A stretch of 64,000 bases of DNA, from IMG/VR virus record IMGVR_UViG_3300036715_002961, positions 1 through 64,000 of that record; one strand, written 5' to 3'. The notes beneath the pieces were generated by a model. That model was not told the origin of the DNA. It worked only from the letters and a program-made list of their open reading frames with translations, and made no database searches. The position numbers and the translations under genes are program-made. The stretch comes from a virus. Within the stretch, counting starts at the first letter, position 1. Each line of letters opens with the position of its first letter. Positions 1 through 64,000 of this stretch are shown here, one piece after another.

Positions 1-347
1 AGCCAGTCGGAGAGCAGATCGAACGGACACGATTCAGCGGCGACCTTGAACCGGTTGGAACCGCGTTCGTACCCTTCGAGGCGACGCCGCGCAAGGTGCG
101 CAGTCGACTCGTGGCAGACGTGCGGGACGCCAAAAAACTTGACGATCTTCTCTTTGTCTTCCGGCTTTTCCTTCATTTCGATCCGCTTGGGGAACGTGTG
201 AAGGTTGACGCGAATCGGGATGACGCGCTTGTGGAGGAACACAATGCGCGAGCCGGAGCCATCTTTGCGCCATTTGCCTGCTTTGAAGTCGCGGCGCTGC
301 GGGGCATCTTCGAGGAATGCGTCGAAATCGTTGAGGGGGTCGCTCAT
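1..347 (-). CDS. Partial ORF running off the window edge; possible gp32-like ssDNA-binding protein
   Basis: My translation from ATG at 347: MSDPLNDFDAFLEDAPQRRDFKAGKWRKDG...HVCHES...ESCPFDLLSDW, open to position 1. The His/Cys spacing and position downstream of the replication genes suggest an SSB (inference). Confidence 0.4.
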   Translation of the reverse strand, partial: MSDPLNDFDAFLEDAPQRRDFKAGKWRKDGSGSRIVFLHKRVIPIRVNLHTFPKRIEMKEKPEDKEKIVKFFGVPHVCHESTAHLARRRLEGYERGSNRFKVAAESCPFDLLSDW

Positions 348-408
348 GGGGAATTTTCTCGGGTTTTGGATAGTTAGGAGGGAATTTTGGGGGATTGTTC
401 GAAAGGAA

Positions 409-1038
409 TCAGGTCAAGTCACCGCGAGACTTGCCGAGCAGGGTTCGAAGCGCTTGGCAGCGTTCGGCTGCGACGTCGACAAGGTTATAGAACGATTTTT
501 CGACCGTTTCGAGATTGATCTCGCGCTGAATTTGCGCGCGGACCTCGTCGGGGTTCAGGATGCCCATTTGGGACTCTACGTCGGCGTCGGTGATTTGCTT
601 CGACCGCAGGCCTTCCGCCTTCTCGGTTTGAAGCGATTTGATCGCCGCTTGGCGCATCGCAGCTCGCGTAATGACGTTCTCGCGCTGCCAGATTTTCCGG
701 TGCCGGGTCGCAGTCGAGGCGAGGCGGTAGGCGTTGCGGTAATGTTTCGTCGCGGCGTTGAGAGCGGCCGCAAGGTGGCCGTATTCGAGGCGCCCGTCGG
801 CGATCGTGAGGGACGCTTCGATCGCCGCATGAATGCTGGCGATGCTCTCGGGAGAGACGACGACAGCGTCGACAATCTCGTCGGCCCACTTGGTGAAATC
901 GTCGGACTCAACCACGCCCCCAGAGAGGAACTCAGCGGCCGAGCTAGCAACGTCTGCATCGGAGACGGGAACCCGGGTTCTCGTCGCTTCGTGCGGGGGC
1001 ACGGGCGGGGAGGGGGAATCGACTGGGCGTCTGCTCAT
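409..1038 (-). CDS. Hypothetical helical protein, possibly a UvsY-like recombination mediator
   Basis: ATGA overlap with the upstream stop at 1035-1038. The helical C-terminus (KQITDADVESQM...LVDVAAERCQALRTL) loosely resembles UvsY-type proteins. Confidence 0.4.
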   Translation of the reverse strand: MSRRPVDSPSPPVPPHEATRTRVPVSDADVASSAAEFLSGGVVESDDFTKWADEIVDAVVVSPESIASIHAAIEASLTIADGRLEYGHLAAALNAATKHYRNAYRLASTATRHRKIWQRENVITRAAMRQAAIKSLQTEKAEGLRSKQITDADVESQMGILNPDEVRAQIQREINLETVEKSFYNLVDVAAERCQALRTLLGKSRGDLT

Positions 1039-1328
1039 CGACCTACCCAGAGCCAACCGCCACGCGCAAACATGCGCTGCTCCGTTTCGCCGATCGGGTC
1101 GCTGTAATCGAGGGCACTCACGAAGTGCCGACGACCTCGCCCGCTAGTGATGAATTTTTGACCGTTGTCGATGACGATCTTCGCGATGTAGCGCCAGCGG
1201 TGAAGCGCTTTGACGGGGTAAGAGGGCGACGGCGGGGTCGTCGGGGCGAAGTGCTCGCCGAATCGCTTCGCCTCTGCGCGCGACGCGATTTGAAGATGGC
1301 GCGTGAGCGGGTTTTTGCTGAGTTTCAT
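1035..1328 (-). CDS. Hypothetical protein (97 aa)
   Basis: Coupled by 4-nt overlaps to both neighbours. Confidence 0.55.
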   Translation of the reverse strand: MKLSKNPLTRHLQIASRAEAKRFGEHFAPTTPPSPSYPVKALHRWRYIAKIVIDNGQKFITSGRGRRHFVSALDYSDPIGETEQRMFARGGWLWVGR

Positions 1329-1543
1329 AGCTTTCTCGACGGGAAGGGGAATGGGATGAAAACCCAGGCGGCGCTGGCGTGAATCACGCGAATCGGCAGA
1401 TGCTCGGGGCTTAGTTGGTAGGCCCTTAGGATCGCGGGAATGGCGCTCACAGTCAGCGACGCTCGGCGTTTGAGGGATGCGTTTTCGGCTTTGAGTTCGT
1501 TATTTTCGCGAACCAGAGACTCGATCGCTTTTCGAGGGATCAT
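1325..1543 (-). CDS. Small coiled-coil hypothetical protein (72 aa)
   Basis: MIPRKAIESLVRENNELKAENASLKRR; the A of its ATG is the last A of the tmRNA CCA end. Confidence 0.55.
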   Translation of the reverse strand: MIPRKAIESLVRENNELKAENASLKRRASLTVSAIPAILRAYQLSPEHLPIRVIHASAAWVFIPFPFPSRKL

Positions 1544-1876
1544 GGTGGAGACGCCGGGAATCGAACCCGGGTCCAAAGGTTTCAGCGGCGGGTGTCGCTC
1601 ACATGTTTAGCCGCCGAGGCGGCGGGGGTTGCGCTGCGAGTTAACGCGACTCGGCGCTAGCAGGCGGTTTGATGCGCCGAGTCGTTTGGGTGCCCCTATA
1701 ACTGGCGCAACAGCGGGTATTTGGGGCCCTTCCCAGCTGTCACGGTTCAGGCCGCGATGGTCTGAACGAGGTCGTTATCGTTGGCGAATAACGGATGGTA
1801 GATTGGGTCGGCGCGGACCTACCACCGCGCACATGCAGCCCGAAACTGAGAATCTCTGTCGAAACCTTTCGTCCCC
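1543..1876 (-). ncRNA. ssrA: tmRNA (one-piece, 334 nt), tag peptide ANDNDLVQTIAA
   Basis: 5' end GGGGACGAAAGGTTTCGAC; 3' end GGACCCGGGTTCGATTCCCGGCGTCTCCACCA. Acceptor stem GGGGACG/CGTCTCC has the G3-U wobble. Pseudoknot 1 pairings GCGCGG/CCGCGC and TGGTAG/CTACCA. Tag ORF 1785-1747 ends in AA-stop. Confidence 0.97.
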
Positions 1877-2069
1877 TAAATGCTCGTCTTTCCGAGCTGT
1901 CACCGGTGGACGTTGCGAACGACAACGCTTGCTATCGCACCCGGAAATCTTCAGATCAAAAGTCGATCTCGTGGTCCGCCGAGGATGCGAAGGGGAGGAG
2001 ACTTATGCGTTCGGTTTCGGATTTGGGCGATTCGGGATCTGGTTCCATGTCAAATCGTACGTCGTTTCG

Positions 2070-4427
2070 TCAGGATTTCGATCGAAACAACGGACCAAGC
2101 TCGGCGTTTTTTGTCGCAGTCTCTTCAAGCTTGCGCGCTTTCTTCTCGGCCGCGCGCGTCTTGCCAAACTGCGTCCACATGGACGAGGACGACGGGAACG
2201 CCGCTTCGAGTAGGTGCTGCGTTGGGGGGTAGACGGTCTTTTCCCAGATGTAATGGCGGTCGACCTCGCCCACGTAGTCGGACGCGGGAACGACGACAGT
2301 AGGGTCGGCGGTCGAGTCAACGATGACGTAGGCGATGCGCGTGCCCTCGCGAACTTCCTCCCCGCGGGCGCGAAGAATTTTGGCGGCGGCGACGTGCGGC
2401 AAATCCGCAAACTTCTCCCCGTCGTTTTTCACGCGACGCGATTTCTCGTACTCGGCGAGGTCTTTTGAGAGCGTCTTCGTCATCGCGATCTCTTCGACGG
2501 GAAGCGGGTCGGCGAATACGTGCGCTTGGGACGACTCGACCAGCGAGACGTACTTGGCTACGTTTTCCTCGCCAGAGAGGACCATGTTGATGGCGGTTTC
2601 TTGGAGGCGGCGGGCGAGCTGCGTCGTGTCACCGCGCTTGTATTCGAGGCCCTTGATCTCGGGCTTCGAGTCGGCGGTCGCCCGCTTGCCCTTGTAATGG
2701 ACGTAGTTGCCGGCGTAGCGCTTCGCCGTGACGAACACGACACGATCAAACGCCTTTTCGTAGGCGAGTTTGATCGTCGAACGGTGAGCGCAACCGACGC
2801 CGCCGAGGATGCGAGGGTATAGCGTTGAGTTGCAGTGCTCGACGAACTCGCCGAAGCGCTCTTCCGAGCAGCCGACGACGAACAAAGAGTCGGTGTCGCC
2901 GTAGACCGTGTCGAGCTTCCAGCGGCGCGCCTCGGCGATCGTCGACTCAATGAGCCAGCGTCCGCATTTGGTGACTGACTCGGCGATCGCGCGAACGTAG
3001 AACCGACTGTTGGTTGTTCCGAGGACGCCGTAGAAGCTGTTGGCCGCGACCTTGTAGGCGGTCGAAATTCGGTCGTAGGATTTCCACGCGTCGGTGCCCG
3101 GAGGCTCGTTTGCCTTCTTGTCGTTGTAGACCTTTCGCATCTTGATCATCGTGCGAAGGGCTTCTGGAAGGATGCCGTCGGCGCCCACTTCGAACGTGAC
3201 TCCGTTGAGCGGGGAGCGCGCGTGGCCGGGGGCGATAGGGCCATTGACCGGCATGTCTTTGCGCGTTTCAAGGCTCATGTTCCACGTGATGATGATGCTC
3301 GGGTAGAGCGAGGCGAAGTCGGCTACGTGAACGTTGCGGAGGATGCCCATGCCCTCGGCCGGCTTCATGACGTAGGCACCCTCGTAGGGGACTTCGCCGT
3401 CACGGTACTGCGCAGTCGGGAAGTGCGTTTTGCGCTCAACCGCGAGGCGGAGCATGAACCCGTCCATTTGTTGTGTGGGCTGTAGACCGAATGTATTCGG
3501 CAACATTTGCGTGACTTGAGTCAGCGCAAAAAACAGCTCCATGTAACCGGTCTTCTCTTCGATTCGCTTGAGGAGCCGCGTATCCTGGACGTTGTAGCGA
3601 ACCATTTTCTCGCGGTCTTCACCGCCACGCTCCCAATGAGCCCACGTTTGAGACGCGTCGAAATCATCTTTCTCGCCGACGCCAAGGCTACGCGCGACGT
3701 TGTTGAGTTTCATCGACACCTTCTCGTCGCCCGACTCGGCCGCGGTGTTCATTTTGCCGAACAACAGCATATGATCGAGCCACAGCCAGCGATGCAGCTC
3801 GAAGCGACGGCGAGCGACGGTGATGTTGCGGGCCTCAATGACGGGGAAGTCGAACCCGTCGCCGTTCCACGCGACGACCAGGTCAAACCGCGCGAGAACG
3901 TCGAACATGCCCTGCAGAAGGGTCAGCTCGGCCGCGTCGGTGTCCGCTTCGAGAACTCCACACCAGTCCTCATCTGACTCGCCTGAGACGACCGCCCATG
4001 ACAGGATCCGAGCATCTTCCTTGCGCGAGAACGGCACCCTCGAATCGGTTTCGAGGTCGAGGTAGGCCACGCGGGGACGCTGGATCGAAGCGCCAGAATC
4101 GGCCAGCCAGCGACGAAGCGGGCGAACGTCGCCCTCGTACGCGTCGGTGTAGGCGAGGGGGCTTTTTTTCTCGCCGTTGCCGAAAACCATCGCGCGGCGA
4201 GCGATGTGGTCGACGAACTCTACGCGCAGCCATTCGCCCTCGACCTTGACGGACCGAACCGAGGCCGCGTCGCGAAGCTGACGCTCGTGCCCGTGCTGGA
4301 GGGAAATGCGCTTGTAAAACACCGCATAGGAGGCGGGAACCGTCGTGGTTTTGATCGCCCCGTCGGGGAGACGGGTCGCCAGAACCAGGTTTGAACCCGC
4401 CTCCCATGCGTTGACGATTTCGGTCAC
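2070..4427 (-). CDS. Family B DNA polymerase with 3'-5' exonuclease (~785 aa)
   Basis: ExoI YLDLET, ExoII VAWNGDGFDFP, ExoIII YNVQD; motif A DFASLYPSII, B KVAANSFYG, C YGDTDSLF. Probable GTG start at 4427 overlaps the upstream TGA (GTGA). Confidence 0.95.
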   Translation of the reverse strand: MTEIVNAWEAGSNLVLATRLPDGAIKTTTVPASYAVFYKRISLQHGHERQLRDAASVRSVKVEGEWLRVEFVDHIARRAMVFGNGEKKSPLAYTDAYEGDVRPLRRWLADSGASIQRPRVAYLDLETDSRVPFSRKEDARILSWAVVSGESDEDWCGVLEADTDAAELTLLQGMFDVLARFDLVVAWNGDGFDFPVIEARNITVARRRFELHRWLWLDHMLLFGKMNTAAESGDEKVSMKLNNVARSLGVGEKDDFDASQTWAHWERGGEDREKMVRYNVQDTRLLKRIEEKTGYMELFFALTQVTQMLPNTFGLQPTQQMDGFMLRLAVERKTHFPTAQYRDGEVPYEGAYVMKPAEGMGILRNVHVADFASLYPSIIITWNMSLETRKDMPVNGPIAPGHARSPLNGVTFEVGADGILPEALRTMIKMRKVYNDKKANEPPGTDAWKSYDRISTAYKVAANSFYGVLGTTNSRFYVRAIAESVTKCGRWLIESTIAEARRWKLDTVYGDTDSLFVVGCSEERFGEFVEHCNSTLYPRILGGVGCAHRSTIKLAYEKAFDRVVFVTAKRYAGNYVHYKGKRATADSKPEIKGLEYKRGDTTQLARRLQETAINMVLSGEENVAKYVSLVESSQAHVFADPLPVEEIAMTKTLSKDLAEYEKSRRVKNDGEKFADLPHVAAAKILRARGEEVREGTRIAYVIVDSTADPTVVVPASDYVGEVDRHYIWEKTVYPPTQHLLEAAFPSSSSMWTQFGKTRAAEKKARKLEETATKNAELGPLFRSKS

Positions 4428-5593
4428 GCCTCGCGGATCGGCTCCATTTCGAGCAGAAATTCCGCGTTCGGACCGAGGCGCAGGCGGAACATGATCGTCG
4501 TTCCGTTGTTGCACTCGAACATGCCCCACGGATTCTGATGAATGTCCGTCGCCAGATCCGACGATTCGCTCCGTTGGTAGAGCGGGATCTTGGTCAGGCC
4601 GGTCGGGAGAACAGTCGTGATGATCTTCGGATCGTCCGAGACCACCTGCGCCTTCTTCGGCTTCGACGGGGCCGGGGGCTCGTCGGAGGTCGATCCGTTC
4701 TGCTCGCGAACCTTCGCTTCGAGGTCCCGTTTCGAAATGCTCGCCGCTTCCGGAAGAAGATTTGCCCTCGTTTCCGGGTCCACCTTGAGCAAAATCCCCA
4801 GCTTGGTCGGGCCGACCGTCGCGATCGTCGTCGCGTCGAACGTCGTCCGAACCGAGATGACGTTGACCGCCCATTTCCCCGAAACTCCGAACTCGCTCTC
4901 GACGAAGCTGGCGAACGATTTGAACAGCGGCTTCCCCGTCTCGTCCTTGCGAAGCTTCCAAATCTGGGTTTCTTGCAGCTCTTTCAGCTCGCTGCCCAGG
5001 TGCCAGAAACTCAGATTGACGTCGCCCATGACCGAGCGAACCCGGCTGACCTTCGCTTCCAGGTCTTCCGGCGTGAACTTCGATTCCGGGCTCTCGACCG
5101 GCGGCTTGTCCCCGATGATCTGCGACTTCTTCGCCGGTTCCTCGCCCTCCCCGCACGCCGGGCAATTGTCGAACTGAATGTCCGACCGAAGGCCGCATTT
5201 CCAGCATTTCGCAAGTTCGATCTGCGGTCGGGCCGCATAGTAGGCAGCGATCAGTTTGACCAGCGCCTGCGTCGTCTTCGCCGGATCGCCCGCTGAGGCA
5301 GTCGAGGTCTCGTGGACCACGTCCAGGCTGAGCAGCTCGATGGCCAACGTCTTGACCATTTCGTGATCCATCTTCGCCGGCTTCGTCCCTACGAGCAGCG
5401 CCTTGATGTCGCCCGCCGCAATCGTCTCCGTCTGCGGCTCGGTCAGCGATTCCACCGGGATCGCGTCGACCGGCTTCGATTTCTTGGGCTTCACCTCGGC
5501 CGACTTCTTCGCCGGAGCGGACTTGGGTGCGGGCTTCTTGGTGGGGGGCGTCTTCTTGGCGGTTTTGGTGGACGCCAGATCGTTCTTTTTCAT
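4424..5593 (-). CDS. Putative DNA-binding protein: Lys/Pro-rich N-terminus, CxxC...CxxC zinc ribbon, DUF3102-like region
   Basis: Starts MKKNDLAST after AAGAAGG; CWKC...CPAC; FWHLGSELKEL...FASFVESEFGVSGKWA resembles DUF3102. Confidence 0.6.
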   Translation of the reverse strand: MKKNDLASTKTAKKTPPTKKPAPKSAPAKKSAEVKPKKSKPVDAIPVESLTEPQTETIAAGDIKALLVGTKPAKMDHEMVKTLAIELLSLDVVHETSTASAGDPAKTTQALVKLIAAYYAARPQIELAKCWKCGLRSDIQFDNCPACGEGEEPAKKSQIIGDKPPVESPESKFTPEDLEAKVSRVRSVMGDVNLSFWHLGSELKELQETQIWKLRKDETGKPLFKSFASFVESEFGVSGKWAVNVISVRTTFDATTIATVGPTKLGILLKVDPETRANLLPEAASISKRDLEAKVREQNGSTSDEPPAPSKPKKAQVVSDDPKIITTVLPTGLTKIPLYQRSESSDLATDIHQNPWGMFECNNGTTIMFRLRLGPNAEFLLEMEPIREA

Positions 5594-6005
5594 TGAAACC
5601 TTCTTTGAGCGCCGCGAACAAGGCGGCAATTTTGTGGGCAGAAACGTACTTGAGGGCATCAACGCGAGACCAGCCGACGCTGTCGAGGACGCCATAGACA
5701 GGGCCGAGGCCCGCGCGCTCGGCGATGCGCCGGGCGTCGAAGGCAAAATGGTCAGGGCTTGGAACAGAACTGCGCTCTAACGCGCCTTCGTCGTGGACCT
5801 GGACGCCAACCCAGCGACACGCGCGAAGGGCCTTGCGGTGAGCGTCCTTGACGGCGGAAACCGCCTTCAGATTGACCATCGGGGGGGATACGCGGCGGGC
5901 CGCTTCCCATCGGGCGATCAATAGGTCCTGCTCAATGTCCTGAGCTTCGACTGCGGGATCTTGGCGACGGCGAGCCATCGCCCGCGCGCGGGCGCTGATG
6001 TGCAT
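5590..6005 (-). CDS. Compact sigma-70/ECF-like ORF (region 2-like); end approximate because it has no in-frame stop before the end of PolB
   Basis: ARAMARR...AQDIEQDLLIARWEAARR...AVKDAHRK resembles sigma region 2; GAGG Shine-Dalgarno (SD) upstream. Confidence 0.45.
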
Positions 6006-6065
6006 AGGGGGTCCTCTCAGCGAGCCGGTTTAAGGGGCGGGGAGCGGGAACGCAACTCGGTTTTT

Positions 6066-6536
6066 CTACGCCTCGCCAAGCTTCTCGACTTTCTTGGCAA
6101 ATCGCTTAACGGCTCGAACCGACTTGCGCTCGCTCGCGCGCCGATCGTAGTAGCGCTTGCCCGTCGCGGCCTTGTACGCCGCCTTCTCCTCTGGCGTTTT
6201 GGGGTGCTTTTTGTAGCTCGCCGGCGGCGCATCGGGATCCTTCCGCGGGCGCCCGCCAGAGGCTCCGTTGGGAGGCTTGATGCCGCGAGCTACGAAATCC
6301 ACCTCGATAAGTCGCAGGGTCTCGGTGAGGTCGAGTTCTTGGATCCAGCGGCGAAACGTCGTGTTGGCGACGACAAACGCAAGGGCCGTTTTGATGAAGA
6401 CAGCGCCGTTGGCCTTGTAGGCCTCGACGATGATTTGTCGCGCTCGGTCGAGGTCGGTCGCCATGAACCCACGCATCTGGCGAGGCGTGTAGGGGATGGG
6501 AACGCAGTCGACGCTTTTCTCTTTCTTTTCTTTCAC
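6066..6536 (-). CDS. Basic hypothetical DNA-binding protein with an AT-hook-like motif
   Basis: GGRPRK motif; Lys/Arg-rich C-terminus. Confidence 0.55.
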   Translation of the reverse strand: MKEKKEKSVDCVPIPYTPRQMRGFMATDLDRARQIIVEAYKANGAVFIKTALAFVVANTTFRRWIQELDLTETLRLIEVDFVARGIKPPNGASGGRPRKDPDAPPASYKKHPKTPEEKAAYKAATGKRYYDRRASERKSVRAVKRFAKKVEKLGEA

Positions 6537-6538
6537 GA

Positions 6539-7507
6539 TTACCAGCCGTTCTTGATGACGTCGCCGATGAGTTCGCAGTCTTCAGCGGGGTTGTAGGGAC
6601 CGTTGCCGGCTTCCGTTTCGGGGGCGATGTATCGGCGGGCCTGGAGCCATCCGGTGAGGTTGCCCCCTTGTTTCTCGGCGACGGGAAGGGGCTTGGCCGC
6701 GTGCTCCCAGGGGGACCAATGGCCGTTGGTTTTGTGCGCCCGACCGCGGGCAAGGTCGGCCGGAACGTCGTCGACGACGCCGCGTTGGTAAAACGTGACG
6801 CGACCGAGACGGCCAGCGGACACACCGAGACGATCTTCGATGGAGAGGCGGCGCGTTTCAAACCAACTGCCGTCGCGCCAGTCGGAGCCGTCGTCGAGGC
6901 CGTCGATGTAGGGCAAGTGCCATTCGTCTTTGTCTATCGGTCGGAGCGGCTCGCGCGCGAGCAGGATGCCGATGGCCAAGGCGAGCATGCGGAAGTCGGG
7001 CTGCGCAGCGGGGGAGAGGCGCTGGCGGAGCATGTTTCGCCAGGCCGTCGCCGTGACGATCGTCTGCATCCACATGTACGGCTCCAACGCGCGATTGATT
7101 TCTTGCTTTGACGCTCCCTGCTTCGCTTCGCGCTCGGCGTAGTCGGCGGCCAAGTTGGCCTGTTTGATCCAAGCCTCACGGCGCGCTTGTTGGAAGGAAG
7201 GCGACGACACGATCTCAGAGGTTTCGTCGCCTCCCATGCCCTTTTTGCGACCCGTAAAATAGACTGGAATCGCCGGGTTTTCGCGCACCTGAGCGATGAC
7301 CGTTTCGATGGGGATCGCGCGTGAGGACGCCGCGTTGCGCGACCATTCGCGGTAGGTCATCAGCTCCGAATGGATGAAACGGGGGTAGGTCAACAGAAGC
7401 GTGCCGATGGCGGGAACCGGATTTTCGGGGGTCGAGTAGGGGTTTGCGCTCGCAAGGATCAGGCGGGCGACGGTGTTGTGGGCGGTTTGGACTTCAGGCA
7501 GCTGCAC
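6539..7507 (-). CDS. thyX: FAD-dependent thymidylate synthase, phage type
   Basis: YPRFIHSELMTYREWSRNAASSRAIP, KQEINRALEP and HWSPWEHAA are typical of phage ThyX; GTG start at 7507 with GAGG SD. Confidence 0.85.
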   Translation of the reverse strand: MQLPEVQTAHNTVARLILASANPYSTPENPVPAIGTLLLTYPRFIHSELMTYREWSRNAASSRAIPIETVIAQVRENPAIPVYFTGRKKGMGGDETSEIVSSPSFQQARREAWIKQANLAADYAEREAKQGASKQEINRALEPYMWMQTIVTATAWRNMLRQRLSPAAQPDFRMLALAIGILLAREPLRPIDKDEWHLPYIDGLDDGSDWRDGSWFETRRLSIEDRLGVSAGRLGRVTFYQRGVVDDVPADLARGRAHKTNGHWSPWEHAAKPLPVAEKQGGNLTGWLQARRYIAPETEAGNGPYNPAEDCELIGDVIKNGW

Positions 7508-8468
7508 GAAGAACCTCGTTGAACGCGGCGAACAGAATTTCGGAGAGCTGGGAGAGGGGGAGCGAGTCGGCGTCGGAGCCAGGGGGCATCGCCGCGCGGA
7601 CGGTTGGCCGTCCGTAGCGCGAAACGAGAACGCGAACCTTTTCGGCGAGGACGTCGCCCGCGCCGTCGGGGTCGGAGACGAGGACCAGGCGGGGCCAGGA
7701 AACGAGCTTCGTCGCGTGCTGCACGCGGATCTGGGAGCCAGCAAGGGCGGCGATCGAAACGTCGCCGAGAGCGCGCTCGACGGCCATCGCGTTGAACGCA
7801 CCCTCGGTGACGAACAGAACGTTGCGTGATGCCGGCGGGGGCCAATGACGCTCACCGAACAGGGCGCCGAGGCTCGAACCGTCCACGTCGGGCTCGGGTT
7901 CAAGGTAGCGCCGGCGGTCGCCCGTGTAGGAGCGCGCGGTGTAGCCGCCGAGGACGTTGTTCGAATCCGCGTAGGGGATCACGATCCGACCGCCGAGAGG
8001 CCCCTTCCGCGCGAACGTAATGCCCCAGCGGGCGACCTGTGCGGCCGTGACGTTGTTGCCGAACTTGTTGCGATTCAACAGATATTCGCGGATGCGCGGG
8101 GGCCACTGGTCAAGCGGCATGGGAGGCTCGACGTGGGGCGGCAGCTCGAAGATCGGCCGGCGGCGAACCTGCAACGACACGGACTCGACCTCGCGACGCG
8201 GTGCTTCGGCGTCGCCGGCGAGCCACTCGACCGCCGCGGGGTAGGTCATGCCCGGATGCAGGGCGCGGACCAGAGAGATCAGGTCGCCAGAAAATCCGCA
8301 AGGAAAGCAATGGTGCATGCCGTCCTTGTCGCCGCCGTCCTCGTCGCGGATACGCCACGACGGAGACGAATCATCGTGCGCCGGATTCGGACATAGGGCC
8401 GTCAGCTCCTTGCCGCCGCGCTTGTAGGCGATGCCCAGGCGGCTCAAAACTCGCTCAACGCGCGTCAT
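7494..8468 (-). CDS. DNA primase (CHC2-type zinc finger + TOPRIM)
   Basis: CPNPAHDDSSPS...HCFPCG; RIVIP; VTEGAFNA; DPDGAG. Confidence 0.9.
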   Translation of the reverse strand: MTRVERVLSRLGIAYKRGGKELTALCPNPAHDDSSPSWRIRDEDGGDKDGMHHCFPCGFSGDLISLVRALHPGMTYPAAVEWLAGDAEAPRREVESVSLQVRRRPIFELPPHVEPPMPLDQWPPRIREYLLNRNKFGNNVTAAQVARWGITFARKGPLGGRIVIPYADSNNVLGGYTARSYTGDRRRYLEPEPDVDGSSLGALFGERHWPPPASRNVLFVTEGAFNAMAVERALGDVSIAALAGSQIRVQHATKLVSWPRLVLVSDPDGAGDVLAEKVRVLVSRYGRPTVRAAMPPGSDADSLPLSQLSEILFAAFNEVLRAAA

Positions 8469-10066
8469 TCAAATTCTCGGCGGTTGGAGGATTTCGATGA
8501 CGACTTCGGCCGGCGGCTGCCGCCGAAACGCGGCTGCTCGGGGGCGAACTCATCGTCGACGTCGCCGGGGCGGCGGTAGGGAATGCTGCGCCCGTTCCAG
8601 ACGCGACCTTGGTCCGGGTTCCAGTCAAATTCCACGGCGAGCGGCGCAGTACCGTGGCGCTGCTTCAGGATCAGCGCTTCGAGCTTGTCGTCGGTCAACT
8701 CTTTCCAGAGGGCCGGGCGGTTGAGGCCGATCATCGTGTCGGCGACCTCGGTCCACGCGCCGCTCCCCTTGACGCCTTCGCGTGTGGGACGTTTGTCGGG
8801 GCGCTGTTCGACGTCTTTAAGCCGCTGTTGTTGCAGCATAATGATGTGGTAGCCGCCTTCCTGAGCCATGGCCTGTTGGCGGTAGAGGGCTTCTTCCTCG
8901 GCTTCGGGGGATGCGTCGACGAGGCAGCGCTTCCACAAGTCGGCGATGAAAACGTCGCAGCCGCTTTCAAGAACGTGGTCTTGGAGGATTTCGAGGTTTC
9001 GCTCGTTGGTTCGGCGAGCCTCGCCGGCGTGCCGGGAACGCTGGAACGGGTTGTCAATAAACCGAACATGGCGACCGATTTCGCGCATGCTCTCTTCGAT
9101 CCTGCGAAGATCTTTATCGCTCAGACGACCAGCGCGACACTCGGCACGCGAGAGACCGAGTTCGATGCAGGCGAGAAGTTCGAGCGACATGCCCGGCATC
9201 ATTTCCCATGCCCCGTAAAGCACGCGCCGGTTGAGACCGACGAGGCCGAGGGCTACGTTGGCCGTGAATGTCGTTTTGCCACCGCCCGAAACGGCTGTAA
9301 TAACCGTGACCTGGCCGGGCTCGGTGCCGCCCGTCATGCGAAGGATCGGCTCGCCGTTGGCGTCGACTTTCTCGTACCAGTCGAGGGATTGAATCCCGTA
9401 GCCGTAGGTTTTTCGGGATCCGCGCTCGCGCAGATCCTTCATTTGAGCCTCGACGATCTGGTCGGAATCGAGGAGCCATTTGCGGTCCTCGGCGCCGTCG
9501 AATGTCGTGTAGACAGCCTTTGCGAGCTGGCGAACTTTGGTCGGATCGGTTGAAGGGTCTTTGAGCCCTTCGATGAGCAGGGGAAGCGTGTTTTTTGCAG
9601 CGCGCACGCGCGAGACGTCCCAGAGGAGCGTGTCGACATGCCAGCTGGCGTTGCGCTCGCTGCCACGGCTCGCTTCGATCATGCTTGCGATGTGGGCAGC
9701 GACCTTCGCGCCCGCTTTGACTTCGATGGTCGCCGGGGCGAATCCGAGCTTCTGGCGATGGAGGGCGAGCAGGCATTCCCATGCCTCGCGGTTCTCGCTC
9801 GTGACGAAATGCGACGCGAGAACGCGGCGACTGGCCTGGACAAAAACGGCAGGGTCTGCAGCGCAAAATCCGATGACGTAGCCCTCGTTGGCCGCGTCGA
9901 CGGAGATGACCGTGCGTTCGGCTTTATCCGCTTTCGGAGCCGCTTTCGCGGGCTGCGGGGGCGGCGATGGCGGGTCGACGGGACCAGCCATAAAATCGGC
10001 GATAGCGGCCGGCGATGCGGGCGGTGCCGTGTCGGGGAGGGGAACCCGGGTTCTCGTGGGCTGCAT
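8465..10066 (-). CDS. DnaB-like replicative helicase
   Basis: Walker A AVSGGGKTT, Walker B FIADLW, GSGAWTEVAD, LKQRHG; adjacent to the primase. Confidence 0.9.
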   Translation of the reverse strand: MQPTRTRVPLPDTAPPASPAAIADFMAGPVDPPSPPPQPAKAAPKADKAERTVISVDAANEGYVIGFCAADPAVFVQASRRVLASHFVTSENREAWECLLALHRQKLGFAPATIEVKAGAKVAAHIASMIEASRGSERNASWHVDTLLWDVSRVRAAKNTLPLLIEGLKDPSTDPTKVRQLAKAVYTTFDGAEDRKWLLDSDQIVEAQMKDLRERGSRKTYGYGIQSLDWYEKVDANGEPILRMTGGTEPGQVTVITAVSGGGKTTFTANVALGLVGLNRRVLYGAWEMMPGMSLELLACIELGLSRAECRAGRLSDKDLRRIEESMREIGRHVRFIDNPFQRSRHAGEARRTNERNLEILQDHVLESGCDVFIADLWKRCLVDASPEAEEEALYRQQAMAQEGGYHIIMLQQQRLKDVEQRPDKRPTREGVKGSGAWTEVADTMIGLNRPALWKELTDDKLEALILKQRHGTAPLAVEFDWNPDQGRVWNGRSIPYRRPGDVDDEFAPEQPRFGGSRRPKSSSKSSNRREFE

Positions 10067-10072
10067 AAACTC

Positions 10073-10594
10073 CTAGGTGGGACGGGCGGTAGCGCGGCGA
10101 CGTTGCTCGACGAACCAGTCGCTGAACAGGACTTCTTTTTTGAAGACCAGGATCCAGCCGATGGGGCGGGCGGAACCGGTGTAGGTACAGCGCTTGATTT
10201 CGGCGGCGCGGTAGGCCTCGCGGCTCTGCTCACGGGCGAAAACCCATTCGAGATAGGCCGCCATGCGAGGGGGGTTGTTGTGGAACTTTTCTTCGAGCAT
10301 TTTCTGCGCGGCAACGATGGCCGCCGCGCGGGTGACTCCGTCAAAATCGGGGACCGGGATCTTGTAGAAGTCCGCGAACATCCGCTCGTACGCGAGGACG
10401 AAATGACCGCCTTTGAGGTCGGAAAGATCGCCCTTGTCAAGGGCTGCGACGAGGTCGTCTTCGAGTTGACGACGAACACGCTCGGAGGTCCCGCGGTAAC
10501 GACGAGGCTTGGCAGGGGCGCCAACGAACGCCTGAAAGTCGTCAGCCGGCGACGGGGCCGGCTGGACGACGTAGACAGTTGCCTTGCGGGCCAT
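10073..10594 (-). CDS. Hypothetical protein (possible helicase loader or initiator)
   Basis: Protein-like composition; directly upstream of DnaB; function inferred from position only. Confidence 0.55.
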   Translation of the reverse strand: MARKATVYVVQPAPSPADDFQAFVGAPAKPRRYRGTSERVRRQLEDDLVAALDKGDLSDLKGGHFVLAYERMFADFYKIPVPDFDGVTRAAAIVAAQKMLEEKFHNNPPRMAAYLEWVFAREQSREAYRAAEIKRCTYTGSARPIGWILVFKKEVLFSDWFVEQRRRATARPT

Positions 10595-10869
10595 CAGCGA
10601 GACTCGGCGTAGGCCTTCCGAAACTCGGCCAGCTTCTGAGCGCGCGCCTTCGCGGCAAACGCGGTCAGCTGCGCGTTGACCGCTTCAAGGGCCTGCTCGA
10701 CGGTCTCGCCGGGCTGAACCTCGCGCGTGATGCTGTAAGGCCCGATTTCGCAGCAATTGTATTGGATCGGGGCGTACAGCTCGCGGGCGAACGTCACCGT
10801 GACGATGATTTCGCCATTGGGACCAGTCGCGACGGGGGACGGCGGAGCTTCAACGGGAATACGAGCCAT
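10594..10869 (-). CDS. Hypothetical protein (91 aa)
   Basis: 1-nt stop/start overlap with the next gene. Confidence 0.6.
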   Translation of the reverse strand: MARIPVEAPPSPVATGPNGEIIVTVTFARELYAPIQYNCCEIGPYSITREVQPGETVEQALEAVNAQLTAFAAKARAQKLAEFRKAYAESR

Positions 10870-10884
10870 TTTCAGGGGATCCTT

Positions 10885-12399
10885 TCAGAGACGAACGGAC
10901 GAAACGGAAACCCATTCGTCGTTGCGAACGAGCTTCGTGCGCACCGGGCCATTCCAGCGCGCGATATTTTTGATGTGCACGTTTCCGTGAATGAGGGGGT
11001 CCATCACCATGTAAAGACGACCCATTTCACGACCGGGGAACTTGCGGCAGAACCGCCCACGGACCTGCCCGAAAAACTGCTCGTGCGTCCCGATGGGCGT
11101 GACCGCGAAACCGACCGAGACCGTAGGCGCGTCGATGCCGGTCCCGATTGATTTGTAGGTCCCGACGCCGACGTCGATCGTGCCGGCCTTGATGCCTTCG
11201 AGGGTCGCGCGAAACTCGGCTTTGCTCTCGGCGCCGCCGAGCAACAGGCCGGTGCGAATGCCGAACCCGACAAGACGGGCGGCGATGGCCTGGCAGTGCT
11301 CGCGCTCGTGGGCGAGAACGAAGCATTTGGCGCCACCTTGGACCTCGGCGACCAGGTGCTTGATGTAAAGAGCCTCGCGCGCCTCGTCCGCCGCGAACAA
11401 GCGCTTGAGGGCGAGAAAATCGACACGTTCGGGATCGTTCGGGCGGCCGCGAGAGGGTGCGCGGGCCGCGCTGGGGTTGTACTCGTCGCAGCGGGTCGAG
11501 GATTCGAGAAGGCGGACCTCGACGGGCGTGACGACGCTCTTAGTCACCAACTCGGCGTGGTTGATTTCGTAGGCACGCTCGCCGAAAAGATCAGCGATCA
11601 GAAAGTCTTTCTTGTCCTTGCGGCGCTCGTCGGCCGAGGCACCGATGCGGTAGAGAGCGGGAATCGGATCGACCGACGCGTAGAACGTCCCGGCCGCAAA
11701 AAATTGGACTTCGTCGGCGAAAACCGCACCGAAGTAGCGCTTGATGCGGGCCGCCTTCGCGCGGTCGTTCTTGAAAATCGACGACAGCGTCTGAACGGTC
11801 GCGACCGTGATCGGGCGAAGTTCGAACCGCGGACTGCGAATCAGGCCGACGGCGGACGGCTCGATGCCGAGGTTCTTTTGGATCTCTTTGACCCATTGCT
11901 CGGCGAGCGAACCCGAATGCACGATGACCAGGGTAGGAACCTTTAGTTCGCTGGCGAGGGCGACCAACGCGGTGGTCTTACCGGAGCCGGTGCCGGCTTT
12001 GATCAGGCAGGTTTTGCGCTCGCGAGCGGCCGCGACAATCTCGGTCTGGTGGGGCATGAGTGCGCGCGTCATGACGGAAAATTCGGCCGGGGGTGTGGGC
12101 TGGCCGCGCATCTGACGATCGCGAACGGCGGGGACCTCGCCGTGCCGTTCGAGGATGGTCAGGACGCGGGCGATGCCGCCACGGGGGAACGTGATCCAGT
12201 CGGGATTTGCAGCGCTCGGCGACTTCGCAAATTGCCATGTCACGATCCATTCTTTGACGCCGTAGGTCGCCAGCTTCATCGCCCGTTTCTTCGCGAAATC
12301 CGGGTTCTTATGCGTGAATGCGACTTTCAGCTCACTGGCAGCGTTGGGGGTCAGGTCGGATAGTTTGACCCGAACGCGGTTGTCGACGAACAGCTCCAT
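10885..12399 (-). CDS. SF2 (UvsW/ResIII-like) DNA helicase
   Basis: AGTGSGKT, DEVQ, SADERRKD, GTGIDAP, QVRGRFCR; probable start MELFVD at 12399. Confidence 0.88.
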   Translation of the reverse strand: MELFVDNRVRVKLSDLTPNAASELKVAFTHKNPDFAKKRAMKLATYGVKEWIVTWQFAKSPSAANPDWITFPRGGIARVLTILERHGEVPAVRDRQMRGQPTPPAEFSVMTRALMPHQTEIVAAARERKTCLIKAGTGSGKTTALVALASELKVPTLVIVHSGSLAEQWVKEIQKNLGIEPSAVGLIRSPRFELRPITVATVQTLSSIFKNDRAKAARIKRYFGAVFADEVQFFAAGTFYASVDPIPALYRIGASADERRKDKKDFLIADLFGERAYEINHAELVTKSVVTPVEVRLLESSTRCDEYNPSAARAPSRGRPNDPERVDFLALKRLFAADEAREALYIKHLVAEVQGGAKCFVLAHEREHCQAIAARLVGFGIRTGLLLGGAESKAEFRATLEGIKAGTIDVGVGTYKSIGTGIDAPTVSVGFAVTPIGTHEQFFGQVRGRFCRKFPGREMGRLYMVMDPLIHGNVHIKNIARWNGPVRTKLVRNDEWVSVSSVRL

Positions 12400-12439
12400 G
12401 CAAGGGTTACGTCGGTTCGGCGGATTTTCGATCGGCGGG

Positions 12440-12900
12440 CCGTGACGATTTTCGAAAATCGTCCGCCAAGGGAACCCGGGTTCTCGTCGCGGCGGGGTCC
12501 GAATCCGGCTCGCCATAAGGATCGCGCCCGCGGGATAAGGATCGCGCACCCGCGGTTCCAAATCAAAGACTCTTATTTATTATTACTAATACAAACTCAC
12601 TCAGATCCCAAAGATCCGAGAATTAAGTTCACAGATCTCTTAGCTCCGCTAAGCCTTCGGCTTAGCTCCGCCGCTTCGCCTTCGGCTCGCGACGGCAAGC
12701 TTGAACGGAGGCTTCCCCGGGGCGAGAGATCTGAAAATGCGAAACTTGCCGAGGCGGGAATGCCTGGACCGGTCGCGAGAGGAACCCGGGTTCTCGCCCC
12801 GGGGAATCAGGACTCCGAAGAATGTCCCTAAAATGCGTTTTAACGCGTCGAGCCCCCGTTAGGCTACCAGGGTAGCACACCCGTGGTAAAAGACGATTCT
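12440..12900. other. Largest non-coding region; candidate replication origin
   Basis: AT-rich core at ~12559-12640, repeated AGATC, short hairpins, bracketed by palindrome copies at 12471 and 12781; lies upstream of the replication genes. Confidence 0.5.
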
Positions 12901-12928
12901 AGGGGTCGTCTCGGCGCGGCATTTGGGG

Positions 12929-13165
12929 TCAGGGGGTGGGGTCCGCGGGTGGAGTCGGCGGGCGCCCGCCGATTTTGGTCGCAGCATCCTCGGCGGCGAT
13001 GGAGACGACCAGCGTGGACACGAGCCATTTGATGAAGCCGAGAGCGTCATCCCACGAAATTCGCCCAAGAAAAAGGGCGATGAACGCGAAAATGACGCAA
13101 ATCATCACGACCATGACCTTGGACGAACCGAGCAGCCGCTGGAGCGGGGCGATGAGAGCGTTCAT
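12929..13165 (-). CDS. Putative holin (78 aa, two hydrophobic segments)
   Basis: VMVVMICVIFAFIALFLG and FIKWLVSTLVVSIAA; at the end of the tail module. Confidence 0.6.
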   Translation of the reverse strand: MNALIAPLQRLLGSSKVMVVMICVIFAFIALFLGRISWDDALGFIKWLVSTLVVSIAAEDAATKIGGRPPTPPADPTP

Positions 13166-13187
13166 GCGACGAGGGTACAGCAAAACG

Positions 13188-13225
13188 AAAAAAAAAAACC
13201 CGACGATCCACCATGGATCGTCGGG
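13188..13225 (-). terminator. Rho-independent terminator
   Basis: CCCGACGATCCA/TGGATCGTCGGG stem followed by an 11-T run on the minus strand. Confidence 0.85.
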
Positions 13226-13254
13226 CCCGGGTGTTTGGGCACGGGAGAGCCAGA

Positions 13255-13662
13255 CTAGCGCTTTCCGCGAGGCGCTGCAGGCATATTCGCCGAGGACGGA
13301 CGCGAGGCCTTGATGGCGTCGAGGACGGTTTGCATCGAGCGGTCGTGGTCGCCTTTGGTCAGCATTTCTTTTTGAATCTGCTCGACGATTTCCTGGGTTC
13401 GTTCGAGTTGGGTTCGCTGATGTTCGGACAACTGGGCCTGCAATCCTTGCTGCTTTTCGAGCTGCTCGCACCGCGTTCGAACTTTTTCGAGTTCTTCGCG
13501 GTCGCGTTTGGCGTTGTCTTCGTGAGCGTGAATCTTGTCAGTAAAAACCGCTTTTTCCTGAGCGATGAGGTAGCGGGCGAGACCGATGTAGAGACTCAGC
13601 CCGACGGATAGGAGCGTGCACAGGCACGTTACGACGGCCGAGAGAATTTCGACTTTATCCAT
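13255..13662 (-). CDS. Membrane-anchored coiled-coil protein (lysis accessory?)
   Basis: N-terminal hydrophobic segment followed by heptad repeats; next to the putative holin. Confidence 0.55.
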   Translation of the reverse strand: MDKVEILSAVVTCLCTLLSVGLSLYIGLARYLIAQEKAVFTDKIHAHEDNAKRDREELEKVRTRCEQLEKQQGLQAQLSEHQRTQLERTQEIVEQIQKEMLTKGDHDRSMQTVLDAIKASRPSSANMPAAPRGKR

Positions 13663-13670
13663 GGCGAGCC

Positions 13671-15185
13671 TCAGAATTGAAGGCGCTGCGCGTAAGCTGC
13701 GTGCGTGTACTGAAGAAACCAAACCGCCGCATCGGTCAAGTTATGCATCGTCGCACTTTGGCTTACCCCCACGGGATTCATTTGAGCAATGTCGTGTTCA
13801 GTGACGACTACAAACTGAACATCCCCACCCGCGGACTGTTCGACAGCCAGGCCGTTCTGGCTCGACGTGTTGTTCGCGTCGGCCACGTAAACGACCTGAT
13901 TAAACCCGCCGACTTTCCCGTTCGGAATACCACTCACATTCGCGACGTTAGCAATTTGAACACGACGAGTATTGGCGGGAACCGGCAAGTTACCCGGTAC
14001 GGCGAGTCCGACTACGTCGCTGAGATACCCTTCGATCTCGATGTATGACTTTTTGCGCATCGCCGTTTTGGTCGTGGCTACAAACGGCCCTGGACCGCCG
14101 GCGGCCGCGGTAGCGATTAGACCGAACATGTAGCCGGGGGTAGCCGTCAAAAGGCCAGTTGAAGCAGGGGGGAGAAGGTTTACCGACGAGATCGACAGGT
14201 TCGTCGGATCGGTGAGTGCCGCGACCGGAATACCCTTGAAATCGCCGGGGATACGGACACCCGAGGCAGCCGGGAAGTATCGCGCCCATCGCGGCAATCC
14301 TTCGGGAAAGAGCATGTAAAAGTAGATGAGATGCGATCCGCCGGGGATGGCGAACCCGGAAACCTGATTGATGGCAGAGACGGGCGAGAACACAGCCGCG
14401 TTGACTTCCGACGCGCCCAGCGTCCCACCGACGCGCACGCCGTCGAGAAACGCAGAAACGGTTCCCTTCAAATCGTCGAGCGCACCGGCATACGTTGAAT
14501 CACGCCAGTCGTATCCAATGGTTCCACGCGTCAAATTCTCACGGTCAGAAACGAGCGGGCGGACGTCGAAAAACTCGACGTTGTCGTTGGTCGTCGAGCC
14601 GGGCGCGTGGCAGGCGATCGCGAGGGGGCACCAGCCGGATGCATGGCCGGGATAACCCGCGCCGGGAACGCCCTGGCGCACGCGAAACACGAGACGCGAT
14701 CCGACGATTTTAGGAACCGAAACAGCGTCGAAAACACGCGTCGATTCGTTGTAAATGTCGCGGTTCTCAATCGCGAAGGTTTCGTCGACGCGTGAGAACT
14801 CGACGACGTCGACGCGGACGCTTCCCGTCAGATTCGGAGACAACACAAGCGAGCCGGGCGTGGCCGCGTTCGAGGTCAGCTCGGCGAAACACAAGGGCGA
14901 GTTGTTCGGATCAACCTGAGTTTCAGTCGTGCACGCGGCACCGGCGGAGATGTACAAGTCGAAGGAAGCCATTTGCGGGAGTACGCAAAGGCCCGACAAA
15001 ACCAGTGCACGAAGGGGTGCGCTGGTCGTGACGTATTGAACATCTTCTTTCCCGTTGTGCAGGGTCGAAAAGAGATGTCGCGCGACCTCCATCAACCCTC
15101 GATTACCGAGGGCTTGCGCCTTGTTGACGTCCTCAGAGAGGACCTTTTCACGCGTGTTGAATTTGACAGTTTTGTTGCCGCTCAT
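13671..15185 (-). CDS. Tail fibre / baseplate-associated protein
   Basis: Follows the baseplate wedge genes; N-terminal fibre-anchor-like region (VRVDVV) and beta-rich C-terminus. Confidence 0.55.
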   Translation of the reverse strand: MSGNKTVKFNTREKVLSEDVNKAQALGNRGLMEVARHLFSTLHNGKEDVQYVTTSAPLRALVLSGLCVLPQMASFDLYISAGAACTTETQVDPNNSPLCFAELTSNAATPGSLVLSPNLTGSVRVDVVEFSRVDETFAIENRDIYNESTRVFDAVSVPKIVGSRLVFRVRQGVPGAGYPGHASGWCPLAIACHAPGSTTNDNVEFFDVRPLVSDRENLTRGTIGYDWRDSTYAGALDDLKGTVSAFLDGVRVGGTLGASEVNAAVFSPVSAINQVSGFAIPGGSHLIYFYMLFPEGLPRWARYFPAASGVRIPGDFKGIPVAALTDPTNLSISSVNLLPPASTGLLTATPGYMFGLIATAAAGGPGPFVATTKTAMRKKSYIEIEGYLSDVVGLAVPGNLPVPANTRRVQIANVANVSGIPNGKVGGFNQVVYVADANNTSSQNGLAVEQSAGGDVQFVVVTEHDIAQMNPVGVSQSATMHNLTDAAVWFLQYTHAAYAQRLQF

Positions 15186-15189
15186 TGGC

Positions 15190-16989
15190 TTATCCTTCCG
15201 TGCAGGTGGGGTCGTTGCAGAGGCTAAATCCGACGCCGCCCGCGCGGGCTGCCGAGCAGGCGGCATAGACGGAGGCGTTGGTAGCAGAGTCCTGGACGCT
15301 GGAGACGTCGAGCGGCGAGCCGTCGAGGTAGGCGACGCCATCGAAGTAGGCAATACCGTCGGAAATCACGGTTTCCTGTCGACAGATCTCGAAGTAGCCG
15401 CGAAAGTCGACCGTCGAGAGCAGGCACCGGCCGGGAATCGACGCGGTCGAGTCGGCGACGGCGGAGATCGTCGAGCCGAGGACGGCGCCGCCGGGGCGGT
15501 CGACGCGCATGCGGAGCGAAGTCACGTCGAAGCCGGGAAAGCGCTTCTCGCCGCGCGTGATGAGCAACAGACGATCGGGGCCGGTCAGCCACTGCCCGAC
15601 GGTTCCGCGGGCGTAGGCGAATCCGTCGCTGGCGCGTTCGAGGACGATAGGAGTTCCGGGCTCGTAGGATGCGTCAGGGGTGATGAAGAGGGCGAAGGCG
15701 ACGACAAGGCCGGTCGCGTCGAAAAAGTCGTCGGCGTCTGCGTAGACGCCCCGCAACGCGCCGAACCCGGCTTCTTCAAAACAGAATGGATCGTCGCCGA
15801 GAACGCGGGCGACTGCGCGGACGATCGCGGCGGGCGAGACCACGTCGGCGACGTTGGCGATGCGTTCGCGAAAATGCTCGTCGTCTTCGCCGATGGCGCG
15901 CGTGAGGTCGCCACGCTCGCGGGCGAGCAGGTCGAGCATGCCAGCGCGGCCGCCGGTCGGCTCGGATTCGTTGGAGACGGAGACGCCCCAGTCGGAAACC
16001 CAGTCGAGAACCCTCCATTCGGCGGTGCCGGTCTCAGGTACCCAAATCGGGCAATCGGCCAGAAATTCGACCGTCGTCGTCGAGCCGTCCGCGAGCGTCA
16101 GAACCGCGCCGACCGCGAGCGCCGAGGGGGAGCCGTCGCGCGACTCGATGACGAGGCGAGAGCCGTCAACCGACAGGCATACGCCCAACCAGCCGGGAAC
16201 CGACAGACGATCCCCAGGCAGGATCGAACCGACGGCGGCGACGTCGATCGATACGTCAATCGCGAGGCGAACCGACGAGCCGGCGACGGCGAACGGGCGA
16301 GCTAGGTCGGGTGGGAAGTAGGAAACCACGCGCGCGGCGAGGCCGGCGTTGCTTCCGGAGAGCATCAGAAAATACGAACCGACGTGCTCGGGGACGGGCA
16401 TGTCGGCGCGGTTGGGCGTTCGGATCTCGACGTAGATCGGCGCGGCCCCGCCGCCGCCGAGGGCGACCGTTGCTTCGTCACCGGAGAGTTGCACGCCGGC
16501 TTGGACGACCGACGAGATCGTTCCGGGGAGGGGGTTGTTGTAGCCGTAGCCGGGGCGGGTCGCGGCCGCGCGCACCACGCGAGGGGGCGACGAGCCAGGG
16601 GGGATCGCGACGCGGGCGGCGAGCGCATAGCGGCGGGTCGAGGGGTAGGCGACCGCGCCGGTCGGCGACGCGTCGACGTCGATCGCCTCGACCAACGCGC
16701 CCGACGAAAAAACGAGCGACCGATGATTGCGGTTGCCGCGGGCGATCGTCAGGTCGACAGTCGCGTGAGCGGGACCGCCCGCGGGTGGGGCGAGCTGGTC
16801 GCTGCTCTGGAGCAGGTAGAGCGATCCGAATGTCGTGTAGACGGCGTCGGCAACCCTCGCAAATTGCACGAACATCTGCGAAAAAATCTCGAGGCCGTTG
16901 CCGTCGCCCGCTCGCTCGAACGGACGGCGGTAGGACTGATCAAGGATCGATTTCCAGAGGGCGCGGATAGAGTCGACGGTGTGGCGCAT
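15190..16989 (-). CDS. Baseplate wedge-like protein
   Basis: LDLLARERGDLTRAIGEDDEHFRERI resembles wedge/tail-I motifs; follows the J-like gene. Confidence 0.6.
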   Translation of the reverse strand: MRHTVDSIRALWKSILDQSYRRPFERAGDGNGLEIFSQMFVQFARVADAVYTTFGSLYLLQSSDQLAPPAGGPAHATVDLTIARGNRNHRSLVFSSGALVEAIDVDASPTGAVAYPSTRRYALAARVAIPPGSSPPRVVRAAATRPGYGYNNPLPGTISSVVQAGVQLSGDEATVALGGGGAAPIYVEIRTPNRADMPVPEHVGSYFLMLSGSNAGLAARVVSYFPPDLARPFAVAGSSVRLAIDVSIDVAAVGSILPGDRLSVPGWLGVCLSVDGSRLVIESRDGSPSALAVGAVLTLADGSTTTVEFLADCPIWVPETGTAEWRVLDWVSDWGVSVSNESEPTGGRAGMLDLLARERGDLTRAIGEDDEHFRERIANVADVVSPAAIVRAVARVLGDDPFCFEEAGFGALRGVYADADDFFDATGLVVAFALFITPDASYEPGTPIVLERASDGFAYARGTVGQWLTGPDRLLLITRGEKRFPGFDVTSLRMRVDRPGGAVLGSTISAVADSTASIPGRCLLSTVDFRGYFEICRQETVISDGIAYFDGVAYLDGSPLDVSSVQDSATNASVYAACSAARAGGVGFSLCNDPTCTEG

Positions 16990-17116
16990 GGGGGGCTCGA
17001 ATGGTTCGGATTTGGGCGAGAGAGGAACCCGGGTTCCCGTCGACAATGACGACGACCGAACCGTCGGGCCGGTGGACGAGGCGCACGCGGCTCGACGCGA
17101 GATGCGCCGCGCTCAT
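16940..17116 (-). CDS. Small hypothetical ORF (58 aa)
   Basis: ATGA overlap with the J-like gene stop; contains a palindrome copy (read as GNPGS). Confidence 0.3.
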   Translation of the reverse strand: MSAAHLASSRVRLVHRPDGSVVVIVDGNPGSSLAQIRTIRAPHAPHRRLYPRPLEIDP

Positions 17117-18249
17117 GCGAGGATCTGGACGGTTTCGGTCGTGGCGCGGATCGTTTGGCCGACGTCGGGAACCAGGTCGCCCGCGGGCTCGACGATGCAG
17201 TTGGCGTCGACGATGACGCCGAGGTCGTTGTACCGCTTCAAAACGGTAATAAGGTCGCTGACGTAGAGCGGCTGATTCGGCGCAAGGCCTTGCGTGAACG
17301 CGACGATCGCTGCGTTCATTTGAGCCGCGAGCGTCACTGAATCGACGTTCGCGCGGTAGCGAACGCGGGCGACGATCGGAACAACGACAGGAATCGAAGT
17401 TCGGACCAGAACGGCGACGCCGCCGGCGCGCCATTCGCGAAGGGCCGTTTCGACCTCGGTTGCAAGCGCGCGCGAGGCGACGCCGGTGGAGTCGGCGATG
17501 AACAGCTCGACGACGCGGGCGGGGACGACCGAGGGGAGGTCGCGGTAGGTTCCTCCTTCGAGCGGCGCGAGGACCTCGATGGCGACCGCCTGAACCACGC
17601 CGGGGACGCTGAGGCCGCCGGTCTCGATGGCGTCGAGGGTTCCGCGCGCGAGGGCGCGGGCAAACTTTCGGGCGCGAGCGCGAAATGCGTCGTCGAGTTC
17701 GCGATCTTCGCCGCCGGCCGCCGCTTCTTCGTTTGTGATCTCGATGGTCTTGTCGAAGATCTCGCCGGGCCGCGCGAATCGGTTGATGGCACCGCGGGCG
17801 ACGCGCGTCTCGGAGCCGGCTTTGGTCGAGCGAACTCGGCCTTGGGAAAAGAGATCTGTTGGACCGAATGAGATGGGCGTTTGAACGAGGAACTCGACGT
17901 TGCCCGCGACGACGCGCGTGCCGACTGGGACCGTTCCGGCGCCGCCGGCGAAGGTCGGGCGCGAAAGCTGAATATCAGTTCTGCTCGGCGACGCACCGTG
18001 GCGGGTGAACCGGTAGCGGTCGAAAACGATGCGGTCGAGGTCGTCCTTCTCCGCGCTTTCGATGAGCAGTTTCGATGCCTCAAACGCAATCGCCGACACG
18101 ATCACCGCGCCGATCATCGCGGCGGTTTGCACGATGATGTTCGCTTGCGACCCTTCGAGGTCGATGAGTTTCGGGTCGAGCTTTTTCGCGCACCCGCGGA
18201 CGAACGCGCGCCCGCGGGCGAAGAGGTCTACTCGGCTGGGCAGGTCCAT
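17113..18249 (-). CDS. Baseplate J-like protein
   Basis: SAEKDDLDRI, VPVGTRV, AAAGGEDRELDDAFRAR, GTLDAI, VPGV. Confidence 0.88.
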   Translation of the reverse strand: MDLPSRVDLFARGRAFVRGCAKKLDPKLIDLEGSQANIIVQTAAMIGAVIVSAIAFEASKLLIESAEKDDLDRIVFDRYRFTRHGASPSRTDIQLSRPTFAGGAGTVPVGTRVVAGNVEFLVQTPISFGPTDLFSQGRVRSTKAGSETRVARGAINRFARPGEIFDKTIEITNEEAAAGGEDRELDDAFRARARKFARALARGTLDAIETGGLSVPGVVQAVAIEVLAPLEGGTYRDLPSVVPARVVELFIADSTGVASRALATEVETALREWRAGGVAVLVRTSIPVVVPIVARVRYRANVDSVTLAAQMNAAIVAFTQGLAPNQPLYVSDLITVLKRYNDLGVIVDANCIVEPAGDLVPDVGQTIRATTETVQILA

Positions 18250-18262
18250 GCCTGCGACGGTA

Positions 18263-19114
18263 TCAGGGCGACAAAATGGAGGCGGTGATGCGCCGGGTTT
18301 TCCCGTCGACGAGCGTGGCGTCGAGGACCATTTTGAGGACGTTTGGAGTCGGGCGCGAGAACGTGACTGCGACTTTTTTCGCCGCCGGATCTTTGCTGAA
18401 CTCGCGCTCGGCGCTTACGGCAAGGTCGACGAGGGTTTTAGAGCGGGCGAGACGTTTGACGTAGTCGGGGAGGCCGAGGCCGTAGGTGGGCGCCCACGCA
18501 AATCCGGCGGGGCGAACGACCGCGCGGCGGATGGCGCGCGCCTTGAACCCGGCGATCGGATCGTCGAGATCGTAGTCGCCCTCGTCTCCGACGGAGATCG
18601 TACCGAGCAGGTCGACCGAAGGTGTGGTCGCAAAGTCGACGTTCGAAACGTCCTCGGCCGTCGCGGGGGAGGTCGAGAGCAGGTCGAGACCGGGAAAGTA
18701 TGCACTGCCCGTCGGGAGTTCGTCGCCCGCTTGCGAGAACACGGACGCGAGGATCCGCAGCTCGTAAACGCCCGGGAACCCAGAAAGGGGGCGGTCGAGA
18801 ATCAGGTCGGCGAACGGCTGCGCCTCGGCCGTGGTCATGTCGGTGATCGGAGGGCGCTCGACGGCGACGATGCGAACGGGGCGAGGCGGTTGGTTTTCAG
18901 GGTCAAGGGTCCCGGGGACCGGCTCGACGGCGAACACGCCGGGCCGAGCCGCATCGCCGGCGACGAACGTGCGGTTGAGACGCAGGGGAAGCGAAAACTC
19001 GATGCGAATGCGGTTCTCGGCGACGACGCCGACGCCGCGGATCTGCATGAAACCGACGCCGACGCCGCCGCCGAAACTACCCGCGCCCCATAGGTCCGCT
19101 CCCCAACCGCTCAT
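18263..19114 (-). CDS. Baseplate wedge / sheath initiator (gp25-like C-terminus)
   Basis: C-terminal FAWAPTYGLGL...FSKDP pattern; lies between the spike and J genes. Confidence 0.6.
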   Translation of the reverse strand: MSGWGADLWGAGSFGGGVGVGFMQIRGVGVVAENRIRIEFSLPLRLNRTFVAGDAARPGVFAVEPVPGTLDPENQPPRPVRIVAVERPPITDMTTAEAQPFADLILDRPLSGFPGVYELRILASVFSQAGDELPTGSAYFPGLDLLSTSPATAEDVSNVDFATTPSVDLLGTISVGDEGDYDLDDPIAGFKARAIRRAVVRPAGFAWAPTYGLGLPDYVKRLARSKTLVDLAVSAEREFSKDPAAKKVAVTFSRPTPNVLKMVLDATLVDGKTRRITASILSP

Positions 19115-19350
19115 GCATCCTCTGTATCAGGATCGGGATCGCGGACCGCCGTCCGGCCGCCGCCATATTTCGCATCGCCCGCGACGTTGATCGGCGAGGA
19201 CGGCGAGCAGGACAAAACCAGCGTGGGGGTCGGAAGCGCGGGGATCGGGATCGGGGGGAGCGATGGCAGGACAAACCCAAACGAAAACGACGGCAACGAC
19301 AGGCCGATGCCGCACAATTTCGCCGAGTTCGTAGGATCGTCGAACGCCAT
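19111..19350 (-). CDS. Small Pro-rich protein following the spike gene
   Basis: Leaderless-type start; ATGA overlap with the next gene. Confidence 0.6.
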   Translation of the reverse strand: MAFDDPTNSAKLCGIGLSLPSFSFGFVLPSLPPIPIPALPTPTLVLSCSPSSPINVAGDAKYGGGRTAVRDPDPDTEDA

Positions 19351-19359
19351 GGCGTGAGC

Positions 19360-20361
19360 TTACAGCAAGAGGCCGACTCTGCCGAGGCCCGGACGAAACT
19401 GCGGGAGGCCGAGAGCGATCGGATCGGGTAGTTGCGCGGCGAGGGCCGCTTGGAGGCTCGCTTGAATCGAGGTCGCGGAAAGGTCGCCGCCGGGGGCGGG
19501 GCCGATGGGGGTCGGGGCAACTGTTCCCAAAATCGCCGGGCTCATGATGGCCGACAGGGCCGCCTGCGGGTTGATGGCGTAGGTGGCCAGAAACGCCGGG
19601 CCGGCGAACCCGGTGGCGACGGCCGAAGCGACGAAGTTTGCGAGCAGCGCGACGACCTGCTCGACCGAAATTGCGTGACCGACCGCGCCGAGGCCGGCCG
19701 ATCCGATCTCGACGGTTCCCGTGGTTGAAAGCTTGGTCGCCGAGCCGATTTCGAGCTGCGCGTCGCCAGCGCGTAGGACGACCTGATTTTTGGCAGGGTA
19801 CGCCTGAACGGCGGTCGAGCCGCCCACGAAACCGAGCGCGTCGTCGCTCAAAAACAGCTGGCCGCCACCGCCACCGCCGATGACGACCTGCCCGGCGAGG
19901 TCGATGCCGATCTGCGCGCCCGTCGCCGACGAGCGGATCAGGTAGCCGCTGTCGGTTTCGATCAGCATCGCCGGCCGCTGCTTCGCGAACGCGACCGCGT
20001 TGGTCGTGACGTCGACGCCGGCGACTGTCACCGGGAATTTGTCGATGCCGTTGGAGAGCCGCCCGATGATGACCGGGAAGGCGGATTCCATGCCTTCGGG
20101 AAGCGCGACGAGAACCTCGTCGCCATCGATGAGCGGGGACCATTCGCCCTCGCCGACGCCAGAAATGCGCATGGCGACGCGGGCGCGGACGGTCGTGCCG
20201 CTCGGCTGGAGCGTCACGGTTACGGCGGGGCCATCTTCGGTCAGCTCGACGCTGCGAGCGCCGGGGGTATCCGCGTCGACGATGCCGATCGAAATCCATT
20301 GCCGCGTGTCCGCGCCCGGGCCGGAAAACGCGCGCCCCATCGTCTCGTGGTCGAAGCTCAT
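19360..20361 (-). CDS. Baseplate spike (gpV/gp5 OB-fold-like)
   Basis: GVGEGEWSPLIDGDEVLVALPEG...PVIIGRL, then beta-strand repeats; start MSFDHET. Confidence 0.8.
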   Translation of the reverse strand: MSFDHETMGRAFSGPGADTRQWISIGIVDADTPGARSVELTEDGPAVTVTLQPSGTTVRARVAMRISGVGEGEWSPLIDGDEVLVALPEGMESAFPVIIGRLSNGIDKFPVTVAGVDVTTNAVAFAKQRPAMLIETDSGYLIRSSATGAQIGIDLAGQVVIGGGGGGQLFLSDDALGFVGGSTAVQAYPAKNQVVLRAGDAQLEIGSATKLSTTGTVEIGSAGLGAVGHAISVEQVVALLANFVASAVATGFAGPAFLATYAINPQAALSAIMSPAILGTVAPTPIGPAPGGDLSATSIQASLQAALAAQLPDPIALGLPQFRPGLGRVGLLL

Positions 20362-20382
20362 GTCGCGAGAGTAGACAAAATG

Positions 20383-20424
20383 AAAACCGCCCACGACGCA
20401 GAGAGGGGAATGCGTCGCAGGCGG
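20383..20424 (-). terminator. Terminator after the UvrD gene
   Basis: CCGCCTGCGACGCA...TGCGTCGTGGGCGG followed by TTTTCATTTT. Confidence 0.6.
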
Positions 20425-20450
20425 CGCCCAACATGGGCAAGGGCGATCTA

Positions 20451-22277
20451 TCACGGATAGGGCGGAAGGTCGTCCTCGCCGCAAATGCACGGGCCCATCG
20501 GGCCGCTCAAACAGTGCGGGCAACCGAGGATCGGGGGAGAAGGGGCCGGCGGTTCGGGGGGCAACCCAATGTCCTCGCGGGTTAGACCGAACGGAGCCGC
20601 GTCCGCCTCCGCGTCGTCGAGGTCTTCGAGGTTGTGGTGCGTTCCAGGATTGAAACGCGGAGCGGGGAGCGATTGAATCGGGCGACGACGACCTTTGAAC
20701 GGGGCGCCGCCGGGCGGGCCGTCCCAGACGTATACCAGCTCGTTTTTGGCGCGGGTCGTCGCGACGTAGAGCATGTTGCCCTCTTCGAGACTTAGGGCCG
20801 GGCGGTAGGTCGATCGCAGGCAATAGACGCGGTCGGCTTCGAGGCCCTTGGCCTTGTGCGTCGTCGCGAGCGTGATCCGATTCGGCGAAACCGCGCCGCC
20901 GGTTTCCTCGACGAACATGTCGTCGATCTTGGCGAGCAGCGCCGCGATGGTGTCGATCTCTTCGCAGATCGCGCCGAGGGCCGCGCGCGTGTCGTGCAGG
21001 TCCTCAATGCTGGCGCGCGCGTTGCGCTTCAAACGCTTTTTCGCCGTCTTGGCTACCCATGCGTCAACCCATTCGAGAAAGTCCTCGACGGTCCGTTTCT
21101 GGCTGCGCGTGACCATGTTTCGAAGCTCCGCGCCGAGGTCGCGACCGAGCATCTTGGCGCGTCGACCGTCCTTGAAAAGGCCGAGCAAAAGCTTGACGAG
21201 GGGGGCGTTCGAACGGCTGACGACGAAATCGCCGGGGACCAGGACGGGAAGCAATCCGTCGAGCTGCATGGAGCGGACGACGCCGGCGGGGTTGTTTGGG
21301 CCGGCCTCGTAGTCGGGGACCAGCGCGCGGGCCTCGGCGACGATCGATTTGGCGCAGCGGTAGGTGGTCGAGAGGGCGAGACGCTTCGCGCCGAGGGTGC
21401 GGACGATGTAGTCGATGCCGTCGTCCATGGCACCGCGGAACCCGTAGATCGCCTGGCGGTCGTCGCCGACGGCAACGATCCGACCGCCGGGGCGGAGCAT
21501 GCGCAGGCAAAGAGCGACCTGAGCCTCGTTGAGGTCCTGCGTCTCGTCCACGAAAACTCGGTCGAACTTCCAGAGTTTGATCGAGGGATGCACGGCCGGG
21601 ATGTAGATTTGGTCGTCGTAGTCGATGACCGTCCAGTCGTTGAGGCAGCTCGAAATCGCAGAAATTACAATAGAAATCGCCCGGTCGTAAAGCGCACTCC
21701 AGTTGGGATCGCTCTCGTCGGTCAAGATCTCAAGGTCCGGATGGCGGACCATGACGACCTCGCGAATTTTCTTTGCGGCCGCGCAGTTTTCCGGAGACGA
21801 CAGACTCCACGGGCCGCGCAGCTGCGGGACGACCGCGTAGGATTTCGCGAGGCTCGCGAGCTTCGCGAGGCCCCAGTAGCTGAGGGACTTTTCAAGACCA
21901 GCCTCGACGATCGTGCGCTTGATGATCGCGATCGTACGGTCCTTGTCAACTTCGGGGCGGACGCCGCCGTTGGCCTTCGAGCCGAGCTGCCGAAAGCCGT
22001 ATGCGTGGCAGGTCAAAACGTCGACGGCGACGTCGCTGAGGCGCGTGCGCATTTCGGCTGCAATGTCTCGGCCAAAAGCTACGACGGCAATCGTCGCGCC
22101 CGCGGGGACGCGGCGAACCGCTTCCTCGATGGTCGTCGATTTGCCGCTACCGGCGCGAGCGACGACCACGGTATGTCCGCGCCCGCGAGCCACATCGTCG
22201 AAGATGGCCTGCTGCGCGAATGACCAGACGCGCGCGGGCTGCGGAGGACCGAGAAAATCGTCGATTTCGTTCATCAT
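20451..22277 (-). CDS. UvrD/Rep family SF1 helicase
   Basis: ARAGSGKST, VDETQD, VGDDRQAIYGFRGA, LSTTYRC, TTHKAKGLE, YVATTRAK. Confidence 0.92.
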   Translation of the reverse strand: MMNEIDDFLGPPQPARVWSFAQQAIFDDVARGRGHTVVVARAGSGKSTTIEEAVRRVPAGATIAVVAFGRDIAAEMRTRLSDVAVDVLTCHAYGFRQLGSKANGGVRPEVDKDRTIAIIKRTIVEAGLEKSLSYWGLAKLASLAKSYAVVPQLRGPWSLSSPENCAAAKKIREVVMVRHPDLEILTDESDPNWSALYDRAISIVISAISSCLNDWTVIDYDDQIYIPAVHPSIKLWKFDRVFVDETQDLNEAQVALCLRMLRPGGRIVAVGDDRQAIYGFRGAMDDGIDYIVRTLGAKRLALSTTYRCAKSIVAEARALVPDYEAGPNNPAGVVRSMQLDGLLPVLVPGDFVVSRSNAPLVKLLLGLFKDGRRAKMLGRDLGAELRNMVTRSQKRTVEDFLEWVDAWVAKTAKKRLKRNARASIEDLHDTRAALGAICEEIDTIAALLAKIDDMFVEETGGAVSPNRITLATTHKAKGLEADRVYCLRSTYRPALSLEEGNMLYVATTRAKNELVYVWDGPPGGAPFKGRRRPIQSLPAPRFNPGTHHNLEDLDDAEADAAPFGLTREDIGLPPEPPAPSPPILGCPHCLSGPMGPCICGEDDLPPYP

Positions 22278-22326
22278 GGGAATGCTCCGATGGCGGATTG
22301 CTTGCCCGCCCGTGTGGTGTCATTCA

Positions 22327-22355
22327 CCGATAAACCGGAGAGCGTTCGCGCGCAA
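22327..22355 (-). promoter_or_regulatory. Early-type promoter upstream of UvrD
   Basis: TTGCGC-N17-TATCGG, sharing the GCTCTCCGGTT spacer with the 62380-62408 promoter. Confidence 0.6.
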
Positions 22356-22360
22356 GGGTT

Positions 22361-24061
22361 TTATTTGCGAGACGGGTCGTCGACGTCGATCCGGGCCTCA
22401 ACGTAGGTCGCCAGCTGCAGAGAGACTTCGAGGCCGGTGTCGACTCCCCAGACGATGTTGGCCTCGCGAAGCGCAAAAAAGCGCTGCACGGCCACGTTGG
22501 AGCGAGCAGCCTCGTAGGCCTGCGCGAGTTCGAGCGAGTAGCCAAGGTTGGTCATGTAATCGACCAGGGCGCCGTTGTTTTGCAGTAGCGCGTCGAGCGC
22601 GAACGCCTCGTTGCGCAGCTCAAACAGATCGCCGGGGCGGACGTAGAGCAGGTCGGGAAAGCGGTTGTCGCCGCCCCAGCTCGCGAGCGCGGGGGTTTTG
22701 ACCGTCGCGACGAGCTGCATGCGGTTCTTGTTTTCGTAAATGCTCTTGGCCGCCTTCGCGAGTAGGGCCTGGTCGGTGCACGATCCGGCGGGGAGCCGAA
22801 CTACATGCCATTCGTGCTCCTCTTTGCCACCAGGTTTCGCGGACACAACGCGATCTTTGGGGCCGGGGTAGCGCGCGACGACGACGCTCTTGCGGGCGGG
22901 GTTGTAGCAACGGACCTCCACGTTTTTGGCGTCCGCGTGCGCGAAGTCACGGTCGATCGTCATGGTCTCGACGTTGCCGCCGAAGATCATCTGCCTAGCC
23001 TCGGCGCGCTCGCCCGACGGAAGCGAACGCCCGCGGTAGGGATCGTCGCCGCGAGGGGACTTTTTGCCAGAGACGAGGCCGCTGGCCTGCTGCAAAATGA
23101 CCGAGTCCAGCTCGATGCGGACGTTGTAGCCGAGCGAGCCGAGGGCGTTGGTCAGGTACTCGATGACACTGGTCGAGTCACCGCCCGTCGCACCGCCGCC
23201 GCCGCTCGGAGCGGGGCCAAGATGGGGCGGGAACGACCCCTTGGCGAGCGACGCTTCGAGCTTCGGCGGGACCTCGTCGGCGGGCAAATGCAGAACCGAT
23301 AGGCCTTCCATTTGCGGGAAGTGCGCGAGGTATTTTGCGGCCGCTTCGTCGATCGGGATCTTCGGGTCGAGGCGCAAGTTGGGGGGCGCCTTTTGCGCGT
23401 CGAGCAGCGTGAAGTTGTCACGGCACGCGATCTTGCAGACGGCCAGATCGTCTTGAAATGCGATGCTCCATTTGTCTACCCAGCCAGCAAAAACACGCGT
23501 CGACGCGACCTCGCCGGTGTCGGGAACGACGAATGTGTCAGGGCACTGGAGGCGCGAAACATTCACGCCGGGGGCGGCGGCGCGCTGGAGGCCTTCGTTG
23601 CCGGCGGCCGCGTCCTGGGCGTCGATCGTCCCCATGAAAACCTCAACGGCCGCGGCGCGAATGCAGCGCGGATCGAACGGGCAATCGGCAAACAGGAAGT
23701 CGCAGTTGAACGTGTCGGCCGTACGCGAAACCATGCGCAAATTCGCAGAGATCGGAACCACACCGGGGACCGTAAACGTGAGCGTCGAAATGTCGTCGAC
23801 GCTCGCGGTCGGGGCTGGCGCGCCAGCGTTGATGCGGGCTGTCTTGCCGCGTAGGACCAGGCGACGCCGTCCCGCCGAGTCGGTTTCCGTCTCGACTGTC
23901 AGATCGTCGCGGGGGACCGAGACGCCTTTGAGGTTTTTGGTCGTTTTGGCGGGTGGTTTCGAGGCGAGTTCGGTGGGCGAGAACTCTTCGAATCGCAGGA
24001 TCAAACGAACCTTGCAAGCCGAGTAGTAGCTCTGCTCGGGCTGGTCACTGTAGTTGATCAT
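22361..24061 (-). CDS. Baseplate hub (gpD/gp44-like)
   Basis: VFAGWVDKW...IACRD motif; lies between the LysM protein and the spike. Confidence 0.65.
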   Translation of the reverse strand: MINYSDQPEQSYYSACKVRLILRFEEFSPTELASKPPAKTTKNLKGVSVPRDDLTVETETDSAGRRRLVLRGKTARINAGAPAPTASVDDISTLTFTVPGVVPISANLRMVSRTADTFNCDFLFADCPFDPRCIRAAAVEVFMGTIDAQDAAAGNEGLQRAAAPGVNVSRLQCPDTFVVPDTGEVASTRVFAGWVDKWSIAFQDDLAVCKIACRDNFTLLDAQKAPPNLRLDPKIPIDEAAAKYLAHFPQMEGLSVLHLPADEVPPKLEASLAKGSFPPHLGPAPSGGGGATGGDSTSVIEYLTNALGSLGYNVRIELDSVILQQASGLVSGKKSPRGDDPYRGRSLPSGERAEARQMIFGGNVETMTIDRDFAHADAKNVEVRCYNPARKSVVVARYPGPKDRVVSAKPGGKEEHEWHVVRLPAGSCTDQALLAKAAKSIYENKNRMQLVATVKTPALASWGGDNRFPDLLYVRPGDLFELRNEAFALDALLQNNGALVDYMTNLGYSLELAQAYEAARSNVAVQRFFALREANIVWGVDTGLEVSLQLATYVEARIDVDDPSRK

Positions 24062-25263
24062 TTGCTGGAACCGGAGGTCACGACGGGGATTACAAGGGAT
24101 GTCCCGACGGGCGGGGCCACGATGCCCCAGGGGAGGCGGTTAGCGCGGCAGATCTCGCCGGCATAGTCGGCGGATTTGTACCAAATGACGGAGATCGTGA
24201 TCATCGTTTGACCAGCGCGGACGACGTGCACGCCAAGGGTCCCGCGGGAACCCGGGTTCCCTCCGATGGTCTGGTCCGTGTCTTGGGCGATGCGGCCGAG
24301 AGCTTCGATGGCGTTGGCTTCGCGCTCAGCGATGACGTGGGCACGGATTTGAGCAGCCAGATCGTCTTGCGTCGAGCGCGATTCGAAGGGAACCCGGGCG
24401 ACGTCGCGGATGCTCTCGGCGGAATCGAAAACGATCTCGCGCGAGAGCTGCTTCGCGGCCGAGCGGAGCGATCGCGGGGTTAGGCCGCGGGCGACGTCGG
24501 TGGCGAGCTTCGTGGCGTCCTTGAGCGAGTTGGAGTTCTGCACGAGGGCGCGTTTGAACCGGTCGACGGCCTTGGACGGGGCGGCGACGAGAGTTTGCAG
24601 GCGACCGATCGTCACCGGCGACGAGTAGCCGGTGAGCGGGTTCCGCACCGCGCCGGCGATCGCGTCGACGTAGGTGTCGGTCGCGCGCAAGAGGGTGTTG
24701 ACGGAGCGCGCGATGTCCGCTTCGTCGTTGCTCTGGTCGACGCGGGCGATCTCGCCGCCCGTGCCTTTCCAATCGAAATCCATCGTCCAATCAATGTCCG
24801 AATGCCGCTGGATCGGCGTCGAGAACGACGACATGCGACCGACGCGGACGATCCGCATGTCTTCCGGGCGGGGGGACGACGAGCCCGCGCGAATCGTCGA
24901 GCCAGTGACTTCGAAAATCACGCGTAGGAGGCTACCGCGTTTGAGGACTCCCTCGAACACCTCGCGCACGCGATAGGGCGTCACAATGGCAGTCTCAGCG
25001 CCCGTAGCACCGTCGAGGACGACGACGGGGGAGCGGTTGAGCAGCGTCGAATGCCACGAGCCGGAAAACTGGGACGGCATCACGCGAGCGCCGAGCGCCT
25101 GTTGGACCGCGTCGACACCGTTTCCGGGGAGCCATTTCGTGACGACCTTTTGAGCGGTCGTCCACGTTGCACCTGTGATCAGCGGCAGCGCCGAACCTTG
25201 CAACCGGATGCGCAGGCCGCCCGGATTCAGCTCTTCGATGGTCATGGCGGCCGCGTAGGTCAT
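24058..25263 (-). CDS. Tail-tube initiator with C-terminal LysM domain
   Basis: HVVRAGQTMITISVIWYKSADYAGEICRANRL...GTSLVIP; follows the tape measure. Confidence 0.75.
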   Translation of the reverse strand: MTYAAAMTIEELNPGGLRIRLQGSALPLITGATWTTAQKVVTKWLPGNGVDAVQQALGARVMPSQFSGSWHSTLLNRSPVVVLDGATGAETAIVTPYRVREVFEGVLKRGSLLRVIFEVTGSTIRAGSSSPRPEDMRIVRVGRMSSFSTPIQRHSDIDWTMDFDWKGTGGEIARVDQSNDEADIARSVNTLLRATDTYVDAIAGAVRNPLTGYSSPVTIGRLQTLVAAPSKAVDRFKRALVQNSNSLKDATKLATDVARGLTPRSLRSAAKQLSREIVFDSAESIRDVARVPFESRSTQDDLAAQIRAHVIAEREANAIEALGRIAQDTDQTIGGNPGSRGTLGVHVVRAGQTMITISVIWYKSADYAGEICRANRLPWGIVAPPVGTSLVIPVVTSGSSK

Positions 25264-25277
25264 GGCGAGACCGTACC

Positions 25278-25308
25278 AAAAAAGCCGCCCTGGTTTCCCG
25301 GGGCGGCT
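25278..25308 (-). terminator. Rho-independent terminator
   Basis: AGCCGCCC...GGGCGGCT followed by a T run. Confidence 0.8.
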
Positions 25309-25315
25309 GGCGGAG

Positions 25316-25480
25316 TCACTTGGCCTTCTTTTTCATCCAGGCCATGAGCGGGTTTGGCTTCGACCCGGCTTTCTTGGGGGCGGGCTCGTCGGACTCACTC
25401 GGCGGGGACGAAGCCGAGGCGTCGTCGTCGGGCTCGTCGGATTCGCTCGGGGGAAACGGGGGCTTTTTTGCGCTTGCCAT
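25316..25480 (-). CDS. Small disordered protein (54 aa), not in the ORF track
   Basis: My translation: MASAKKPPFPPSESDEPDDDASASSPPSESDEPAPKKAGSKPNPLMAWMKKKAK; GGAG SD. Confidence 0.6.
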   Translation of the reverse strand: MASAKKPPFPPSESDEPDDDASASSPPSESDEPAPKKAGSKPNPLMAWMKKKAK

Positions 25481-25522
25481 GATGATGTTCTCCAGAGGGG
25501 AAATGCGGGATGCCCCCTTGTA

Positions 25523-27373
25523 TCAGAAACCGAACGGAAGCACGCCGCGGGCTTGCACCCGACGTGCGGCGTGCTGCGCAATGTCTTGGCGGAACAGGAC
25601 GGCGACGCGGTCGGGTTCCTGGTCCTTGAAATCTTGTTTGATGTTGAACGTATTGCCATTGAAATTGACGACCGGCTGCTTCCCCTCGACGCCGAGGTTG
25701 GGTGCGGCCGATTTCGCGATCTGCTGGGCTTTCTTGGGGTCAGTCGACGACAGCGCCTTGATGAACTCGCCGAACCCTTTGTCCAGAATTTCGGGACCTT
25801 GCTTTGCGATCGCGTCAGCCATTTGCTTGGTCGTCGTGATGTACTTGGCAATGTTCTGCATCGCCGCTTCGTCGTGGAGGCGCGAGGCCTCGTTGAAGAT
25901 CTGGAGAGCTTTTTTCGTGTTCCCCGACATGGCGGCCTGCTGGGCATCGCCGACGGACATGGTCGTGTCCGCGCGCGTGCCGAGCGCGTTCACGAAATTC
26001 TGACTAGTCTGGCTTCCGGCGCCGAGCTGGTGGCCGGCCAATGCCTCATATTTGTAGTATTCCGCTTGCAGTTTTTCGGTGTCGCCGCCGCCGGTGGAAC
26101 GAACCTTCGCGAGGACTGCGTCAGCGCGGGACTGGGCGACGTCCTTGGATACAGCGGCGAGCGAATCCATCATAAAATCCACGCCTTTCAGCATGAATTT
26201 GATCGCGTCCATGATGCCGTCGCCGATGGCGCGGCCGGCCGATTCCCAGTTTTCAAAACTGTCGTCACCACGACCGAACGCTTGTTCCCAGAGGGCGACG
26301 ACCTCGGCGCTGCTCTTGTCGAAGGCGTCGATCGCGCCGGTCGTGAACTGGATCGCATGGCCGAGGGATTTTGACAGGCTCTCGCCGAGCGCTTCGCCAC
26401 CGTCGAGCAGGTGTTGACCGAGTTCCGTTGCTGTGCCGTCCGCTTCGAGGAACTTGTCTTTGATCGCGTTCATGCCGACGCCGAGCGCTTCGTAGAGAGG
26501 CTTGCCCATGCCTTCCATGAAGTTGCCTTTGAAAACGTCCATGGATGTCTTGGCTTGCTCGAACGTGAGCGGCACTTTCTCCATTTTCTCGGCCATGCGC
26601 CCGATTGCCTTCTCGGCCAGCTCCATTTGCTTTTCGGGCGTCATTTTCATCATTTCCGAGGCAACGGACTTCGCGTTGCCTCGGAGAAGACCAGACGCCG
26701 AGATCAGCCCGACAATCGGGTTCTTCGCGCGGATGACGCCCATTTGCATCTGCTCAAACGCAGAAGAGAGCGCGGTCGCGCCGCCGGGGATGGCCTTGCC
26801 CGCTTGCGCCATCGCGGCGGTCAGCTCGACGGCCTGGTCGACAGATTTGCCGCCGCGGCTGATGACGTCGTCGAAAACCTGCACGAGCGCGTCGTCGGTC
26901 GTTCCGGCCGCCATCGCGATCTCTTCGAGGCCGTCCTTGATGTCGCCCGCGTAGTCTTTGAGACCCTCGTACGAGTTCGCGTTCTTGTCGATCATCGTGA
27001 GGACGCCGGCAAGCGAACGCACCTGAGCTTCGCTTTCGGCCCACGCCTCGACCGCCGCTTCGGGCATTTCTTTGATCGCCTCAACCGCCTCGTGGACCTT
27101 CTCGGTGGCGAAATCGACGATCTTGCTGCCGATGCGTTCCTGGAACCCGCGGGCGAAGTCGGATGCGAAACCTTTGAGGCCCTCTTCGGCTTTCTCGCTG
27201 GCGTCCTTGGGGGCAGACGCCTGGATGGTTTGCCAGGACCGCAGAACCTCAACCCATGAGTTTTCGGACTGTTTGAAGCCGCTCGCAATGTCCTGAGAAA
27301 TCTTGGCGGCGTCGGCTTGCGTGGCCGAGCCATCGAGAACAATTTTGACGCGGACCTGCGGTTGATCGGACAT
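25523..27373 (-). CDS. Tape measure protein (~616 aa)
   Basis: Ala/Gly/Met-rich helical protein directly after the tail chaperones. Confidence 0.8.
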   Translation of the reverse strand: MSDQPQVRVKIVLDGSATQADAAKISQDIASGFKQSENSWVEVLRSWQTIQASAPKDASEKAEEGLKGFASDFARGFQERIGSKIVDFATEKVHEAVEAIKEMPEAAVEAWAESEAQVRSLAGVLTMIDKNANSYEGLKDYAGDIKDGLEEIAMAAGTTDDALVQVFDDVISRGGKSVDQAVELTAAMAQAGKAIPGGATALSSAFEQMQMGVIRAKNPIVGLISASGLLRGNAKSVASEMMKMTPEKQMELAEKAIGRMAEKMEKVPLTFEQAKTSMDVFKGNFMEGMGKPLYEALGVGMNAIKDKFLEADGTATELGQHLLDGGEALGESLSKSLGHAIQFTTGAIDAFDKSSAEVVALWEQAFGRGDDSFENWESAGRAIGDGIMDAIKFMLKGVDFMMDSLAAVSKDVAQSRADAVLAKVRSTGGGDTEKLQAEYYKYEALAGHQLGAGSQTSQNFVNALGTRADTTMSVGDAQQAAMSGNTKKALQIFNEASRLHDEAAMQNIAKYITTTKQMADAIAKQGPEILDKGFGEFIKALSSTDPKKAQQIAKSAAPNLGVEGKQPVVNFNGNTFNIKQDFKDQEPDRVAVLFRQDIAQHAARRVQARGVLPFGF

Positions 27374-27426
27374 GCCCGCCAATATAAAGCGCCCCGCGCG
27401 GGGCGGGTTCCCGTGGGGGCGCTTCT

Positions 27427-27747
27427 TTATTCCGTAAGGTTGCTGAGAGGAGCCTCAGCGCTCATGATCTCGCCGAGAAGTTCCATTGCCATGTTGAGTT
27501 CGCGGGCCGGTCGGTCGTCCCAATAGCGAATGTCGATTCGGCCGTAGCGAGACAGTTTGAGCTTTTGAGCGAAACGCCTGCGACGGTATTCTTCGCCCGT
27601 AAACTCACAGATTTTAAACGTCCACATGGGGTCGCGCCCACACATGAGACCGTCGAAAACCTCTTCGATTTCTTCTTCGTCCCGTTCTCGACCGTCAGCC
27701 GTTACCCATGCAAGGCCGTTCCGACAACGAGACAATTGGAGAAAAAA
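27427..27747 (-). CDS. Tail chaperone -1 frameshift extension (GT-like)
   Basis: The -1 frame opens exactly at slippery T TTT TTC (27747-27741), with TGA immediately before. Confidence 0.7.
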   Translation of the reverse strand, partial: FFLQLSRCRNGLAWVTADGRERDEEEIEEVFDGLMCGRDPMWTFKICEFTGEEYRRRRFAQKLKLSRYGRIDIRYWDDRPARELNMAMELLGEIMSAEAPLSNLTE

Positions 27748-28229
27748 TCATTCAGTTCCGGTTCCGTGAACTTGTGCGCGCGCACGTACAAGTTAGTGAT
27801 CAACTCGCGGCATTTCGGACCAATGTCGTTCCAGAACTTGCGAACGTCACTGCGCTTGCCGCTCGCCGACCAGTCGGATTTGCTGCCGTCAATCGCGCGG
27901 ATCATGACCTTCGCGCACTCCCGGTAGAGGCGATAGGCGCCCGTCGCGCCGGCACGTTCGGCTGCGCGGTTTTCCTCGGCATCGGTCAGCGCCCACAGAA
28001 CGACGATGCGATCGCCGGCGCTCGGCCGGTGCGTCCATTCGGATTTGAGGCGAAGGATCCACACGGTAGCGCCTTCGGGGGCACGGTCGCGGATCTCGTC
28101 AGGAATTGCCTTCTGAGCCCATTCGGGAAGGGGCTTGGAGCCGTCGGCAAGGTTGGGATCGTCTTCTTCGGGGCCGGGGCCCGCGTCGACGTCGGTTTCT
28201 TCGAGAATTTCTTCGCTGACTTCAGTCAT
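27702..28229 (-). CDS. Tail assembly chaperone (G-like)
   Basis: Between the tube and tape measure genes; acidic N-terminus. Confidence 0.75.
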   Translation of the reverse strand: MTEVSEEILEETDVDAGPGPEEDDPNLADGSKPLPEWAQKAIPDEIRDRAPEGATVWILRLKSEWTHRPSAGDRIVVLWALTDAEENRAAERAGATGAYRLYRECAKVMIRAIDGSKSDWSASGKRSDVRKFWNDIGPKCRELITNLYVRAHKFTEPELNDFFSNCLVVGTALHG

Positions 28230-28250
28230 GGTTTGCGCCTTCAAAAGGGA

Positions 28251-28311
28251 GGGCGGCGATGCAGGCTAGGAAGGCGCAACCCATCCGATGAACCATCCTG
28301 CATCGCCGCCC
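28251..28311. repeat. 15-bp perfect inverted repeat with 31-nt loop
   Basis: GGGCGGCGATGCAGG at 28251-28265 and CCTGCATCGCCGCCC at 28297-28311, intergenic. Confidence 0.8.
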
Positions 28312-28348
28312 AAAAAACAGGGGGTAGCCCTGGCGCCTTAGAATCCGA

Positions 28349-28789
28349 TCAAGAGAGTCGGGCGTCGCCGCCGGAGCACTCGAAGTTGATCGTGCACTTC
28401 ACATACTGCACACGATCGGCGATTTCCAGCGGGAACCCGCCAAACGCACAACCGCGGTAGTTGATCGTCGGCGTGTCGCCGTTGGCGAAGCTGAGGACGA
28501 TGGAAATCGTGAACTCAAGATCCGGCTTGATCCGCTGGGCTTTTTCACGGACCAGGTTGCGGAAACCCAAGAGCTTCTGGGAGGAAATGTCGAGGTCAAT
28601 CGACCCCTTGGTCCCTTTGAAGATCATGTCTTTCTCTTCCGAGAGCTGACCAAGGTAACCCTTGGAAATGATCTCGTAGACGTCCTCTTCGCTGAACTTC
28701 GTGATCTCGGAAATCTCTTCCCGGATCTCGCCGTCGACGGAGACGATGATCGTTACTTCTTGACCTTTGATGCGATTCTTCGGTGCCAT
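28349..28789 (-). CDS. Tail tube protein
   Basis: 146 aa beta-rich protein directly after the sheath gene; GGAG SD. Confidence 0.8.
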   Translation of the reverse strand: MAPKNRIKGQEVTIIVSVDGEIREEISEITKFSEEDVYEIISKGYLGQLSEEKDMIFKGTKGSIDLDISSQKLLGFRNLVREKAQRIKPDLEFTISIVLSFANGDTPTINYRGCAFGGFPLEIADRVQYVKCTINFECSGGDARLS

Positions 28790-28801
28790 GGGCGTCTCCT
28801 A

Positions 28802-31315
28802 TCAGGCGGCGAGCAGCTCTTGAACTTCGACGCTCTCGCCCGCCGTCACGGCAAACACGATCGCGTTGAGACCTGGGATGATTCGGACCTTCACGATGAT
28901 CCGGTAGAGGCCGCGGGCGAGAAGGTCCGCGGTGTTGCCGCTCTTCGAGTCGCGCGTGTAGCCCTCGATGCGCTGGCTCGCCGGGTTTTCCTTGGAGAGC
29001 AGCGCCGCGAGGAACGCGTCGACGTTCTCGTCGAGGTTTTTCCGCCGAGAGAGCGTTGACGCCTTTTTTGAGGGCGGACCGCCGATCAGGGCCAGCGTGT
29101 CTTGGACGTAGTCGGCCATGTTGCGCCGATTGATGGAGACGAGCGAGGGATAGGCCGCCGGGTCGACGGACGTCACGCCGCTCTGGAAACCGGCGATCGA
29201 ACTGTCGAACGACGCCGAACAGACGCCAGCGCGCTTGAGGATCTTGTAGTCGTTGATCTCGAAATTCTGGACGTTTGCGCCCGACTCGAAACCAACGATG
29301 TTTCCGAGCAGCTGCGTTTGCTGCGCCGGATTTTCCTCAGGTAGGAGCTGCGTCATGATGGAAACGAGGCAAGCGTCGGCGCCCACGTCGATCTGCCCAG
29401 ACGTCGAAAACCCGGCGCCGCCGCTTGCGCCGTTCGCGGCAATGTCAGGCAGAACCAGCGAGAAGTTGGGGTAGCAGTAGTAGACGCGGTCGCTCGCCGT
29501 CGCGCCGACGCCCGGTTCAGCCACGCGCGAAGCGGCGACGTCGCGGGCGGTGTTCATCGGGGCCCGGGCGACGAACTTGCGACCGAGGCATCCGTTGGCC
29601 GTCGCGTCGATCGCGTTCGCCCGGCCCATGCGGCGAACGGCGTTGGACTGGCGCGCGGACCAGATGAAATTGGCGTCGCGGGCGACCGAACGACGACTCT
29701 TGGTCTTGTCAAAGGCGGCCTGGTAGCGGACGTCGATCTGTGGCTCGGTCAGCGCCGCCGTGATAGCGAGCGGGTTGACGAAATCGAAGGCGCCGATGTC
29801 GACGACGCGACCGATGCGGTTGAGGCCGCCGATGGCGACCGACGTTCCGGTGCCGTCGTCGAGGGCATGACGGACCTTGGCCGAGTAGCCGCTGGGCGAG
29901 GCCGTGACGGCGACGCTCTGCATGGTCACGAAAGCCTGCGAGCCGGCGTCGAGCAGAACGGTACCAGCGGGAAGCGATCCGGTCGCTACACCGGCTGCCT
30001 GCGCGACGCCGACAACGAGGCCGAGCTTCGTGAGGACGGTTCCGGCCGAGGCGCCGACCACGCGGACCGAGCCGCCGTTTGCCTGCCCCGTGAAAAGGAT
30101 ACGGGTCGCGTCGTAAGCGCTCGCGAGAGCGTACCCGGCGGCTGCGTTGATTCGCGCGATGACCTGCGCCTGCGTCTGGTCGCCGACAAGGAACCCGACC
30201 GCGAAGGTTCCGCGGCCGTCAACCGCGAGCTGGAGGGACTCGCCGCCGACGAACCCGGTGGAGTAGGTCCCGGCGGTCGAGAGCAGGCGGGCGCGACCGT
30301 CGGCCGAGTTCATGGCGCCAGCCATGAACCCAAGCGCCGAGGCGGTGCCGCCGGCGACCCTCAAAAAGTCGGCGTCGCTCGCGTAGGCGTAGGAGACGCG
30401 GATTGCGCCGCTGGAAACCTTCTCAACGGTCGAGCCGCTGACGGCCGCTTCAACGATCGATTTGACCTCGGAAAACGAGACGGCGTCGACGTCGCCGATG
30501 TTGCCCGTTCCGAGGGTCGTAGCGACCGCGAAACCGAGCTTCGCGAGGACGCCCGACGAGGCCGCCACGACTCGAACGGATCCGCGAGAGCCTCGCCGGC
30601 GACCGGTCAGGCGGATGGCCGTCGCCGTCGCCGGATCGGCAAACGAGAACCCGGCGGCGGCGTTGATTCGAGCGATGACCTGCGCCTGCGTTTGGTCGCC
30701 CGCAAGAAACACAACGGTGAAGTCGCTCGCGTCGTCGTAGCCGAGCGTCAACGACTCGCCGCCGACGAACCCGGTGGCGTAGGTCCCGGCGCCCGACGTG
30801 ACGTTCGCAGCGGCCGCCGTAAACGTCGCGGCGAGCGAGACGCCGTCGCCCTTGTCAAACGAAATGGTGTCGCCCGGTTCGAGGTTGTACGAGAACGACG
30901 CGGCGCCGAGCAGGCTTGCGCGACGGTTGAACGACACCGCGCCAACGCTTGTGTCGACGCGACACAAGATCAGTCGCGAGAAGATGCGGCCGTAGATCTG
31001 CGCGTAGCCGTTGCCGTTCCAGTACTCGGGGACCAACGCGTCGTCCGCGCGACGCACGCGCGCACAAGGGTTCTGCGCGCCGATACCGTCGTAGGTGTAA
31101 CCGAACCCGCCGAAAACGCGAAGGTAGTCTTCGGCTCCAGCGATCTCGGTGGGGGATTCAAATGGACCATCTTCGAACTCACCGACGCAAACGGCTGTGC
31201 CGGTTCCAGCGCCGACGACGGGGGCCGGCGGCGTCAGGTCGAGAATGTTGACGGCCTCGATTTCGAGAAGAACATCGGGCCCGGGATCGGTGGTGAAACG
31301 GCGAACGAACGGCAT
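28802..31315 (-). CDS. Contractile tail sheath protein (~837 aa) with a duplicated inserted domain
   Basis: N-terminal GTAVCVGEFEDGP...PT...FGG; C-terminal INRRNMADYV...YRIIVKVRII; GGAGG SD. Confidence 0.88.
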   Translation of the reverse strand: MPFVRRFTTDPGPDVLLEIEAVNILDLTPPAPVVGAGTGTAVCVGEFEDGPFESPTEIAGAEDYLRVFGGFGYTYDGIGAQNPCARVRRADDALVPEYWNGNGYAQIYGRIFSRLILCRVDTSVGAVSFNRRASLLGAASFSYNLEPGDTISFDKGDGVSLAATFTAAAANVTSGAGTYATGFVGGESLTLGYDDASDFTVVFLAGDQTQAQVIARINAAAGFSFADPATATAIRLTGRRRGSRGSVRVVAASSGVLAKLGFAVATTLGTGNIGDVDAVSFSEVKSIVEAAVSGSTVEKVSSGAIRVSYAYASDADFLRVAGGTASALGFMAGAMNSADGRARLLSTAGTYSTGFVGGESLQLAVDGRGTFAVGFLVGDQTQAQVIARINAAAGYALASAYDATRILFTGQANGGSVRVVGASAGTVLTKLGLVVGVAQAAGVATGSLPAGTVLLDAGSQAFVTMQSVAVTASPSGYSAKVRHALDDGTGTSVAIGGLNRIGRVVDIGAFDFVNPLAITAALTEPQIDVRYQAAFDKTKSRRSVARDANFIWSARQSNAVRRMGRANAIDATANGCLGRKFVARAPMNTARDVAASRVAEPGVGATASDRVYYCYPNFSLVLPDIAANGASGGAGFSTSGQIDVGADACLVSIMTQLLPEENPAQQTQLLGNIVGFESGANVQNFEINDYKILKRAGVCSASFDSSIAGFQSGVTSVDPAAYPSLVSINRRNMADYVQDTLALIGGPPSKKASTLSRRKNLDENVDAFLAALLSKENPASQRIEGYTRDSKSGNTADLLARGLYRIIVKVRIIPGLNAIVFAVTAGESVEVQELLAA

Positions 31316-31388
31316 CTGGCGACCTCCAAGGGGGTTTGTGGTCGGCAGTACATCACACGCCACGGGAACCCGGGTTCCCGCGGGGCGG

Positions 31389-32156
31389 TTATCTGAGCGG
31401 GACGTTGCGCAGGTTTCGAGGCGAACCGTCGAGGACGAGGATGCCATCGGCGACCTCGGTCGCGCTTGGCGGGTCGTCGACGCCGACGACGATCTGGGCT
31501 TCGAATGGGACGTAAGGGATCAAAACGACAAGAGTTTGGCTCATCGTGACCTCGACAGACGCTTCGCGGCGGTTACGAATCGCCGATTCTTCGTCACGTT
31601 GACGGTCGCTTTCTTGCCAAAATTCGACGACTTGCTCGTAGTAGTCGGGCAAGAGGAACCGCACGCCGCGGTTTTCCTGCGTCGGATTGAGCGCGTAGGC
31701 AATGCACGAAATAATCGAGCGAGATTCAGCCTTTGAAGATGCGTGGATCTCGATGGCGAATCGCTCGGTGCGGTAGCCGACCCGCTGAAGAACCGTTCCG
31801 AAACCGAACTGGTCGCAGGTCTCTTCCATGACCTGCGGGCCCATGCCAGGGGGCTCGGTTTCCGGGTTCTGGAGCGTCATAAAAACAAGCGACGGGCGGC
31901 GAAGCTCGACCTCGCCGTCGGGCCATCCGATGTGAATGTCCGCCGGCGGGATCTTGAAAAGGATCGGTTCGCCAAGTTCGCCAGTGACCGGGTCTTTGTC
32001 GCCGGGGCGGTAGAAGTTGAGAAGGGACATGTAGCGTTTGAGGACGCGAAGGCCACGCGTGCGGACGTCGACCGAAACGGCAGCCGGGGCTGGCCGAGGG
32101 GGAAACGACGCGTAGGGCGTGCCGACGACCAATTTGGAAAGGGGGAGATCAGCCAT
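31389..32156 (-). CDS. Tail terminator / completion protein
   Basis: Synteny (before the sheath); FAIEIHASSKAESRSI strand-helix pattern. Confidence 0.55.
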   Translation of the reverse strand: MADLPLSKLVVGTPYASFPPRPAPAAVSVDVRTRGLRVLKRYMSLLNFYRPGDKDPVTGELGEPILFKIPPADIHIGWPDGEVELRRPSLVFMTLQNPETEPPGMGPQVMEETCDQFGFGTVLQRVGYRTERFAIEIHASSKAESRSIISCIAYALNPTQENRGVRFLLPDYYEQVVEFWQESDRQRDEESAIRNRREASVEVTMSQTLVVLIPYVPFEAQIVVGVDDPPSATEVADGILVLDGSPRNLRNVPLR

Positions 32157-32649
32157 TGAATGCCTCTTCGATTGCGTCTGCGATCTCTTCGACCAGGAAC
32201 TCGCCGCTGAGTTTCATCGCGCGTTCCAGGATTCGAAGGCCCTTGCCCTCGTTGAAGATGCCGCGCTTTTGCATGGATTTGGCGATAGCGAACGCGATTG
32301 AGGGCGCTTCGTCCTGCGTTCCGATGCCTTTGCGGACAACCCAACGCGCGAGGTCTTCGAGCATTTGACGGCCGATCTTCACGTTTTGAGACCGAACGCC
32401 GTACTCGATGAACGGGGCATGGGGAGCGACGTTGTAGATCTCGACGCCGTCGGGGGTCGGTTCGGACCGCCAGCCGGCGCGGTAGGCGCCTCGGTCGACG
32501 GGAACACGGGGCTCAGAGGGGATCAGCTCGTTGACGATATGAGCGACGACGCGAGCGCCCGCCGAAACGATGCCCGCGCGAGCCGCCTTCTCGACGCTGG
32601 TCCCAATGTATTGCCGGAGCGCCGGATCCTTGAGGTCGAAAATGGGCAT
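32149..32649 (-). CDS. Neck / tail completion protein (HK97 gp10-like)
   Basis: PVDRGAYRAGW...APHAPFIEYG. Confidence 0.8.
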   Translation of the reverse strand: MPIFDLKDPALRQYIGTSVEKAARAGIVSAGARVVAHIVNELIPSEPRVPVDRGAYRAGWRSEPTPDGVEIYNVAPHAPFIEYGVRSQNVKIGRQMLEDLARWVVRKGIGTQDEAPSIAFAIAKSMQKRGIFNEGKGLRILERAMKLSGEFLVEEIADAIEEAFNG

Positions 32650-32650
32650 G

Positions 32651-33418
32651 TCAGTCCTCGTTGACGCCGGCTTGGTTGCGTCCCGCGCGCGAGCGATCCT
32701 CATCGGCACGCTCCAGCACGAGAGACCAGTCGGCGCGGTTGCGGCGCTTCGTGGGGAGGCTCGCGGCGCGGAAGCGCATGCGCTCTGCGTCTTTAACGCC
32801 GACCTCGACGACCTCCCAAAAAAACGAAACGCGATCAGGGATCCGACGAGACGACCCGGGATCCATCGCGCCCGCGAGGACTAGTGCCGCTTCGTCGGCG
32901 CGAAGGCCCATGAGCGACGCGGGGACGCCCGGTGGGGGCTCGCAGACCGACTGCGTGCACGCGCCAAGGCTCGCGAAAAATTCGGGGTTGGGAAGCGTCC
33001 GGCCGAGCAAGTTGTCGGCGGTCAGCAAGAGCGAAATTCCGTCGACGCGGATCGAACCCACGGGAACCACACCACCGGAAAATCCCTGGAGCGCGACGCT
33101 GCTCAGATCGGAGACGACCGGGCGGGGGAGAAGCTTGACGCTCGCGAGCAGGCGGGCGCGACCCTCGCCGCGCTCGGCGCCGCTCCATTGCTCCCAAATC
33201 AGGTAGACGTCCCAGGGCGTGAGGCCGAGACGGTCGCGCGTCTTCGAGCGGATCCGGGCGACCATCGGGGCCATGCGCTGGAGGATGGTCGGACCAGGGC
33301 CGCAAGCGGGCTCTTCCGCGAGGGTCTCCATGGCGATGCCGCCGGCGGGCCACGCCGAGACGAGCGGTTGCGGGCACGCGCTGCAATCGGTCTCACACTG
33401 CCCGCAACCGCAGTACAT
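32651..33418 (-). CDS. Putative head-closure protein with Cys-rich N-terminus
   Basis: Synteny in the neck module; starts MYCGCGQCETDCSAC. Confidence 0.5.
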   Translation of the reverse strand: MYCGCGQCETDCSACPQPLVSAWPAGGIAMETLAEEPACGPGPTILQRMAPMVARIRSKTRDRLGLTPWDVYLIWEQWSGAERGEGRARLLASVKLLPRPVVSDLSSVALQGFSGGVVPVGSIRVDGISLLLTADNLLGRTLPNPEFFASLGACTQSVCEPPPGVPASLMGLRADEAALVLAGAMDPGSSRRIPDRVSFFWEVVEVGVKDAERMRFRAASLPTKRRNRADWSLVLERADEDRSRAGRNQAGVNED

Positions 33419-33723
33419 CAGCGCCCCCCGTCCTGGGCCGCGCCCGCGTCGCGCGAGGCACCCTCACGCCCGCGTTGGGCCGCCTTGGTCAGCTCGCGAA
33501 CGACCGGTTCGAGGTCGGCGGTGACGCCGCAAATCGTGCGCAGCGCGGGCATGTCAGCATCAGGGTGTTCGGCGACGCAAACGGCGAGCGTCAGGTCGAC
33601 CGCGCCGCGGATGACAGCCTTGTTGGCGGCCGGCGAACAGGCGGGCGGAACGACCGCGATCAGCGCGGCGCCGAGAACGGAGAGAAGAGCGAAACGGAAC
33701 GGAATGGCCGGGCGATTGCACAT
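33418..33723 (-). CDS. Small putative lipoprotein
   Basis: Hydrophobic signal ending VVPPAC; two further Cys residues. Confidence 0.5.
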   Translation of the reverse strand: MCNRPAIPFRFALLSVLGAALIAVVPPACSPAANKAVIRGAVDLTLAVCVAEHPDADMPALRTICGVTADLEPVVRELTKAAQRGREGASRDAGAAQDGGR

Positions 33724-33734
33724 GGAGAATCCTT

Positions 33735-34172
33735 TCAGAGAACGGGGACGTTGATGCCACCGGAACAGCCCTTGAGCCACTCGCGCATGTCGTAGGGATT
33801 GACCGGGCATCCCAAGAGATTCGCGAGGCCTTGCTGGGCGATTTTGTAGGTAGAGGCGAGCTTTCGAAGTCGCTTTTCGTCGACGGTAATCTCGCCAATA
33901 GACGAGATTTCGTTGAGATCGGAGTTGCAGAAAACCTGGTTCATAATGTCGTCGAGACGAGCCAGGAACTTCATGAGACGCGGCACGGAATGAATATTGA
34001 GCTGCGTCATCGAATTTTCGATCGCGAACAGCGGATGCACGAGAATCGGGACGCCGAGACCGTAGGTCGTCGCCGATGAAACGTCGAGATACCCCATGTG
34101 CTCGCGCACGCGGGATTTGGTCTCTTCGGACAGGACTGCGACTTTCGGGGGTAGTCTCGTGATGCCGCTCAT
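33735..34172 (-). CDS. Putative head-tail adaptor
   Basis: LSEETKSRVREHMGY helical protein, two genes after the major capsid gene. Confidence 0.55.
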   Translation of the reverse strand: MSGITRLPPKVAVLSEETKSRVREHMGYLDVSSATTYGLGVPILVHPLFAIENSMTQLNIHSVPRLMKFLARLDDIMNQVFCNSDLNEISSIGEITVDEKRLRKLASTYKIAQQGLANLLGCPVNPYDMREWLKGCSGGINVPVL

Positions 34173-34241
34173 GGCGCCAAAATACACGAAACCCTCTGTC
34201 GCCTGGACAGAGGGTTCGGTTTTCGGAAATGCAAGAGTCGG

Positions 34242-34562
34242 TCAGGGCGCCACGGGGGAGAGCTGCACGCCTTGGGAGCGCAGCGAGTCGAGGTCGTAGG
34301 AGGCCGCGTTGACGATCTTCCCGGCGGGAAGGGTGTAAATGCAGCCATCGGCCGCGATCCGGGCGGCCGCGACGACGACGAAATCGCCGCTTTTGGGGGT
34401 GTGGTTGGGGACGAACTCGCGAACCGGAAAATCGGGCAACGCGAGATTGGGTGCGTCCTCGACGGCCGGTTGAACGTCGCTCGGAGCGACCAGCGGCGAG
34501 GCCGCTTCGTTGTCAGAGGCTGCAAGTTCTTCGACGGACATTTGAGCGCGTGCACGGGCCAT
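34242..34562 (-). CDS. Small hypothetical head-associated protein
   Basis: Follows the major capsid gene; GAGG SD. Confidence 0.55.
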   Translation of the reverse strand: MARARAQMSVEELAASDNEAASPLVAPSDVQPAVEDAPNLALPDFPVREFVPNHTPKSGDFVVVAAARIAADGCIYTLPAGKIVNAASYDLDSLRSQGVQLSPVAP

Positions 34563-34579
34563 GGGGAGAACCTCTCAGA

Positions 34580-34615
34580 GAAAAAAGGGGGCGACCGAAA
34601 CTTGGCCTCCCCCTT
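34580..34615 (-). terminator. Terminator after the capsid gene
   Basis: AAGGGGG...CCCCCTT hairpin followed by a T run. Confidence 0.65.
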
Positions 34616-34644
34616 CATAGCATTTGAATACCAACAGAACGAAA

Positions 34645-36045
34645 TCAGTACCCAGCGTGCTGGAGAACGATCGCGCGTTTGAAGCGCTCGGGGCCGCTCG
34701 GGGCGAGAATGTCCGACGGCGGCGTGAAGCTCGTCGTGATCGACCAGGTATGCGAGACCTTCTGCTGCATACGGTCGACCGGCGCGCGCATGATCAGGCG
34801 GATCCGGTCGGTCATGATCGCGACGCCGTTGTTGACGATGTCGAACATGCCGGTCTTGCCCGTGATGCCCGCTTCGGTCGTGAAAAGCCCCTCGTCGAGG
34901 TACTTTTCAACGAGCGCGCCCTTGCCCGTCAGGATCGTGTGCCCGATGGGAACACCGTTCGCGTTGACGATTTCGTTGCCGAGATCCGGAGCGTAGAACG
35001 ACGAGGTTCCGGTGGAGACGAGCGAGCCGGTATTGGTCGTTTCCGGCGCGTCGGTGTTGAGGAAGAACATGATCCCCGACGTCTGGCCGATGAAACCTTC
35101 GCGGTACGCGGCACCATCGGGAAGGCTCTGGTTGAGCCGCTGGTAGACGGGATCGGAGAAGATCTGTGCGTTGGTCAGCGGCGAAATGTGCGCGTGGTAG
35201 AACCCGTCGTCGTGCGGGGTGACGTTGTGGCGTCGGAGGTACGCGACCGCGTTGATCACCTGCTGGAGAAGGAACGTGTCAGTCGCCGCAATCGAGTCAA
35301 CCGACGTTCCGCCAGAGGGGCGAACGATGCGGCTCGCGTAGACGGAAACGATCGGGGAGCGAGCAACGAAGGCGGCGCCCACTGCGGCGGAGAGCAGGAG
35401 CTGACCGGGGCCGTAAACGTCGGCGGGGTCGTTGGGCGTAAACCCGATGACATAGCAGCGCTTCTTGGCTACGCCGGTCCCGACGTCGATCGGGAGCGCG
35501 TAGGTGGCAGAGACCGGCTGCGGGCGGGCGCTGACGTTCGGGAGAAGAACGTCGATGAACCCGTTGAGGGACGCGACGGCGATGGTCGTATCGGTAGCGC
35601 CGATGGCGGCGGTCGCGACCGTGTTGCCGGCGAGGTACGCCCGGAACAGATTGTTGCGCGCAATTCGGTTGACCGACATGCCGGCTTGCAGGCCCTGCTG
35701 GCGAATGTTGGTCAGGAACAGGTTCGCAGCGGCGACTGTCGAGGTCGGCATGTGCGTGTCCATCGTCGCGCCGAACTGCTGGATCCGAGCAACCCACTGC
35801 TCGTAGATCATCGGCGTCGGCAGCGGGTCTTCGCCCGGCGTCAGCGGCTTGGTCACGGCCGGGAGAAGGCCCGGACGCGACATGATGATCTCTTCACCCG
35901 CACCCGACGGGAACTCTTCCGAAACCGCTTCTGCGCGGAACTGGATCGTCGGGAAAAGGGAGTCGTGAAACGCGCGTTCGAGAGCGCCGGTCTGAATGAG
36001 ATCGGCGATCTGGGCGGGCATGATTGACGCGAGCTGATTGGCCAT
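34645..36045 (-). CDS. Major capsid protein (466 aa)
   Basis: Follows the scaffold; FYHAHISP...IFSDP...GFIGQTSGIMF and PVDRMQQKVSHTW fit HK97-fold capsid proteins; followed by a terminator. Confidence 0.85.
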   Translation of the reverse strand: MANQLASIMPAQIADLIQTGALERAFHDSLFPTIQFRAEAVSEEFPSGAGEEIIMSRPGLLPAVTKPLTPGEDPLPTPMIYEQWVARIQQFGATMDTHMPTSTVAAANLFLTNIRQQGLQAGMSVNRIARNNLFRAYLAGNTVATAAIGATDTTIAVASLNGFIDVLLPNVSARPQPVSATYALPIDVGTGVAKKRCYVIGFTPNDPADVYGPGQLLLSAAVGAAFVARSPIVSVYASRIVRPSGGTSVDSIAATDTFLLQQVINAVAYLRRHNVTPHDDGFYHAHISPLTNAQIFSDPVYQRLNQSLPDGAAYREGFIGQTSGIMFFLNTDAPETTNTGSLVSTGTSSFYAPDLGNEIVNANGVPIGHTILTGKGALVEKYLDEGLFTTEAGITGKTGMFDIVNNGVAIMTDRIRLIMRAPVDRMQQKVSHTWSITTSFTPPSDILAPSGPERFKRAIVLQHAGY

Positions 36046-36123
36046 GGGGAAACCTCGATTGATGGAAAGTTGCGTTCCCCGGAATCCACCTGTTACCGCC
36101 GGCGTCGCGTGTTGGGGTTCGCC

Positions 36124-36153
36124 ACAGTCGCACTTTCAAAAAGATCGTGTCAA
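36124..36153 (-). promoter_or_regulatory. Putative sigma70 promoter for the capsid gene
   Basis: TTGACA-N18-GACTGT, just downstream of a terminator. Confidence 0.45.
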
Positions 36154-36164
36154 ACCAGGGGCAC

Positions 36165-36196
36165 AAAAAAAGAACCGCCCCGGCGAAGGGGCGGTT
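36165..36196 (-). terminator. Rho-independent terminator between scaffold and capsid genes
   Basis: AACCGCCCC...GGGGCGGTT followed by CTTTTTTT. Confidence 0.8.
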
Positions 36197-36223
36197 TGGA
36201 GAGGAACCCGGGTTCTCGTCCGG

Positions 36224-37048
36224 TTAGACGGTGTAACCCTTTTGCCGCATAGCTGCGCGGAACTCCTCTTTCGAGAGTTTCCGCATGTCCACAACGCCGT
36301 TGCCACCCGCTGCGTCGACGCGGGGTTCCGCTTCGGGACCCGGGTCTTTGGGGCCGGTTTGAAGCGGGGTCTTGGGGACCTGAGGAGGGGTGTACCCCTT
36401 GGCGCGGGCGGGATGCTTGGCAATGTAGTCCTTGATGAAGGAATTTACCGCTTTGCGTCCAGATCCGGCCTGGTAGGCATCAGGGTTCCGCTTGATGTCG
36501 CGAGCGAGCTTGTCGGCGACGACGTCGTGGTACTCAGGGTCGACGACCGCTTCGAGGGCCGATTTGACCAGGAACGCGCCCGCGCGTTCAGCCGCTCGGA
36601 TCTCGACGCGCTCGACGCGGGCTTCGGCCTGCTCGCGAAGCTTGCGCTCGCTTGCCAGCTCTTCGCGCCTCCGCTCGTCTTCGGAGAGCTTGGCTTTGCG
36701 GTTTTCTTCTTCGCGAGCGCGAAGGGTTTTGAGTTCCTCTTGGCTCGCTTTGATGGCTTCGACGTCGTCGGTGCCGAACAGCTCGCGGAGCTGCGCCTTG
36801 GACGCGCGCGCGAGGCGAGCCGCGAATTTCTTTTTCGAGAGCTGAATGACTTGATCGCCTTCGAGATCATCGTCGTCATCGTCGCTCTCGCCGCTCGTCG
36901 TGCCCGCGGGAGCGGTCGAGGGGGAAGCCGCCGGCGGCGCAGCGGGCGCGGGTGGGGAGGGGGAGGGGGGCGAACCAGCCGCCGGGGGCGTCGCGGGGGC
37001 CGCGGGCTCGGTCGGCTGATTCGGGTCGGTCGGGGAGAGTTGCGCCAT
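36224..37048 (-). CDS. Capsid scaffolding protein
   Basis: Pro/acidic N-terminus, charged coiled coil, short C-terminal helix (LSKEEFRAAMRQKG); directly before the capsid gene. Confidence 0.8.
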   Translation of the reverse strand: MAQLSPTDPNQPTEPAAPATPPAAGSPPSPSPPAPAAPPAASPSTAPAGTTSGESDDDDDDLEGDQVIQLSKKKFAARLARASKAQLRELFGTDDVEAIKASQEELKTLRAREEENRKAKLSEDERRREELASERKLREQAEARVERVEIRAAERAGAFLVKSALEAVVDPEYHDVVADKLARDIKRNPDAYQAGSGRKAVNSFIKDYIAKHPARAKGYTPPQVPKTPLQTGPKDPGPEAEPRVDAAGGNGVVDMRKLSKEEFRAAMRQKGYTV

Positions 37049-37063
37049 TTTTGAGGTCCTAGG

Positions 37064-37741
37064 TCAGATGATCGGGGAGACGGCCGCGAGCTGCGTCGGA
37101 AGCGACGTCGCCCGGTCGACCGCGAGCTTGACCGTCGCCTTTGTCACGGCGTCGGCGCCCGCGAAGGTAATCGTCGTCTTAGCCAAATTCAAGCGAGCTT
37201 GACCGGCGGCCGGCACCCCAGCACCGGGGGCGAGGACGATCTTTCGACCGGCCGCAGTCCCGACGTCTGCGTTGACTTCCTCGGCGAGGATCGTCGAACC
37301 CGCGTAGGCCGCGGGGAGCGTCAGAACATTGGCCACAACGGGGCCGGTGTATTCGACCACGTCGTGCTGTTCGGGGACGTAGAGAACGTCGACGTTGGTC
37401 TGGGCGTCGGCGGCGAGAAACGCAATATCGCCCGACGGCGTGATGGCCGCCTGCCCGGTCGCCGGGGTCGTTCCGAACCCCACGATCGTCATTTCGCCGG
37501 GGACTCCGCCCGCGAGAACCGTCACGCGGAGAAGCGACGCGGCCTTCGCGTCGTCGGGGAGTTTGATCGTTTGAAGCGTCGTGAGGCTCGACGGATCGGC
37601 CGCCGGGGTCGCACCGCGAATGACAGTCGGAAGGGACAAGAGAAGCGAGCCGAACTGAATGAACTTGAGGAGGTCGGCGACCTGCCCCGCGGTGATTCGG
37701 TTGGCGACACTCTTGAGGCTGTTTGCGAGAAGATTGATCAT
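37064..37741 (-). CDS. Putative head decoration / structural protein
   Basis: Ala/Thr/Val-rich beta protein with an internal repeat (TPATGQA / VPAAGQA). Confidence 0.5.
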   Translation of the reverse strand: MINLLANSLKSVANRITAGQVADLLKFIQFGSLLLSLPTVIRGATPAADPSSLTTLQTIKLPDDAKAASLLRVTVLAGGVPGEMTIVGFGTTPATGQAAITPSGDIAFLAADAQTNVDVLYVPEQHDVVEYTGPVVANVLTLPAAYAGSTILAEEVNADVGTAAGRKIVLAPGAGVPAAGQARLNLAKTTITFAGADAVTKATVKLAVDRATSLPTQLAAVSPII

Positions 37742-37756
37742 GATCCGAGGGTCCTT

Positions 37757-38140
37757 TCAGAGATTGCCGCTGGCGCAGAACTCGGCGCTAGCGACGCCCA
37801 TGACTTCGGCGAGAACCACTCGGTTGGACGAGGGGAACGTCGCGAAAAAGAGGGTATCGACGGCGAACGTCGCGGTCGAATTGTCCTTGTACGTCAAACG
37901 CAGCACCAGAGGGCTCGAGCATTTGAGGTAAAAGAAATCGGCTTCTTTGACGCTCAGCGGGCCGACCACGGGGAGGGGCACGAACGCCACGGCCGATGAA
38001 ACAGAAGCGGCGCCAGTCTGCCGAGAGCCAGACGGTTGCACCAGCTCGAAGGGAAGGTTCGCGATGGAGGCTGTCGGGCTGCACGAGTCAACCGCGCCGC
38101 CGCCGATGACGACGGCCCCGCGCATGACGACCGATTCCAT
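37757..38140 (-). CDS. Hypothetical structural protein
   Basis: Beta-rich 127 aa ORF in the head module. Confidence 0.55.
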   Translation of the reverse strand: MESVVMRGAVVIGGGAVDSCSPTASIANLPFELVQPSGSRQTGAASVSSAVAFVPLPVVGPLSVKEADFFYLKCSSPLVLRLTYKDNSTATFAVDTLFFATFPSSNRVVLAEVMGVASAEFCASGNL

Positions 38141-38337
38141 CAGCCGCCGCCGTTGAGTTTGAACGGCGTGTTGGTCGCGCCGCGCGGGGTCGGCGGGTTG
38201 ATGATCAGGCGGATGCCGCCCGGCGGGATCGTCTCAGGGTTCGGACCTTGCGGCGACGAAACGGGACACGAGTTGCGCGTGGGAGCGGGGGCGGGGGTCG
38301 ACGAGGACGGGGAACCGCCGAAGGGGAGATTGCTCAT
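38140..38337 (-). CDS. Small Pro-rich protein (65 aa)
   Basis: GAGGTGA SD; 1-nt overlap with the next gene. Confidence 0.55.
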   Translation of the reverse strand: MSNLPFGGSPSSSTPAPAPTRNSCPVSSPQGPNPETIPPGGIRLIINPPTPRGATNTPFKLNGGG

Positions 38338-38341
38338 GATT

Positions 38342-38530
38342 TCACCTCAATACGAAGGATTTGGGGGGAGTTGCGATGGGAAGGCGTGGGAGCGTGGGAG
38401 GATGATTTGGCGTCGTGTCGACGCGTTCGCCCGCGACTCTCGGGTCGATTTTGGAGACCGGGGCGGTCGGCATTTTAGGAGCGCCCGCGGGGACGGGCGG
38501 CGAAGTGATTTTGAACGGGGGTTTCGCCAC
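38342..38530 (-). CDS. Small Pro-rich protein (62 aa)
   Basis: GTG start 6 nt after TATCGT; (M)AKPPFKITSPP. Confidence 0.5.
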   Translation of the reverse strand: MAKPPFKITSPPVPAGAPKMPTAPVSKIDPRVAGERVDTTPNHPPTLPRLPIATPPKSFVLR

Positions 38531-38556
38531 GCGGCGACGATACGGGAACCCGGGTT

Positions 38557-39585
38557 CTATCGGCGCCGCCCCGCTCCAATTTCGGATCGGGGGACGGTCG
38601 AGAGCAGGGGTCGCGGGGGAGGCGAGCCCTTGCGACCTTCGCTTCGCCAGCGCGCGAGAACCTCGGCGTCGGTTCGAGGGGTCAGGTACTTGGGTAACGG
38701 CCAAGTAATTTTGTGCAGAACGACGATCTCGCGGTCGTTCGGTCGCGCGGGTGGATTTTCGATTTTCCCTTGCCACGTGTCGAACGACTCGCCGATGCGG
38801 CGGATTTGTCCATGCACTGCGTAGGAGTCGGCCGAGGTTCGATCGTCAAACGTAGCACTGAGGATCCGAAGCAGTTTCCCGCCGCCGACTTGCCGACCGA
38901 CCTCTTCGTGAGTCTCGGCCGCGGCGCGGTTATAGGCACCCATGGTCTCGGTGCGAACAATCCGCTCGGCCCAATAGCGCGGCGACTCTTGCAAAAATGG
39001 CGACTCGGCCGTGATGTCGCGTTCCATGTCGGACCAGCTTTTGCGCTGGATCACTCCCTGCTGGAGACGCGCTTCAAACTGGCCGATGACGCCGGTCCCA
39101 TATCGCTCCAAAATGCCGGCTTTCGCGCGGTGGGTTTCGTCGAGGCCGTTGCGCGCCCCTTCGCCCGACGTTCCGAGGCGCTGTAGGATGGAGGCTCGCG
39201 CGCCCTCGCTTGCTACGTCGAGGGCTTTTGCCTCGTTGAACGCCAGCGGCTGGACGATCCCGGCGAAGCTCGTCTCGGCGACGTTTAGGTAGGTTTGCGT
39301 GTGGTCGACGGCGGCGGCCGCGGCTTGCTCGCCATTTTCGAGGACGACGGCCGCAATGGCTGGTTGGAGATCGCGAAGAACCGCACGCACCTGGACGAGC
39401 GCGGTGTTCATTTGCTCCAGGGTGAAGGTACCAGCGCCGCGACCGCCGCGCGTGTAGCGCGCGATGCGCACTTCGAGTTCGGCCTGCGAATCCCGCAAGA
39501 TCCCCAGCAAACGCTGACGCCCGACTGTCTCAGACAGTCGGGCCGCTTGCATCTGGTTCAATCGCATAACCTCGAAGGGCGTCAA
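38557..39585 (-). CDS. Minor head morphogenesis protein (Mu gpF / SPP1 gp7-like)
   Basis: AERIVRTETMGAYN...DDRT...HGQI...PPARPNDR; follows the portal. Confidence 0.85.
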   Translation of the reverse strand: MTPFEVMRLNQMQAARLSETVGRQRLLGILRDSQAELEVRIARYTRGGRGAGTFTLEQMNTALVQVRAVLRDLQPAIAAVVLENGEQAAAAAVDHTQTYLNVAETSFAGIVQPLAFNEAKALDVASEGARASILQRLGTSGEGARNGLDETHRAKAGILERYGTGVIGQFEARLQQGVIQRKSWSDMERDITAESPFLQESPRYWAERIVRTETMGAYNRAAAETHEEVGRQVGGGKLLRILSATFDDRTSADSYAVHGQIRRIGESFDTWQGKIENPPARPNDREIVVLHKITWPLPKYLTPRTDAEVLARWRSEGRKGSPPPRPLLSTVPRSEIGAGRRR

Positions 39586-41303
39586 ATTTCGTCGTCCTCT
39601 TCGTCGTCCTCTTCATCGCCGGCCGCGGGCGGAGCATGCGCGCCTGGCTTGGGCGTTTCAAACGGGGGGAACATGCCCGCCGCCTCTTCGGCCGCAGCCG
39701 CCTTTTCCTTGGCAGCTTGCGCGTTGATGCGCTCCCATTCTTTGACGGGGTCGAGGCCGAGCTGGCGGGCCATGACCTCGGATGCGCCTTGCTTCGAAAC
39801 GAATGCCTTGCCGCCGGTGCTCGTCTGCAACGTCATGGCCGTCGCGCTTTGGTCCGCGGGGGTCGGCGGGAAGTAGTCGGGCCAAATGAGGTCGAGTTCT
39901 TCAGATTTCCCAGGGTTGCGCTCGACGTATTGAACCTGCTTTTGAACGGTCCCATCGGGAAGCGCGATGTCGGTTTCAACCACGCGCGGGGGCATCATCG
40001 TCGAGAGGCGCGCTTCGACCTGCATACCGTCGCGTTGAACGAGGATAGTTTTTCCGGCGTTCGCCCGGGCGACTTTCAGCATGTTCTGGACGATGTTTTT
40101 GATCGATCGCCCGTATTGCGTGCGAAGAATGTCGCATTGAGCCAGCATCGGCGCATAGATCGCGCGGATGGCGACAGACGACATGCCTTGAGCGGCGAGC
40201 TGCTCGGCGTCTGGGATAACGCAGGCGGTGCATTCGAGAATTTGAGAGCGAATCGTCGCGACCTGCTTCGCGCCCGCTTCGATGGAAGTTCCTGAAAGTT
40301 CCAGGTATTCCGCCGACCCGCTTTCGCCGACAATCAACGCGTTGTCTGAGCCTTTCTTGATGCCTCCACGGGAGACTTCTTCGGGGTCCATGCCGAGGAC
40401 AAGAGTAGGATCCGAGTTCTTCGTCGCGCCGTAGGTCGTGGTCGAGTTCAGCGCGTCGAGCGAGTCAAACTGCGACCACATGTTCTCGTAGTCCGATTGA
40501 CCGTCGACGCCTTTCGCGGGAATGTTCTGGATCCATTCCATGTGCGTAATGCCGTCTTTGTGCTCGACGGTTCGCTCGACGTCGACAACCCATTCGGGCA
40601 TTTTGCCCGCTTCGGCCGGAACGGTCTTGAAGATAATGTCGGCGTCGGGAGTCCAGTCGCGGCGGTACCAGTAGGGGATCTCGGCAAACTCGCGTCCGTT
40701 CCAGCCAGTCTTGTGAATGACGTAGACCTCGGAAACGTGCCGCAACATCAGCTTGTTTCGATCACGCCACGAATGGACGAACAGGTTCTTCGCTTGATGG
40801 GTTTCAAAGCGAGGAACTCCGTTGTCGTAGCACCAGGAAATCGCCGCGGTGCCGGAGTTTCCACCGTACATGCGACATTGAATCATCGCGTGAGCCAGCT
40901 CACCGAACTTGGCGATGGCGCTGGCGAAATCCGTTGCTTCCGCATCGCCCGGGGCCAATAACGACGGGAACCGGCCGTCGGAAAAGAGCAAGGCCGTGAA
41001 TGCGTCGACGATCTTTTTGGGCAGGCGGTAGGGAGCTGAGGGTCGGCGGTCGAGGATCGGGACCGTAAACGGCGCGGGGGCCGACGCGGACAACGGCGAA
41101 GAACGGTCGGTGACGGCGCACCCTTCGATGTTGTAGGCCTTGTGGTCGTGTTGCTTACCCTCGTAGAAACTCTCTTTGAAGGCAAGGTTCGTGTAGCGCT
41201 GACCAGAGAGGATCACGCTCGGGTTGAACGACGATTCGCTGTTTGAACCGGTCGTCGAGAAGTTGATCGGGTTTTGGGGGGAGTCGACCGGAAAATTGCT
41301 CAT
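39582..41303 (-). CDS. Portal protein (SPP1 gp6-like)
   Basis: FYEGKQ, LPKKIVDAFTALLF, GQSDYE, SSVAIRAIYAP; acidic tail. Confidence 0.85.
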   Translation of the reverse strand: MSNFPVDSPQNPINFSTTGSNSESSFNPSVILSGQRYTNLAFKESFYEGKQHDHKAYNIEGCAVTDRSSPLSASAPAPFTVPILDRRPSAPYRLPKKIVDAFTALLFSDGRFPSLLAPGDAEATDFASAIAKFGELAHAMIQCRMYGGNSGTAAISWCYDNGVPRFETHQAKNLFVHSWRDRNKLMLRHVSEVYVIHKTGWNGREFAEIPYWYRRDWTPDADIIFKTVPAEAGKMPEWVVDVERTVEHKDGITHMEWIQNIPAKGVDGQSDYENMWSQFDSLDALNSTTTYGATKNSDPTLVLGMDPEEVSRGGIKKGSDNALIVGESGSAEYLELSGTSIEAGAKQVATIRSQILECTACVIPDAEQLAAQGMSSVAIRAIYAPMLAQCDILRTQYGRSIKNIVQNMLKVARANAGKTILVQRDGMQVEARLSTMMPPRVVETDIALPDGTVQKQVQYVERNPGKSEELDLIWPDYFPPTPADQSATAMTLQTSTGGKAFVSKQGASEVMARQLGLDPVKEWERINAQAAKEKAAAAEEAAGMFPPFETPKPGAHAPPAAGDEEDDEEDDEI

Positions 41304-41563
41304 CGGATACCTCGCGCCGCGAGACTACCGTCGAGAGGACCGTCGTGGGAGGGGGGCGGCCCATTATCAGCCGAGGGCCGCTTGACGAGCATCGCCGCCG
41401 CTTCGGGCGTGACGACTTGCGACGACGAGCACCAGGCCGGATCGTCGTCTTCGTCCTCAGGGGAACCTGGGTTCCCCTCATGGGCCTCAAATTGAGAAAC
41501 GCGCTCGACGACCGCCTTAGCGATCATGAGCGCGAATCGGCGAATCGTAAGTCGGATTTGCAT
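41300..41563 (-). CDS. Hypothetical protein (87 aa)
   Basis: ATGA overlap with the portal gene. Confidence 0.5.
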   Translation of the reverse strand: MQIRLTIRRFALMIAKAVVERVSQFEAHEGNPGSPEDEDDDPAWCSSSQVVTPEAAAMLVKRPSADNGPPPSHDGPLDGSLAARGIR

Positions 41564-41575
41564 CCGACTTACGTA

Positions 41576-42811
41576 TCAGAGAGCGTGCGAGAACTGAACC
41601 GACCAGCGGCCGGCCGCGTCGCGAACGCAGCCTCGGCGGATGGTTCCAGCGCCGTCACCGAACAGCGTGTAGCTCACCACGTCGGGAGCGGTCGCGCCCG
41701 AATAGGCGATCTGCACGTTGTTGATGCCCCACGTTACGCCGGTGATCGGGATCTCGGCCGCGCCCGCGCGAAGCTCGAACCCTTCGCCGAGGCGCCAGCC
41801 GGCGTGCTCGACGGTATGCGTTGAGCCATACAGCGACGCATCGCGGACGATGGGGCGGTTGTAGGCGACCTCGACGAAACCGGCTCCGAGAGCCGTTGCA
41901 GTGGGGTAGAGCGGGACGAAGTCGGCACGCCGGCGGATGTAGTCGCCGACCGCCTCGCCGTACATGAAGCCGAGATCGCGGGTTCCGGCGGCGTCCAAAT
42001 GGAAATCGCCGACCCAATAGGACAGGTGGGTTTTGGCGCCCACGAGGACGAATTTGTCGGGATGCGCGAGGTAGGTCGCGAGCATCACGTCGGGAATGTT
42101 TGACGCCTCGCCCGCGGGGATCGGCCACCCGGCGGACGGTTGCGTGAGGAACAGTTTGACGTCGCGCGTCTGGCCCGTGAGCGCCTTCAAGTCGGCGTTG
42201 TAGTCGGCCCACATTTGGAGCAGGTCTGCGCCGTAAGTCGCCGAGCCGTAGTCGGTCTCGCCGTGCGTCAGAACGACGGCGGAGATCTCGAACGCCTCGC
42301 CGGCGGTCGCGTACAGGTCTCGGAATTTCGTCATTTCTTGGATGGAACCCGTGTAGGACGGGACTGAACCCCCCTTCTTGATTCCGTCCATGCCTTGACC
42401 ATTTTGCCCGACGACCGCGTGGGCGGTTTTGGCGCGGACGCGCGAGTAGATCCGGTCGGCCATCGGGGTTGTGGGGCTCTGCCAGCCGACGTTGCTCGGC
42501 CATTCGGACGTGGATCCACCGCGCATCGGTTCGGATAGCGGCGCCAGCGACCAGCCAGACGACGGGCCGGTGAGGCCGACAAGCATTTCGCCGCGCGCCG
42601 ACGGGCCGGCGTAGACCGGGGGGTAGACAATATCGCCCGCGCGCCCGCCTACCGACAGAGACTGCCCGGTGCTGACGACGCCGAACGTTTTGCTGGGACC
42701 GGAGACGGGGCGGGGACGATGGAAGATCACGGGGTCGCTTTCGGGAGACGGTTCGAGCACGCACGCGCACGCGAGGACTGAGAAAATAGCGAGGAATTTT
42801 GCAGGGTTCAT
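41576..42811 (-). CDS. SGNH / sialate O-acetylesterase-like protein with a lipoprotein-like signal
   Basis: GQS (STGQSL), HGETD, DFHL; N-terminus MNPAKFLAIFSVLAC. Confidence 0.7.
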   Translation of the reverse strand: MNPAKFLAIFSVLACACVLEPSPESDPVIFHRPRPVSGPSKTFGVVSTGQSLSVGGRAGDIVYPPVYAGPSARGEMLVGLTGPSSGWSLAPLSEPMRGGSTSEWPSNVGWQSPTTPMADRIYSRVRAKTAHAVVGQNGQGMDGIKKGGSVPSYTGSIQEMTKFRDLYATAGEAFEISAVVLTHGETDYGSATYGADLLQMWADYNADLKALTGQTRDVKLFLTQPSAGWPIPAGEASNIPDVMLATYLAHPDKFVLVGAKTHLSYWVGDFHLDAAGTRDLGFMYGEAVGDYIRRRADFVPLYPTATALGAGFVEVAYNRPIVRDASLYGSTHTVEHAGWRLGEGFELRAGAAEIPITGVTWGINNVQIAYSGATAPDVVSYTLFGDGAGTIRRGCVRDAAGRWSVQFSHAL

Positions 42812-44382
42812 GGGATGTTGTAGGTCGAGCGGAGCGCCGACACGGCGCTCGTCACCTCCCCATCAGATAACCCACGATCCATGATCGACAAACGCTTCAG
42901 GTACGCGGGGGCGCGCGCGGTCGACGATTCGTTGTTTGCGTAGTTGGTCCGGTCGGCGATCGAACCGACGCCAGCGAGCGTGGACCACGCTCCGTCGTTG
43001 ATTTTCATCTGAAGATTTCCACCGGCAAATCGCCAGGTTAAGACGTGGTAGCCAGCGGGGACGGGGGTAGTTACGTGCTTGAACCCGCCGTCGAACAGGC
43101 CGCCCATGTAGATAGGGGTCCCGGCGTTGTCGTAGACGCCGAGGCCCCAGTAGGCACCGCCGCCGCCCGTGCCGATCAGCCGCGGAACATCGTGGAACTC
43201 GGTGCCGCCGACGATAACGGACGGAATGTTGAGGACCGCCATGAGCGTGAACGCGTCGGGAGCAAGGAAATCGTCGACGATGCTAGCGGGGACCGTCCAC
43301 AGTTGGTCGGCCGAGTTGCTGTAGGGGTCGTGCGTCGGGTCGGCGACGTCGACGGGACCCTTCGACGCAGCGCCCGCAACGGCGACAAAATCGATGGTCG
43401 TCCCGCTGCCGACGTAATGGGGAACGCGAGTCGCGTTGGTCCCGTCTCCGTCGAGGTCGAACTGCCAGCCAAGTGTGTCGTAGGAAAACGGCGGAACAAC
43501 CTCGGCGCTCGTCGGGAGACGCGTCAGAACGATGCTCGCGCACCATTCAACGATGTCGCCGGCCGATCCAGCGACGACGACCTTGGGCCGGTTCGTGCCC
43601 GCGTCCCAATCAAGGTAGGCCGTCCACAAGGCAGCTTTCGCGCCGTCGGAGACCATGCGGTCGAGGCTCGGTGACGCAAGGGGGTAGGTCACTACGCCCG
43701 CGCGGACAACAAAAGACGCGGAAATGTCGAATGTCGCAAAGTCTCCGCCGCCCTTGTATTTCGCGAGGACCTCGGCCGAAGCCTTGATGACGCCGTTCGT
43801 CGGAACGACGTTGCCCAGGCCCCAAGGGAACGTGATGGAGATCTCGGTGGCATCGTTGGTCGAAACGACGGCGGCGCTGGCGTCCTGCGCGAGCAATCCA
43901 GCGCCCGGCGGCGACCAGAGTTGCGAGGCCGTCGTGACCACGCCGCCGCCACTACCCGCGCCGGAATCGACGGCTTTGAGATACTCTTCGAGGTAGGGCG
44001 ACCAGCCGCGAGTTTGCCCACCGACGTTGAGGCTCGACGGATCGCCGAGGAAAGGGGGGATGATGCGCCCACTGGCTTCGGGGATCAAAACAGCCTTGCG
44101 CGTCGTCGAGCGGAACCCGTCGCGGTCGATGACTTCCAGCTCGATGAGGTAGCCGCCGGCGACGTCGGGCGTAAACGCGGTCTCGGGGACGTCGACTGCG
44201 AGGACACCAGCGACGAGGGCCGAGGCGGTCGGAGCGCTGAGCAAGGTCCAACGCAAGCGGGCGATCGAACCCGACGAGACGCTACGAGCTACGACCGGAA
44301 CAGCGACAGCTACCTCGGCGGCTGCGTCGGCGGGAAACGTGGTCGTCGATTGGGAAAATTGAAGTTTCGCGAGGACGCTCAT
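42808..44382 (-). CDS. Virion-associated protein with PKD-like N-terminal and LamG-like C-terminal domains
   Basis: WTLLSAPTAS...FTPDVAGGYLIELEVID; FTLMAV...YHVLTW...MKIND...RGLSDGEV. Confidence 0.6.
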   Translation of the reverse strand: MSVLAKLQFSQSTTTFPADAAAEVAVAVPVVARSVSSGSIARLRWTLLSAPTASALVAGVLAVDVPETAFTPDVAGGYLIELEVIDRDGFRSTTRKAVLIPEASGRIIPPFLGDPSSLNVGGQTRGWSPYLEEYLKAVDSGAGSGGGVVTTASQLWSPPGAGLLAQDASAAVVSTNDATEISITFPWGLGNVVPTNGVIKASAEVLAKYKGGGDFATFDISASFVVRAGVVTYPLASPSLDRMVSDGAKAALWTAYLDWDAGTNRPKVVVAGSAGDIVEWCASIVLTRLPTSAEVVPPFSYDTLGWQFDLDGDGTNATRVPHYVGSGTTIDFVAVAGAASKGPVDVADPTHDPYSNSADQLWTVPASIVDDFLAPDAFTLMAVLNIPSVIVGGTEFHDVPRLIGTGGGGAYWGLGVYDNAGTPIYMGGLFDGGFKHVTTPVPAGYHVLTWRFAGGNLQMKINDGAWSTLAGVGSIADRTNYANNESSTARAPAYLKRLSIMDRGLSDGEVTSAVSALRSTYNIP

Positions 44383-44478
44383 GGGCCAGAAATAGCAAAC
44401 GCCGAGCGGCGCTGTAGGCCGACTCGGCGAATGTCGTCGAAGAGGGGAACCCGGGTTCCCCTCGCGCGCGGGGGCGCG

Positions 44479-45027
44479 TCAGGTGTCGAGGGTAGCGGCC
44501 GCCCAAATCAACCGAGATCCCGCGGTCATGCCGTAGAGGCGTAGCTCGAAATAGCCCTCGGCGGCGACGTGAAGATCAGCCGATCCGATGAGACGGCGGA
44601 GACGGTCGCGTTTGACGTCACCGGGGCGCTCGGCTTCCTCGAATGGGGGGAGCGATTCGAATGTAGGTTGCGGGGGTTGGACGCGAATGTTCGCCGGGAC
44701 GCCGCCGAGGCCCGTCGCGACGAGCGGTTTGAGCCACGCACTGAAATTCCGCTCGTCGAGAACCTCGACCTCGGCGGCGAAGTGCAGGCGGCGATGCATC
44801 GGCGTCGCGTAGAGCGTCAACGATCCGAGGTTTCCAGCCTGGGGCGACGAGGCTCCAAAAAAGTTGCGGCTCTGATGGCAAGCGACGCCTGATCCGAAAA
44901 GGCGCGAGCCGTCGACGGGAAGGCAAATCGCGCCTTGACGCAGCTCGATGATCGACTTGAGTTCTTGGCTCTCGATGAGCGAGCCGTCACGGGTACGAGT
45001 CGCTCGAAATGCTAGAAATTGATTCAT
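44479..45027 (-). CDS. Hypothetical protein
   Basis: ATGA overlap with the upstream gene; GAGG SD. Confidence 0.55.
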   Translation of the reverse strand: MNQFLAFRATRTRDGSLIESQELKSIIELRQGAICLPVDGSRLFGSGVACHQSRNFFGASSPQAGNLGSLTLYATPMHRRLHFAAEVEVLDERNFSAWLKPLVATGLGGVPANIRVQPPQPTFESLPPFEEAERPGDVKRDRLRRLIGSADLHVAAEGYFELRLYGMTAGSRLIWAAATLDT

Positions 45028-45605
45028 TCTTGGGTCCCCTCTTCTGCGGTCGTGTCGTCGAGTTTCCAGGCGGAGAACGCGTTGTTGGCCCGCCACGCGC
45101 GGACGCTAGCGCGCTTCTCGTCGCGCTGACAATGCCCGCTCGTGTAACCGCTCAGGTCGTTGCAACGGCGGTAAGAGGTGCGGACCATATGAAGCGCGAT
45201 CCGCGCGCACAAACGCGGATCGGACGAGATCGCCGCGCCGTCGTAGCCGCGGGGGTCGGAGGTTGGGACGTAGGAGAACTCCCGCTCTTGGAGCAGAATT
45301 TTGACGCCCTTCGGCACGCGGATCTGGAGCGCGCAAACGGACTCGCCGTGGTCGCCCTTGACGCGACCGTCGAGGACGTCAGCGCGAAAGCTGGACTCGT
45401 AGGAGGCGATAGAGGCGAGAAGAGCGGCGGTGCGGACGCGACCAGCCGGGCCGGCGAAGATCGCAGGCTCGGCGGGGTCGAACGCGACTTCGACCATGTG
45501 CGCGAGGGCCGCTTCGTAGCGGCCGCGCTCGGCGTCCCGCTGTTTGGCGGGAAGGGTCCATGCGAGAGCGGCGGTCGTGAGGAGGGCGAGAAGTTTGGTT
45601 TGCAT
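45024..45605 (-). CDS. Secreted lysozyme / SLT-fold-like protein
   Basis: Signal-like N-terminus; IASYESSF (candidate catalytic Glu) and GDHGESVCALQI (GLMQI-like). Confidence 0.55.
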   Translation of the reverse strand: MQTKLLALLTTAALAWTLPAKQRDAERGRYEAALAHMVEVAFDPAEPAIFAGPAGRVRTAALLASIASYESSFRADVLDGRVKGDHGESVCALQIRVPKGVKILLQEREFSYVPTSDPRGYDGAAISSDPRLCARIALHMVRTSYRRCNDLSGYTSGHCQRDEKRASVRAWRANNAFSAWKLDDTTAEEGTQE

Positions 45606-45693
45606 AACGGCGTCGCTCTTAGCGATCAATCGCCATCGGGCAAAGGAAAACCGAAGTTCACTCCGAAATCGAAAGCAAATTCCGGCAACTCGC

Positions 45694-46407
45694 TCAGTCA
45701 ACGAACCCGCAAAATCGACGAAGCGCCGCCTCGTCGCCGTTGAAAACGTTGAGGTCGCACCAGCCCTCGACACCGGGGCATTTGGGAACGTTCCCCCATT
45801 TGACCGTGACGGGGTCGCCGGCGAACTGGAAAAATGCCCAATCCTCTTCGCTCCACGGTTCGACGACAGGGGGCTTGTCTACGTCGCGATTCACCGGGCG
45901 CCCGGGGTACTGCGGGATCCACAGACGGAACCCGGTCAGTTCGCTAGCGCGGCGGACGAAGGCGGGCTTGAATCGAGCGACGAACGCCTTGCCCGTGTAG
46001 AGCAGGCCGGTGCGACCGGTTTCGATTTTCACCTGGTCGAGAAAGTTGGTCGCGAAGTCGACGACCTCGTCGGGCGTAGCCGAATGACCTTCGAGATCTT
46101 CGAGGTCGAGGCAGGGGGGAAGTTCGTTGGCCGCGTACGGCGCCCGGTAGACCTCACAGAGGCGTTTGGCTTCCTCGCGCGCGTCAAACGCCACCGTCTC
46201 GCCGGGGGCGCGTTCGAGCTGCGCGTAGTGGTAGGAGCCGCCGAGACGACCCGTGCGCGAGACCGCGGCGAGCTGCTCGAATCGAAGGCGGTTCGCCGAG
46301 CTGCGGCCGTCGGTGGATTTGACGTAAACGAAACGGACCGACGCGGGAACCTGGTCCCAGTCGATCCGTTTTTGCCATCCTGAAATGTCGATTCCAAATG
46401 CTCGCAT
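45694..46407 (-). CDS. GH25 muramidase (endolysin)
   Basis: GIDISGWQ, FVYVKSTDG, GSYHY, LDLE, LWIPQY, DLNVFNG. Confidence 0.92.
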   Translation of the reverse strand: MRAFGIDISGWQKRIDWDQVPASVRFVYVKSTDGRSSANRLRFEQLAAVSRTGRLGGSYHYAQLERAPGETVAFDAREEAKRLCEVYRAPYAANELPPCLDLEDLEGHSATPDEVVDFATNFLDQVKIETGRTGLLYTGKAFVARFKPAFVRRASELTGFRLWIPQYPGRPVNRDVDKPPVVEPWSEEDWAFFQFAGDPVTVKWGNVPKCPGVEGWCDLNVFNGDEAALRRFCGFVD

Positions 46408-46424
46408 GAGGTGAGCTTAGCGCA

Positions 46425-46853
46425 CTAGACGGCCGCCAAATCGAGCGCGATGCAGAACGTATGCGTTGCGGACACGAGGCCAGCCGTGGTGGCGGCGATG
46501 AGCGCCACTTCGACGCCACCGCCGCCGATGTTCTGGAGGCGGGTCGGGTCGATTGCACCCTCGGCGGGGACGATGAGCGGGAGCGAGATCCGCTGGTTCT
46601 GCAACGCGTTCACCGCGGCGCCCGTCCAGAACCAGCGGTTTGAGTAGTGGTCGAACATCGCGAGGCGAAGCGGAACTACCGTCGCCCCTTCGTCGGCCGA
46701 GGGGAGCCAAACGGCGCTGACACGCTGAAGGGGGGATCCAACATTGTTTGAGCCGCGATGCGAAACACAGTTGTCCTTGCTCGGGGTTTGATTGGCGAGA
46801 GTATCGGTACCAATGGACGCGAGCGCCCGGTCGAAGTTCTTGTGAAATTTCAT
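46425..46853 (-). CDS. Hypothetical protein
   Basis: Contiguous with the fibre-like genes. Confidence 0.5.
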   Translation of the reverse strand: MKFHKNFDRALASIGTDTLANQTPSKDNCVSHRGSNNVGSPLQRVSAVWLPSADEGATVVPLRLAMFDHYSNRWFWTGAAVNALQNQRISLPLIVPAEGAIDPTRLQNIGGGGVEVALIAATTAGLVSATHTFCIALDLAAV

Positions 46854-46856
46854 GAT

Positions 46857-48293
46857 TCATTCCCAGAAAGAGTTAACCGTCGCGGTACCGCGAATGACCT
46901 GCCCGGCGTTGACCGCACCCGACACGATGCGGAAAAAAATGTGAAGATAGGTACCAGGCTCGACGATGAGGGGGGCGTCGAAGTTGCGGTCGATGTTCTC
47001 CATTTTTTGACCGATCGGAGCAGCGGCCGCGAGCGTTTGGAAGCCGAGCGCTTCGCGACGGGGAGCGCGACCGGCGGCCGCTTCGGCCGTCGCGAGCGAG
47101 ACGCCAGTCGAGCCGACCGCGATACCCCATTGAAGGATCACCGGGGTCGCGGAGTTCGCGAGGCCCGTGTTGACGGTGTCGATCCACATCCCGCGAATAA
47201 TCAGCTTTTTGCCGGGAACCGTCGCAGAAGGCGTGGGAACCTGAAATGCAAAAAGAGCGAAGTCGATGTCGAGAGTCGCCAGAAGTGCGAATGCGAACTG
47301 CCCGCCCTTGGTCGTGTAGCCGGCCGTCGCATTCGCCAGCGTCGCCGCAACGGGGGCCGTCGAGTTGACGTAGTTAGCCGTTTGCCCCTGTGTATGTCCC
47401 GATGCCCCCTGGATACCAGAAAGGCCCATACCGACCTGCTGCGTAGCCCATAGACGGCCAGTTTGGAGATCACCAATGGAGACCGTGTAGCTACCGAGAC
47501 GGAAGCTACAGCCGCTGGACGCAGCGGCGACGATCGCATGTCGAACCGCAAATGGAAGGCTGGCGGATTGGACCGTCGCGGGGAGGTTCGGCGAGCGCGC
47601 GATACGGAGAACTTCCAGATTGTCGATCCAGAACTTGATCTGACCACGCGCGAGGGTGATGGTGAACCGGTACGTTTGCCCCGGGGTCATTGTGAATCCG
47701 GGCACTGGTGCCACGGTTTCGACGGAGTTGTAGTTGACGACACCAAAGACACCGGCCGACGAAATGCGGAAAAAAACACCGTCAGTCGGGGCAAACGGAG
47801 TAGCGCCACCGTCGGAGAAAAGCCCTGCGTCGATGGTCGTGTTCGTTCCGACAACCGCCGAAATGCTTCCCTGGAACTCGACATAGAGGCTCGACGCACC
47901 CATGATGGGAAACGTGCTGTAGGTTTGGAAGCGGACACCCGAGTTAGCCGTGGTTGCCACGGCGCCGTTAAAGATCAGATATTGACCGCCGTAGACGAGC
48001 GTCAGTGTGGTCGCAACAACTCGGTGTTTCGAAGTATTTTGGGCGGTGTAGGCGAAAACCTCTTCGTCCCAAATGGAATCGATGCCCACGCGAAGACGGT
48101 AGTCGTCGCTGGTTTCGGGGGAGACGAGATCGGGGGTTCCGATAATTGAACCGTCGTCATTTTCGCTGACGATTCGGACTGCGCCGACCTGGGTAGGGGT
48201 CGAGATATTCGCGAGATTCACCTTGGCACGAGCGTCGGTATCGACGCCCATCGTGATCCCAGTGGTTCCGTCTGCAATCGGCATTCCTGACAT
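46857..48293 (-). CDS. Fibre / lectin-like beta-sandwich structural protein
   Basis: Thr/Ala/Gly-rich; ConA-like YRFTI...IKFWIDN. Confidence 0.55.
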   Translation of the reverse strand: MSGMPIADGTTGITMGVDTDARAKVNLANISTPTQVGAVRIVSENDDGSIIGTPDLVSPETSDDYRLRVGIDSIWDEEVFAYTAQNTSKHRVVATTLTLVYGGQYLIFNGAVATTANSGVRFQTYSTFPIMGASSLYVEFQGSISAVVGTNTTIDAGLFSDGGATPFAPTDGVFFRISSAGVFGVVNYNSVETVAPVPGFTMTPGQTYRFTITLARGQIKFWIDNLEVLRIARSPNLPATVQSASLPFAVRHAIVAAASSGCSFRLGSYTVSIGDLQTGRLWATQQVGMGLSGIQGASGHTQGQTANYVNSTAPVAATLANATAGYTTKGGQFAFALLATLDIDFALFAFQVPTPSATVPGKKLIIRGMWIDTVNTGLANSATPVILQWGIAVGSTGVSLATAEAAAGRAPRREALGFQTLAAAAPIGQKMENIDRNFDAPLIVEPGTYLHIFFRIVSGAVNAGQVIRGTATVNSFWE

Positions 48294-48294
48294 T

Positions 48295-49914
48295 TTATCC
48301 TCGCAAATATCCTACTTCGACCGAGCCAAATACCTTCCAGTCCGAACGGACTCGAACGGTGTAACCAACTCCCGGGTTGACCTCGAAACGGGCCGTCGCG
48401 GGGAGAATCGAATGCACGAACGCACCGTTGTCTGCGGTAGAACCTTGAAGGTTGGCGACAAAGACAGTCGACGCGGACACGGATGGATCGACGACGACCG
48501 TTTCGGCGAGCTGACCGCCGGAAACGCCGAAGTCGACGGTGACAAATCCGGAGATCCCTCCAGAGGAACCCGGGTTCGAGACCAGCGTGTACGGCGCCGT
48601 TAGGGGGACGGACGCCCACGCCTTCGCGGATGTGTCGGCATTGTCTGTAAACTTGAAGTTAGCAGCGGCGCCCGCAATCGTCGGTCGCTGGGTGAACGCA
48701 AACTGTGCGCCGCCGCCAATGAGCACGCCAGACCCCGCACTCGTTCCGTACGTTGCCCCGGCCGACTCAAGGTTTGAAAACGGCGTGAGAACAATGCCGT
48801 TTAAGACGCCATCAAAAAACCCGCAGTTCTGAATGACAGCCGACGACCCCGTCATGAGTTTGAGGGACTCATTGTAGCGAGTCCCGCCCGCTGTTGCAGC
48901 AAATGTGCAGTCCGCGAAGGTGACGCCATTGCCAGCAAAAACTTCACAGCGGCGAATGGTGCACCAAGTGTAGAAACCATTGAGCGCAGTGGCTTGCGGA
49001 TTCAGCGAATCGAAGTAGCACTTGATGATATTCGCGGAAGATCCGCCAATCATTCCGCTGGAAAATGACCGGACCCTGCACCGCGTCATGACCGCAAAGC
49101 CAAGCGACGGGGCCGTGGGCTCGAAGACGTCAAGGGCGCCATCGGTCCCGATATCCAGAGCGTCAATCAGCAAATATGCTTGTCCGCTCCGGTACTGGGT
49201 GACGCGCAACAATCCCGGATAGACGCGAGGCAAACGCCACTCATCGTAGCTGTCGGTCGGCGGCAACGTCACATCGGGGTAGACAAATGCCGGTGGCACG
49301 AGGTCGACGTCGCAGCCCGCGTCGAGGCCCGCGACGAGCCCAGTCGCCTTGTGGACCCAGTGAAATGCGCCGTTGCTGCCGCGGATCAGCTGCCCCGGAG
49401 CGAGAGGGAAACCGACGGGGGCCGTGACCGAGGCACGCGTGTTGGCGGGCGCGCTGAGCGCCGTTGCCGCGGACCCAGCGCGGGCCGTGGCGACGATACC
49501 GTTGGCGCCAGTGATCGCGAAATACCCGCCGCCGCCGTCGATGCAAATATCGAGGTAGATTGGATCGGTATCGGGAGTGTCCGACATCACGTGCACGATC
49601 GTTTGCTGCGGGATGCGCTTACCATTAAGGCGCGCACCAAGCTCCGCCCACGTGGCGATTGCGGTCCCGCTCGTGAGCCCGTTGTTGGCGTCGTTTCCAG
49701 TCGCGGGATCGATGTACCAGGCGGCTTGCGTACTCACTGCTTGGGGAAGCGGCGTGGAGCCGCCCGACGAAGCGCCGTTGTCTACCCAGGCCGCCCCGTT
49801 GTAGGTCCACAAATGACCATCGCCAGACAACACCACCGTGTCGCCCTTCGCGGGCGACACGGGAAGGGCGGCGACGACGGCCGGCCGAAGGGCGCTGAGC
49901 AGCTCGATGGCCAT
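48295..49914 (-). CDS. Tail spike / fibre with beta-helix-like region
   Basis: LPVSPAKGD...WTYNGAAW; WYIDPATGNDANNGLT; repeating beta-helix-like central part. Confidence 0.65.
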   Translation of the reverse strand: MAIELLSALRPAVVAALPVSPAKGDTVVLSGDGHLWTYNGAAWVDNGASSGGSTPLPQAVSTQAAWYIDPATGNDANNGLTSGTAIATWAELGARLNGKRIPQQTIVHVMSDTPDTDPIYLDICIDGGGGYFAITGANGIVATARAGSAATALSAPANTRASVTAPVGFPLAPGQLIRGSNGAFHWVHKATGLVAGLDAGCDVDLVPPAFVYPDVTLPPTDSYDEWRLPRVYPGLLRVTQYRSGQAYLLIDALDIGTDGALDVFEPTAPSLGFAVMTRCRVRSFSSGMIGGSSANIIKCYFDSLNPQATALNGFYTWCTIRRCEVFAGNGVTFADCTFAATAGGTRYNESLKLMTGSSAVIQNCGFFDGVLNGIVLTPFSNLESAGATYGTSAGSGVLIGGGAQFAFTQRPTIAGAAANFKFTDNADTSAKAWASVPLTAPYTLVSNPGSSGGISGFVTVDFGVSGGQLAETVVVDPSVSASTVFVANLQGSTADNGAFVHSILPATARFEVNPGVGYTVRVRSDWKVFGSVEVGYLRG

Positions 49915-50717
49915 TACGCGATCACCACTACGGTGTATTGATTGAGAGAAGGGGCAGTCGCGAACTTGAGGCGGGTCGTGGTCGTCGAGAGGTTGATCGT
50001 TTCGACGACCACGCGGGCGCCGTCGCTAACGCGATAGACCTCAGCGATGACGTTGGTCGTTCCGAAGGCGTGATTGACGTCGAACTGCGTAGCGGCTCCA
50101 TCGCCGATCGTCGCGCTCGCGCGCTTCGCGAGGCCGGGATAGCCGGCGAGGGTCGACGGGGTGACCGCGCGGACCGCGTCGACACCAGCGTTGACCTCGA
50201 TCGAGGTCGCCAGCTCGACGATGCCGGCGACGGTCGTGGAGGCCGCGGGGACGGCCGCGGTGAGGTTCGTGAACGCGAGGGCCGAGACGTCGACGACTGG
50301 GTTCTGAGTCGACAAAAACCAGCGCGTACCCGCGTTAGTCGAACCTTCTTCGACCGGGACGACTGAGCCTTCAATCTCGGCGGTCGCGTCGAAATCGGTC
50401 GCTCGCGGCATCGCAGCGGCCGCGCCGTTCCAAATGCGAATGCCGTTTTCGGAGGGGGTCGTCTGGTTCGCGAGCAGGACGCGATCGCCAACCGAGAGCG
50501 CGACTCCGTCGAGGCTAGCGCCCGGGGAGGCGATGTTGACGTTTCCCGGCGGTAGGACGCGCACTGCGTCTTTCCAGGCGAGCAGGTTGACCGCTGCGGC
50601 AATGGCCGTGTCGACGTACGATTTGCTGGTCGCGTCGCCCGCGCTCACGGGCGTAGGCAGGTTTGTGATCTTCGCCGAGTTGTTCAGGTCGAAGTCGGAA
50701 AGTACTGAAATCGGCAT
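49914..50717 (-). CDS. Fibre / decoration protein
   Basis: ITNLPTPVSAGDATSKSYVD; WKDAVRV...GDRVLLANQT...ENGI; GIVELATSIEV; C-terminal HAFGT domain. Confidence 0.7.
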   Translation of the reverse strand: MPISVLSDFDLNNSAKITNLPTPVSAGDATSKSYVDTAIAAAVNLLAWKDAVRVLPPGNVNIASPGASLDGVALSVGDRVLLANQTTPSENGIRIWNGAAAAMPRATDFDATAEIEGSVVPVEEGSTNAGTRWFLSTQNPVVDVSALAFTNLTAAVPAASTTVAGIVELATSIEVNAGVDAVRAVTPSTLAGYPGLAKRASATIGDGAATQFDVNHAFGTTNVIAEVYRVSDGARVVVETINLSTTTTRLKFATAPSLNQYTVVVIA

Positions 50718-50722
50718 AGGAT

Positions 50723-50781
50723 CCTCAACTGAGATGGGCGGTACCGGCGAACCTCAACTGAGATGGGCGGTACCGGCGAAC
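50723..50781. repeat. 29-bp exact tandem duplication
   Basis: CCTCAACTGAGATGGGCGGTACCGGCGAA twice, duplicating the gene end FAGTAHLS-stop. Confidence 0.95.
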
Positions 50782-51476
50782 GGCTGGTTGAACCGAACTT
50801 CGAGAACGTTGTTTGAGAGATGGAATATTTCGGTGCTCACAGACAGGCCGCCGACGGACACGACGCCGACGGAGGGGCGAAATCCGAAATTGTGGGCGAT
50901 GGTCCACACCGCGAGAGGATCCGCAGCCACAAAGTCGAGGGTTTTTCCCGACGGGCCGGGCGGCCCTTGGGGTCCGGGGACGCCGCGAAGGGCGTTGGAC
51001 GGAACGACGACCGGCGGGCAATCCGGGGCTGAAATCACTACAACGGGCTCGTCGGGATTCGGATGCGAGTACGTGGGCCCGTTCGCCGCGCACTCGCAAA
51101 TGTGCCCCCCGTCGACGTCGTCGTCGGCGAGAACCACAAACGTCTGAACACTGGTTCGCGCGGGCCCGGTCGGCGTGAATACTTCCAGCCACAAACGCCA
51201 AACGCCGATTTCGTCAAGGTCGCCGTCTTGCAGCTCGCGCGAAAAAACCGCTTGCTGCGAGGTCGCCTCGACCAGGTCGACCGACCAGATTTTTTGCGTA
51301 CCAGACGGTTTCGTGACGTAGGCCGCACCGCCAGTAATCGCCGCCGGGTCGAGCGGCGGGAAGGGCGCGCGCGGGTTCGGCGGCGGGCGCGGAACAACGA
51401 TCGGGATGCGGTAGCCCACGCCCATCGATGGGCGGTAGGCAGCGCCCGGTTTGAGTTTGCAGCCACATGATCGCAT
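50754..51476 (-). CDS. Structural protein: BppU-like N-domain, short collagen repeat, small C-terminal beta domain
   Basis: YVTKPSG...GDLDEIGVWRL; GVPGPQGPPGPSG; WTIAHNFGFRPSV. Confidence 0.65.
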   Translation of the reverse strand: MRSCGCKLKPGAAYRPSMGVGYRIPIVVPRPPPNPRAPFPPLDPAAITGGAAYVTKPSGTQKIWSVDLVEATSQQAVFSRELQDGDLDEIGVWRLWLEVFTPTGPARTSVQTFVVLADDDVDGGHICECAANGPTYSHPNPDEPVVVISAPDCPPVVVPSNALRGVPGPQGPPGPSGKTLDFVAADPLAVWTIAHNFGFRPSVGVVSVGGLSVSTEIFHLSNNVLEVRFNQPFAGTAHLS

Positions 51477-51528
51477 GGGCTGGATGATACTCGACGGGAA
51501 CCCGGGTTCCCGTCGAGCGGGGGCGATT

Positions 51529-51831
51529 TCAGTCGACGCAGCGGACCGTGCCGCAGCTCCGAACCGCGGCGCGAGTAGGCGCAGCGGCGAGGCATTCGGG
51601 CTTGAGGTCGATATGCGTGTTCGCACGGGCGCGAGCGCATACCTGGTAGCAGGTCAAACCCGCGTCGACTGGCGCTAATTCGGGGCAACCGAGGGCGCGC
51701 AGGTTGTCGCAGGCTCGCGCGCAGATAGCGCTAGGGCGCGCGTCTACCTCGTCGGGGGGCGAGGATGGCGAGCCGGCGCACGCGACGAGCAGAAAGGCGA
51801 CCAGGGGGATCGAATCGAAGAGGCGCTTCAT
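51529..51831 (-). CDS. Cys-rich lipoprotein
   Basis: MKRLFDSIPLVAFLLVAC lipobox; eight further Cys residues; ATGA-coupled to the protease. Confidence 0.7.
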   Translation of the reverse strand: MKRLFDSIPLVAFLLVACAGSPSSPPDEVDARPSAICARACDNLRALGCPELAPVDAGLTCYQVCARARANTHIDLKPECLAAAPTRAAVRSCGTVRCVD

Positions 51832-52607
51832 GGGGCGACCTGTACCACGTAGAGATCGCAAGTTCCGGGGTCGAGGATCCGGGCCTCGTCGAACCATACG
51901 AACCCGCCGTCGGCCCACTGGTCACCCCACGAATTGAGGATCCGGAAACGCGTGCCGTTGGCGTCGGTTTCGTAGCCAACGCACGCGAGCATGTGCCGGC
52001 CGAGTTCTTCACCGTCGAAGGCTCCGATGGGCTTTTTGCCGGTCGCGTCCTCGAATGCCTGGTCGACGCGGATCGCGAAAATGACCGGGTAGCCACGCGA
52101 GAGGGCGTGGCGCATTTCATCGACGCGAGTGCGGCCGACCGAATCGATCCGGTACCAGGCGGGGAGACTCGCGGCGCCGCCGGCTTGTAGGACGTCCATG
52201 GGCAGCGGTTCGAGGACGCGCTCGGCGTAGTCGGCGTCGAACGGCCAAACTCGCTCAGGCGGGACGCCGAAGTCGCGAACGGCGCGAAACAGCGTCCGCG
52301 CGGCGGTCCCCTCGTCGACCAGCGGTTCGGAGGCGGGCTTGTCGTAGAGGCGGGCGAGGGCGTAGAGCGCGAGGGCGGATGCCTCGGATCGGAATGCGCC
52401 AAGGCGGCGAAGGCGGACGTCGATCGCCGCAGCGGTGGCCTGGCCGACGCACGACGACGAGCCGAGCTGGTCGCGAACGCGCGCGACGTAGGGGGTCAAA
52501 TCGGCGCGCGCGGGGAGGAACACGAACGCGCCGAAATGAGCGCGGGTTGAGGGGGAATCGTCGGGGGAGTCGTCGATGATGTGGCCGTAGCCGCGTTTGA
52601 TGTTCAC
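51828..52607 (-). CDS. Papain-like (C1) cysteine peptidase
   Basis: DQLGSSSC, GRHMLACVGY, ILNSWGDQWADGGF. Confidence 0.9.
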   Translation of the reverse strand: MNIKRGYGHIIDDSPDDSPSTRAHFGAFVFLPARADLTPYVARVRDQLGSSSCVGQATAAAIDVRLRRLGAFRSEASALALYALARLYDKPASEPLVDEGTAARTLFRAVRDFGVPPERVWPFDADYAERVLEPLPMDVLQAGGAASLPAWYRIDSVGRTRVDEMRHALSRGYPVIFAIRVDQAFEDATGKKPIGAFDGEELGRHMLACVGYETDANGTRFRILNSWGDQWADGGFVWFDEARILDPGTCDLYVVQVAP

Positions 52608-52627
52608 GCGGCTACGGTATCAAATCG

Positions 52628-53398
52628 CTACGTCGCGAACCGATTTAGGCGGACTTCGGCGTGCCCCCCCTTTCGGGGTTTCATGTGGGAAACGAGGTCG
52701 GGGAAGCGAGCGACCAGATCGTCTGCCGCCGCCCTTGAGGTCTCGTGAGAGCGACCGAATGCCATGCAGCCGCCAGCCTCGACGCGGGCGCGGTTTTTTG
52801 GAGCCAGGTCGTTGAAGCGAACCACGGCGCGATCGTCGAGCCAGTAGAAGATGGTGCGCTCAATGTCGTCTTTGACGGGGACGGTCAAGCGATGCCGGCG
52901 GTCGTTGACGATTCCGTGCAAGGTTCCGATGATCGAGCGAAGGTCGAACGTCACGCCGCCGCCCATGAAATAGGGATTGAATAGCGGATACAGGCCCCAG
53001 ATCCGCGCGCGGGCGGCCGCACATACTTCGAACCCGGCATTGAAGACGCCGACCAGGTCGTTGACCTTCGAGAACGCGTTCGAGTTCTTTTCCGGGGATG
53101 CATAGACGGAATCGACGTCGTCGTCGCTTTGAACGATGAGGGCGCCATCTGGGAAGTAGTCGGTGATGAAGTTCCTTTGAGCCGTGAGCCCTTTCACGCC
53201 GACGACGAGTAGCCCATAGGAGTCCCGCGGGACGGCACACGCGTAGGCCGCGCGCTCCGCTTCGTCAGCGACAAAGATGTAAATGCGCTCGCGCTCGACA
53301 CCGCCCGCGCGAAGGGTTTGGAGGGCGCGACAGTCGATCAGGCTCGCGCGTTGGTAGCTCGGAATCGCCACTACCCAGTCAGTCGGATCGGAAATCAT
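52628..53398 (-). CDS. TET-associated GT-A glycosyltransferase
   Basis: AIPSYQRA, QRNFITDYF, QSDDDV (DxD), KDDIERT, GGC. Confidence 0.8.
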   Translation of the reverse strand: MISDPTDWVVAIPSYQRASLIDCRALQTLRAGGVERERIYIFVADEAERAAYACAVPRDSYGLLVVGVKGLTAQRNFITDYFPDGALIVQSDDDVDSVYASPEKNSNAFSKVNDLVGVFNAGFEVCAAARARIWGLYPLFNPYFMGGGVTFDLRSIIGTLHGIVNDRRHRLTVPVKDDIERTIFYWLDDRAVVRFNDLAPKNRARVEAGGCMAFGRSHETSRAAADDLVARFPDLVSHMKPRKGGHAEVRLNRFAT

Positions 53399-54069
53399 TG
53401 GAGGATCCCTCGTACAAGCCAGAATGCTTCCGCGGCCGCTTCCCCGACCTCTTCGCCTCGCGTTTCCGCCCATCGACGTACGCGGTCGACCGTGAGCCAG
53501 GTTCCCGGTCGGGCGAACTGGCTCTCGTAAGCAGCGCACGCGGCGAGCTTCGCGGATAGGTCGGCCGGCGAGAGCGGGAACAGGAACTTGCCGCCGGGAA
53601 GCTCGGGGGCGGGCCATACCGCCGCGTACGGGTATTCGTAGAGGGCGAGCATGACGCCGATGGTCGCCTCGCGCGGGCGTAGGGCCGCGAGAGTCGCGCG
53701 ATAGACGGCCTGGTGGTCTTGGTGGTGAGAGGCGTAGGCGACGAAAATTGACGTCGGGCGGAACTCGTCGATCCGGGCGTCAATCGACCCGACTAGATCG
53801 CGCTGGGCGACCATGTCGAGGCGCGATTGACGGTCGAGGCCCGCGGGGACGATGGCCCAGTCCTCTTCGGCTAGACCGAGGGCGCGCATGGAGGCGCGGA
53901 CCTCGTCGAGCGTTTGAACGGCACGACGCACGGGAGTCTCCCCGAAACTCAGGAAATCGACGCAACATTGCTTCCCTGCGCGCGTTTTGGCGGCGAGAAG
54001 GCCGCCGCAACCGAGCGCTTCGTCGTCGGCGTGGGGGGCGAGAACCAAGATCCGATCATCCCATCTCAT
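53395..54069 (-). CDS. PIG-L/LmbE family N-deacetylase
   Basis: VLAPHADDEALGCGG, HHQDH, K...YESQ, AEAF. Confidence 0.9.
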   Translation of the reverse strand: MRWDDRILVLAPHADDEALGCGGLLAAKTRAGKQCCVDFLSFGETPVRRAVQTLDEVRASMRALGLAEEDWAIVPAGLDRQSRLDMVAQRDLVGSIDARIDEFRPTSIFVAYASHHQDHQAVYRATLAALRPREATIGVMLALYEYPYAAVWPAPELPGGKFLFPLSPADLSAKLAACAAYESQFARPGTWLTVDRVRRWAETRGEEVGEAAAEAFWLVRGILQ

Positions 54070-54971
54070 TCGCCGATCTCCAGTGATTGACCGTCGCGTA
54101 GTTCCTTGAGCCGTTCGTTCGGATCGACGCAATCGAGCATCTTTTCGCGCATGTAATAGACGACGGAAATCCGTTCTGCGTCCTCGGATTCCGAGACCAT
54201 GTCGGTGACACCGTGCCACTCGTGCGAGTTGAAAAACAGCACGTCTCCATCTTGGAGATCGACCGCGACACCGTATTCAGGGAATCCGAGAAGCGCGCCC
54301 GTGTACTTGCCCCGGCGGACCATGGAGATCACGCCGAATCCGTCTTTGAAGTCGCCTTTGTCCGTGTGGGTTCCGCTCGGCGCCGTGTTGTTGTTGACGG
54401 TCAGTGTCGTGAAGGGCGTCCCGGAAATGACGAACTCGGAGCGACAACGATCGCAGGCGGTGAGCTGGGCCTTGTAGCGGCTCGGCGAGGTCCGCTTGAA
54501 GAGGTCCGCGACGTGCGTGATCATCGGCATGATCGTCTGCCACTTTTCAGGCTCTTGCGCATTGAACGAGGTCTCGCGGCAGAACGGGAATCGGCCGCCT
54601 TGGCGATCGAAGTATCCGATGATTGCGGACGCAACAGCCACGAGGTGTCCGTTGGCATCACGCGTCTCTGTGTTTTTGCCAACGGTTCCATCCGCGAATA
54701 CTTTACGGGGACGTTTGGCACCCGCATATGCACCGCGATTCGTCGATTTCCGCTTACGTAGATCGTGGAGGGCGGGGTAAGCGCCATCGGTCAGCTCGAC
54801 GGGGATGGCCCTACGACGGAGCATCAGCAATGGCGCTCCGTCGGGCTTATAAACGTCCGCATCGCCGGTGAGCAGAACGGGGAGGTCGGAGGCCGAAAGC
54901 AGCTTACCGGCGAATACAGACGCACCGCCGGCGACGCGAGAGCGGAGTTGAAGCACGGGGACGGCGGTCAT
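54066..54971 (-). CDS. TET/JBP family 2OG-Fe(II) 5-methylpyrimidine dioxygenase
   Basis: PFTTLTVN, HTDKGD (HxD), GDVLFFNSHEWHGVT, RISVVYYMREKM. Confidence 0.88.
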   Translation of the reverse strand: MTAVPVLQLRSRVAGGASVFAGKLLSASDLPVLLTGDADVYKPDGAPLLMLRRRAIPVELTDGAYPALHDLRKRKSTNRGAYAGAKRPRKVFADGTVGKNTETRDANGHLVAVASAIIGYFDRQGGRFPFCRETSFNAQEPEKWQTIMPMITHVADLFKRTSPSRYKAQLTACDRCRSEFVISGTPFTTLTVNNNTAPSGTHTDKGDFKDGFGVISMVRRGKYTGALLGFPEYGVAVDLQDGDVLFFNSHEWHGVTDMVSESEDAERISVVYYMREKMLDCVDPNERLKELRDGQSLEIGE

Positions 54972-55591
54972 TGGATCGCCTTTCGAAGCGCCGCAAGGAC
55001 GGTTTGAGAGAGGTCGGTCGTTTGGAGCTTCGCCGCGGCGCGCTTCGCGAGGGCGATGAACTCGGTGTGTTCCGGTTTTTGGAACAGAACCGAAACCAGG
55101 TTGACCGTGGTCTTGGCGGGGTCGAGTGAGACAGCTGGGAACCCGGGTTCCCTCGCGGGCGCGGGGACGTCGACGGGAATTTCGGGGATCCCCAGCTCAA
55201 GAAAAAATTCGTCGCCGTCGATGGGGACCTCCATGCCGTCGAGCATCGCGCGCAACAGAGCCGGATCGAACGCGCCGCGCTTCGCGTTGAGTTTGATCGT
55301 CAACGCTTTCGCCTGCACTTCGGTCAGGTCGTGCAGCTCGACGACTGGGCCGACGAGGAAACCGAGTTCCCGGGCGGCGCGCCATCGGTGCTCGCCGTCG
55401 ATGATGAGATCGCGGCGCTCGCCGGTCTCGTCGGTAGCCCAAACGAGCAGGGCCTGGGAGGCGATCCATCCGTCGTTGCGGAGGCCGTGAACAAGCGCGG
55501 CGCGCTCGCGCGCGCTCATGCGGTTGGGGTTCCATGGGTTCGGATTGAGCGAGAGAAGCGGCAGATTTTTGGCGGGTTGCATCGGTTTCAC
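54968..55591 (-). CDS. ParB-like protein (ParB/Srx domain + possible RHH-like C-terminus)
   Basis: PNPWNPNRM, IIDGEHRW, LNAKRG. Confidence 0.85.
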   Translation of the reverse strand: MKPMQPAKNLPLLSLNPNPWNPNRMSARERAALVHGLRNDGWIASQALLVWATDETGERRDLIIDGEHRWRAARELGFLVGPVVELHDLTEVQAKALTIKLNAKRGAFDPALLRAMLDGMEVPIDGDEFFLELGIPEIPVDVPAPAREPGFPAVSLDPAKTTVNLVSVLFQKPEHTEFIALAKRAAAKLQTTDLSQTVLAALRKAIQ

Positions 55592-56250
55592 GTGTCACCT
55601 ACGACGAGCTTGAGGGCCGAGAGGATGGTTTCGGGGACGGGGCGGCCGGCGATCAACGCGCGGAACTCGGCGTGCTCGGGGACGTCGAAAAACAGCTGCA
55701 CGTTGACGACGGCGGGCCGGGTCGACTGATGATCTTCGCCGACGGCGAACACAGGCGCGGCGGCGCCAATGGAGCTTTCCTCAGCCTGGATTTCCAGGGG
55801 CGCGACGGCGAGCATTTGCATGAGGCTCTCGCGCTCGATGCCAAGGTCGAGGCCGAGATCTTCGGATCCGAGGGCGAACTGAATCTCGCGAACAAGCGCT
55901 TCGAGACTCTCGCGTTTGAAGGTCCCGCGCTTCGAGTTGAGCTTGATCGTGAGCTTCTTTGCGTCGTTTTCGGAGAGGCCTTCGAGGCGGACGATCGGCC
56001 CTTCAACGATGCCGAGGCCGGTCGCCGCGCGCCATCGGTGCTCGCCGTCGATGATGAGATCGCGGCGCTCGCCGGTGGCGTCCGTGCTCCAAACGAGCAG
56101 GGCCTGGGAGGCGATCCAACCGTCGTTGCGAAGGCCAGCTTCGAGGCTCTCGCGCTCGAACTCGGTCATGCGGTTAGGGTTCCACGGGTTCGGCCGGAAC
56201 TGGTCGAGCAGTTCGTTCTGGCAGTTGCCGATGATTTTCTGGGTCGTCAT
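55588..56250 (-). CDS. ParB-like protein, paralogue
   Basis: PNPWNPNRM, IIDGEHRW, LNSKRG. Confidence 0.85.
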   Translation of the reverse strand: MTTQKIIGNCQNELLDQFRPNPWNPNRMTEFERESLEAGLRNDGWIASQALLVWSTDATGERRDLIIDGEHRWRAATGLGIVEGPIVRLEGLSENDAKKLTIKLNSKRGTFKRESLEALVREIQFALGSEDLGLDLGIERESLMQMLAVAPLEIQAEESSIGAAAPVFAVGEDHQSTRPAVVNVQLFFDVPEHAEFRALIAGRPVPETILSALKLVVGDT

Positions 56251-56283
56251 AGGTTGCGCCTTCGGGTTGATTGCATTTGCGGG

Positions 56284-56412
56284 TTAGTTCACGAAAAAAG
56301 CCGAAATCCGTTGAAAATCGGCTCGGTCGAGTTGTACGAATCGGGCGAGAGCTTCGACGGCGGGCCGATTCGTTCGCCAGACGCGCTGGATCCATTCAAG
56401 TTTGATTTGCAT
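56284..56412 (-). CDS. Small hypothetical ORF (42 aa)
   Basis: MQIKLEWIQRVW; fills the gap between ParB-fold genes. Confidence 0.3.
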   Translation of the reverse strand: MQIKLEWIQRVWRTNRPAVEALARFVQLDRADFQRISAFFVN

Positions 56413-56854
56413 CGGGGGGCGCGTCGAGGTCGATGAGGCGGGCCGAGACAAAATCGCCGCCGGCGAGCCACGCGGCGGTGGTCCGATGATGGCCGTCGTG
56501 GAGGTAGTTTTTGCCGCCGGCGCGCACCACGATCGGGACGTCGACGAGGGCGCCATGGCCGACGGCGCGGCGGCCGGGGACGATCTCGACGTCGCCGCGC
56601 TCGTACTGCATGAGGCGCGAGTCGCTGACGGTTCGTTGAATCGCCATGAGCGAGGCGATCTCGACCTCGACGACGGGGGCCGTCAGCGTGCGAGCGGCGA
56701 TGGCCGCGTCGGCGATGAGCGCCTTGTAGGCATCGCGGTCGGCGACGGGGAACGGGACCAACAACCGACCGCCGTCGGCCTCGTTGAGGTAGCGGGCGGG
56801 GTCGGGTAGGACGCCCCGTTGAGCCCATAAAACGAATGCAGAACGCGGTTTCAC
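56396..56854 (-). CDS. ParB/Srx-fold protein
   Basis: LMAIQRTV...PIVV...YLHDGHHR. Confidence 0.7.
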   Translation of the reverse strand: MKPRSAFVLWAQRGVLPDPARYLNEADGGRLLVPFPVADRDAYKALIADAAIAARTLTAPVVEVEIASLMAIQRTVSDSRLMQYERGDVEIVPGRRAVGHGALVDVPIVVRAGGKNYLHDGHHRTTAAWLAGGDFVSARLIDLDAPPDANQT

Positions 56855-56863
56855 GCCGCGACC

Positions 56864-57199
56864 CTAGCGAGGAGTCGCAACGCTTGTAAACCAGTCTCCA
56901 AACGCCTCCCCGTGGCGCCACGCGCGGACGATGACAAATGCGGCCGAGTCGAGTCGAGCGCCCGTCGGTTCATCGCCGACCAGCTGCCCCGCGAAAACCA
57001 TAGTCGACGCGAACAGGTGCGGCGACGGGCGGGTTCCTCGACCGATGCGCGCCTCCATGAGCAGAACCCATGCGCAGGCGAAGTTCGCGAGGGCCGGGTC
57101 GTTCTGCGAAACGTCTTGGTACCAAAGGATAAGGGCTTGAAAATCGGTCAATTTTTCGTCCCGCGGGTGGGAGGGGAAAACCAGCCGCCACCGGTCCAA
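56864..57199 (-). CDS. Hypothetical protein
   Basis: Protein-like ORF; C-terminal AWRHGEAFGDW. Confidence 0.5.
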   Translation of the reverse strand: MDRWRLVFPSHPRDEKLTDFQALILWYQDVSQNDPALANFACAWVLLMEARIGRGTRPSPHLFASTMVFAGQLVGDEPTGARLDSAAFVIVRAWRHGEAFGDWFTSVATPR

Positions 57200-57549
57200 T
57201 GACCGGCGAGCAGCGCGGCGGCGAGGCCGTCGACCTCGGCGTCGGAAATGGTGTCGTCGAGCGGCTCGGGAAACGACGCTAGCAGCTCGTTGAGCGCGTT
57301 CACGAGACTGGCGACCGCGGATCCCTCGTCGCGTGCGCGGATGTTGAAAAGCTCGTGGTCGAGGGCGCGGCGACCGGTGCGGCGATGGACCTCGGAAACG
57401 ATGAGTGCGAGCAGCACGGCGTCACCACTGCCCGTGATGCGAACGTCGGTCTCGACGCGGTAGGCGGCGTGGTTCCGCGGGCGCGTAGACGCCATGCGGC
57501 GGGCGTGGATGCGCCGCAATCGTCGCAGAACGTCCGCCAGCTCGGTCAC
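57148..57549 (-). CDS. Hypothetical protein
   Basis: GTG start at 57549 overlaps the upstream stop (GTGA). Confidence 0.45.
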   Translation of the reverse strand: MTELADVLRRLRRIHARRMASTRPRNHAAYRVETDVRITGSGDAVLLALIVSEVHRRTGRRALDHELFNIRARDEGSAVASLVNALNELLASFPEPLDDTISDAEVDGLAAALLAGHWTGGGWFSPPTRGTKN

Positions 57550-57872
57550 ACGCGCCACACGACTGCGACGCAAACGATGGACGCGATGACCGAGCAAAGG
57601 ACCGCAACGACGAAAACGATCGTCGCGACGCCGACCAGCGATCGAACATCGGGCGGCGGGGGCGGGGTATGCGACGAGAGGCGCGCCCCTAGCTCGCGGA
57701 TCAGGTCCTTGAGGCTCAGGACGTCGCGCCGAAAAAGCTCGCTCTGGTCGAGAGCCGTCTGCGAAATCCGATGGGCTTCCTCGCTGCGGCGGAGCGCTTC
57801 GGAGGCCGTTTTGAGAGCCGTTTGGGAGACCTGGTGGACCGAATCGAGGTCGACCTTTGCGGGCGCTTGCAT
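57546..57872 (-). CDS. Coiled-coil protein with C-terminal hydrophobic anchor
   Basis: LVGVATIVFVVAVLCSVIASIVCVAVVW; leaderless-type start. Confidence 0.6.
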   Translation of the reverse strand: MQAPAKVDLDSVHQVSQTALKTASEALRRSEEAHRISQTALDQSELFRRDVLSLKDLIRELGARLSSHTPPPPPDVRSLVGVATIVFVVAVLCSVIASIVCVAVVWRV

Positions 57873-57888
57873 GCGTAGACCTTACTCG

Positions 57889-59583
57889 CTAGCGCCCGCG
57901 AATGGCAGGGCGAACCTTGATGCCGCCGGCGCGGTTCGGATCATTGACACCCGCGCCCGGGGTCTTCGAGGGGAGAGCACCGAATTTCCGCGCCTGCTCG
58001 CGAGCGAACCAACATGCCATGAGGACGTCGCCCGTATGGCGTTCGGGGCGGTAGTAGAGGCATTCGTCGATCCATCGCTGCACCTTCGGATCGCAGCGGC
58101 CGAGTTTGTCGTTCGGGATGATCCAAGCGCCGTTGTAAAGCTCGACGAAAATCGAGAGAACGCCGTGCTCGGGGTGGGCCTTGTTTCGGCCCGTCGTGTG
58201 GGGACGAATCGGGATAGAAACGTCGGCCTCACGCGTGAATTGCAACAAAAGATCCTGCGCGGCGTTGTTCTCGACGCGAACGATCAGGCCGTACTTTTTG
58301 GCGTAGGCGGCAAGCTTGCGGACGATCGTGGGGCCGTCATACTTGCCGTAATCGATGTCGACGATCAGGCGGTGGCCGGTCGAAAGGACCTCGAAAATGA
58401 AGAACGCGACGTCGTCGCTGCCCTCGTTGCGAGAGACCGCAATGTCGAGACCGCCGTAGGTACCCTTGGGGTTGCCAGTCCAACGGCCAAGTTGGTGATA
58501 GCCGAGCATGCGCGCGTTGCGCTTGCAGTTCTCAACCCATTCGGCTTTGCAGTAGGCGGATCCGTCGTCGCGACAGACGCTGTAGAAGAGGCGGAGCCGC
58601 TCAATGTCGATCGGATGGTCGCGGCGCAACTGCGCTTCCCAGTCGCCGTTGAAGCGCTCAGGCCATAGCGCCGACGTCTCGGTGTGGGCGCCGCCGGCGA
58701 CGGCCGGGTTGATGCGCAAACGCTCGCCAAACGTGGGATCTGCGCCAGCGCCGGGGGCCGGGCGGACCATGGGATGATCCCAATATTGGCGATTGAAGGC
58801 GTACTCGTCGCCGGCCTTGTCGTTGACGTAAATGTGACCGTCGACCTGCATCCGCATAGTGGGCCATCCAGCTTTTTCCATGGAATGAAGGAGGTCGTCG
58901 GGATGCCAGGCCGAGTTGGTCAGGACGACCGAGCCGCGGGGATTGACCGATTCAGGCTCGACGCGCGAGTTGATGACCTGGGTAAATGTCTTGATGAGAG
59001 CCTCGCGCTGGTCCTTCGTTTGAGTGTTGCTCTCGTTCAGGAGGTCGTCGCCGAAAAGATGGTCGTAGCGACCGCCAGCGATGCCTTTTGAGTCGATGCC
59101 GAACGCGGTGAGCGTGTCGTCTTTGGAGCGCTTCGAATGCTTGACACGAAGCTTGGTCGAGGTCCATGTAGAGCCGGGGCGGACCTTCCCGTAGGAGAGG
59201 AATTTGAACGCCTCGCTACCCTCGATGTAGGACTTGACTAGACCGACGATTTTCGCCGCTTGGGCCTCGGTGGCCGAGAAGACGGCGACGCGGACGGTCG
59301 GATCGCGAGCGATCAGCCATAGAATGTACGCGACAATCGAGAAGGTTTTCGTGTGGTTAATCGGCAGGATGAAGACGCTCTTCCGATGATGGTTCATGAA
59401 ATCCATCATCAGAACCTGATGCACGACGGGGCTGACGAACGCGCCGCTTAGCTCGTCTGTCATGACCAGGCCGGCGAACGTGGGCAGGTCGTTCTGCGCG
59501 ACCTCTCGAAGCTCGTACAGCGCACGCAACGCGTCTTCTACGTCGGCCTGGGAGACAACGGTCGGCGACCTCGAAACGTCCAT
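57889..59583 (-). CDS. Terminase large subunit
   Basis: Atypical Walker A LPINHTKT, GGRYDHLFGDD, SAWHPDDL, LWPERF, nuclease GLDIA, VENNAAQ, GDVLMA. Confidence 0.9.
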   Translation of the reverse strand: MDVSRSPTVVSQADVEDALRALYELREVAQNDLPTFAGLVMTDELSGAFVSPVVHQVLMMDFMNHHRKSVFILPINHTKTFSIVAYILWLIARDPTVRVAVFSATEAQAAKIVGLVKSYIEGSEAFKFLSYGKVRPGSTWTSTKLRVKHSKRSKDDTLTAFGIDSKGIAGGRYDHLFGDDLLNESNTQTKDQREALIKTFTQVINSRVEPESVNPRGSVVLTNSAWHPDDLLHSMEKAGWPTMRMQVDGHIYVNDKAGDEYAFNRQYWDHPMVRPAPGAGADPTFGERLRINPAVAGGAHTETSALWPERFNGDWEAQLRRDHPIDIERLRLFYSVCRDDGSAYCKAEWVENCKRNARMLGYHQLGRWTGNPKGTYGGLDIAVSRNEGSDDVAFFIFEVLSTGHRLIVDIDYGKYDGPTIVRKLAAYAKKYGLIVRVENNAAQDLLLQFTREADVSIPIRPHTTGRNKAHPEHGVLSIFVELYNGAWIIPNDKLGRCDPKVQRWIDECLYYRPERHTGDVLMACWFAREQARKFGALPSKTPGAGVNDPNRAGGIKVRPAIRGR

Positions 59584-59598
59584 TCAGCGACGGATACC

Positions 59599-59628
59599 AA
59601 AAAACCCGCCTGGATGCACCAGGCGGGT
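59599..59628 (-). terminator. Rho-independent terminator
   Basis: ACCCGCCTGG/CCAGGCGGGT followed by a T run. Confidence 0.8.
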
Positions 59629-59650
59629 CGGAAGGCGAAAGGCGCGACTG

Positions 59651-60592
59651 TCAGGGCTCGAACTGAACTGGCACAACGGCCTTGGAGGCAAGGTCGCAAA
59701 TATCAACGCGAATAAGACGGCTATCGTGTCGGAAGTGCTCCCGCAACTTTTTGAGTTTTGCGAGGGCCGCTTGCATCGTCGGATAGGTAGTGGCGACCGA
59801 GCCGACTTCGTCGCCCTCGGCGAACTCGTCGCCGAAACGACACGCGCCATACGCGTCACTCACGACCACGATAAACCCTTCAGATTGACGGATGAACGTA
59901 CGGCTCAGATACGAGTTGATCGCAGTCGTGCGAGCAGCATCTTCGTGAGCCGCGCGAAACGCGCGCGAATACTCGCCTGGGAGGGGGGCGCTAATGATCT
60001 TCGAGACGTCGACCGAATCACTCTTGGGTTCGGGCTCTTTGGGGAGCTGCACCTTCAAACGCGCGATGTGGCTTAGGTTTGCCTCGCGCTCGCGACGAAG
60101 ATTGCAAGCGGCTTCGTGCTCCTTCAAACGCGCGATCTCGATCTCGTCGAGGCGGTTGATCGCCAACTTGGTCTGCACGACCAGCGCGGCGTTTGCATCG
60201 TGCAGCTCTTTGCGGGCAGCGGCCGCCTCGGCGCTAGCTGCTTCGCCGACACTGGCCAGGGGTCGAAGATCGGCGAGTTGCTTGGTCAGGTCGTTGATCT
60301 TCGCTTCGTAGTCGGCGCGCTGGCGGGCGGCGCTGTCGAACAGGCTGGCGATTTCGTCCGCCTGGTTCCGGTTGTCCTCATCCAGGCCGGCAACCGTCTT
60401 TTCGAGCTGCTCGATGCGAGCGTTCTGGGCCACGACGCGCTTTTCGTCCTCGGCCACGAGAGCCGATTCGACGCGAGCCTTGAGCGCCTGGATTCGTTCG
60501 TTGAGGTCGGCGACCGCCTTGTCGAGGGGGTCGCGGGCGAGGGTTTCTTGGCAGAGGATAGAGGCGACGATGGTGGTCAAAAATCGGAGCAT
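59651..60592 (-). CDS. Long coiled-coil hypothetical protein
   Basis: Heptad-rich for ~180 aa, with a globular C-terminus. Confidence 0.6.
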   Translation of the reverse strand: MLRFLTTIVASILCQETLARDPLDKAVADLNERIQALKARVESALVAEDEKRVVAQNARIEQLEKTVAGLDEDNRNQADEIASLFDSAARQRADYEAKINDLTKQLADLRPLASVGEAASAEAAAARKELHDANAALVVQTKLAINRLDEIEIARLKEHEAACNLRREREANLSHIARLKVQLPKEPEPKSDSVDVSKIISAPLPGEYSRAFRAAHEDAARTTAINSYLSRTFIRQSEGFIVVVSDAYGACRFGDEFAEGDEVGSVATTYPTMQAALAKLKKLREHFRHDSRLIRVDICDLASKAVVPVQFEP

Positions 60593-61260
60593 TAGCGGGC
60601 TTTCGTGGGCGACGATGGCTGCGGGGAATCGACGATCGCCGGTTGGTCTTTGGAGTGTCCAGGGGGGAGAAAATGACGGGAGCCGGTGCGCCCGGCGCGG
60701 TAAGCGGCGGCAAGGTCGAGGACACGGGAACCACCGAACAGGCCGAGGACTGCCGCGGCAATTTCACTGTCTTCCTTGACGGAGACGTCGACGTTGATCG
60801 GGGCGTAGGCGCCGATCAACTTGTGCAGCTGGTCGCGCGCCTGGCTCTCGGCGAGGAACGACGGGCGCTGGACGACGACCGTGGAGCCGTCCTCGGCCTT
60901 GCGCGTGACACCGTTTTTCGCGCGGCGGATCTGGTCCTGGACGCCGCGAAGGGCGACTGCGCGGTGTTTGACGATCCGCGTCTCCATTTCCTGAACCCAA
61001 GTCGCTTCGATCCGGTCGATCAGTACCAACGCCCGCGCGCGAGAGATGAAGGGGAGTTTGCCGCTTTGGGCGAGGCCTTGGACCTGTCGGGCGACCTGCT
61101 CCCGCGAAAGGGCGTTGGTCAACAGCTCTTCGATCGTCGCGACGTGGATCTTCGTGTCGGCGATCGTGTATTTCTGGGTTACGAGGCCGCGGTTCTCGGC
61201 GCTCATGCGCTGGCTAGGCGTGAGACCGGCGGGCGAGCGGGCGGTTTTGGGGCGGGGCAT
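60592..61260 (-). CDS. Putative terminase small subunit
   Basis: Starts MPRPKT; HTH-like LSREQVARQV; ARDQLHKLIGAYAP; upstream of the large terminase. Confidence 0.55.
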   Translation of the reverse strand: MPRPKTARSPAGLTPSQRMSAENRGLVTQKYTIADTKIHVATIEELLTNALSREQVARQVQGLAQSGKLPFISRARALVLIDRIEATWVQEMETRIVKHRAVALRGVQDQIRRAKNGVTRKAEDGSTVVVQRPSFLAESQARDQLHKLIGAYAPINVDVSVKEDSEIAAAVLGLFGGSRVLDLAAAYRAGRTGSRHFLPPGHSKDQPAIVDSPQPSSPTKAR

Positions 61261-61270
61261 CAAAACGACG

Positions 61271-61582
61271 TTAAACTGCATGCCAGGGGGCCGCAAGCAT
61301 GGACGGGAACCCAGGTTCTCGTCCGCGGGACGCCTGGAGAAAGGCGCCGAGGCGCCGAGCGGCGGCGCGGATCGCCTCACGACGCCCCGCAAACGCGTCG
61401 ATCGCCCGGTTGAGGCGCAGCGAATCGGGAACCGGGCGCGCGCCCGCGAGCGCCGCGCGACGCTCCCATTCTTGAAGATGCTCGCAAAATGCTAGCTCGG
61501 CCCAACGGTCGACGATGCCGCGAGGGCGGCGAGCGTCGCCGACACGGGCGATCCACCGCCAACGCTGCACTGAGCGCTTCAC
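61271..61582 (-). CDS. Hypothetical protein
   Basis: GTG start with GTGA overlap. Confidence 0.4.
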   Translation of the reverse strand: MKRSVQRWRWIARVGDARRPRGIVDRWAELAFCEHLQEWERRAALAGARPVPDSLRLNRAIDAFAGRREAIRAAARRLGAFLQASRGREPGFPSMLAAPWHAV

Positions 61583-61719
61583 GACGCGGCCTCGCCTTCT
61601 TTTTCCAGCGCGAAGCGCCGCTGCACCACGATCTTGGCCGACGCCTTCGACAGGCATACGAACTGCGTGAAAATGATGCTTTCGTGCATGTCGCGCACGA
61701 TGAAGTAGCGGACGGTCAC
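61579..61719 (-). CDS. Small hypothetical protein (46 aa)
   Basis: (M)TVRYFIVRDMHES...; GTGA overlaps at both ends. Confidence 0.45.
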   Translation of the reverse strand: MTVRYFIVRDMHESIIFTQFVCLSKASAKIVVQRRFALEKEGEAAS

Positions 61720-61994
61720 GACGTGACCTTGGGGGCAGGGGCGACCGAGTTCGGGAAGCGGCGGCGGACAAATGCGACCGCCTTTGTTTCCGCGTCGGGG
61801 CCATTCGCCCGGATCTCGTCAGCGATCGCGCGTGGCATCGATAGCCAGACGCCGGAACCGCCGTAGACGAAGATCGCGGCCTTCTCTACGTCGAATTTGG
61901 CGGAGAATTTACCGCCTTGGTAGTTCGATTCCACGAAAAAGTGGGTGATCGTCACAGTTTCGCCGTCGCGGATGCGGAAAAATTCAGTGTTCAT
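61716..61994 (-). CDS. Early hypothetical protein (92 aa)
   Basis: Starts MNTEFFRIR; AAAGG SD. Confidence 0.6.
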   Translation of the reverse strand: MNTEFFRIRDGETVTITHFFVESNYQGGKFSAKFDVEKAAIFVYGGSGVWLSMPRAIADEIRANGPDAETKAVAFVRRRFPNSVAPAPKVTS

Positions 61995-62029
61995 GGGGAT
62001 CGACCTTTCAGGGGGAGGGAAGGGAATGG

Positions 62030-62058
62030 AAGCGGGGCGGCTCCTAACCGCCCCGCTT
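62030..62058. terminator. GC-rich hairpin (terminator or processing site)
   Basis: AAGCGGGGCGG/CCGCCCCGCTT; weak U-tract. Confidence 0.45.
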
Positions 62059-62062
62059 TGGC

Positions 62063-62329
62063 TCAGATTTGGGTGAAGCCGAGGTTTAGGAGCGCCAGTA
62101 GCGTCTCCGCTTCGCGAAGGTTCAGAACCGCCTTCGCGACCCGATCCACGGGGACGCCCCATCGGCGACCCTCGTGGGGGTAGGAGTCGACCTCGACGAT
62201 GACCAGGCGACCGTGTTCGTCGATGGTCGCTACAGCCGCTTCGCCGTCGACCGTCAGCTCGGCGAAGAGCCAAGTCGAGAGAATGTCGGCGTAGCCGTCG
62301 TTGCGTTTGGGGTAGTCAAACTTGAGCAT
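62063..62329 (-). CDS. Early hypothetical protein (88 aa)
   Basis: Behind promoter cassette copy 1. Confidence 0.65.
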   Translation of the reverse strand: MLKFDYPKRNDGYADILSTWLFAELTVDGEAAVATIDEHGRLVIVEVDSYPHEGRRWGVPVDRVAKAVLNLREAETLLALLNLGFTQI

Positions 62330-62416
62330 TTGGAGCCTTCTTTCGGTTCATCGTCGGGTTCTTCCCCGCGACAAGGATCAACATAAACCGGAGAGCAGAG
62401 ACGCGCAATGGTTTTT
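62330..62416 (-). promoter_or_regulatory. Early promoter/leader cassette, copy 1
   Basis: TTGCGC-N17-TATGTT, GATCCTTGTCGC, GAACCGAAAGAAGG SD. Confidence 0.8.
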
Positions 62417-62438
62417 AGGCCCCTGCGCGCCGATTTTT

Positions 62439-62846
62439 TCACTTCGCCAGAACCGACTGGCTGCGGAAGCGAGCCGTGACGTAGCGGATGTCCACAAGGA
62501 TCTTGACGGTGGCGGCGAACGCATAGGCCTCTTCGGCCGTTGCGAACCGCTCGCCGTACATGTTGGGGGAGCGACCCGACTTGCGGAAGTTCACGACGAA
62601 GTGGGGGACGAACGAAGCGGCGGCCTTCGCCTCACGGGCGAGCGTCGCCGCGAGCTTCTTCTTACCGTAGACTTCGTCCGTTGCGCAGCGTTCGCAAAGG
62701 GCGACGTAGCCGTGGGCGAGGGCGTAGTCGGCGCTCATGTATTCGACGCCAGCGGGCTTGTTGCAGAGTTCGCAGGGGCACCCGGCGTAGCGGCCGTCGG
62801 CGGTACGGTTTTCGTTCGTCGAGGCGGTCTTGTAGGTCGTCGTCAT
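62439..62846 (-). CDS. Early hypothetical protein with CxxC...CxxC
   Basis: CELC...CERC; behind cassette copy 2. Confidence 0.65.
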   Translation of the reverse strand: MTTTYKTASTNENRTADGRYAGCPCELCNKPAGVEYMSADYALAHGYVALCERCATDEVYGKKKLAATLAREAKAAASFVPHFVVNFRKSGRSPNMYGERFATAEEAYAFAATVKILVDIRYVTARFRSQSVLAK

Positions 62847-62936
62847 TTGGAGCCCCTTCTTTCGGTTCGTCGAGCCGGTTCTCCCCGGCGACAAGGATCA
62901 AGCTAAACCAGAGAGCGACTACGCGCAAGGGTTTTT
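62847..62936 (-). promoter_or_regulatory. Early promoter/leader cassette, copy 2
   Basis: TTGCGC-N17-TAGCTT with the same leader motifs. Confidence 0.8.
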
Positions 62937-63422
62937 CTATGCAGTGGGCGCTTTTTCTTGCAGGTAGGCGGCGAAGAGGCGTTTCGCTGCGTCGAGATAC
63001 GGCCGCAAGAGTTTAAAATCGTAATTGAATTTACCCCACTGGACGCCCGTTACGTCGGCGAGCGACTCGACTAGCTCGCGCTCGGCGGTCATCTGCGCCG
63101 ACTCCGCGACGAGCAGCGGGCAAAAACCCACGGTCGAGACGGGGAGATCCCCACGGGCGACGCGGGCCGCCTCGCACGAGGAGTCGAAGATCGCGGCGTC
63201 GGCCTTCGAGAGCAGCCACGTGTCCTTGTGCTCTCGGATGAGGGTCACGTCTTCGGCTAGGTCGGCGAGTTCCGCGGCGGGGCGGAACGAATGGCGGGCG
63301 AGGATCTCGGCCTGGTAGCCGCGGACGATCGGACGCACGCGGGCGACCTCGGCTTCGGCGGCGAGCAGGGCGCGGAAGGCGATGAGTTGGCGGTCGGTGG
63401 CGACGAAGGGCTGGGAGAACAT
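62937..63422 (-). CDS. Early hypothetical protein (161 aa)
   Basis: Starts MFSQPFV after AAAGGA. Confidence 0.6.
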   Translation of the reverse strand: MFSQPFVATDRQLIAFRALLAAEAEVARVRPIVRGYQAEILARHSFRPAAELADLAEDVTLIREHKDTWLLSKADAAIFDSSCEAARVARGDLPVSTVGFCPLLVAESAQMTAERELVESLADVTGVQWGKFNYDFKLLRPYLDAAKRLFAAYLQEKAPTA

Positions 63423-63484
63423 GGGATCGGATCCTTTCTGAGGGGGTAGGGGCCGGGCGGCTTCTCGACGCCCAGGGGAGTGAC

Positions 63485-63718
63485 TCACGCGCCGACGACG
63501 GACTTGACACGGGCGATCTCGCGAGCTGCTTCGTTGCGGGACTTGAAGGCGGTCTCGAAGACGATGCCGTAGCCGTCTGTGAACTCGCCGCCGAGGCGGT
63601 CCGCGAGGGCGGCGAGGGCGCCGGCGACGCGCTTGTTGCCGACGCGGGAGGAGGTAACGACCGCCGTGAAGCCGCCGAGGGTCGGGACAATCGAGAAGAG
63701 GAGGTCGGAAGCGTTCAT
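63485..63718 (-). CDS. Early hypothetical protein (77 aa)
   Basis: Starts MNASDLLF; behind cassette copy 3. Confidence 0.6.
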   Translation of the reverse strand: MNASDLLFSIVPTLGGFTAVVTSSRVGNKRVAGALAALADRLGGEFTDGYGIVFETAFKSRNEAAREIARVKSVVGA

Positions 63719-63808
63719 CGGGGGGCCTTCTTTCGGTTCGGCACCGGTTCTTCCCGGCGACAAGGATCAACATAAACCCAAGAGTGCGGGCGCGCAACGG
63801 TATTTTCT
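63719..63808 (-). promoter_or_regulatory. Early promoter/leader cassette, copy 3
   Basis: TTGCGC-N17-TATGTT with the same leader motifs. Confidence 0.8.
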
Positions 63809-63847
63809 ACGTATGGGCTACGATTTCTTGCAAAGGCCGCAAATCGC

Positions 63848-64000
63848 CTAGCGCGAGGCCTCCCATTCTTCGTGAAGAACCCGCTCGCGAGCATCGCGGG
63901 CCTCGGCCGCGCGGGCCCATTTCGCGTTTGCACTGGTCACGCGGGCGCGAGACGAGCCAGGGGGGAGCTGGGATCGGCGGTAGGAGGCGCGGGCGGCGGC
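63848..64000 (-). CDS. 3' end of an ORF entering from beyond the window
   Basis: Open frame ...ANAKWARAAEARD...EWEASR-stop. Confidence 0.35.
   Translation of the reverse strand, partial: AAARASYRRSQLPPGSSRARVTSANAKWARAAEARDARERVLHEEWEASR

Follow-up and report, generated by a model that had tools for sequence, protein, structure and literature searches.

An evenly spaced palindromic word in a phage genome points to putative docking sites for a paired DNA-binding protein

The virus record of this uncultivated phage (designated G000) is 88,800 bp long, and the window analyzed here covers its bases 1-64000. It contains 13 exact copies of GGAACCCGGGTTC, all on the + strand, and two one-mismatch variants starting at 41462 and 61306; the initial annotation had reported the same numbers, and a recount of the window reproduced them. 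The sites are listed below (exact copies unless stated otherwise) with their gene context, for which gene calls were made with a custom caller and not with a standard program.

968-980, asymmetric-class site, intergenic; 54 nt past the stop of 1035-1328 and 53 nt ahead of the GTG start of 409-915
10041-10053, asymmetric-class site in a coding sequence; 13 nt past ATG 10066 of the DnaB-like gene 8465-10066, covering its codons 5-9, with an AGGAG box upstream of the ATG
12471-12483, asymmetric-class site in the gap 12400-12928; 72 nt upstream of the SF2 helicase gene 10885-12399
12781-12793, asymmetric-class site in the same gap 12400-12928; 135 nt past the stop of 12929-13165
17024-17037, symmetric 14-mer; 76 nt past stop 17113 and 35 nt ahead of start 16989, overlapped by a weak 58-aa ORF
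24247-24260, symmetric 14-mer in a coding sequence; gap-rich variable linker GGNPGSRG (placed by alignment with 4 orthologues) of the 401-aa gene 24058-25263
31365-31378, within an 18-bp palindrome (31363-31380); 11 nt past the stop of 31389-32156 and 50 nt ahead of start 31315
36203-36215, asymmetric-class site; 8 nt past the stop of 36224-37048
38545-38557, asymmetric-class site adjoining the stop of 38557-39585
41462-41475, one-mismatch variant (central C to T) with four symmetric pairs kept in the flanks; in a weak 87-aa ORF between 41576-42811 and the portal gene
44446-44459, within a 22-bp palindrome (44442-44463); 20 nt past stop 44479 and 64 nt ahead of start 44382
48565-48577, asymmetric site with C before the core on the coding strand, in a coding sequence; 271 nt from the end of the 539-aa ORF 48295-49914
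51497-51510, within a 28-bp palindrome (51490-51517); 19 nt past stop 51529 and 72 nt ahead of start 51425
55138-55151, symmetric 14-mer in a coding sequence; variable linker REPGF of the ParB_N gene 54968-55582
61306-61318, one-mismatch variant of the asymmetric class; 25 nt upstream of ATG 61281 of 60592-61281

The three longer palindromes in this list had been described before and were the same on recheck. When one mismatch was allowed, GGAACCCGGGTTC gave 29 matches on both strands of the window, whereas 100 dinucleotide-preserving shuffles of the window gave a mean of 0.16 and a maximum of 2 matches, and none reached 29. In the whole 88.8-kb record, the 12-mer core occurred in 20 exact copies and its reversed-word control in none. 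The enrichment proposed in the initial annotation also holds against a Markov background, as models of orders 0-5 predicted 0.010-0.35 copies, the order-5 expectation being conservative because the motif copies were part of that model's training data. A one-mismatch match at 1563 corresponds to the T-arm of a tmRNA gene and was not counted as a member of the array. Altogether, this phage has about 22 sites, or roughly one per 4 kb. The array had been described as dispersed over the genome, and its spacing is more even than chance: in four complete genomes, the coefficient of variation of the gaps was 0.50-0.60, compared with about 0.93 for random placement (P = 0.0002-0.009).

The sites occupy gaps past stop codons or variable protein linkers. 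The earlier estimate that about half lie inside coding sequences needs correction, as four of the 15 sites in the window (10041, 24247, 48565 and 55138) are clearly coding, whereas eight are intergenic and three (17024, 41462 and 61306) ambiguous. Over eight genomes, 72 of 131 sites were intergenic, although only 5-18% of the DNA is non-coding; 68/131 were located within 35 nt of a stop codon (about 10% expected), and 22/131 were more than 100 nt inside genes. Association with promoters was ruled out in G000.

Five distant relatives, with proteins ~25-57% identical to those of this phage, also contain the 14-mer, in symmetric flanks that are specific to each genome (CTGG/CCAG, GGACG/CGTCC and GACCG/CGGTC among them); the 12-mer occurs in these genomes in 21, 16, 17, 7 and 8 copies. 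At least 20 further PolB relatives have other perfect palindromes of 16-24 bp, partly at the same gene positions. In alignments of orthologues spanning a site, the core and almost the entire 22-mer were kept in six of eight cases, while the surroundings were 68-79% identical, and gains and losses were also seen, with some sites present in one relative and missing at the same place in another (at G003 47117, one gain or loss occurred without a length change). A small ORF between Mre11 and Rad50 is a further example. In 6 of its 20 orthologues the N-terminal linker, which is longer than in those without a site, bears the carrier genome's own palindrome, translated as TGTRVP, TEPGFR, GNPGFQ, PNPGLG, LELEFQ or TDDRSS. 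The proposal that selection acts on the DNA and not on the protein is borne out by this reading of the word in different frames at a homologous linker and by its exact retention in spite of the low protein identity.

A site in G000 consists of the core GGAACCCGGGTTCC and partly read symmetric flanks, GA-N-G-R on one side and C-Y-N-T-S on the other. Read on the coding (-) strand, all 22 sites have C directly after the core; directly before it, 11 sites have G, 10 have A and one has C. A common orientation had been noted for all eight asymmetric copies in the window, and it extends to 11 of 11 over the full record (two-sided P = 0.001). This bias is surprising for a symmetric dimer and is a point against a dimeric reader. 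It could reflect either function or strand-biased C-to-T pressure; the constant GC skew in G000 also fits the latter. Flank positions 2, 4 and 5 were symmetrically conserved, whereas position 3 was free (C12/A7/G3 on one side, C9/G8/T4/A1 on the other) and Watson-Crick paired in just 6 of 20 sites. Predicted folding energies of the sites ranged from -1.9 to -24.2 kcal/mol, compared with -6.8 +/- 3.7 for random 32-mers, and for 7/20 sites the predicted fold was no more stable than the mean of the random set. At flank positions 1-5 in six genomes, the coding strand had 22 G.T and 25 A.C pairs, and therefore no strand-specific hairpin signal. In addition, the symmetry of all palindrome families ran right through the centre, a feature that the loop of a hairpin does not require (perfect palindromes were the target of the later searches, and unbiased k-mer counts returned the same families). 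A free, unpaired flank position, widely varying hairpin energies and the lack of a wobble bias thus favor a two-fold protein site on duplex DNA, which appears to be the best reading of the symmetry data. The initial annotation had suggested a genome-wide marking site that could work through protein loading, a cruciform, or packaging or ejection. Of these, the protein site is supported, whereas the pairing and energies above do not support a hairpin or cruciform as the functional state in G000, and a packaging or ejection signal is not supported either, as the relative G008 shares the virion module and has no such palindrome. The flanks of the relatives' sites make up perfect palindromes of 20-22 bp, and a structural role is possible there because the predicted hairpins are stable, with means of -13 to -17 kcal/mol in G001, G002, G003 and G006 (about -8 to -9 for random 32-mers) and -10.2 in G007, the random 32-mers of all the relatives lying between -6 and -9.

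The array co-occurs with a gene module composed of a phage sigma factor, a 390-aa zinc-ribbon protein, PolB, DnaB/DnaG, a RecA-like protein and Mre11/Rad50. The cluster of sigma factor and 390-aa protein was found in 22/22 palindrome-bearing loci and in 1 of 11 loci without a palindrome, and that one exception (L258) was later found to carry a palindrome. Mre11/Rad50 accompanied the array in 21/22 loci. In contrast, G008 shares the virion genes and has neither the module nor the palindrome. Since all module genes co-occur with the array, no single one is picked out by presence or absence. Two genes of the module in the window are relevant to the search for a reader:

4424-5593, - strand, 389-aa protein whose parts are a zinc ribbon, a long linker, a middle resembling a helix-turn-helix and an end rich in beta structure (an ESM Atlas lead); candidate reader
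5594-6005, - strand, sigma-factor-like ORF adjoining the candidate, with a weak Sigma70_r2 match (E 0.02)

The 389-aa protein, the G000 copy of the 390-aa protein, is only a lead. A family search with this copy gave no match; in its cluster, 5 of 24 members had weak DUF3102 matches (best E 0.026) and one of 24 matched HTH_ParB (E 8.4e-4). The cluster also holds sigma genes because the two are fused in two relatives (L240 and L251). Sigma70_r2 was above the cut-off in three of the six ~220-aa genes of relatives that were tested. Across protein families and 12-residue windows, no convincing co-variation with the half-site was found: the best partial r, 0.53, came from a family with only 10 members, and for the 390-aa protein taken whole the value was 0.18.

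It is possible that the word is a duplex-DNA recognition site of a two-fold symmetric, likely phage-encoded protein, and that the evenly spread array anchors phage transcription or replication-recombination; we give this reading a rough probability of 0.45. Such a reader would be a dimer that binds DNA sequence-specifically, and its gene would most likely be one of the phage's own. The phage would maintain about one site per 4 kb wherever the coding sequence allows, in a post-stop gap or a variable linker, and the bound dimers would then form evenly spread marks along the whole chromosome. Because the array follows one gene module and not the virion genes, these marks would most likely be distributed entry or anchor points for the transcription or replication-recombination machinery, probably without action on individual promoters. 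It should be noted, however, that a joint change of the reader and about 20 sites between lineages by point mutation is hard to explain and is a point against this reading.

A rather unlikely alternative is that the word works as nucleic-acid structure and not as a protein site, in the form of hairpins in mRNA or single-stranded DNA or of cruciforms. These might be terminators without a U-tract, stabilizers or processing sites of RNA 3' ends between cistrons, or substrates of the Mre11/Rad50 nuclease, which nearly always accompanies the array. The closeness to stop codons, the overlap of the palindrome with the stop codon in G002 and G007, and the stable predicted hairpins of the relatives would all agree with this, as would a density of about one per 4 kb in a genome read from one strand, which is similar to that of the RNase III processing sites between cistrons in T7. 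However, the G000 stem is not kept beyond the core, there is no strand bias in the mismatched pairs, every family is self-complementary through the would-be loop, and sites also lie deep in genes. In G001, G003 and G007, both a ribosome-binding site and a start codon come within 15-35 nt after the site, which leaves no room for a promoter. U-tract terminators were rejected, as none of the six sites in the 30-50 kb region had a T-run and canonical terminators with hairpin and T-run exist separately, one of them (36196-36173, - strand) 8 nt past the site at 36203. It is also conceivable, though improbable, that a REP/MITE-like palindrome propagates itself or evolves in concert without service to the phage. 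Copies that are uniform inside a genome and different between genomes, the preference for extragenic spots right after stop codons, the longer linkers and the presence or absence of sites between relatives could be so explained. Yet a REP/RAYT element was rejected, as no Y1/RAYT transposase was found in five genomes (the control was positive in 10 of 14 genomes); a search for a tyrosine integrase found none, and even spacing is unlike selfish spread; the core persists at orthologous sites whose surroundings have diverged by 21-32%, the exact 14-mer persists across distant lineages, and the change at G003 47117 left the length intact.

Binding by a host protein, or a generic host repeat taken into the phage, is still less probable. 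Such an origin would be consistent with different words in relatives of different GC content (0.49-0.71), which could track hosts, and with the search for a phage-encoded reader, which gave none; the GAAC-N4-GTTC shape presumably resembles the LexA box of Gram-positive bacteria, a lead only. On the other hand, the array tracks a phage gene module, and G000 and G007 share the avoidance of restriction sites (GAGCTC and CTCGAG) and have unrelated palindromes. A scan of genome contigs argues weakly in the same direction: among the 80 matches listed of at least 120, each had one site, except for one locus with two sites 45 bp apart, and none looked like a prophage. The least probable of the readings weighed here is that the sites load phage ParB-like proteins, with or without a TET dioxygenase, which spread to mark or modify phage DNA. 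Three ParB_N genes are present in G000 and at least one each in G001, G002, G006 and G007, and the dispersed palindromic operators of KorB in plasmid RK2 have a similar density. However, the ParB_N proteins have no detectable HTH, those of G000 are closest to the copies in G007, whose palindrome is unrelated, and G008 has a ParB_N gene without a palindrome. The initial view that the word is not a canonical parS agrees with the lack of an HTH_ParB match at the cut-off and of a ParA-type ATPase in five genomes. A companion proposal that a TET-linked ParB pair reads the sites was rejected, as TET occurs only in G000 and G007 and is missing from the complete, array-bearing G001 and G006. The published ParBs associated with TET have no DNA-binding domain, and their substrates are DNA of E. 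coli and lambda, which is free of such sites (PMC13229309). A point in favor of ParB-like readers is that Cluster O mycobacteriophages, which have a similar array, also encode a protein with a ParB-like domain (PMC4351075).

Docking sites for a paired DNA-binding protein, to which the array points, can be compared with several known systems. Similar to the KorB operators (OB) of RK2, a short palindrome present about once per 5 kb whose dimeric reader acts globally and not at one promoter, the G000 word is dispersed over a whole replicon. Unlike RK2, this is a virulent phage and not a plasmid, its sites also lie inside genes, and no protein combining a ParB N-terminal domain with an HTH, no HTH_ParB match over the cut-off and no ParA were found. 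In the stoperators of Cluster A mycobacteriophages, a single short word likewise recurs twenty to thirty-odd times along the phage genome, in many cases where two genes meet, and has a phage protein as its reader. However, stoperators are asymmetric, oriented with transcription and recognized by the immunity repressor of temperate phages, whereas the G000 sites are dyad-symmetric and no integrase was found. The closest published case is a repeat with dyad symmetry, 17 bp long, in the Cluster O phages (Corndog and relatives; Cresawn et al. 2015), which has 34 copies in Corndog (14 intergenic, 10 at gene starts and 10 in genes, mostly off promoters), is absent from the host genome, and was attributed to a dimeric DNA-binding protein with its function left open (PMC4351075). 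In both cases, tens of near-invariant dyad copies are spread in mixed positions over a ~70-100-kb phage genome. The Cluster O repeat, as described, has 7-bp arms around three free bases, whereas the G000 word is unrelated, has no spacer, and belongs to a different phage lineage and gene module. Cluster O phages, by that description, are too alike one another to show distant conservation or replacement, whereas the G000 array is evenly spaced and conserved over very distant relatives, and sister lineages carry other palindromes, partly at the same gene positions.

The 13-mer GGAACCCGGGTTC occurs in the window in 13 exact copies on the + strand, and two variants that differ by one letter lie at 41462 and 61306, in agreement with the count in the initial annotation. 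When up to one mismatch was allowed on both strands, 29 matches were found, whereas 100 dinucleotide-preserving shuffles averaged 0.16 matches and never exceeded 2. In the whole phage record (from IMG/VR; 88,800 bp, 63.5% G+C, rated 95% complete), of which the window forms the first 64 kb, the palindromic 12-mer core was present in 20 exact copies, and the reversed word, used as a control, in none. Markov models of orders 0–5 predicted 0.010–0.35 copies versus the 20 exact copies and 2 variants observed, so the excess also holds against a high-order background. The longer palindromes of 28, 22 and 18 bp that had been described in the window were all found.

In this record, 120 of 123 genes are on the - strand (gene calls in all genomes were made with our own simple caller, based on codon usage), and the sites were therefore read on this coding strand. 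Together, the 22 sites give the logo G A N G R [GAACCCGGGTTC] C Y N T S. Counting outward from the core, flank positions 2, 4 and 5 are symmetrically conserved and position 3 is unconstrained. The base immediately 3' of the core is C in all 22 sites, and the position 5' of it holds G (11 sites), A (10) or C (1). Thus, all 11 asymmetric copies (11/11, P = 0.001) face one way, which extends to the entire record the earlier claim that such copies point in the same direction. A further hit at 1563, with one mismatch to the core, was rejected as a site because it corresponds to the T-arm of a tmRNA gene. This gene and the matching ends of the record were as follows.

Window 1543–1876, - strand: complete tmRNA gene carried by the phage, with tag ANDNDLVQTIAA, on which ARAGORN and Rfam RF00023 (85 bits) agree.
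Window 3–347 and record 87482–88528: ends of the record, both matching a single gene of G007, a complete capsid-related contig.

Since both ends match one gene, the record represents a complete genome, circularly permuted or circular, that is cut inside the gene for a zinc-ribbon protein of ~450 amino acids.

The sites lie all along the record, as had been claimed, and the gaps between them are more regular than chance would give (coefficient of variation 0.58 versus 0.94, P = 0.004). Across the four complete genomes, spacing was even (0.50–0.60, P = 0.0002–0.009). Twelve of the 22 sites are intergenic, compared with 8.5% non-coding DNA (P = 4e-8); the site centre is within 35 nt of a stop codon in 8/22, and 6/22 are more than 100 nt inside a coding sequence. 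Coding sites are placed in the tails or variable linkers of proteins, including codons 5–9 of a DnaB-like helicase, a gap-rich linker of a 401-residue gene product (24058–25263) and a linker of a ParB_N protein. Over eight genomes, 72 of 131 sites were intergenic, 68 were within 35 nt of a stop codon and 22 were deep within genes.

A scan of IMG/VR with the 14-mer returned 70 stretches, and five contigs had many copies. DNA similarity among these distant relatives is confined to patches of 66–73% identity. The contig G001 is syntenic with the phage record, with protein identities of 24–57%. In each relative, the invariant 14-mer is extended to a genome-specific perfect palindrome.

Table. Copies of the 12-mer core, reversed-word control and palindrome flanks in the five relatives.
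G001: 21 copies in 98 kb; control 0; CTGG...CCAG
G002: 16 copies in 72 kb; control 0; GGACG...CGTCC
G003: 17 copies in 51 kb; control 0; GGACG...CGTCC
G004: 7 copies in 21 kb; control 0; GACCG...CGGTC
G005: 8 copies in 18 kb; control 0; GGACG...CGTCC

Among G002, G003 and G005, eight alignments of at least 90 bp spanned a site. In six of them both genomes kept the core, and almost the whole 22-mer, within surroundings that were 68–79% identical; in the other two the site was missing from the partner, in one case with no change in length. On our reading of both maps, most sites of the phage record and G001 are at different junctions, with equal density. The phage group is widespread, occurring in microbial-mat, soil and wastewater metagenomes, and the window stretch itself was present, as contigs, in two microbial-mat DNA sequencing runs; none of the runs listed as containing it was an RNA run. 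No match was found when window positions 1–25000 were compared by megablast with 50,697 phage records. In the papers searched, the exact 12-mer matched only one unrelated mouse microRNA paper, and a keyword query on palindromes conserved among phages found nothing relevant.

The 14-mer was absent from 14 contigs related by major capsid protein (50–60% identity), several of which have a dispersed palindrome of their own. The complete G006 (99.9 kb) contains 26 copies of CCCAAACCCGGGTTTGGG, and in the complete G007 (99.6 kb) the 12-mer centre of TTCGAAAAGCGCTTTTCGAA occurs 14 times; G008 (72.8 kb) has no such palindrome. A PolB alignment search gave 79 loci, 40 of them close, and a repeated perfect palindrome of 16–24 bp was present in at least 20 of these 40. 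Its centres include ATCGAT, CTCGAG, GTCGAC, CACGTG, GGCGCC, CCGCGG and GCGCGC. When half-sites were read outward from the dyad, G came first in 23/25 and TT occupied positions 4–5 in 13/25, a family likeness rather than 25 independent events because the genomes are related.

In 24 palindrome-bearing PolB loci, sites recur at similar places while the words differ. Sameness of position here means the same gene family and distance; an alignment was made only for the small ORF between Mre11 and Rad50 (20 orthologues).

Table. Recurrent site positions in palindrome-bearing PolB loci.
Near the 3' end of PolB, or in the gap between PolB and the gene for a 168-residue helical protein: 11 loci
~390 nt into the sigma factor gene: 5 loci, 3 different words
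Upstream of the SF2 helicase gene
64–121 nt into the small ORF between Mre11 and Rad50

All 20 small-ORF orthologues have a MARRK-like N-terminal start and conserved C-terminal 100 residues. Six of them carry the palindrome of their own genome in the variable stretch, where it is translated as TGTRVP (the phage record), TEPGFR (G002), GNPGFQ, PNPGLG, LELEFQ or TDDRSS, and in orthologues lacking the site the linker is shorter. The comparison of orthologues that the initial annotation had suggested shows the site present at this linker in some of them and absent in others. TGTRVP and TEPGFR come from the same 12-mer at the same place in different frames, which bears out the earlier proposal that selection acts on the DNA over the protein.

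The observations speak for selection on duplex DNA, rather than on RNA structure or protein, and, as judged from sequence, for sites that are read as duplex DNA by a two-fold symmetric protein. The palindromes could instead act as hairpins or cruciforms, and a structural role is possible in the relatives, whose perfect 20–22-bp palindromes are predicted to form stable hairpins. However, flank position 3 pairs in only 6 of 20 sites of the phage record, whereas positions 2, 4 and 5 remain conserved, and the predicted folding energies of 32-nt windows at its sites range from -1.9 to -24.2 kcal/mol (mean -10.0, versus -6.8 +/- 3.7 for random windows). Single-step departures from symmetry on the coding strand of six genomes (G.T 22, A.C 25) show no preference for the hairpin of either strand. 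In addition, self-complementarity runs through the centre of every palindrome family, and a hairpin loop would not require this. We therefore consider a hairpin or cruciform role unlikely.

The array tracks a gene module and not the virion genes. The module comprises a sigma factor of ~220 residues (Sigma70_r2 was above the cut-off in 3 of 6 sigma genes of relatives tested); a ~390-residue protein that combines a zinc ribbon and a long linker of low complexity with a helix-turn-helix-like middle part and an end rich in beta structure; PolB and the 168-residue helical protein; a ~450-residue zinc-ribbon protein; a RecA-like protein, Mre11, the small ORF and Rad50; and DnaB, DnaG and an SF2 helicase. 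Loci were classed as with, without or ambiguous for the palindrome by a count threshold on 4–23-kb pieces. The cluster of sigma factor and ~390-residue protein was found in 22/22 palindrome-bearing loci, 1/11 without and 6/8 ambiguous ones, and Mre11/Rad50 in 21/22, 1/11 and 7/8, respectively. G008 has the virion genes in common with the group, and both the module and the palindrome are absent from it. Two parts of the module in the phage record are described here.

Window 5594–6005, - strand: sigma-like ORF with no stop of its own, continuing in the PolB frame across the 389-residue gene at 4424–5593.
Record 82.6–87.2 kb: RecA-like gene, Mre11 and Rad50/SbcC.

In two relatives (L240 and L251) the sigma factor and the ~390-residue protein are fused in a protein of 729 or 509 residues; in the others, the sigma factor is a separate gene of ~220 codons directly upstream of the ~390-codon gene. 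A frameshift or a fusion in the phage record, or an error of assembly, could account for the sigma-like ORF without a stop. Family matches of the ~390-residue proteins were all weak: of 24 members, 5 matched DUF3102 (best E 0.026) and one matched HTH_ParB (E 8.4e-4), and the copy in the phage record had no family match. No protein family or window showed clear covariation with half-site distance by whole-protein or sliding-window correlation. No firm candidate for the protein recognizing the sites emerged from Pfam or PHROGs searches of ~68 ORFs of the phage record, a presence/absence table over the 40 close PolB loci, a PDB sequence search with two profiles or an ESM Atlas query. A set of 5.8 billion proteins yielded 1 match when the wrong length band was applied and 10 matches otherwise, none with a Pfam domain.

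Several familiar roles were examined. A T-run, as in a U-tract terminator, followed none of the six sites (0/6) in the 20-kb stretch scanned (30001–50000). Two canonical terminators were flagged on the coding strand of this stretch, one of them 8 nt after the site at 36203, so the phage uses ordinary terminators beside the palindromes.

Window 36196–36173 and 34217–34189, - strand: hairpin plus T-run terminators flanking the major capsid gene region.

A promoter role found no support as a general rule: nothing is conserved past flank position 5, and no predicted leaderless-type start had a site within 60 bp upstream in the phage record (0/9), G001 (0/6) or G007 (0/8). G006 has ten coding-strand copies of a promoter-like GGCGG(C/T)ATAAGG (e.g., at oriented positions 33707, 76931 and 81276; L222–L226). 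In six of the ten a site centre lies 11–19 bp upstream at variable spacing (P = 3e-14, for predicted promoters), and six copies have an ATG 6–8 nt downstream, which suggests leaderless starts. This element is a possible promoter for the phage's sigma factor. By eye, the site at 51497 of the phage record shows a GGAAC-N16-TATCAT-N7-ATG geometry.

A link to restriction was not supported, as CCCGGG, the centre of the word, shows no depletion outside the sites (ratio 0.73–0.95, rank 15–36 of 64). Separately, GAGCTC is strongly avoided in the phage record (0 versus 38.5 expected) and G007 (2 versus 67.8), as is CTCGAG (2 versus 60.7 and 1 versus 53.5), a pattern that resembles evasion of host restriction enzymes with such specificities. 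A palindrome that propagates itself, as REP elements do with a RAYT partner, is improbable: the Y1 (HUH) transposase model PF01797 had no match at E <= 1 in five genomes (0/5; the control was positive in 10/14). The REP/RAYT assignment itself was rejected, as the palindromes are perfect and 22 of 131 lie deep in genes, so that they are not strictly extragenic. A tie to temperate life was likewise discarded on the basis of a search for tyrosine integrases, none of which was found in five genomes. The reader might also belong to the host, or the word be a host repeat, but we see very little likelihood of a host origin. The 16-mer was found in at least 120 stretches of genome contigs, as scattered single copies among the matches listed. 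The word has a possible resemblance to the LexA box and to the -35 element of ECF sigma factors; the other palindromes of the relatives have no likeness to either.

Loading of ParB at the sites is a further possibility, as three genes of the phage record have a ParB_N domain. However, HTH_ParB gave no match over the cut-off in five genomes (the sole weak match, in G001, was in another ORF), and we judge ParB loading very unlikely indeed. A ParA-type ATPase (one model, PF13614) was found in none of the five (control positive in 14/14). Thus, a canonical ParABS system was rejected. The following features were also noted in the record.

Window 51828–52607, - strand: phage gene with a cysteine protease domain of the papain family (PF00112, E 1.3e-7); G001 and G007 also have this gene.
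Window 52628–56250, - strand: TET-associated glycosyltransferase PF20691, Tet_JBP dioxygenase PF12851 (94.8 bits) and two adjacent ParB_N paralogues; the layout matches ParB-dependent phage T-dioxygenases as described in PMC13229309, and the orthologous pair is present in G007.
Record 77975–78547 and 81303–81881, beyond the window: MT-A70 DNA methyltransferase and the third ParB_N protein.

A companion proposal to the initial annotation held that the TET-linked ParB pair reads the sites. PF12851 (TET) was found only in the phage record and G007 and is absent from G001 and G006, which are complete and bear arrays; the proposal was therefore not supported, and the array is not tied to the TET/JBP-glycosyltransferase-ParB cluster at 52.6–56.3 kb. 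In PMC13229309, TET-associated ParBs are activators that lack a DNA-binding domain and work on E. coli and lambda DNA.

Taken together, we favor a reading, to which we assign a probability of about 0.45, in which a dimeric, most likely phage-encoded candidate protein would recognize the word on duplex DNA. The bound dimers would form an evenly spread array of marks, and these would serve the phage's own transcription or its replication-recombination module. The mechanism is constrained by the even spacing, the duplex-level selection, the link to the sigma/PolB/recombination module and words that change while some positions stay. Under this reading, ~20 sites and their reader would have to change together between lineages. 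A bolder reading, which we regard as distinctly unlikely, is that the array is a lineage-rewritable address code with inherited positions, whose even marks are distributed start or loading points of replication-recombination and not gene regulators. These points would be many small origins or recombination entry sites, and ~20 words per genome would be switched together to a new 16–24-bp palindrome in sister lineages. Such a code would need an active copy-correcting mechanism that rewrites all sites from a single template, or else a reader that can readily change its specificity. Returning to the favored dimer, its discovery would provide a family of orthogonal protein-site pairs with 16–24-bp specificity, and an answer to how a virulent phage marks or organizes its whole chromosome. 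Related phages supply at least 12 distinct cognate words, which offer a ready specificity matrix for a binding screen.

Functional analogues of such dispersed sites are the KorB operators on RK2 and the stoperators of Cluster A mycobacteriophages. The latter are asymmetric, oriented with transcription and read by the immunity repressor of a temperate phage, whereas the sites described here have a symmetric core; this core and the lack of a tyrosine integrase in the five genomes exclude them from the stoperators. The closest published case is found in Cluster O mycobacteriophages, which have a 17-bp dyad repeat that Corndog carries in 34 copies (PMC4351075). The authors describe copies that are mixed intergenic and genic, mostly away from promoters, in phages that have no integrase and encode a protein with a ParB-like domain; a dimeric DNA-binding protein was predicted, and its function was left open, in a report in print since 2015 (PMC4351075). 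The array of the phage record likewise has many dyad copies genome-wide, far above chance, which lie both between and inside genes, and it occurs together with ParB-like domain proteins and without a detected tyrosine integrase. As given there, the Cluster O word has 7-bp arms and a 3-bp spacer, whereas the word found here is different and spacerless, so the resemblance is in kind and not in sequence. The same design appears here in a widespread group of uncultivated phages unrelated to Cluster O. Within the dispersed dyad-repeat arrays, a descriptive class and not a homology family, the present array is a further case of a known kind, and what it adds is constraints on mechanism.

What the first reader, a model, noticed from the sequence alone, without database searches (positions are those of the whole stretch)
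52628..56250. DNA hypermodification operon: ParB-ParB-TET/JBP-PIG-L deacetylase-glycosyltransferase, predicting an amino-sugar base
Seen: five genes chained by 4-nt ATGA/GTGA overlaps, with intact motifs (HxD...H...R; PHADDE/HQDH; DDD). Established: phage TET/JBP enzymes hydroxylate 5-methylpyrimidines, associated glycosyltransferases glycosylate the product, and PIG-L enzymes de-N-acetylate GlcNAc. Inference: T or 5mC is hydroxymethylated, GlcNAc-ylated, then deacetylated to a cationic glucosaminyl base, possibly for anti-restriction or DNA condensation. No C5-methyltransferase is visible in the window, which leaves open a thymine-derived, base-J-like product. Its novelty must be checked against existing phage TET/GT literature.
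Basis: partly seen in the sequence, partly recalled or inferred. Interest (0 to 1): 0.85.

Follow-up and report, generated by a model that had tools for sequence, protein, structure and literature searches.

The report
Phage thymine amino-sugar DNA modification operon
An uncultured phage carries five tightly coupled genes that most likely oxidise thymine in its finished DNA, attach an N-acetyl sugar and then remove the acetyl group, leaving a positively charged amino sugar on the base; the same gene set sits untested in cultured Arthrobacter and Mycobacterium phages.

Summary
Five minus-strand genes (52628-56250) are chained by GTGA/ATGA overlaps: two ParB-N paralogues, a Tet_JBP dioxygenase, a PIG-L/LmbE deacetylase and a TAGT glycosyltransferase. 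All catalytic motifs are intact.

The base is most likely thymine, not 5mC. The 88.8-kb genome (95% complete) has no C5-methyltransferase and no thymidylate-synthase homologue. 72 of the 80 closest TET loci carry ParB, and most carry 5hmU-processing kinase/AADT genes. That is the ParB-dependent T-dioxygenase clade of O'Toole et al. 2026.

PIG-L travels with TAGT and ParB in 36 of 80 viral PIG-L loci. The ParB-TET-TAGT-PIG-L set also occurs in six Arthrobacter phages and about nine distinct Mycobacterium phages, labelled "glucosaminyl deacetylase".

No searchable paper links PIG-L/LmbE with TET/JBP. Iyer 2013 and all supplements could not be read. The sugar's identity and deacetylation on DNA are inferred, not shown.

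This scan has already flagged the same cassette in other genomes. Verdict: a new variant of a known kind, of moderate to high interest, and directly testable by LC-MS.

The parts
55588..56250 (-). ParB-like protein 1 (220 aa). It has the N-terminal ParB/Noc-type domain with a GEHRWRA box and a divergent C-terminal half. It is the first gene of the coupled five-gene run.
   Evidence: Pfam ParB_N E 6.1e-5, below the cut-off. PHROG ParB-like 7.3e-16. 47% identical to ParB2 over 195 aa, and much more alike across the N-terminal ~110 aa.
54968..55591 (-). ParB-like protein 2 (207 aa), a tandem paralogue. Its GTG start overlaps the ParB1 stop (GTGA). It is the putative activator partner of the dioxygenase.
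   Evidence: Pfam ParB_N E 7.8e-6, at the cut-off. Its PDB matches (Noc 7ng0, E 1e-4; Spo0J 1vz0) cover only the N-terminal domain. Overlap verified.
54066..54971 (-). TET/JBP-family Fe(II)/2-oxoglutarate 5-methylpyrimidine dioxygenase (301 aa), a predicted thymine dioxygenase (T to 5hmU).
   Evidence: Pfam Tet_JBP E 4.4e-27. H202, D204, H253 and R267 are invariant. 72 of the 80 closest relatives' loci have ParB, and the commonest neighbours are a P-loop kinase, AADT and GATase.
53395..54069 (-). PIG-L/LmbE-family zinc de-N-acetylase (224 aa), predicted to deacetylate the HexNAc attached to the base.
   Evidence: Pfam PIG-L E 1.5e-14. Sequence matches in PDB to TT1542, teicoplanin deacetylase Orf2*, Dbv21 and BC1534. 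AF2 model pLDDT 90.6. All 42 Foldseek hits with E<=0.001 have the LmbE fold. H13, D15, D16, D118 and H119 are invariant in 46 sequences.
52628..53398 (-). TET-associated glycosyltransferase (TAGT, GT-A fold, 256 aa), predicted to transfer an N-acetylhexosamine to 5hmU in DNA.
   Evidence: Pfam TAGT E 9.3e-12. PHROG 842 'beta-glucosyl-HMC-alpha-glucosyltransferase' 4.8e-10. AF2 pLDDT 92.0. Top Foldseek hits are S. aureus TarS, including its UDP-GlcNAc complex, at E 6e-6 and TM 0.50-0.56. R17, R75, D93, D94 and D178 are invariant.

Best explanation
This is a post-replicative thymine hypermodification operon. Step 1: the ParB1/ParB2 pair has the ParB N-terminal domain plus a C-terminal half and no helix-turn-helix. 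It activates the TET/JBP-type dioxygenase, which oxidises thymine in the phage's double-stranded DNA to 5-hydroxymethyluracil. This step is inferred from clade and context, and the biochemistry is shown for relatives in PMC13229309. Step 2: the GT-A TAGT enzyme transfers an N-acetylhexosamine, most likely GlcNAc from host UDP-GlcNAc, to the 5hmU hydroxyl, giving an N-acetylated analogue of base J (inferred). Step 3: the LmbE-type zinc deacetylase removes the acetyl group, leaving 5-(glucosaminyl-oxymethyl)uracil, which carries a protonatable amine (inferred). The two-step route mirrors every characterised GT/LmbE pair that I recall (GPI, mycothiol, bacillithiol, aminoglycosides, glycopeptides): a glucosamine glycoside is made by GlcNAc transfer followed by de-N-acetylation. 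The likely pay-off is protection of phage DNA from host nucleases, and/or charge neutralisation of packaged DNA. That purpose is untested.
For: Gene structure: five co-oriented genes with 4-nt start/stop overlaps.

Intact catalytic residues in TET, PIG-L and TAGT.

Thymine rather than 5mC: PF00145, PF00303 and PF01555 give 0 matches in the 88.8-kb, 95%-complete genome, with controls ringing in 9-10 of 14 genomes. There are also 0 matches of PF00145/PF00303 in 3 related records, one of them 100% complete. Of the 80 closest TET loci, 72 have ParB. The commonest neighbour clusters are a P-loop kinase (52 loci), the amino-acid:DNA transferase PF18724 (51), a GATase (34) and a GNAT (20). That is the context PMC13229309 gives for ParB-dependent clade C1 T-dioxygenases (passages).

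PIG-L belongs to the module. ParB-TET-PIG-L-TAGT recurs in two other IMG/VR contigs at 38-59% PIG-L identity, and an 85%-identical metagenome fragment has TAGT right after PIG-L. Arthrobacter phages Bolt007 and Prairie and Mycobacterium phage Baee carry the same set. 36 of 80 viral PIG-L loci carry TAGT, and all 36 also carry ParB. In the PIG-L tree the TAGT/ParB-linked sequences cluster apart from the sugar-nucleotide-cluster PIG-Ls; 0 of 500 shuffles were as clustered.

Folds: PIG-L matches BshB, MshB, teicoplanin and chitobiose deacetylases. TAGT matches GT-A enzymes, with UDP-GlcNAc-using TarS on top.

Precedents: phage GT-A enzymes that put HexNAc on 5hmC (bioRxiv 2023.12.21.572611, passages). 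The TAGT relative GREB1 is an O-GlcNAc transferase (abstract in the search listing).
Against: No chemistry exists for any member of the cassette.

The donor sugar is unknown. The TarS match is only TM 0.5-0.56 and is generic for GT-A. I found no alignment position that separates PIG-L-linked TAGTs from unlinked ones.

The closest 80 TAGT relatives are mostly low-GC, giant-virus-like contigs, and only 1 of them has PIG-L. Only 1 of the 80 closest TET loci has PIG-L. So the TET+PIG-L combination is rare.

Most PIG-L+TAGT+ParB loci (34 of 36) lack any detectable TET. 30 such records (or ParB/PIG-L relatives) have 0 Tet_JBP and 0 ThyA matches (positive control). TAGT/PIG-L therefore does not strictly need a known hydroxymethyl-pyrimidine source, which weakens the assumption that 5hmU is the acceptor everywhere.

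The LmbE fold also houses a non-deacetylase, the GalB hydratase.

ParB1 scores below Pfam's cut-off.

The phage T-dioxygenases characterised so far also oxidise 5mC (abstract), so host-methylated cytosine is not excluded.
Confidence: 0.5

Rival explanations
1. The chemistry is the same but the sugar or the amide differs. TAGT transfers another N-acylated sugar (GalNAc, ManNAc or a di-N-acetyl sugar), or PIG-L hydrolyses a different amide or ester on the DNA-linked glycan. The product would then be an amino sugar other than glucosamine, or a differently unmasked group.
For: Phage DNA glycosyltransferases install varied sugars: hexose, HexNAc and heptose, sometimes with partner epimerases (passages of bioRxiv 2023.12.21.572611). 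LmbE-fold enzymes act on diverse GlcNAc glycosides and include amidase- and hydratase-like members (titles). No donor-specific signature was found in TAGT.
Against: The window's operon has no epimerase or sugar-nucleotide synthesis gene, so the donor must be a host metabolite. UDP-GlcNAc is the universal abundant one (established knowledge). The solved LmbE deacetylases whose substrates are characterised act on GlcNAc-type N-acetyl groups.
Confidence: 0.2
2. PIG-L does not work on DNA. It deacetylates a soluble or envelope GlcNAc conjugate of the host (for example a thiol-cofactor precursor or a cell-wall intermediate) as a host-takeover function. TAGT alone makes a base-J-like or HexNAc base.
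For: All characterised LmbE enzymes act on small molecules or lipids, not polymers of nucleic acid (recalled; titles). 34 of 80 viral PIG-L loci have no TAGT or ParB and sit in sugar-nucleotide clusters. GenBank annotators name the Vibrio phage homologues after the bacillithiol enzyme BshB1.
Against: PIG-L is translationally coupled between TET and TAGT here. It is adjacent to TAGT in three divergent lineages, with the gene order varying but the partnership kept. TAGT/ParB-linked PIG-Ls form their own groups in the tree. In relatives the cassette adds ATP-grasp or WbqC enzymes, which would need the freed amine on the same product.
Confidence: 0.12
3. The substrate base is 5-methylcytosine, supplied by a host Dcm-like methylase or an unrecognised phage methylase. 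The product would be glucosaminyl-5hmC.
For: Characterised phage T-dioxygenases also oxidise 5mC (abstract of PMC13229309). Phage GT-A enzymes are proven on 5hmC. The host is unknown.
Against: No PF00145 or PF01555 methylase is present in the genome, and no PF00145 in a 100%-complete relative. The ten largest proteins of the last 25 kb show no methylase. The TET's nearest relatives travel with 5hmU-specific kinase/AADT machinery. PMC13229309 reports that only 6% of 5mYOX pathways have a C5-MT (section 12).
Confidence: 0.08
4. The cassette glycosylates something other than DNA (a virion or host protein, as GREB1 does), and the TET/ParB genes serve a separate DNA function.
For: The TAGT relative GREB1 O-GlcNAcylates a protein (abstract in the listing). 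Many TAGT+PIG-L+ParB loci lack any TET.
Against: The five genes are translationally coupled. TAGT is defined by its link to TET/JBP (Pfam name). It matches the phage family of glucosyl-HMC transferases. ParB-fold proteins are DNA-associated, and the cassette sits next to the DNA-packaging genes in many relatives.
Confidence: 0.05

Closest known systems
ParB-dependent phage thymine dioxygenases (5mYOX clade C1, e.g. 5mYOX176/ParB176; O'Toole et al., PNAS 2026, PMC13229309)
   Same: A TET/JBP-family enzyme sits directly after ParB-like gene(s) that lack an obvious DNA-binding domain. The genome has no C5-methyltransferase. The nearest relatives carry kinase, AADT and GATase neighbours, and the module lies close to the terminase.
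   Different: Here the downstream tailoring is a TAGT glycosyltransferase plus an LmbE deacetylase, not kinase/AADT. That paper links glycosyltransferases mainly to the ParB-independent clade C2, and its main text never mentions a deacetylase (0 occurrences). This operon has two tandem ParB paralogues. I could not compare with 5mYOX176 itself, because its sequence is in closed supplements.
Base J synthesis in kinetoplastids (JBP1/2 plus JGT)
   Same: Thymine is oxidised in DNA to 5hmU by a TET/JBP enzyme, and a GT-A glycosyltransferase related to TAGT then O-glycosylates it (introduction of PMC13229309; JGT/GT-A alignment passages).
   Different: Base J carries glucose and is not further processed. 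Here a de-N-acetylase implies an N-acetyl sugar that is converted to an amino sugar. There is no J-binding domain, and ParB acts as a helper.
Phage 5mC-TET-glycosyltransferase hypermodification clusters (Burke et al. 2021, PMC8256090; bioRxiv 2023.12.21.572611)
   Same: Post-replicative oxidation is followed by a GT-A or GT-B sugar transfer. HexNAc on a hydroxymethyl pyrimidine has been demonstrated (5-HexNAcmC).
   Different: Those pathways start from a phage C5-methyltransferase and modify cytosine. Neither main text mentions a deacetylase (0 occurrences).
GlcNAc-transferase plus LmbE-deacetylase pairs of small-molecule pathways (PIG-A/PIG-L, MshA/MshB, BshA/BshB, teicoplanin Orf2*)
   Same: The logic has the same two steps (recalled from established biochemistry). 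The window's PIG-L model matches MshB, BshB, Orf2* and Dbv21 at TM 0.7-0.77, with the His/Asp/His metal motif conserved.
   Different: The acceptor would be a base in double-stranded DNA, and the partner glycosyltransferase is a GT-A TAGT. In the window no ligase follows, whereas MshC/BshC-type steps follow in the thiol pathways. Some phage relatives do add ATP-grasp or WbqC genes.
The same cassette in cultured actinophages (Arthrobacter phages Bolt007, Prairie, Klevey, Lilmac1015, Altadena, Bumble; Mycobacterium phages Baee, Acadian, Donny, Rich and others)
   Same: The set ParB-like, Tet_JBP, TAGT and PIG-L occurs in one run next to the terminase.
   Different: The gene order is TET-TAGT-PIG-L. 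There is a single ParB. Baee adds a Ploopntkinase3 gene. The proteins are only distantly related to the window's: the window's PIG-L is 32% identical to Bolt007's, and Baee's is similarly distant from Bolt007's. None has published chemistry that I could find.

Membership tests
TET/JBP (Pfam PF12851; 5mYOX) | Profile match above the curated cut-off | tested here: met
   94.8 bits against a cut-off of 34.9, E 4.4e-27, covering profile positions 3-164 of 164. Found again in the genome search at 96.6 bits.
TET/JBP (Pfam PF12851; 5mYOX) | Fe(II) facial triad HxD...H and the 2-oxoglutarate-binding Arg | tested here: met
   H202, D204, H253 and R267 are invariant in 3 and in 38 aligned relatives.
ParB-dependent T-dioxygenase subclass (clade C1 of PMC13229309) | Co-located ParB homologue, and a T-hypermodification context in relatives | tested here: met
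   Two ParB genes lie directly upstream. ParB is present in 72 of the 80 closest TET loci, with kinase (52), AADT (51) and GATase (34) neighbours.
ParB-dependent T-dioxygenase subclass (clade C1 of PMC13229309) | Subclass-specific C-terminal extension, and phylogenetic placement with 5mYOX176 | not testable with these tools
   The reference sequences are in supplements, which are closed. The window's protein has about 25 residues after the Pfam domain, which decides nothing.
ParB-dependent T-dioxygenase subclass (clade C1 of PMC13229309) | Oxidation of T to 5hmU that needs ParB | not testable with these tools
   This needs expression and UHPLC/MS.
5mYOX-associated ParB (ParB/Noc CTPase-fold N-domain without DNA-binding domain) | ParB_N domain with the GxxRxxA box | tested here: met
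   ParB2 scores 26.3 bits, exactly at the cut-off. ParB1 scores 23.4, below it. Both match PHROG ParB-like families at about 1e-15. GEHRWRA aligns with GERRWRA of Noc.
5mYOX-associated ParB (ParB/Noc CTPase-fold N-domain without DNA-binding domain) | [quoted passage not shown] | tested here: inconclusive
   The proteins are 207 and 220 aa, and their PDB matches cover only residues ~4-111. I did not model the C-terminal halves.
PIG-L / LmbE de-N-acetylases (PF02585) | Profile match above the cut-off, and the LmbE fold | tested here: met
   55 bits against 28.2. AF2 model pLDDT 90.6. All 42 Foldseek matches with E<=0.001 are LmbE-fold entries, with TM 0.67-0.77.
PIG-L / LmbE de-N-acetylases (PF02585) | Metal and catalytic motif: (A/P)H(P/A)DD ... 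H-x-D-H | tested here: met
   H13, D15, D16, D118 and H119 are invariant in 46 viral homologues. H116 is invariant in the 4 closest. Which residue binds zinc is recalled from MshB, not tested.
PIG-L / LmbE de-N-acetylases (PF02585) | Hydrolysis of the N-acetyl group of a GlcNAc glycoside | not testable with these tools
   This needs an enzyme assay. The fold also contains the GalB hydratase.
TAGT, TET-associated glycosyltransferase (PF20691) | Profile match above the cut-off, and a GT-A fold | tested here: met
   45.7 bits against 27.5, covering profile positions 3-205 of 205. AF2 pLDDT 92.0. Foldseek hits are GT-A enzymes such as TarS, LH3 and ColGalT1.
TAGT, TET-associated glycosyltransferase (PF20691) | R...DDD...EDY/F active-site motifs of phage GT-A DNA glycosyltransferases and JGT (bioRxiv 2023.12.21.572611) | tested here: met
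   R75, D92-D93-D94 and D178 are present. The third motif reads K-D-D-I-E where most relatives have K-E-D-Y-E, but the central Asp is invariant in 46 sequences.
TAGT, TET-associated glycosyltransferase (PF20691) | Genomic association with a TET/JBP gene | tested here: met
   Same operon, with one gene between them.

The most novel reading that the evidence does not exclude
Phages make a previously unreported natural DNA base, 5-(glucosaminyl-oxymethyl)uracil, a cationic amino analogue of base J. It would be made by adding an LmbE-type de-N-acetylase to a ParB-activated thymine dioxygenase and a TAGT. In related cassettes the freed amine would be a handle that ATP-grasp or WbqC enzymes acylate, giving aminoacyl-amino-sugar DNA. 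The many TAGT+PIG-L+ParB cassettes without any TET or ThyA homologue would imply a still unknown way of creating the acceptor on DNA.
Probability: 0.4. Interest if true: 0.75.

Novelty: new variant of a known kind. Interest (0 to 1): 0.58.

Why it matters
If the prediction holds, it adds an amino sugar to the list of natural DNA base modifications. It would also show that the GlcNAc-transfer-then-deacetylate logic of GPI, mycothiol and bacillithiol synthesis has been recruited to DNA. It extends the newly described ParB-dependent thymine dioxygenases to a glycosylation branch. The free amine would give a cationic, chemically addressable handle on DNA, which is of interest for restriction and CRISPR evasion, DNA packaging and enzymatic DNA labelling. 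Because the same cassette is in easily grown Arthrobacter and Mycobacterium smegmatis phages, one nucleoside LC-MS run can test the question.

Tried and rejected
1. Complex prediction of ParB1 + ParB2 + TET (collected). The verdict was 'no answer' (score 0.10, mark 0.32), so it is reported here only.

2. Donor-specificity signature. I looked for alignment columns where the 8 PIG-L-linked TAGTs share a residue that is rare in the 38 unlinked ones, and for columns fixed in the 3 window-type TAGTs but different in close relatives. None was found.

3. Promoter/terminator scan of 52300-57300. It found 1 promoter-like and 7 terminator-like sites, against 0.5 and 4.7 expected, which is not informative.

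4. Hidden dioxygenase in the TET-less cassettes. The ~210-aa protein after TAGT is a genuine MgsA/RarA C-terminal domain homologue (PDB 2r9g, 1.9e-15). Representatives of two other neighbour clusters had no Pfam match. The question is left unexplained.

5. Metagenome scan with the PIG-L protein. It returned 8 loci, mostly contigs under 4 kb. Only the 85%-identical 1.1-kb fragment was informative, with TAGT directly downstream.

6. The closest TerL relatives among cultured phages are only ~23% identical, so no host could be assigned.

7. Literature. Iyer et al. 2013 (NAR 41:7635), which defined TAGT, is not held (its reference entry was seen). I cite it from recall only, and it may already note the deacetylase. 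Dataset S10 of PMC13229309 and the co-occurrence tables of bioRxiv 2023.12.21.572611 may list deacetylase domains. What I saw of each paper:
- PMC13229309: outline and abstract, passages, section 12 in full.
- bioRxiv 2023.12.21.572611: passages.
- PMC13326640, PMC12686479, PMC7824862, PMC10893344: passages.
- PMC4081097: one reference entry.
- PMC8256090 and PMC7968844: search listing only.
Searches behind 'not in print'.

8. I did not use the look-up of sequencing runs, read laying, the search of protein representatives or the protein-atlas search.

Full report
WHAT IS THERE. The window is the first 64 kb of an 88.8-kb IMG/VR virus record, rated 95% complete by CheckV. GC is about 63%, and almost all genes lie on the minus strand. 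At 52628-56250 there are five consecutive minus-strand genes whose stop and start codons overlap by four bases: GTGA, ATGA, ATGA, ATGA.

Pfam names them as follows:
- ParB_N: 55588-56250, E 6.1e-5, below the cut-off.
- ParB_N: 54968-55591, E 7.8e-6, at the cut-off.
- Tet_JBP: 54066-54971, E 4.4e-27.
- PIG-L: 53395-54069, E 1.5e-14.
- TAGT: 52628-53398, E 9.3e-12.

PHROGs supports the ParB calls at about 1e-15. It also links TAGT to the family of glucosyl-HMC glucosyltransferases. The start codons at 54069 and 53398, rather than the longer mechanical ORFs, agree with where homologues begin.

- TET: H202, D204, H253 and R267.
- PIG-L: H13, D15, D16, D118 and H119.
- TAGT: R75, D93, D94 and D178.

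WHICH BASE. The whole genome has no DNA C5-methyltransferase (PF00145), no thymidylate-synthase-type hydroxymethylase (PF00303) and no N6/N4 methylase (PF01555). The same searches rang in 9-10 of 14 control genomes. Pfam on the ten largest proteins of the last 25 kb found a further ParB_N protein, SbcCD-like and RecA-like proteins, and no methylase.

A scan of IMG/VR with a TET alignment found at least 472 relatives. In the 80 best loci, local HMMs find ParB in 72, TAGT in 11 and PIG-L in 1. The commonest neighbour clusters are a P-loop kinase (52 loci), the amino-acid:DNA transferase PF18724 (51), a glutamine amidotransferase (34), a GNAT (20) and the large terminase (18).

This is the context that O'Toole et al. 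(PMC13229309; passages, section 12) describe for their ParB-dependent clade C1. Members of that clade oxidise thymine to 5hmU in E. coli and in vitro only with their cognate ParB. The same paper reports that only 6% of 5mYOX pathways have a C5-MT. I therefore read the enzyme as a ParB-activated thymine dioxygenase.

The two ParBs are 47% identical, and nearly identical over the N-terminal ~110 residues. They match Noc/Spo0J only in the N-terminal domain. Several relatives also have two ParBs.

IS PIG-L PART OF THE PATHWAY? A single-sequence scan found three viral relatives:
- A 59-kb contig with ParB-TET-radical SAM/SPASM-PIG-L-TAGT (59% PIG-L identity).
- A 109-kb, 100%-complete contig with ParB-TET-PIG-L-TAGT (38% identity).
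- A third contig where PIG-L sits with an HD phosphohydrolase, a hexapeptide acyltransferase and a radical SAM enzyme, with no TET.

None of these three records has PF00145 or PF00303.

A profile scan found 96 viral PIG-L relatives, of which 80 loci were kept. These 80 include near-duplicate contigs and the three above. The split is as follows:
- 36 carry TAGT, and all 36 also carry ParB. Two of the 36 have a TET.
- 9 carry ParB without TAGT.
- 34 have PIG-L without TAGT, ParB or TET.
- 1 gave no hit.

The loci without TAGT or ParB are largely sugar-nucleotide clusters, with epimerase, RmlD, DegT and GT8 genes.

In a maximum-likelihood tree, the window's PIG-L groups with the 59-kb contig's protein and the HD-context protein (starred support). 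That group is sister, at 93/87 support (not starred), to a 21-row clade made up of the TAGT/ParB-linked enzymes. The sugar-cluster enzymes form a separate starred clade. Label clustering was reached by 0 of 500 shuffles.

An 85%-identical metagenome fragment again has TAGT directly after PIG-L. The database search shows ten more proteins at 50-59% identity.

CULTURED PHAGES. tblastn against GenBank phages found the window's PIG-L in five records. The Bolt007 homologue as query found 19 records: 6 Arthrobacter, 12 Mycobacterium (some are RefSeq duplicates) and 1 unclassified.

Three of these were examined in detail:
- Arthrobacter phages Bolt007 and Prairie encode, in order, ParB-like, 'oxidoreductase', glycosyltransferase and 'glucosaminyl deacetylase'. 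For Bolt007 these correspond to Tet_JBP (E 2e-5, and 1.4e-7 in the genome search), TAGT (1e-4) and PIG-L (2e-12).
- Mycobacterium phage Baee gp1-gp6 read: unknown, Tet_JBP (weak), TAGT (3.4e-40), PIG-L, Ploopntkinase3, terminase.

So the cassette is public and annotated. The only paper holding that label together with 'phage' is a gene list.

STRUCTURE. AF2 models built on 46-row alignments are confident: pLDDT 90.6 for PIG-L and 92.0 for TAGT.

- PIG-L: all 42 Foldseek matches with E<=0.001 are LmbE-fold entries. They include BC1534, TT1542, teicoplanin Orf2*, Dbv21, chitobiose deacetylases, BshB and MshB, and also the GalB hydratase.
- TAGT: it is a GT-A enzyme. The top hits are S. aureus TarS, including its UDP-GlcNAc complex, but at TM only 0.50-0.56.

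MECHANISM AND ITS WEAK POINTS. The best-supported chain is T to 5hmU, then HexNAc-O-methyl-U, then hexosaminyl-O-methyl-U.

- Step 1 rests on clade and context, plus published biochemistry of relatives.
- Step 2 rests on family membership. It also has two precedents: phage GT-A enzymes make 5-HexNAc-mC, and GREB1, a TAGT relative, is an O-GlcNAc transferase (abstract listing).
- Step 3 rests on conserved gene linkage. It also rests on a recalled rule: glucosamine glycosides in GPI, mycothiol, bacillithiol, aminoglycoside and glycopeptide pathways are made by GlcNAc transfer followed by an LmbE deacetylase.

Several results count against over-confidence:
- The TET+PIG-L combination is rare: 1 of 80 TET loci and 1 of 80 TAGT loci.
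- No residue signature for the donor sugar was found.
- 34 of the 36 PIG-L+TAGT+ParB loci have no TET. In addition, 30 records of the TET-less kinds (PIG-L+TAGT+ParB, or PIG-L/ParB with another glycosyltransferase) have neither Tet_JBP nor ThyA. Ten of those records are at least 90% complete. The positive control found Tet_JBP in 4 of 5 records. In those phages the acceptor for the sugar is unexplained.
- In relatives the cassette often adds WbqC-like, ATP-grasp or UDP-galactopyranose-mutase genes. That fits a freed amine being acylated further. The window has no such gene, so its end product would be the free amine.

COMPARISON AND NOVELTY. The operon works like a hybrid of three things: the ParB-dependent T-dioxygenase systems (PMC13229309), base J synthesis, and GlcNAc-transferase/LmbE pairs.

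No paper in the searchable library holds LmbE or PIG-L together with JBP (0 papers each). 'Deacetylase' occurs 0 times in the main texts of PMC13229309, its preprint, PMC8256090 and the glycosyltransferase preprint. Phage Carin-5 has an annotated 'polysaccharide deacetylase' in a different, SP-15-like thymidine glycan cluster.

Three caveats apply. Iyer et al. 2013 could not be read. Supplements are closed. This scan has already reported the same cassette on other DNA: 23 notes in at least 19 genomes. One of those notes appears to describe the 109-kb contig I reached independently, and another points to the same cultured actinophages.

I class the finding as a new variant of a known kind. It is real, recurrent, chemically unverified and easy to test.

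VERDICT. Confidence in the full three-step chain is 0.5. Interest is 0.58.

Noticed in passing
loci L006-L047 (e.g. L037:4995-9799, L016:1335-5210): A widespread TET-less cassette lies just before the packaging genes: PIG-L, then WbqC-like (or two unknown proteins, or UDP-galactopyranose mutase), then ParB, TAGT and an MgsA C-terminal-domain protein, sometimes ATP-grasp, then TerS-like HTH and TerL. 30 such or related records have 0 Tet_JBP and 0 thymidylate-synthase matches, so the acceptor for the sugar is unexplained.
   Followed up: partly
L001:5114-5992; L087 and L088 downstream of TAGT: A radical SAM/SPASM enzyme sits between TET and PIG-L in the closest related contig. Its homologues follow TAGT in two PIG-L-less loci. 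This suggests further tailoring of the DNA-linked sugar.
   Followed up: no
window 968-55151; whole genome: The palindrome GGAACCCGGGTTC(C) occurs 14 times in the window at up to 1 mismatch, against 0.02 expected. There are 20 exact 13-mers in the 88.8-kb genome. One copy lies inside the ParB2 gene at 55138-55151.
   Followed up: partly
window 51828-52607 (-) and 52570-52625: A papain-family (Peptidase_C1, E 1.3e-7) protein starts 20 nt after TAGT. An 11-bp inverted repeat (CCGTAGCCGCG...CGCGGCTACGG) spans its start codon. Relatives of the cassette have no such peptidase gene beside TAGT.
   Followed up: no
window 56396-56854 (-), 56864-57199 (-); genome 81303-81965 (-): More ParB-type genes are present: a weak ParBc_2/VapB-like match (E 0.004-0.012) directly upstream of the operon, and a clear third ParB_N protein (E 1.8e-9) near the genome's end. 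The 111-aa ORF at 56864-57199 has a sub-threshold match to the Thoeris inhibitor Tad4 (E 1.1e-4).
   Followed up: no
loci L168-L246: The closest relatives of the window's TAGT (33-43% identity) are mostly on low-GC contigs (GC 0.21-0.50), many of them named as giant-virus MAGs. 20 of the 80 have a TET within 5 kb. Apart from the contig related to the window, none has ParB or PIG-L.
   Followed up: partly
L084 (Vibrio phage vB_VpS_PG28, MT735630.2:7711-13718): Cultured Vibrio phages carry PIG-L, WbqC, an unknown gene, a methyltransferase, WbqC, a GT4 (GT-B) glycosyltransferase and ParB, with no Tet_JBP in the genome. The amino-sugar logic is the same but the glycosyltransferase fold differs.
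   Followed up: partly
GenBank phage records: Phage TET/JBP genes are variously labelled 'oxidoreductase', 'queuine tRNA-ribosyltransferase', 'SNF2 DNA repair protein' or 'DnaJ chaperone' in public records. PHROG 6059 carries the queuine label. These labels hide the pathway from keyword searches.
   Followed up: no
L002:5320-9728: The PIG-L most closely grouped with the window's clade that lacks a TET sits between a YfbR-like HD 5'-deoxynucleotidase and a hexapeptide acyltransferase, followed by a radical SAM enzyme, next to gyrase B. This may be a different nucleotide or DNA sugar pathway.
   Followed up: no

Follow-up and report, generated by a model that had tools for sequence, protein, structure and literature searches.

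The DNA analysed here derives from IMG/VR record IMGVR_UViG_3300036715_002961, an uncultured phage of 88.8 kb that is called G000 in the comparisons, and positions 1–64,000 of this record constitute the window (64,000 nucleotides in full). Two ParB-like genes of the window, ParB2 and ParB1, are arranged in tandem upstream of genes for a TET/JBP dioxygenase, a PIG-L deacetylase, and a TET-associated glycosyltransferase (TAGT). All of them are co-oriented, with 4-nt overlaps between ParB2 and ParB1 and between ParB1 and the start of the dioxygenase gene (Table 1). The dioxygenase scores 94.8 bits against Pfam Tet_JBP (cut-off 34.9) and was also recovered in a genome-wide scan. Its substrate is probably thymine, since the 88.8-kb record encodes no C5-methyltransferase: a search of the record at E 0.1 returned nothing for the C5-cytosine methyltransferase family PF00145, although the host may still methylate, and as a control the same family was recovered in 10 of 14 genomes. 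By blastn, positions 52000–58000 had no match in an annotated phage collection.

Table 1. Coordinates of the genes and the palindrome copy considered at the locus, numbered as in the window.
Feature	Position	Strand	Support
ParB2, TET-type ParB-like paralogue, putative activator, 220 aa	55588..56250	-	ParB_N E 6.1e-5, PHROG 7.3e-16
ParB1, divergent TET-type ParB paralogue, 207 aa	54968..55591	-	ParB_N E 7.8e-6, PHROG 4.7e-15
TET/JBP-family 5-methylpyrimidine dioxygenase (5mYOX)	54066..54971	-	Pfam Tet_JBP E 4.4e-27
PIG-L/LmbE-type de-N-acetylase	53395..54219	-	Pfam PIG-L E 1.5e-14
TET-associated glycosyltransferase (TAGT)	52628..53617	-	Pfam TAGT E 9.3e-12
Palindrome copy GGGAACCCGGGTTCCC in the ParB1 linker	55137..55152	.	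motif search
152-aa protein with DGHHR motif, possibly ParB/Srx fold	56396..56854	-	sub-threshold fold matches

The ParB paralogues and their genomic context

An earlier reading, made from the sequence alone, had described the pair as ParB-domain paralogues, and this description holds. ParB1 reaches 26.3 bits against Pfam ParB_N, exactly at the cut-off, and ParB2 reaches 23.4 bits, under it, while both match PHROG ParB-like families (1e-15 to 1e-16) and the protein Atlas neighbours of ParB2 are viral ParB_N clusters. Moreover, 94 of the 198 residues aligned between the two proteins are identical (47%, E 1e-55). They group together in the tree at 86/80 support and are tandem duplicates, probably specific to this phage.

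A profile built from 14 aligned sequences, namely ParB1, ParB2, and 12 TET-linked relatives, finds Myxococcus ParB (7bnk, E 1e-4) and 1vz0 (E 0.004) in a PDB sequence search, and the alignment with Myxococcus ParB extends through a short acidic segment that is left of the HTH's first part. The supposed lack of a central HTH was mostly right, in that no HTH family of Pfam matched ParB1 or ParB2, but the acidic remnant alone still aligns to the start of the 7bnk HTH. In ParB1, the second helix of this remnant is missing (alignment gap, columns 160–171). The strand–helix–helix ends proposed for both proteins were recovered in the alignment as well, where a hydrophobic strand around VQLFF followed by two helical segments is kept in 14/14 TET-linked ParBs. 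Pfam RHH_7 matched one of eight C-terminal pieces at E 0.018, the other seven being without a match, and PDB 1x93 was reached by the ParB profile only at E 0.95. Neither these two comparisons nor the protein Atlas reveal the fold of the C-terminal ends. The outward face of the strand would be largely hydrophobic and the helix remnant acidic. As for ParA, its reported absence extends to the whole 88.8-kb record, in which AAA_31 had no match and CbiA had one sub-threshold match (17.3 bits) within a 533-aa ORF.

The dioxygenase is 41–49% identical to ParB-linked homologues of G003, G016, G018, and G020. In G020, the cassette runs ParB–TET–PIG-L–TAGT, with PIG-L and TAGT proteins 57% and 55% identical to those described here, and in G003 the order is ParB–TET–AADT. 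Of the 80 ParB loci compared, 12 have a TET gene immediately downstream of a TET-type ParB, and among the 12 closest loci (L055–L066) L056 is the only one without this arrangement. The phage belongs to a lineage defined by MCP, with genomes of roughly 90–100 kb, of which seven near-complete ones (G000 included) were compared. The core genes that flank the cassette are neighbours in G003, where 1.4 kb and no cassette separate the homologues of the DGHHR gene and the C1 peptidase gene; the five genes appear to be a mobile cassette that has entered between two core genes. Homologues of the DGHHR gene, with 35–43% identity, are present in G001, G003, G010, G016, and G018, i.e., in six of the seven lineage genomes counting G000. 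For the ParB/Srx fold that the earlier reading gave this gene, the matches stay sub-threshold: ParBc_2 was found in five of six homologues, all under the cut-off (best E 0.0012), and the PDB matches of the family were H. pylori ParB (4umk, E 0.014) and sulfiredoxin (6ky4, E 0.53). With homologues in six of the seven genomes, the gene counts as part of the lineage core, adjoining the cassette but lying outside it.

The dispersed palindrome

Allowing up to 2 mismatches, the palindrome GGGAACCCGGGTTCCC has 14 matches in the window, where 0.05 would be expected and 0 of 100 shuffles reached 14, and 20 sites in the whole 88.8-kb record; its enrichment is real. The copy that had been noticed in the ParB1 linker does fall within a gapped, variable stretch of the ParB alignment. 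According to position statistics that rest on our own gene calls (ORF and GC3 picks), about one third of the palindromes lie within 25 nt downstream of a stop codon, and their spacing is more even than chance (gap CV 0.57 versus 0.95 for random placement, P 0.005). Moreover, each of the seven near-complete lineage genomes has its own perfect palindrome in 18–30 copies, and in all seven the symmetry is spacerless and runs perfectly through the centre. Since a free loop needs no spacerless perfect centre, recognition at the DNA level is favoured over an RNA hairpin, and plain RNA hairpins would be a disfavoured explanation of these sites.

A role as intrinsic terminators was also rejected, none of the seven copies in positions 36000–55900 being called terminator-like. 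Two palindromes in that interval are followed by separate terminator-like hairpins (36196–36173 and 44413–44398), and the total of terminator calls was not above that of shuffles. Among the matches listed in genome contigs, the 16-mer occurred only as single sites in unrelated taxa; they show no enrichment as a host repeat and, being a lower bound, prove little. An all-versus-all comparison of the ORFs of the seven genomes revealed no protein family tracking palindrome identity: among families present in at least three genomes, G001 was never clearly the best partner of G000, and the largest G000–G001 partner ratio was 1.12. A sigma-70 region-4 protein (78923–79333 in the numbering of the record) is the sole protein exclusive to G000 and G001, an observation that constitutes a lead and not a result.

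We take the copy in ParB1 for one ordinary instance of a repeat found across the lineage, without a part in the cassette mechanism. The palindromes would represent a separate system, evenly spaced, phage-specific, and placed wherever the DNA tolerates them, and in an operon with overlapping genes the tolerated place would be a disordered linker. Set apart from the modification cassette, these evenly spaced phage-specific palindromes are a feature of the whole lineage that is worth a study of its own.

Function of the ParB pair

We consider it probable that the ParB pair is a duplicated activator of the adjacent dioxygenase with no dedicated DNA site, and that the palindromes are separate from it. 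In each ParB, a nucleotide-binding domain of ParB type would be followed by a degenerate acidic remnant of the HTH, a flexible linker, and, at the C terminus, a small domain for dimerisation. As homo- or heterodimers, the two proteins would hold or activate the dioxygenase on double-stranded phage DNA, where this enzyme would hydroxylate thymine, a step followed by decoration of the hydroxylated product by TAGT and PIG-L, perhaps as an amino sugar. Indeed, the combination of TAGT and PIG-L hints at an amino-sugar-modified base.

The coupling of ParB and TET is not new, because it has already been published for homologous systems by O'Toole et al. (PNAS 2026, PMC13229309). The functional tie between ParB and the TET and glycosyltransferase enzymes that had been proposed for this locus is, thus, established in homologous systems, but its supposed targeting through the palindromes is not supported. 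As reported there, 5mYOX176 requires ParB176 on dsDNA, the two together yield 25–35% 5hmU on E. coli genomic DNA, and ParB176 needs no dedicated site, being functional on DNA of E. coli, lambda, and phiX174. Most ParB-dependent pairs gave less than 5% 5hmU in E. coli, and the ParBs of clade 2 did not activate the dioxygenases paired with them (PMC13229309). A site requirement is possible in some clades, since the authors leave room for recognition of DNA sequence or structure by ParB (PMC13229309). The points that are new here are modest, namely the duplicated ParB helper and its combination with TAGT and PIG-L.

According to the sequence-only reading, the pair would load at the palindromes through its strand–helix–helix ends, spread, and recruit TET and the glycosyltransferase, so that phage DNA alone is modified. 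The palindromes are indeed real, of 16 bp like parS, and evenly spaced, the C-terminal pattern of the ParBs resembles RHH, each of the seven lineage genomes carries some ParB-like gene together with palindromes, and many ParB/5mYOX pairs are nearly inactive on E. coli DNA (PMC13229309). However, only four of these seven genomes have a TET/JBP gene, and G001 and G010, with 21 and 26 palindromes, have neither TET nor a TET-type ParB. These two relatives keep a palindrome and lack ParBs of this type, a combination that the sequence-only reading had itself named as refuting it, but both carry a ParB of another subfamily; since palindromes and ParB-like genes are found together in 7/7 genomes, a palindrome without ParB cannot be used as an argument against ParB proteins in general. 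No repeated palindrome is present in the 59-kb contig G020, whose cassette is the closest one, nor in 8 of the 12 ParB–TET loci. Likewise, G003, G016, G020, and L055, whose palindromes differ or are absent, have one and the same C-terminal strand motif, neither this strand nor the helix remnant co-varies with palindrome sequence, and the probable hydrophobic character of the one and acidic character of the other also speak against loading at these sites. The identical 16-mer of G000 and G001 is accompanied by no common ParB subfamily, as is also the case for G018 and G010, and among the four TET-bearing lineage genomes a palindrome lies inside the cassette only in G000 (0/3 in G003, G016, and G018). 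Together with the activity of ParB176 on the three DNAs mentioned above, this makes it very improbable that the pair reads the palindromes. A broader version, in which the palindromes would be loading sites for HTH-less ParB clamps that deliver whichever modifying enzyme the phage owns, as a modular self-addressing system, has a slimmer chance yet; it would draw on the finding that each near-complete lineage genome, besides its 18–30 evenly spaced palindromes, encodes one or more ParB-fold proteins without an HTH next to a DNA-acting enzyme that is interchangeable, be it TET, a C5-methyltransferase, a glycosyltransferase/radical-SAM set, or HNH. G019 was discarded as a clean TET-less control, because two ParBs flank its glycosyltransferase/FkbM/radical-SAM cassette; the 445-aa gene of this cassette does not resemble TET (hhalign probability 0.1).

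Two further alternatives concern the pair itself. It might be a mere neighbour of the dioxygenase with another job, such as partition, transcriptional silencing, or a nuclease or anti-defence function, given that phage ParB-fold proteins are described as diverse and often orphan (PMC12704722), that methyltransferase fusions occur among relatives of this domain (L070; phrog_498), and that the ParB of G001 adjoins an HNH gene only. Nevertheless, the overlap and co-orientation with the dioxygenase gene, the recurrence of the ParB-then-TET order in 12 loci of phages with different backbones, the absence of ParA and of an intact HTH, and the dependence shown experimentally in homologous pairs (PMC13229309) render such an unrelated job improbable. 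Somewhat less remote, although still unlikely, is the possibility that one paralogue alone is the working activator, ParB1 being a duplicate that decays or has been neofunctionalised. The longest branch of the tree belongs to ParB1 (1.56 versus a median of 0.96), its C-terminal strand is divergent, the second remnant helix is lost, and a palindrome has been accepted in its linker. On the other hand, its reading frame is open and it retains 28/28 of the columns that are invariant in the 14-sequence alignment, and the recurrence of double ParBs in L062, G017, and G018 and of two ParBs flanking the cassette in G019 suggests that such pairs are useful. The duplication could help to decide a question raised by the published system, namely whether ParB is a dimeric scaffold around the dioxygenase.

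Comparison with known systems

With ParABS and its CTP-gated clamp, the phage shares a homologous N-terminal ParB domain and the presence of 16-bp palindromes in the genome. In contrast to that system, the phage has no ParA, the HTH is cut down to an acidic remnant, and the palindromes are genome-wide, unclustered, and independent of ParB type. KorB, another protein of the ParB family, binds DNA through an HTH domain of its own, has its own sites on plasmid RK2, and acts in repression, whereas no HTH DNA-binding domain was seen in the phage proteins, the partner of which would be an enzyme. The KorB–KorA pair is, in turn, an example of a ParB-family clamp that holds its partner on DNA (cited in PMC13229309), and the phage ParBs may likewise lengthen the residence time of their partner.

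The palindromes find a parallel in Cluster O mycobacteriophages, which are reported to contain a 17-bp dyad-symmetric repeat in more than 30 near-invariant copies throughout the genome, partly between genes, at gene starts, and inside genes, for which a dimeric binding protein was suggested (Cresawn et al. 2015, PMC4351075). Both are phage-specific symmetric motifs with many copies through the genome. Unlike the Cluster O repeat as described there, the palindromes of the present lineage are spacerless, differ between related phages, and are evenly spaced, with about one third placed shortly after a stop codon.

Concerning the enzymes, base J of trypanosomes is made by a JBP thymine hydroxylase followed by a glucosyltransferase (PMC13229309), and here a TET/JBP dioxygenase followed by a glycosyltransferase would likewise act on DNA after replication, although the setting is a phage and the cassette adds a deacetylase and a putative ParB helper. 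The closest likeness is to the 5mYOX clade C1/ParB system, in which, compared by genes alone, a co-oriented ParB is also found directly upstream of TET/JBP. The published ParBs are described as a nucleotide-binding domain plus a C-terminal dimerisation domain without a DNA-binding domain, their best structural relatives being Myxococcus and Caulobacter ParB (PMC13229309), the first of which the present profile search reached as well; judged from sequence only, the phage proteins would have the same architecture of nucleotide-binding domain, short helical segment, linker, and C-terminal domain. Both systems also lack a neighbouring C5-methyltransferase and have hypermodification enzymes downstream. 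Nevertheless, ParB dependence is experimental there and inferred here, and the main text of PMC13229309 makes no mention of tandem or paralogous ParBs or of heterodimers, whereas two tandem ParBs are present in this cassette. Moreover, kinases, amidotransferases, and AADTs were reported as the main companions of the ParB-dependent subclass, and glycosyltransferases as companions of the ParB-independent one (PMC13229309). With TAGT and PIG-L downstream instead of such enzymes, the cassette mixes both subclasses and provides a further example of the phage DNA-hypermodification cassettes whose first step was described in 2025–26.

Composition and setting of the ParB–TET cassette

The IMG/VR phage record (G000) spans 88.8 kb at an estimated completeness of 95%, and in its first 64 kb, the window, the minus strand carries nearly every gene. 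Downstream of the large terminase gene, three small ORFs and the gene of a 152-aa protein are followed by five tightly packed genes, which overlap and leave no intergenic space. The observation of two ParB paralogues beside TET and glycosyltransferase enzymes, unaccompanied by ParA, was confirmed by Pfam and PHROG, PHROG ParB-like families matching both proteins at about 1e-15; a search of the whole record for ParA families returned no match up to the cut-off. A C5-cytosine methyltransferase was not found in this record either. Over 198 aligned residues, ParB1 and ParB2 are identical at 94.

The five genes appear to have been inserted as a cassette between the 152-aa gene and a gene for a C1 peptidase. 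In the related genome G003, the homologues of both flanking genes lie 1.4 kb apart with nothing cassette-like in between, the ParB–TET module of that phage being located elsewhere, in the replication region. The 152-aa protein, the third ParB-like one of the sequence-only reading, has homologues in five of the six other genomes of the lineage, a set of seven near-complete genomes defined by the major capsid protein (MCP), and its gene is a core gene adjoining the insertion point, outside the cassette. Since the large terminase match of the relative G001 is split within one open frame, an insertion, e.g., an intein, is suggested for that terminase.

Features of the G000 record and of related genomes (G) and fetched loci (L)
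Feature	Position	Match or content
Large terminase	57889-59583	PHROG terminase 1.3e-39
111-aa ORF adjoining cassette	56864-57199	Tad4 (Thoeris inhibitor family), sub-threshold, E 1.1e-4, 22.9 bits vs cut-off 25
152-aa gene	56396-56854	Sub-threshold likeness only, to ParB-type nucleases, ParB, sulfiredoxin
ParB2	55588-56250	Pfam ParB_N E 6.1e-5, below cut-off
ParB1	54968-55591	Pfam ParB_N E 7.8e-6, at cut-off
Palindrome copy in ParB1	55137-55152	GGGAACCCGGGTTCCC
TET/JBP dioxygenase	54066-54971	Pfam Tet_JBP E 4.4e-27
PIG-L deacetylase	53395-54219	Pfam PIG-L E 1.5e-14
TAGT (TET-associated glycosyltransferase)	52628-53617	Pfam TAGT E 9.3e-12
Palindrome copies each followed by a terminator-like hairpin, T-rich tail on coding strand	36173-36217; 44398-44460	Hairpins start 5 nt and 31 nt downstream of the copies
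Further ParB_N gene, outside window, minus strand	81303-81965 (L135:17303-17965)	ParB_N E 1.8e-9, other subfamily, replication module
Small protein, Cys-rich N-part	78923-79333 (L135:14923-15333); G001 81520-82158	Sigma-70 region-4 HTH, E 1.8e-8
G001 large terminase	87388-90066 (L024, L025)	Two parts (query residues 13-82, 76-554), 913-aa open frame
G010 C5-cytosine DNA methyltransferase and ParB	L052:16191-18412	Methyltransferase (E 1e-62) directly upstream of second-subfamily ParB, genome without TET
G019 two-ParB cassette	46210-52444 (L154:6210-12444)	ParBs flank 445-aa protein, GT1 glycosyltransferase, TAGT-like, FkbM methyltransferase, radical SAM/SPASM
L074 joined frame	L074:9932-10786	Single open frame: ParB N-domain, linker, C-terminal part of TET/JBP domain
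G017 TET/JBP	29646-30106	Two overlapping pieces, different frames

Pattern scanning of IMG/VR yielded 365 stretches with genes for ParB relatives, of which the best 80 were fetched. A TET gene adjoins ParB in 12 of these 80 loci, and such ParBs make up 11 of the 12 closest (L055–L066). Two ParBs per locus occur among the 80 in L062 and L064 (tandem) and in L063 (flanking TET). The order is ParB–TET–PIG-L–TAGT in G020 (locus L066), with 57% (PIG-L) and 55% (TAGT) identity to G000, and ParB–TET–AADT in G003. The joined frame of L074 may be a gene fusion or may stem from a deletion or misassembly, and the TET/JBP gene of G017 may be frameshifted.

A profile built from 14 TET-linked ParBs has Myxococcus ParB 7bnk as its best PDB match (E 1e-4), the alignment extending into an acidic HTH remnant that is partly deleted in ParB1. 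All 14 proteins share a conserved C-terminal end, a hydrophobic strand leading into two helical segments; its likeness to ribbon-helix-helix proteins is limited to sequence matches below significance (PDB profile search, Pfam). In a weakly resolved tree, ParB1, which has the longest branch, clusters with ParB2 (support 86/80); thus, the duplication is probably specific to the G000 phage.

Number and placement of the palindromes

The dispersed palindrome GGGAACCCGGGTTCCC was correctly recognized by the sequence-only reading, including its copy in the ParB1 linker: 14 sites of the window match it at no more than two mismatches vs 0.05 expected, a count reached in 0 of 100 shuffles, and the exact 12-mer core is present there 13 times. 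The window sites run from 967 to 61305, and the whole record has 20 at the same tolerance. An exact-match scan of IMG/VR with the 16-mer returned 18 stretches, 12 of them from the 98.4-kb record G001, a syntenic relative with 30–57% protein identity. Major-capsid and ParB relatives yielded six further near-complete genomes (n = 7 with G000), and all seven carry their own spacerless perfect palindrome of 16–26 bp in 18–30 copies. The incomplete G017 (83%) has 16 copies with the palindrome core of G018.

Palindromes and TET/JBP genes in the lineage, with position statistics for four genomes
Genome	Copies	TET/JBP	Stop-adjacent sites	Gap CV	Evenness P
G000	20	yes	6/20	0.57	0.005
G001 (16-mer same as G000)	21	no	7/21	0.61	0.009
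G003	20	yes	6/17	0.38	0.0002
G010	26	no	9/26	0.52	0.0004
G016	19	yes
G018	18	yes
G019	30	no

Placement was analyzed against gene sets from our own ORF and GC3 picks, a site being stop-adjacent when located up to 25 nt after the stop codon of a gene of at least 80 aa. About one third of the copies in the four genomes lie there, random placement giving means of 0.47–0.69 such sites and never as many as observed (0 of 2000 trials per genome). Spacing is also more even than chance (gap CV 0.95–0.96 under random placement). Because separate terminator-like hairpins follow two of the copies, the palindrome itself does not look like a terminator. We infer that sites fall once per few kb, wherever they are tolerated, a rule consistent with the copy in the variable linker of ParB1. 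Among the genome-contig matches listed, no host enrichment of the 16-mer appeared. Comparison of the ORFs of the seven genomes found no protein family following palindrome identity; the region-4 protein is confined to the two genomes sharing GGGAACCCGGGTTCCC (two of six records searched).

Palindromes in relation to TET and ParB types

Across phages, no association of palindromes with ParB–TET clusters was seen: the palindrome is present in 7/7 lineage genomes and TET/JBP in 4/7 (absent at E 0.01 in 3/7). A repeated 14-bp palindrome was found in 4 of 12 ParB–TET loci and not in the other 8, of which four resemble one phage type and one is only 5 kb long. G020 (59 kb, 59% complete) contains no palindromic 12-mer in two or more copies. 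Only in G000 does a copy lie inside the cassette, G003, G016 and G018 having none there. Moreover, G001 keeps the identical 16-mer without a detectable TET, and its sole ParB, 26–30% identical to ParB1/ParB2 in the N-domain only, belongs to a different subfamily common to G010.

The idea that the ParB pair reads the palindromes and targets TET/GT modification to phage DNA is likewise unsupported, since neither strand motif, helix remnant nor ParB subfamily tracks the palindrome. The C-terminal strand motif is identical in G003, G016, G020 and L055, whose palindromes are of two unrelated kinds or lacking, and the helix remnant is acidic in all 14 aligned ParBs. Palindrome type does not predict ParB subfamily in the lineage: G018 and G010 share a 12-mer core, the former having only TET-type ParBs and the latter only the other subfamily, and G000 combines two TET-type ParBs with a third kind, whose gene is syntenic with the ParB genes of G001, G010 and G003. 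A site-dependent ParB clamp nevertheless retains a small probability, because each of the seven genomes has a ParB-like gene of one kind or another, usually next to a gene for an enzyme that acts on DNA (an HNH gene in G001), and because many published pairs of ParB and 5mYOX (TET/JBP-family 5-methylpyrimidine dioxygenase) are nearly inactive in E. coli, a role for DNA features being left open by the authors (PMC13229309). As the seven genomes form one lineage, this co-occurrence is not independent evidence. No TET is recognisable in the G019 two-ParB cassette.

Comparison with known systems

Among published elements, the palindrome comes closest to the 17-bp dyad repeat of Cluster O mycobacteriophages, a repeat likewise without an assigned function (PMC4351075). 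The coupling of ParB to the enzymes, also put forward by the sequence-only reading, is probably right and already known from homologous systems: according to O'Toole et al. (PNAS 2026, PMC13229309), a subset of phage thymine dioxygenases requires an adjacent ParB homologue. There, acting on E. coli genomic DNA, 5mYOX176 with ParB176 converted 25–35% of thymine, and ParB was required on lambda and phiX174 double-stranded DNA; activation persisted in mutants of nucleotide-binding residues, and no stable complex was trapped. By sequence, the anatomy of ParB1 and ParB2 agrees with the ParBs described there (7bnk as best match, HTH remnant, C-terminal end). What is new here relative to the published ParB–TET kind is the duplicated ParB together with the TAGT/PIG-L tail.
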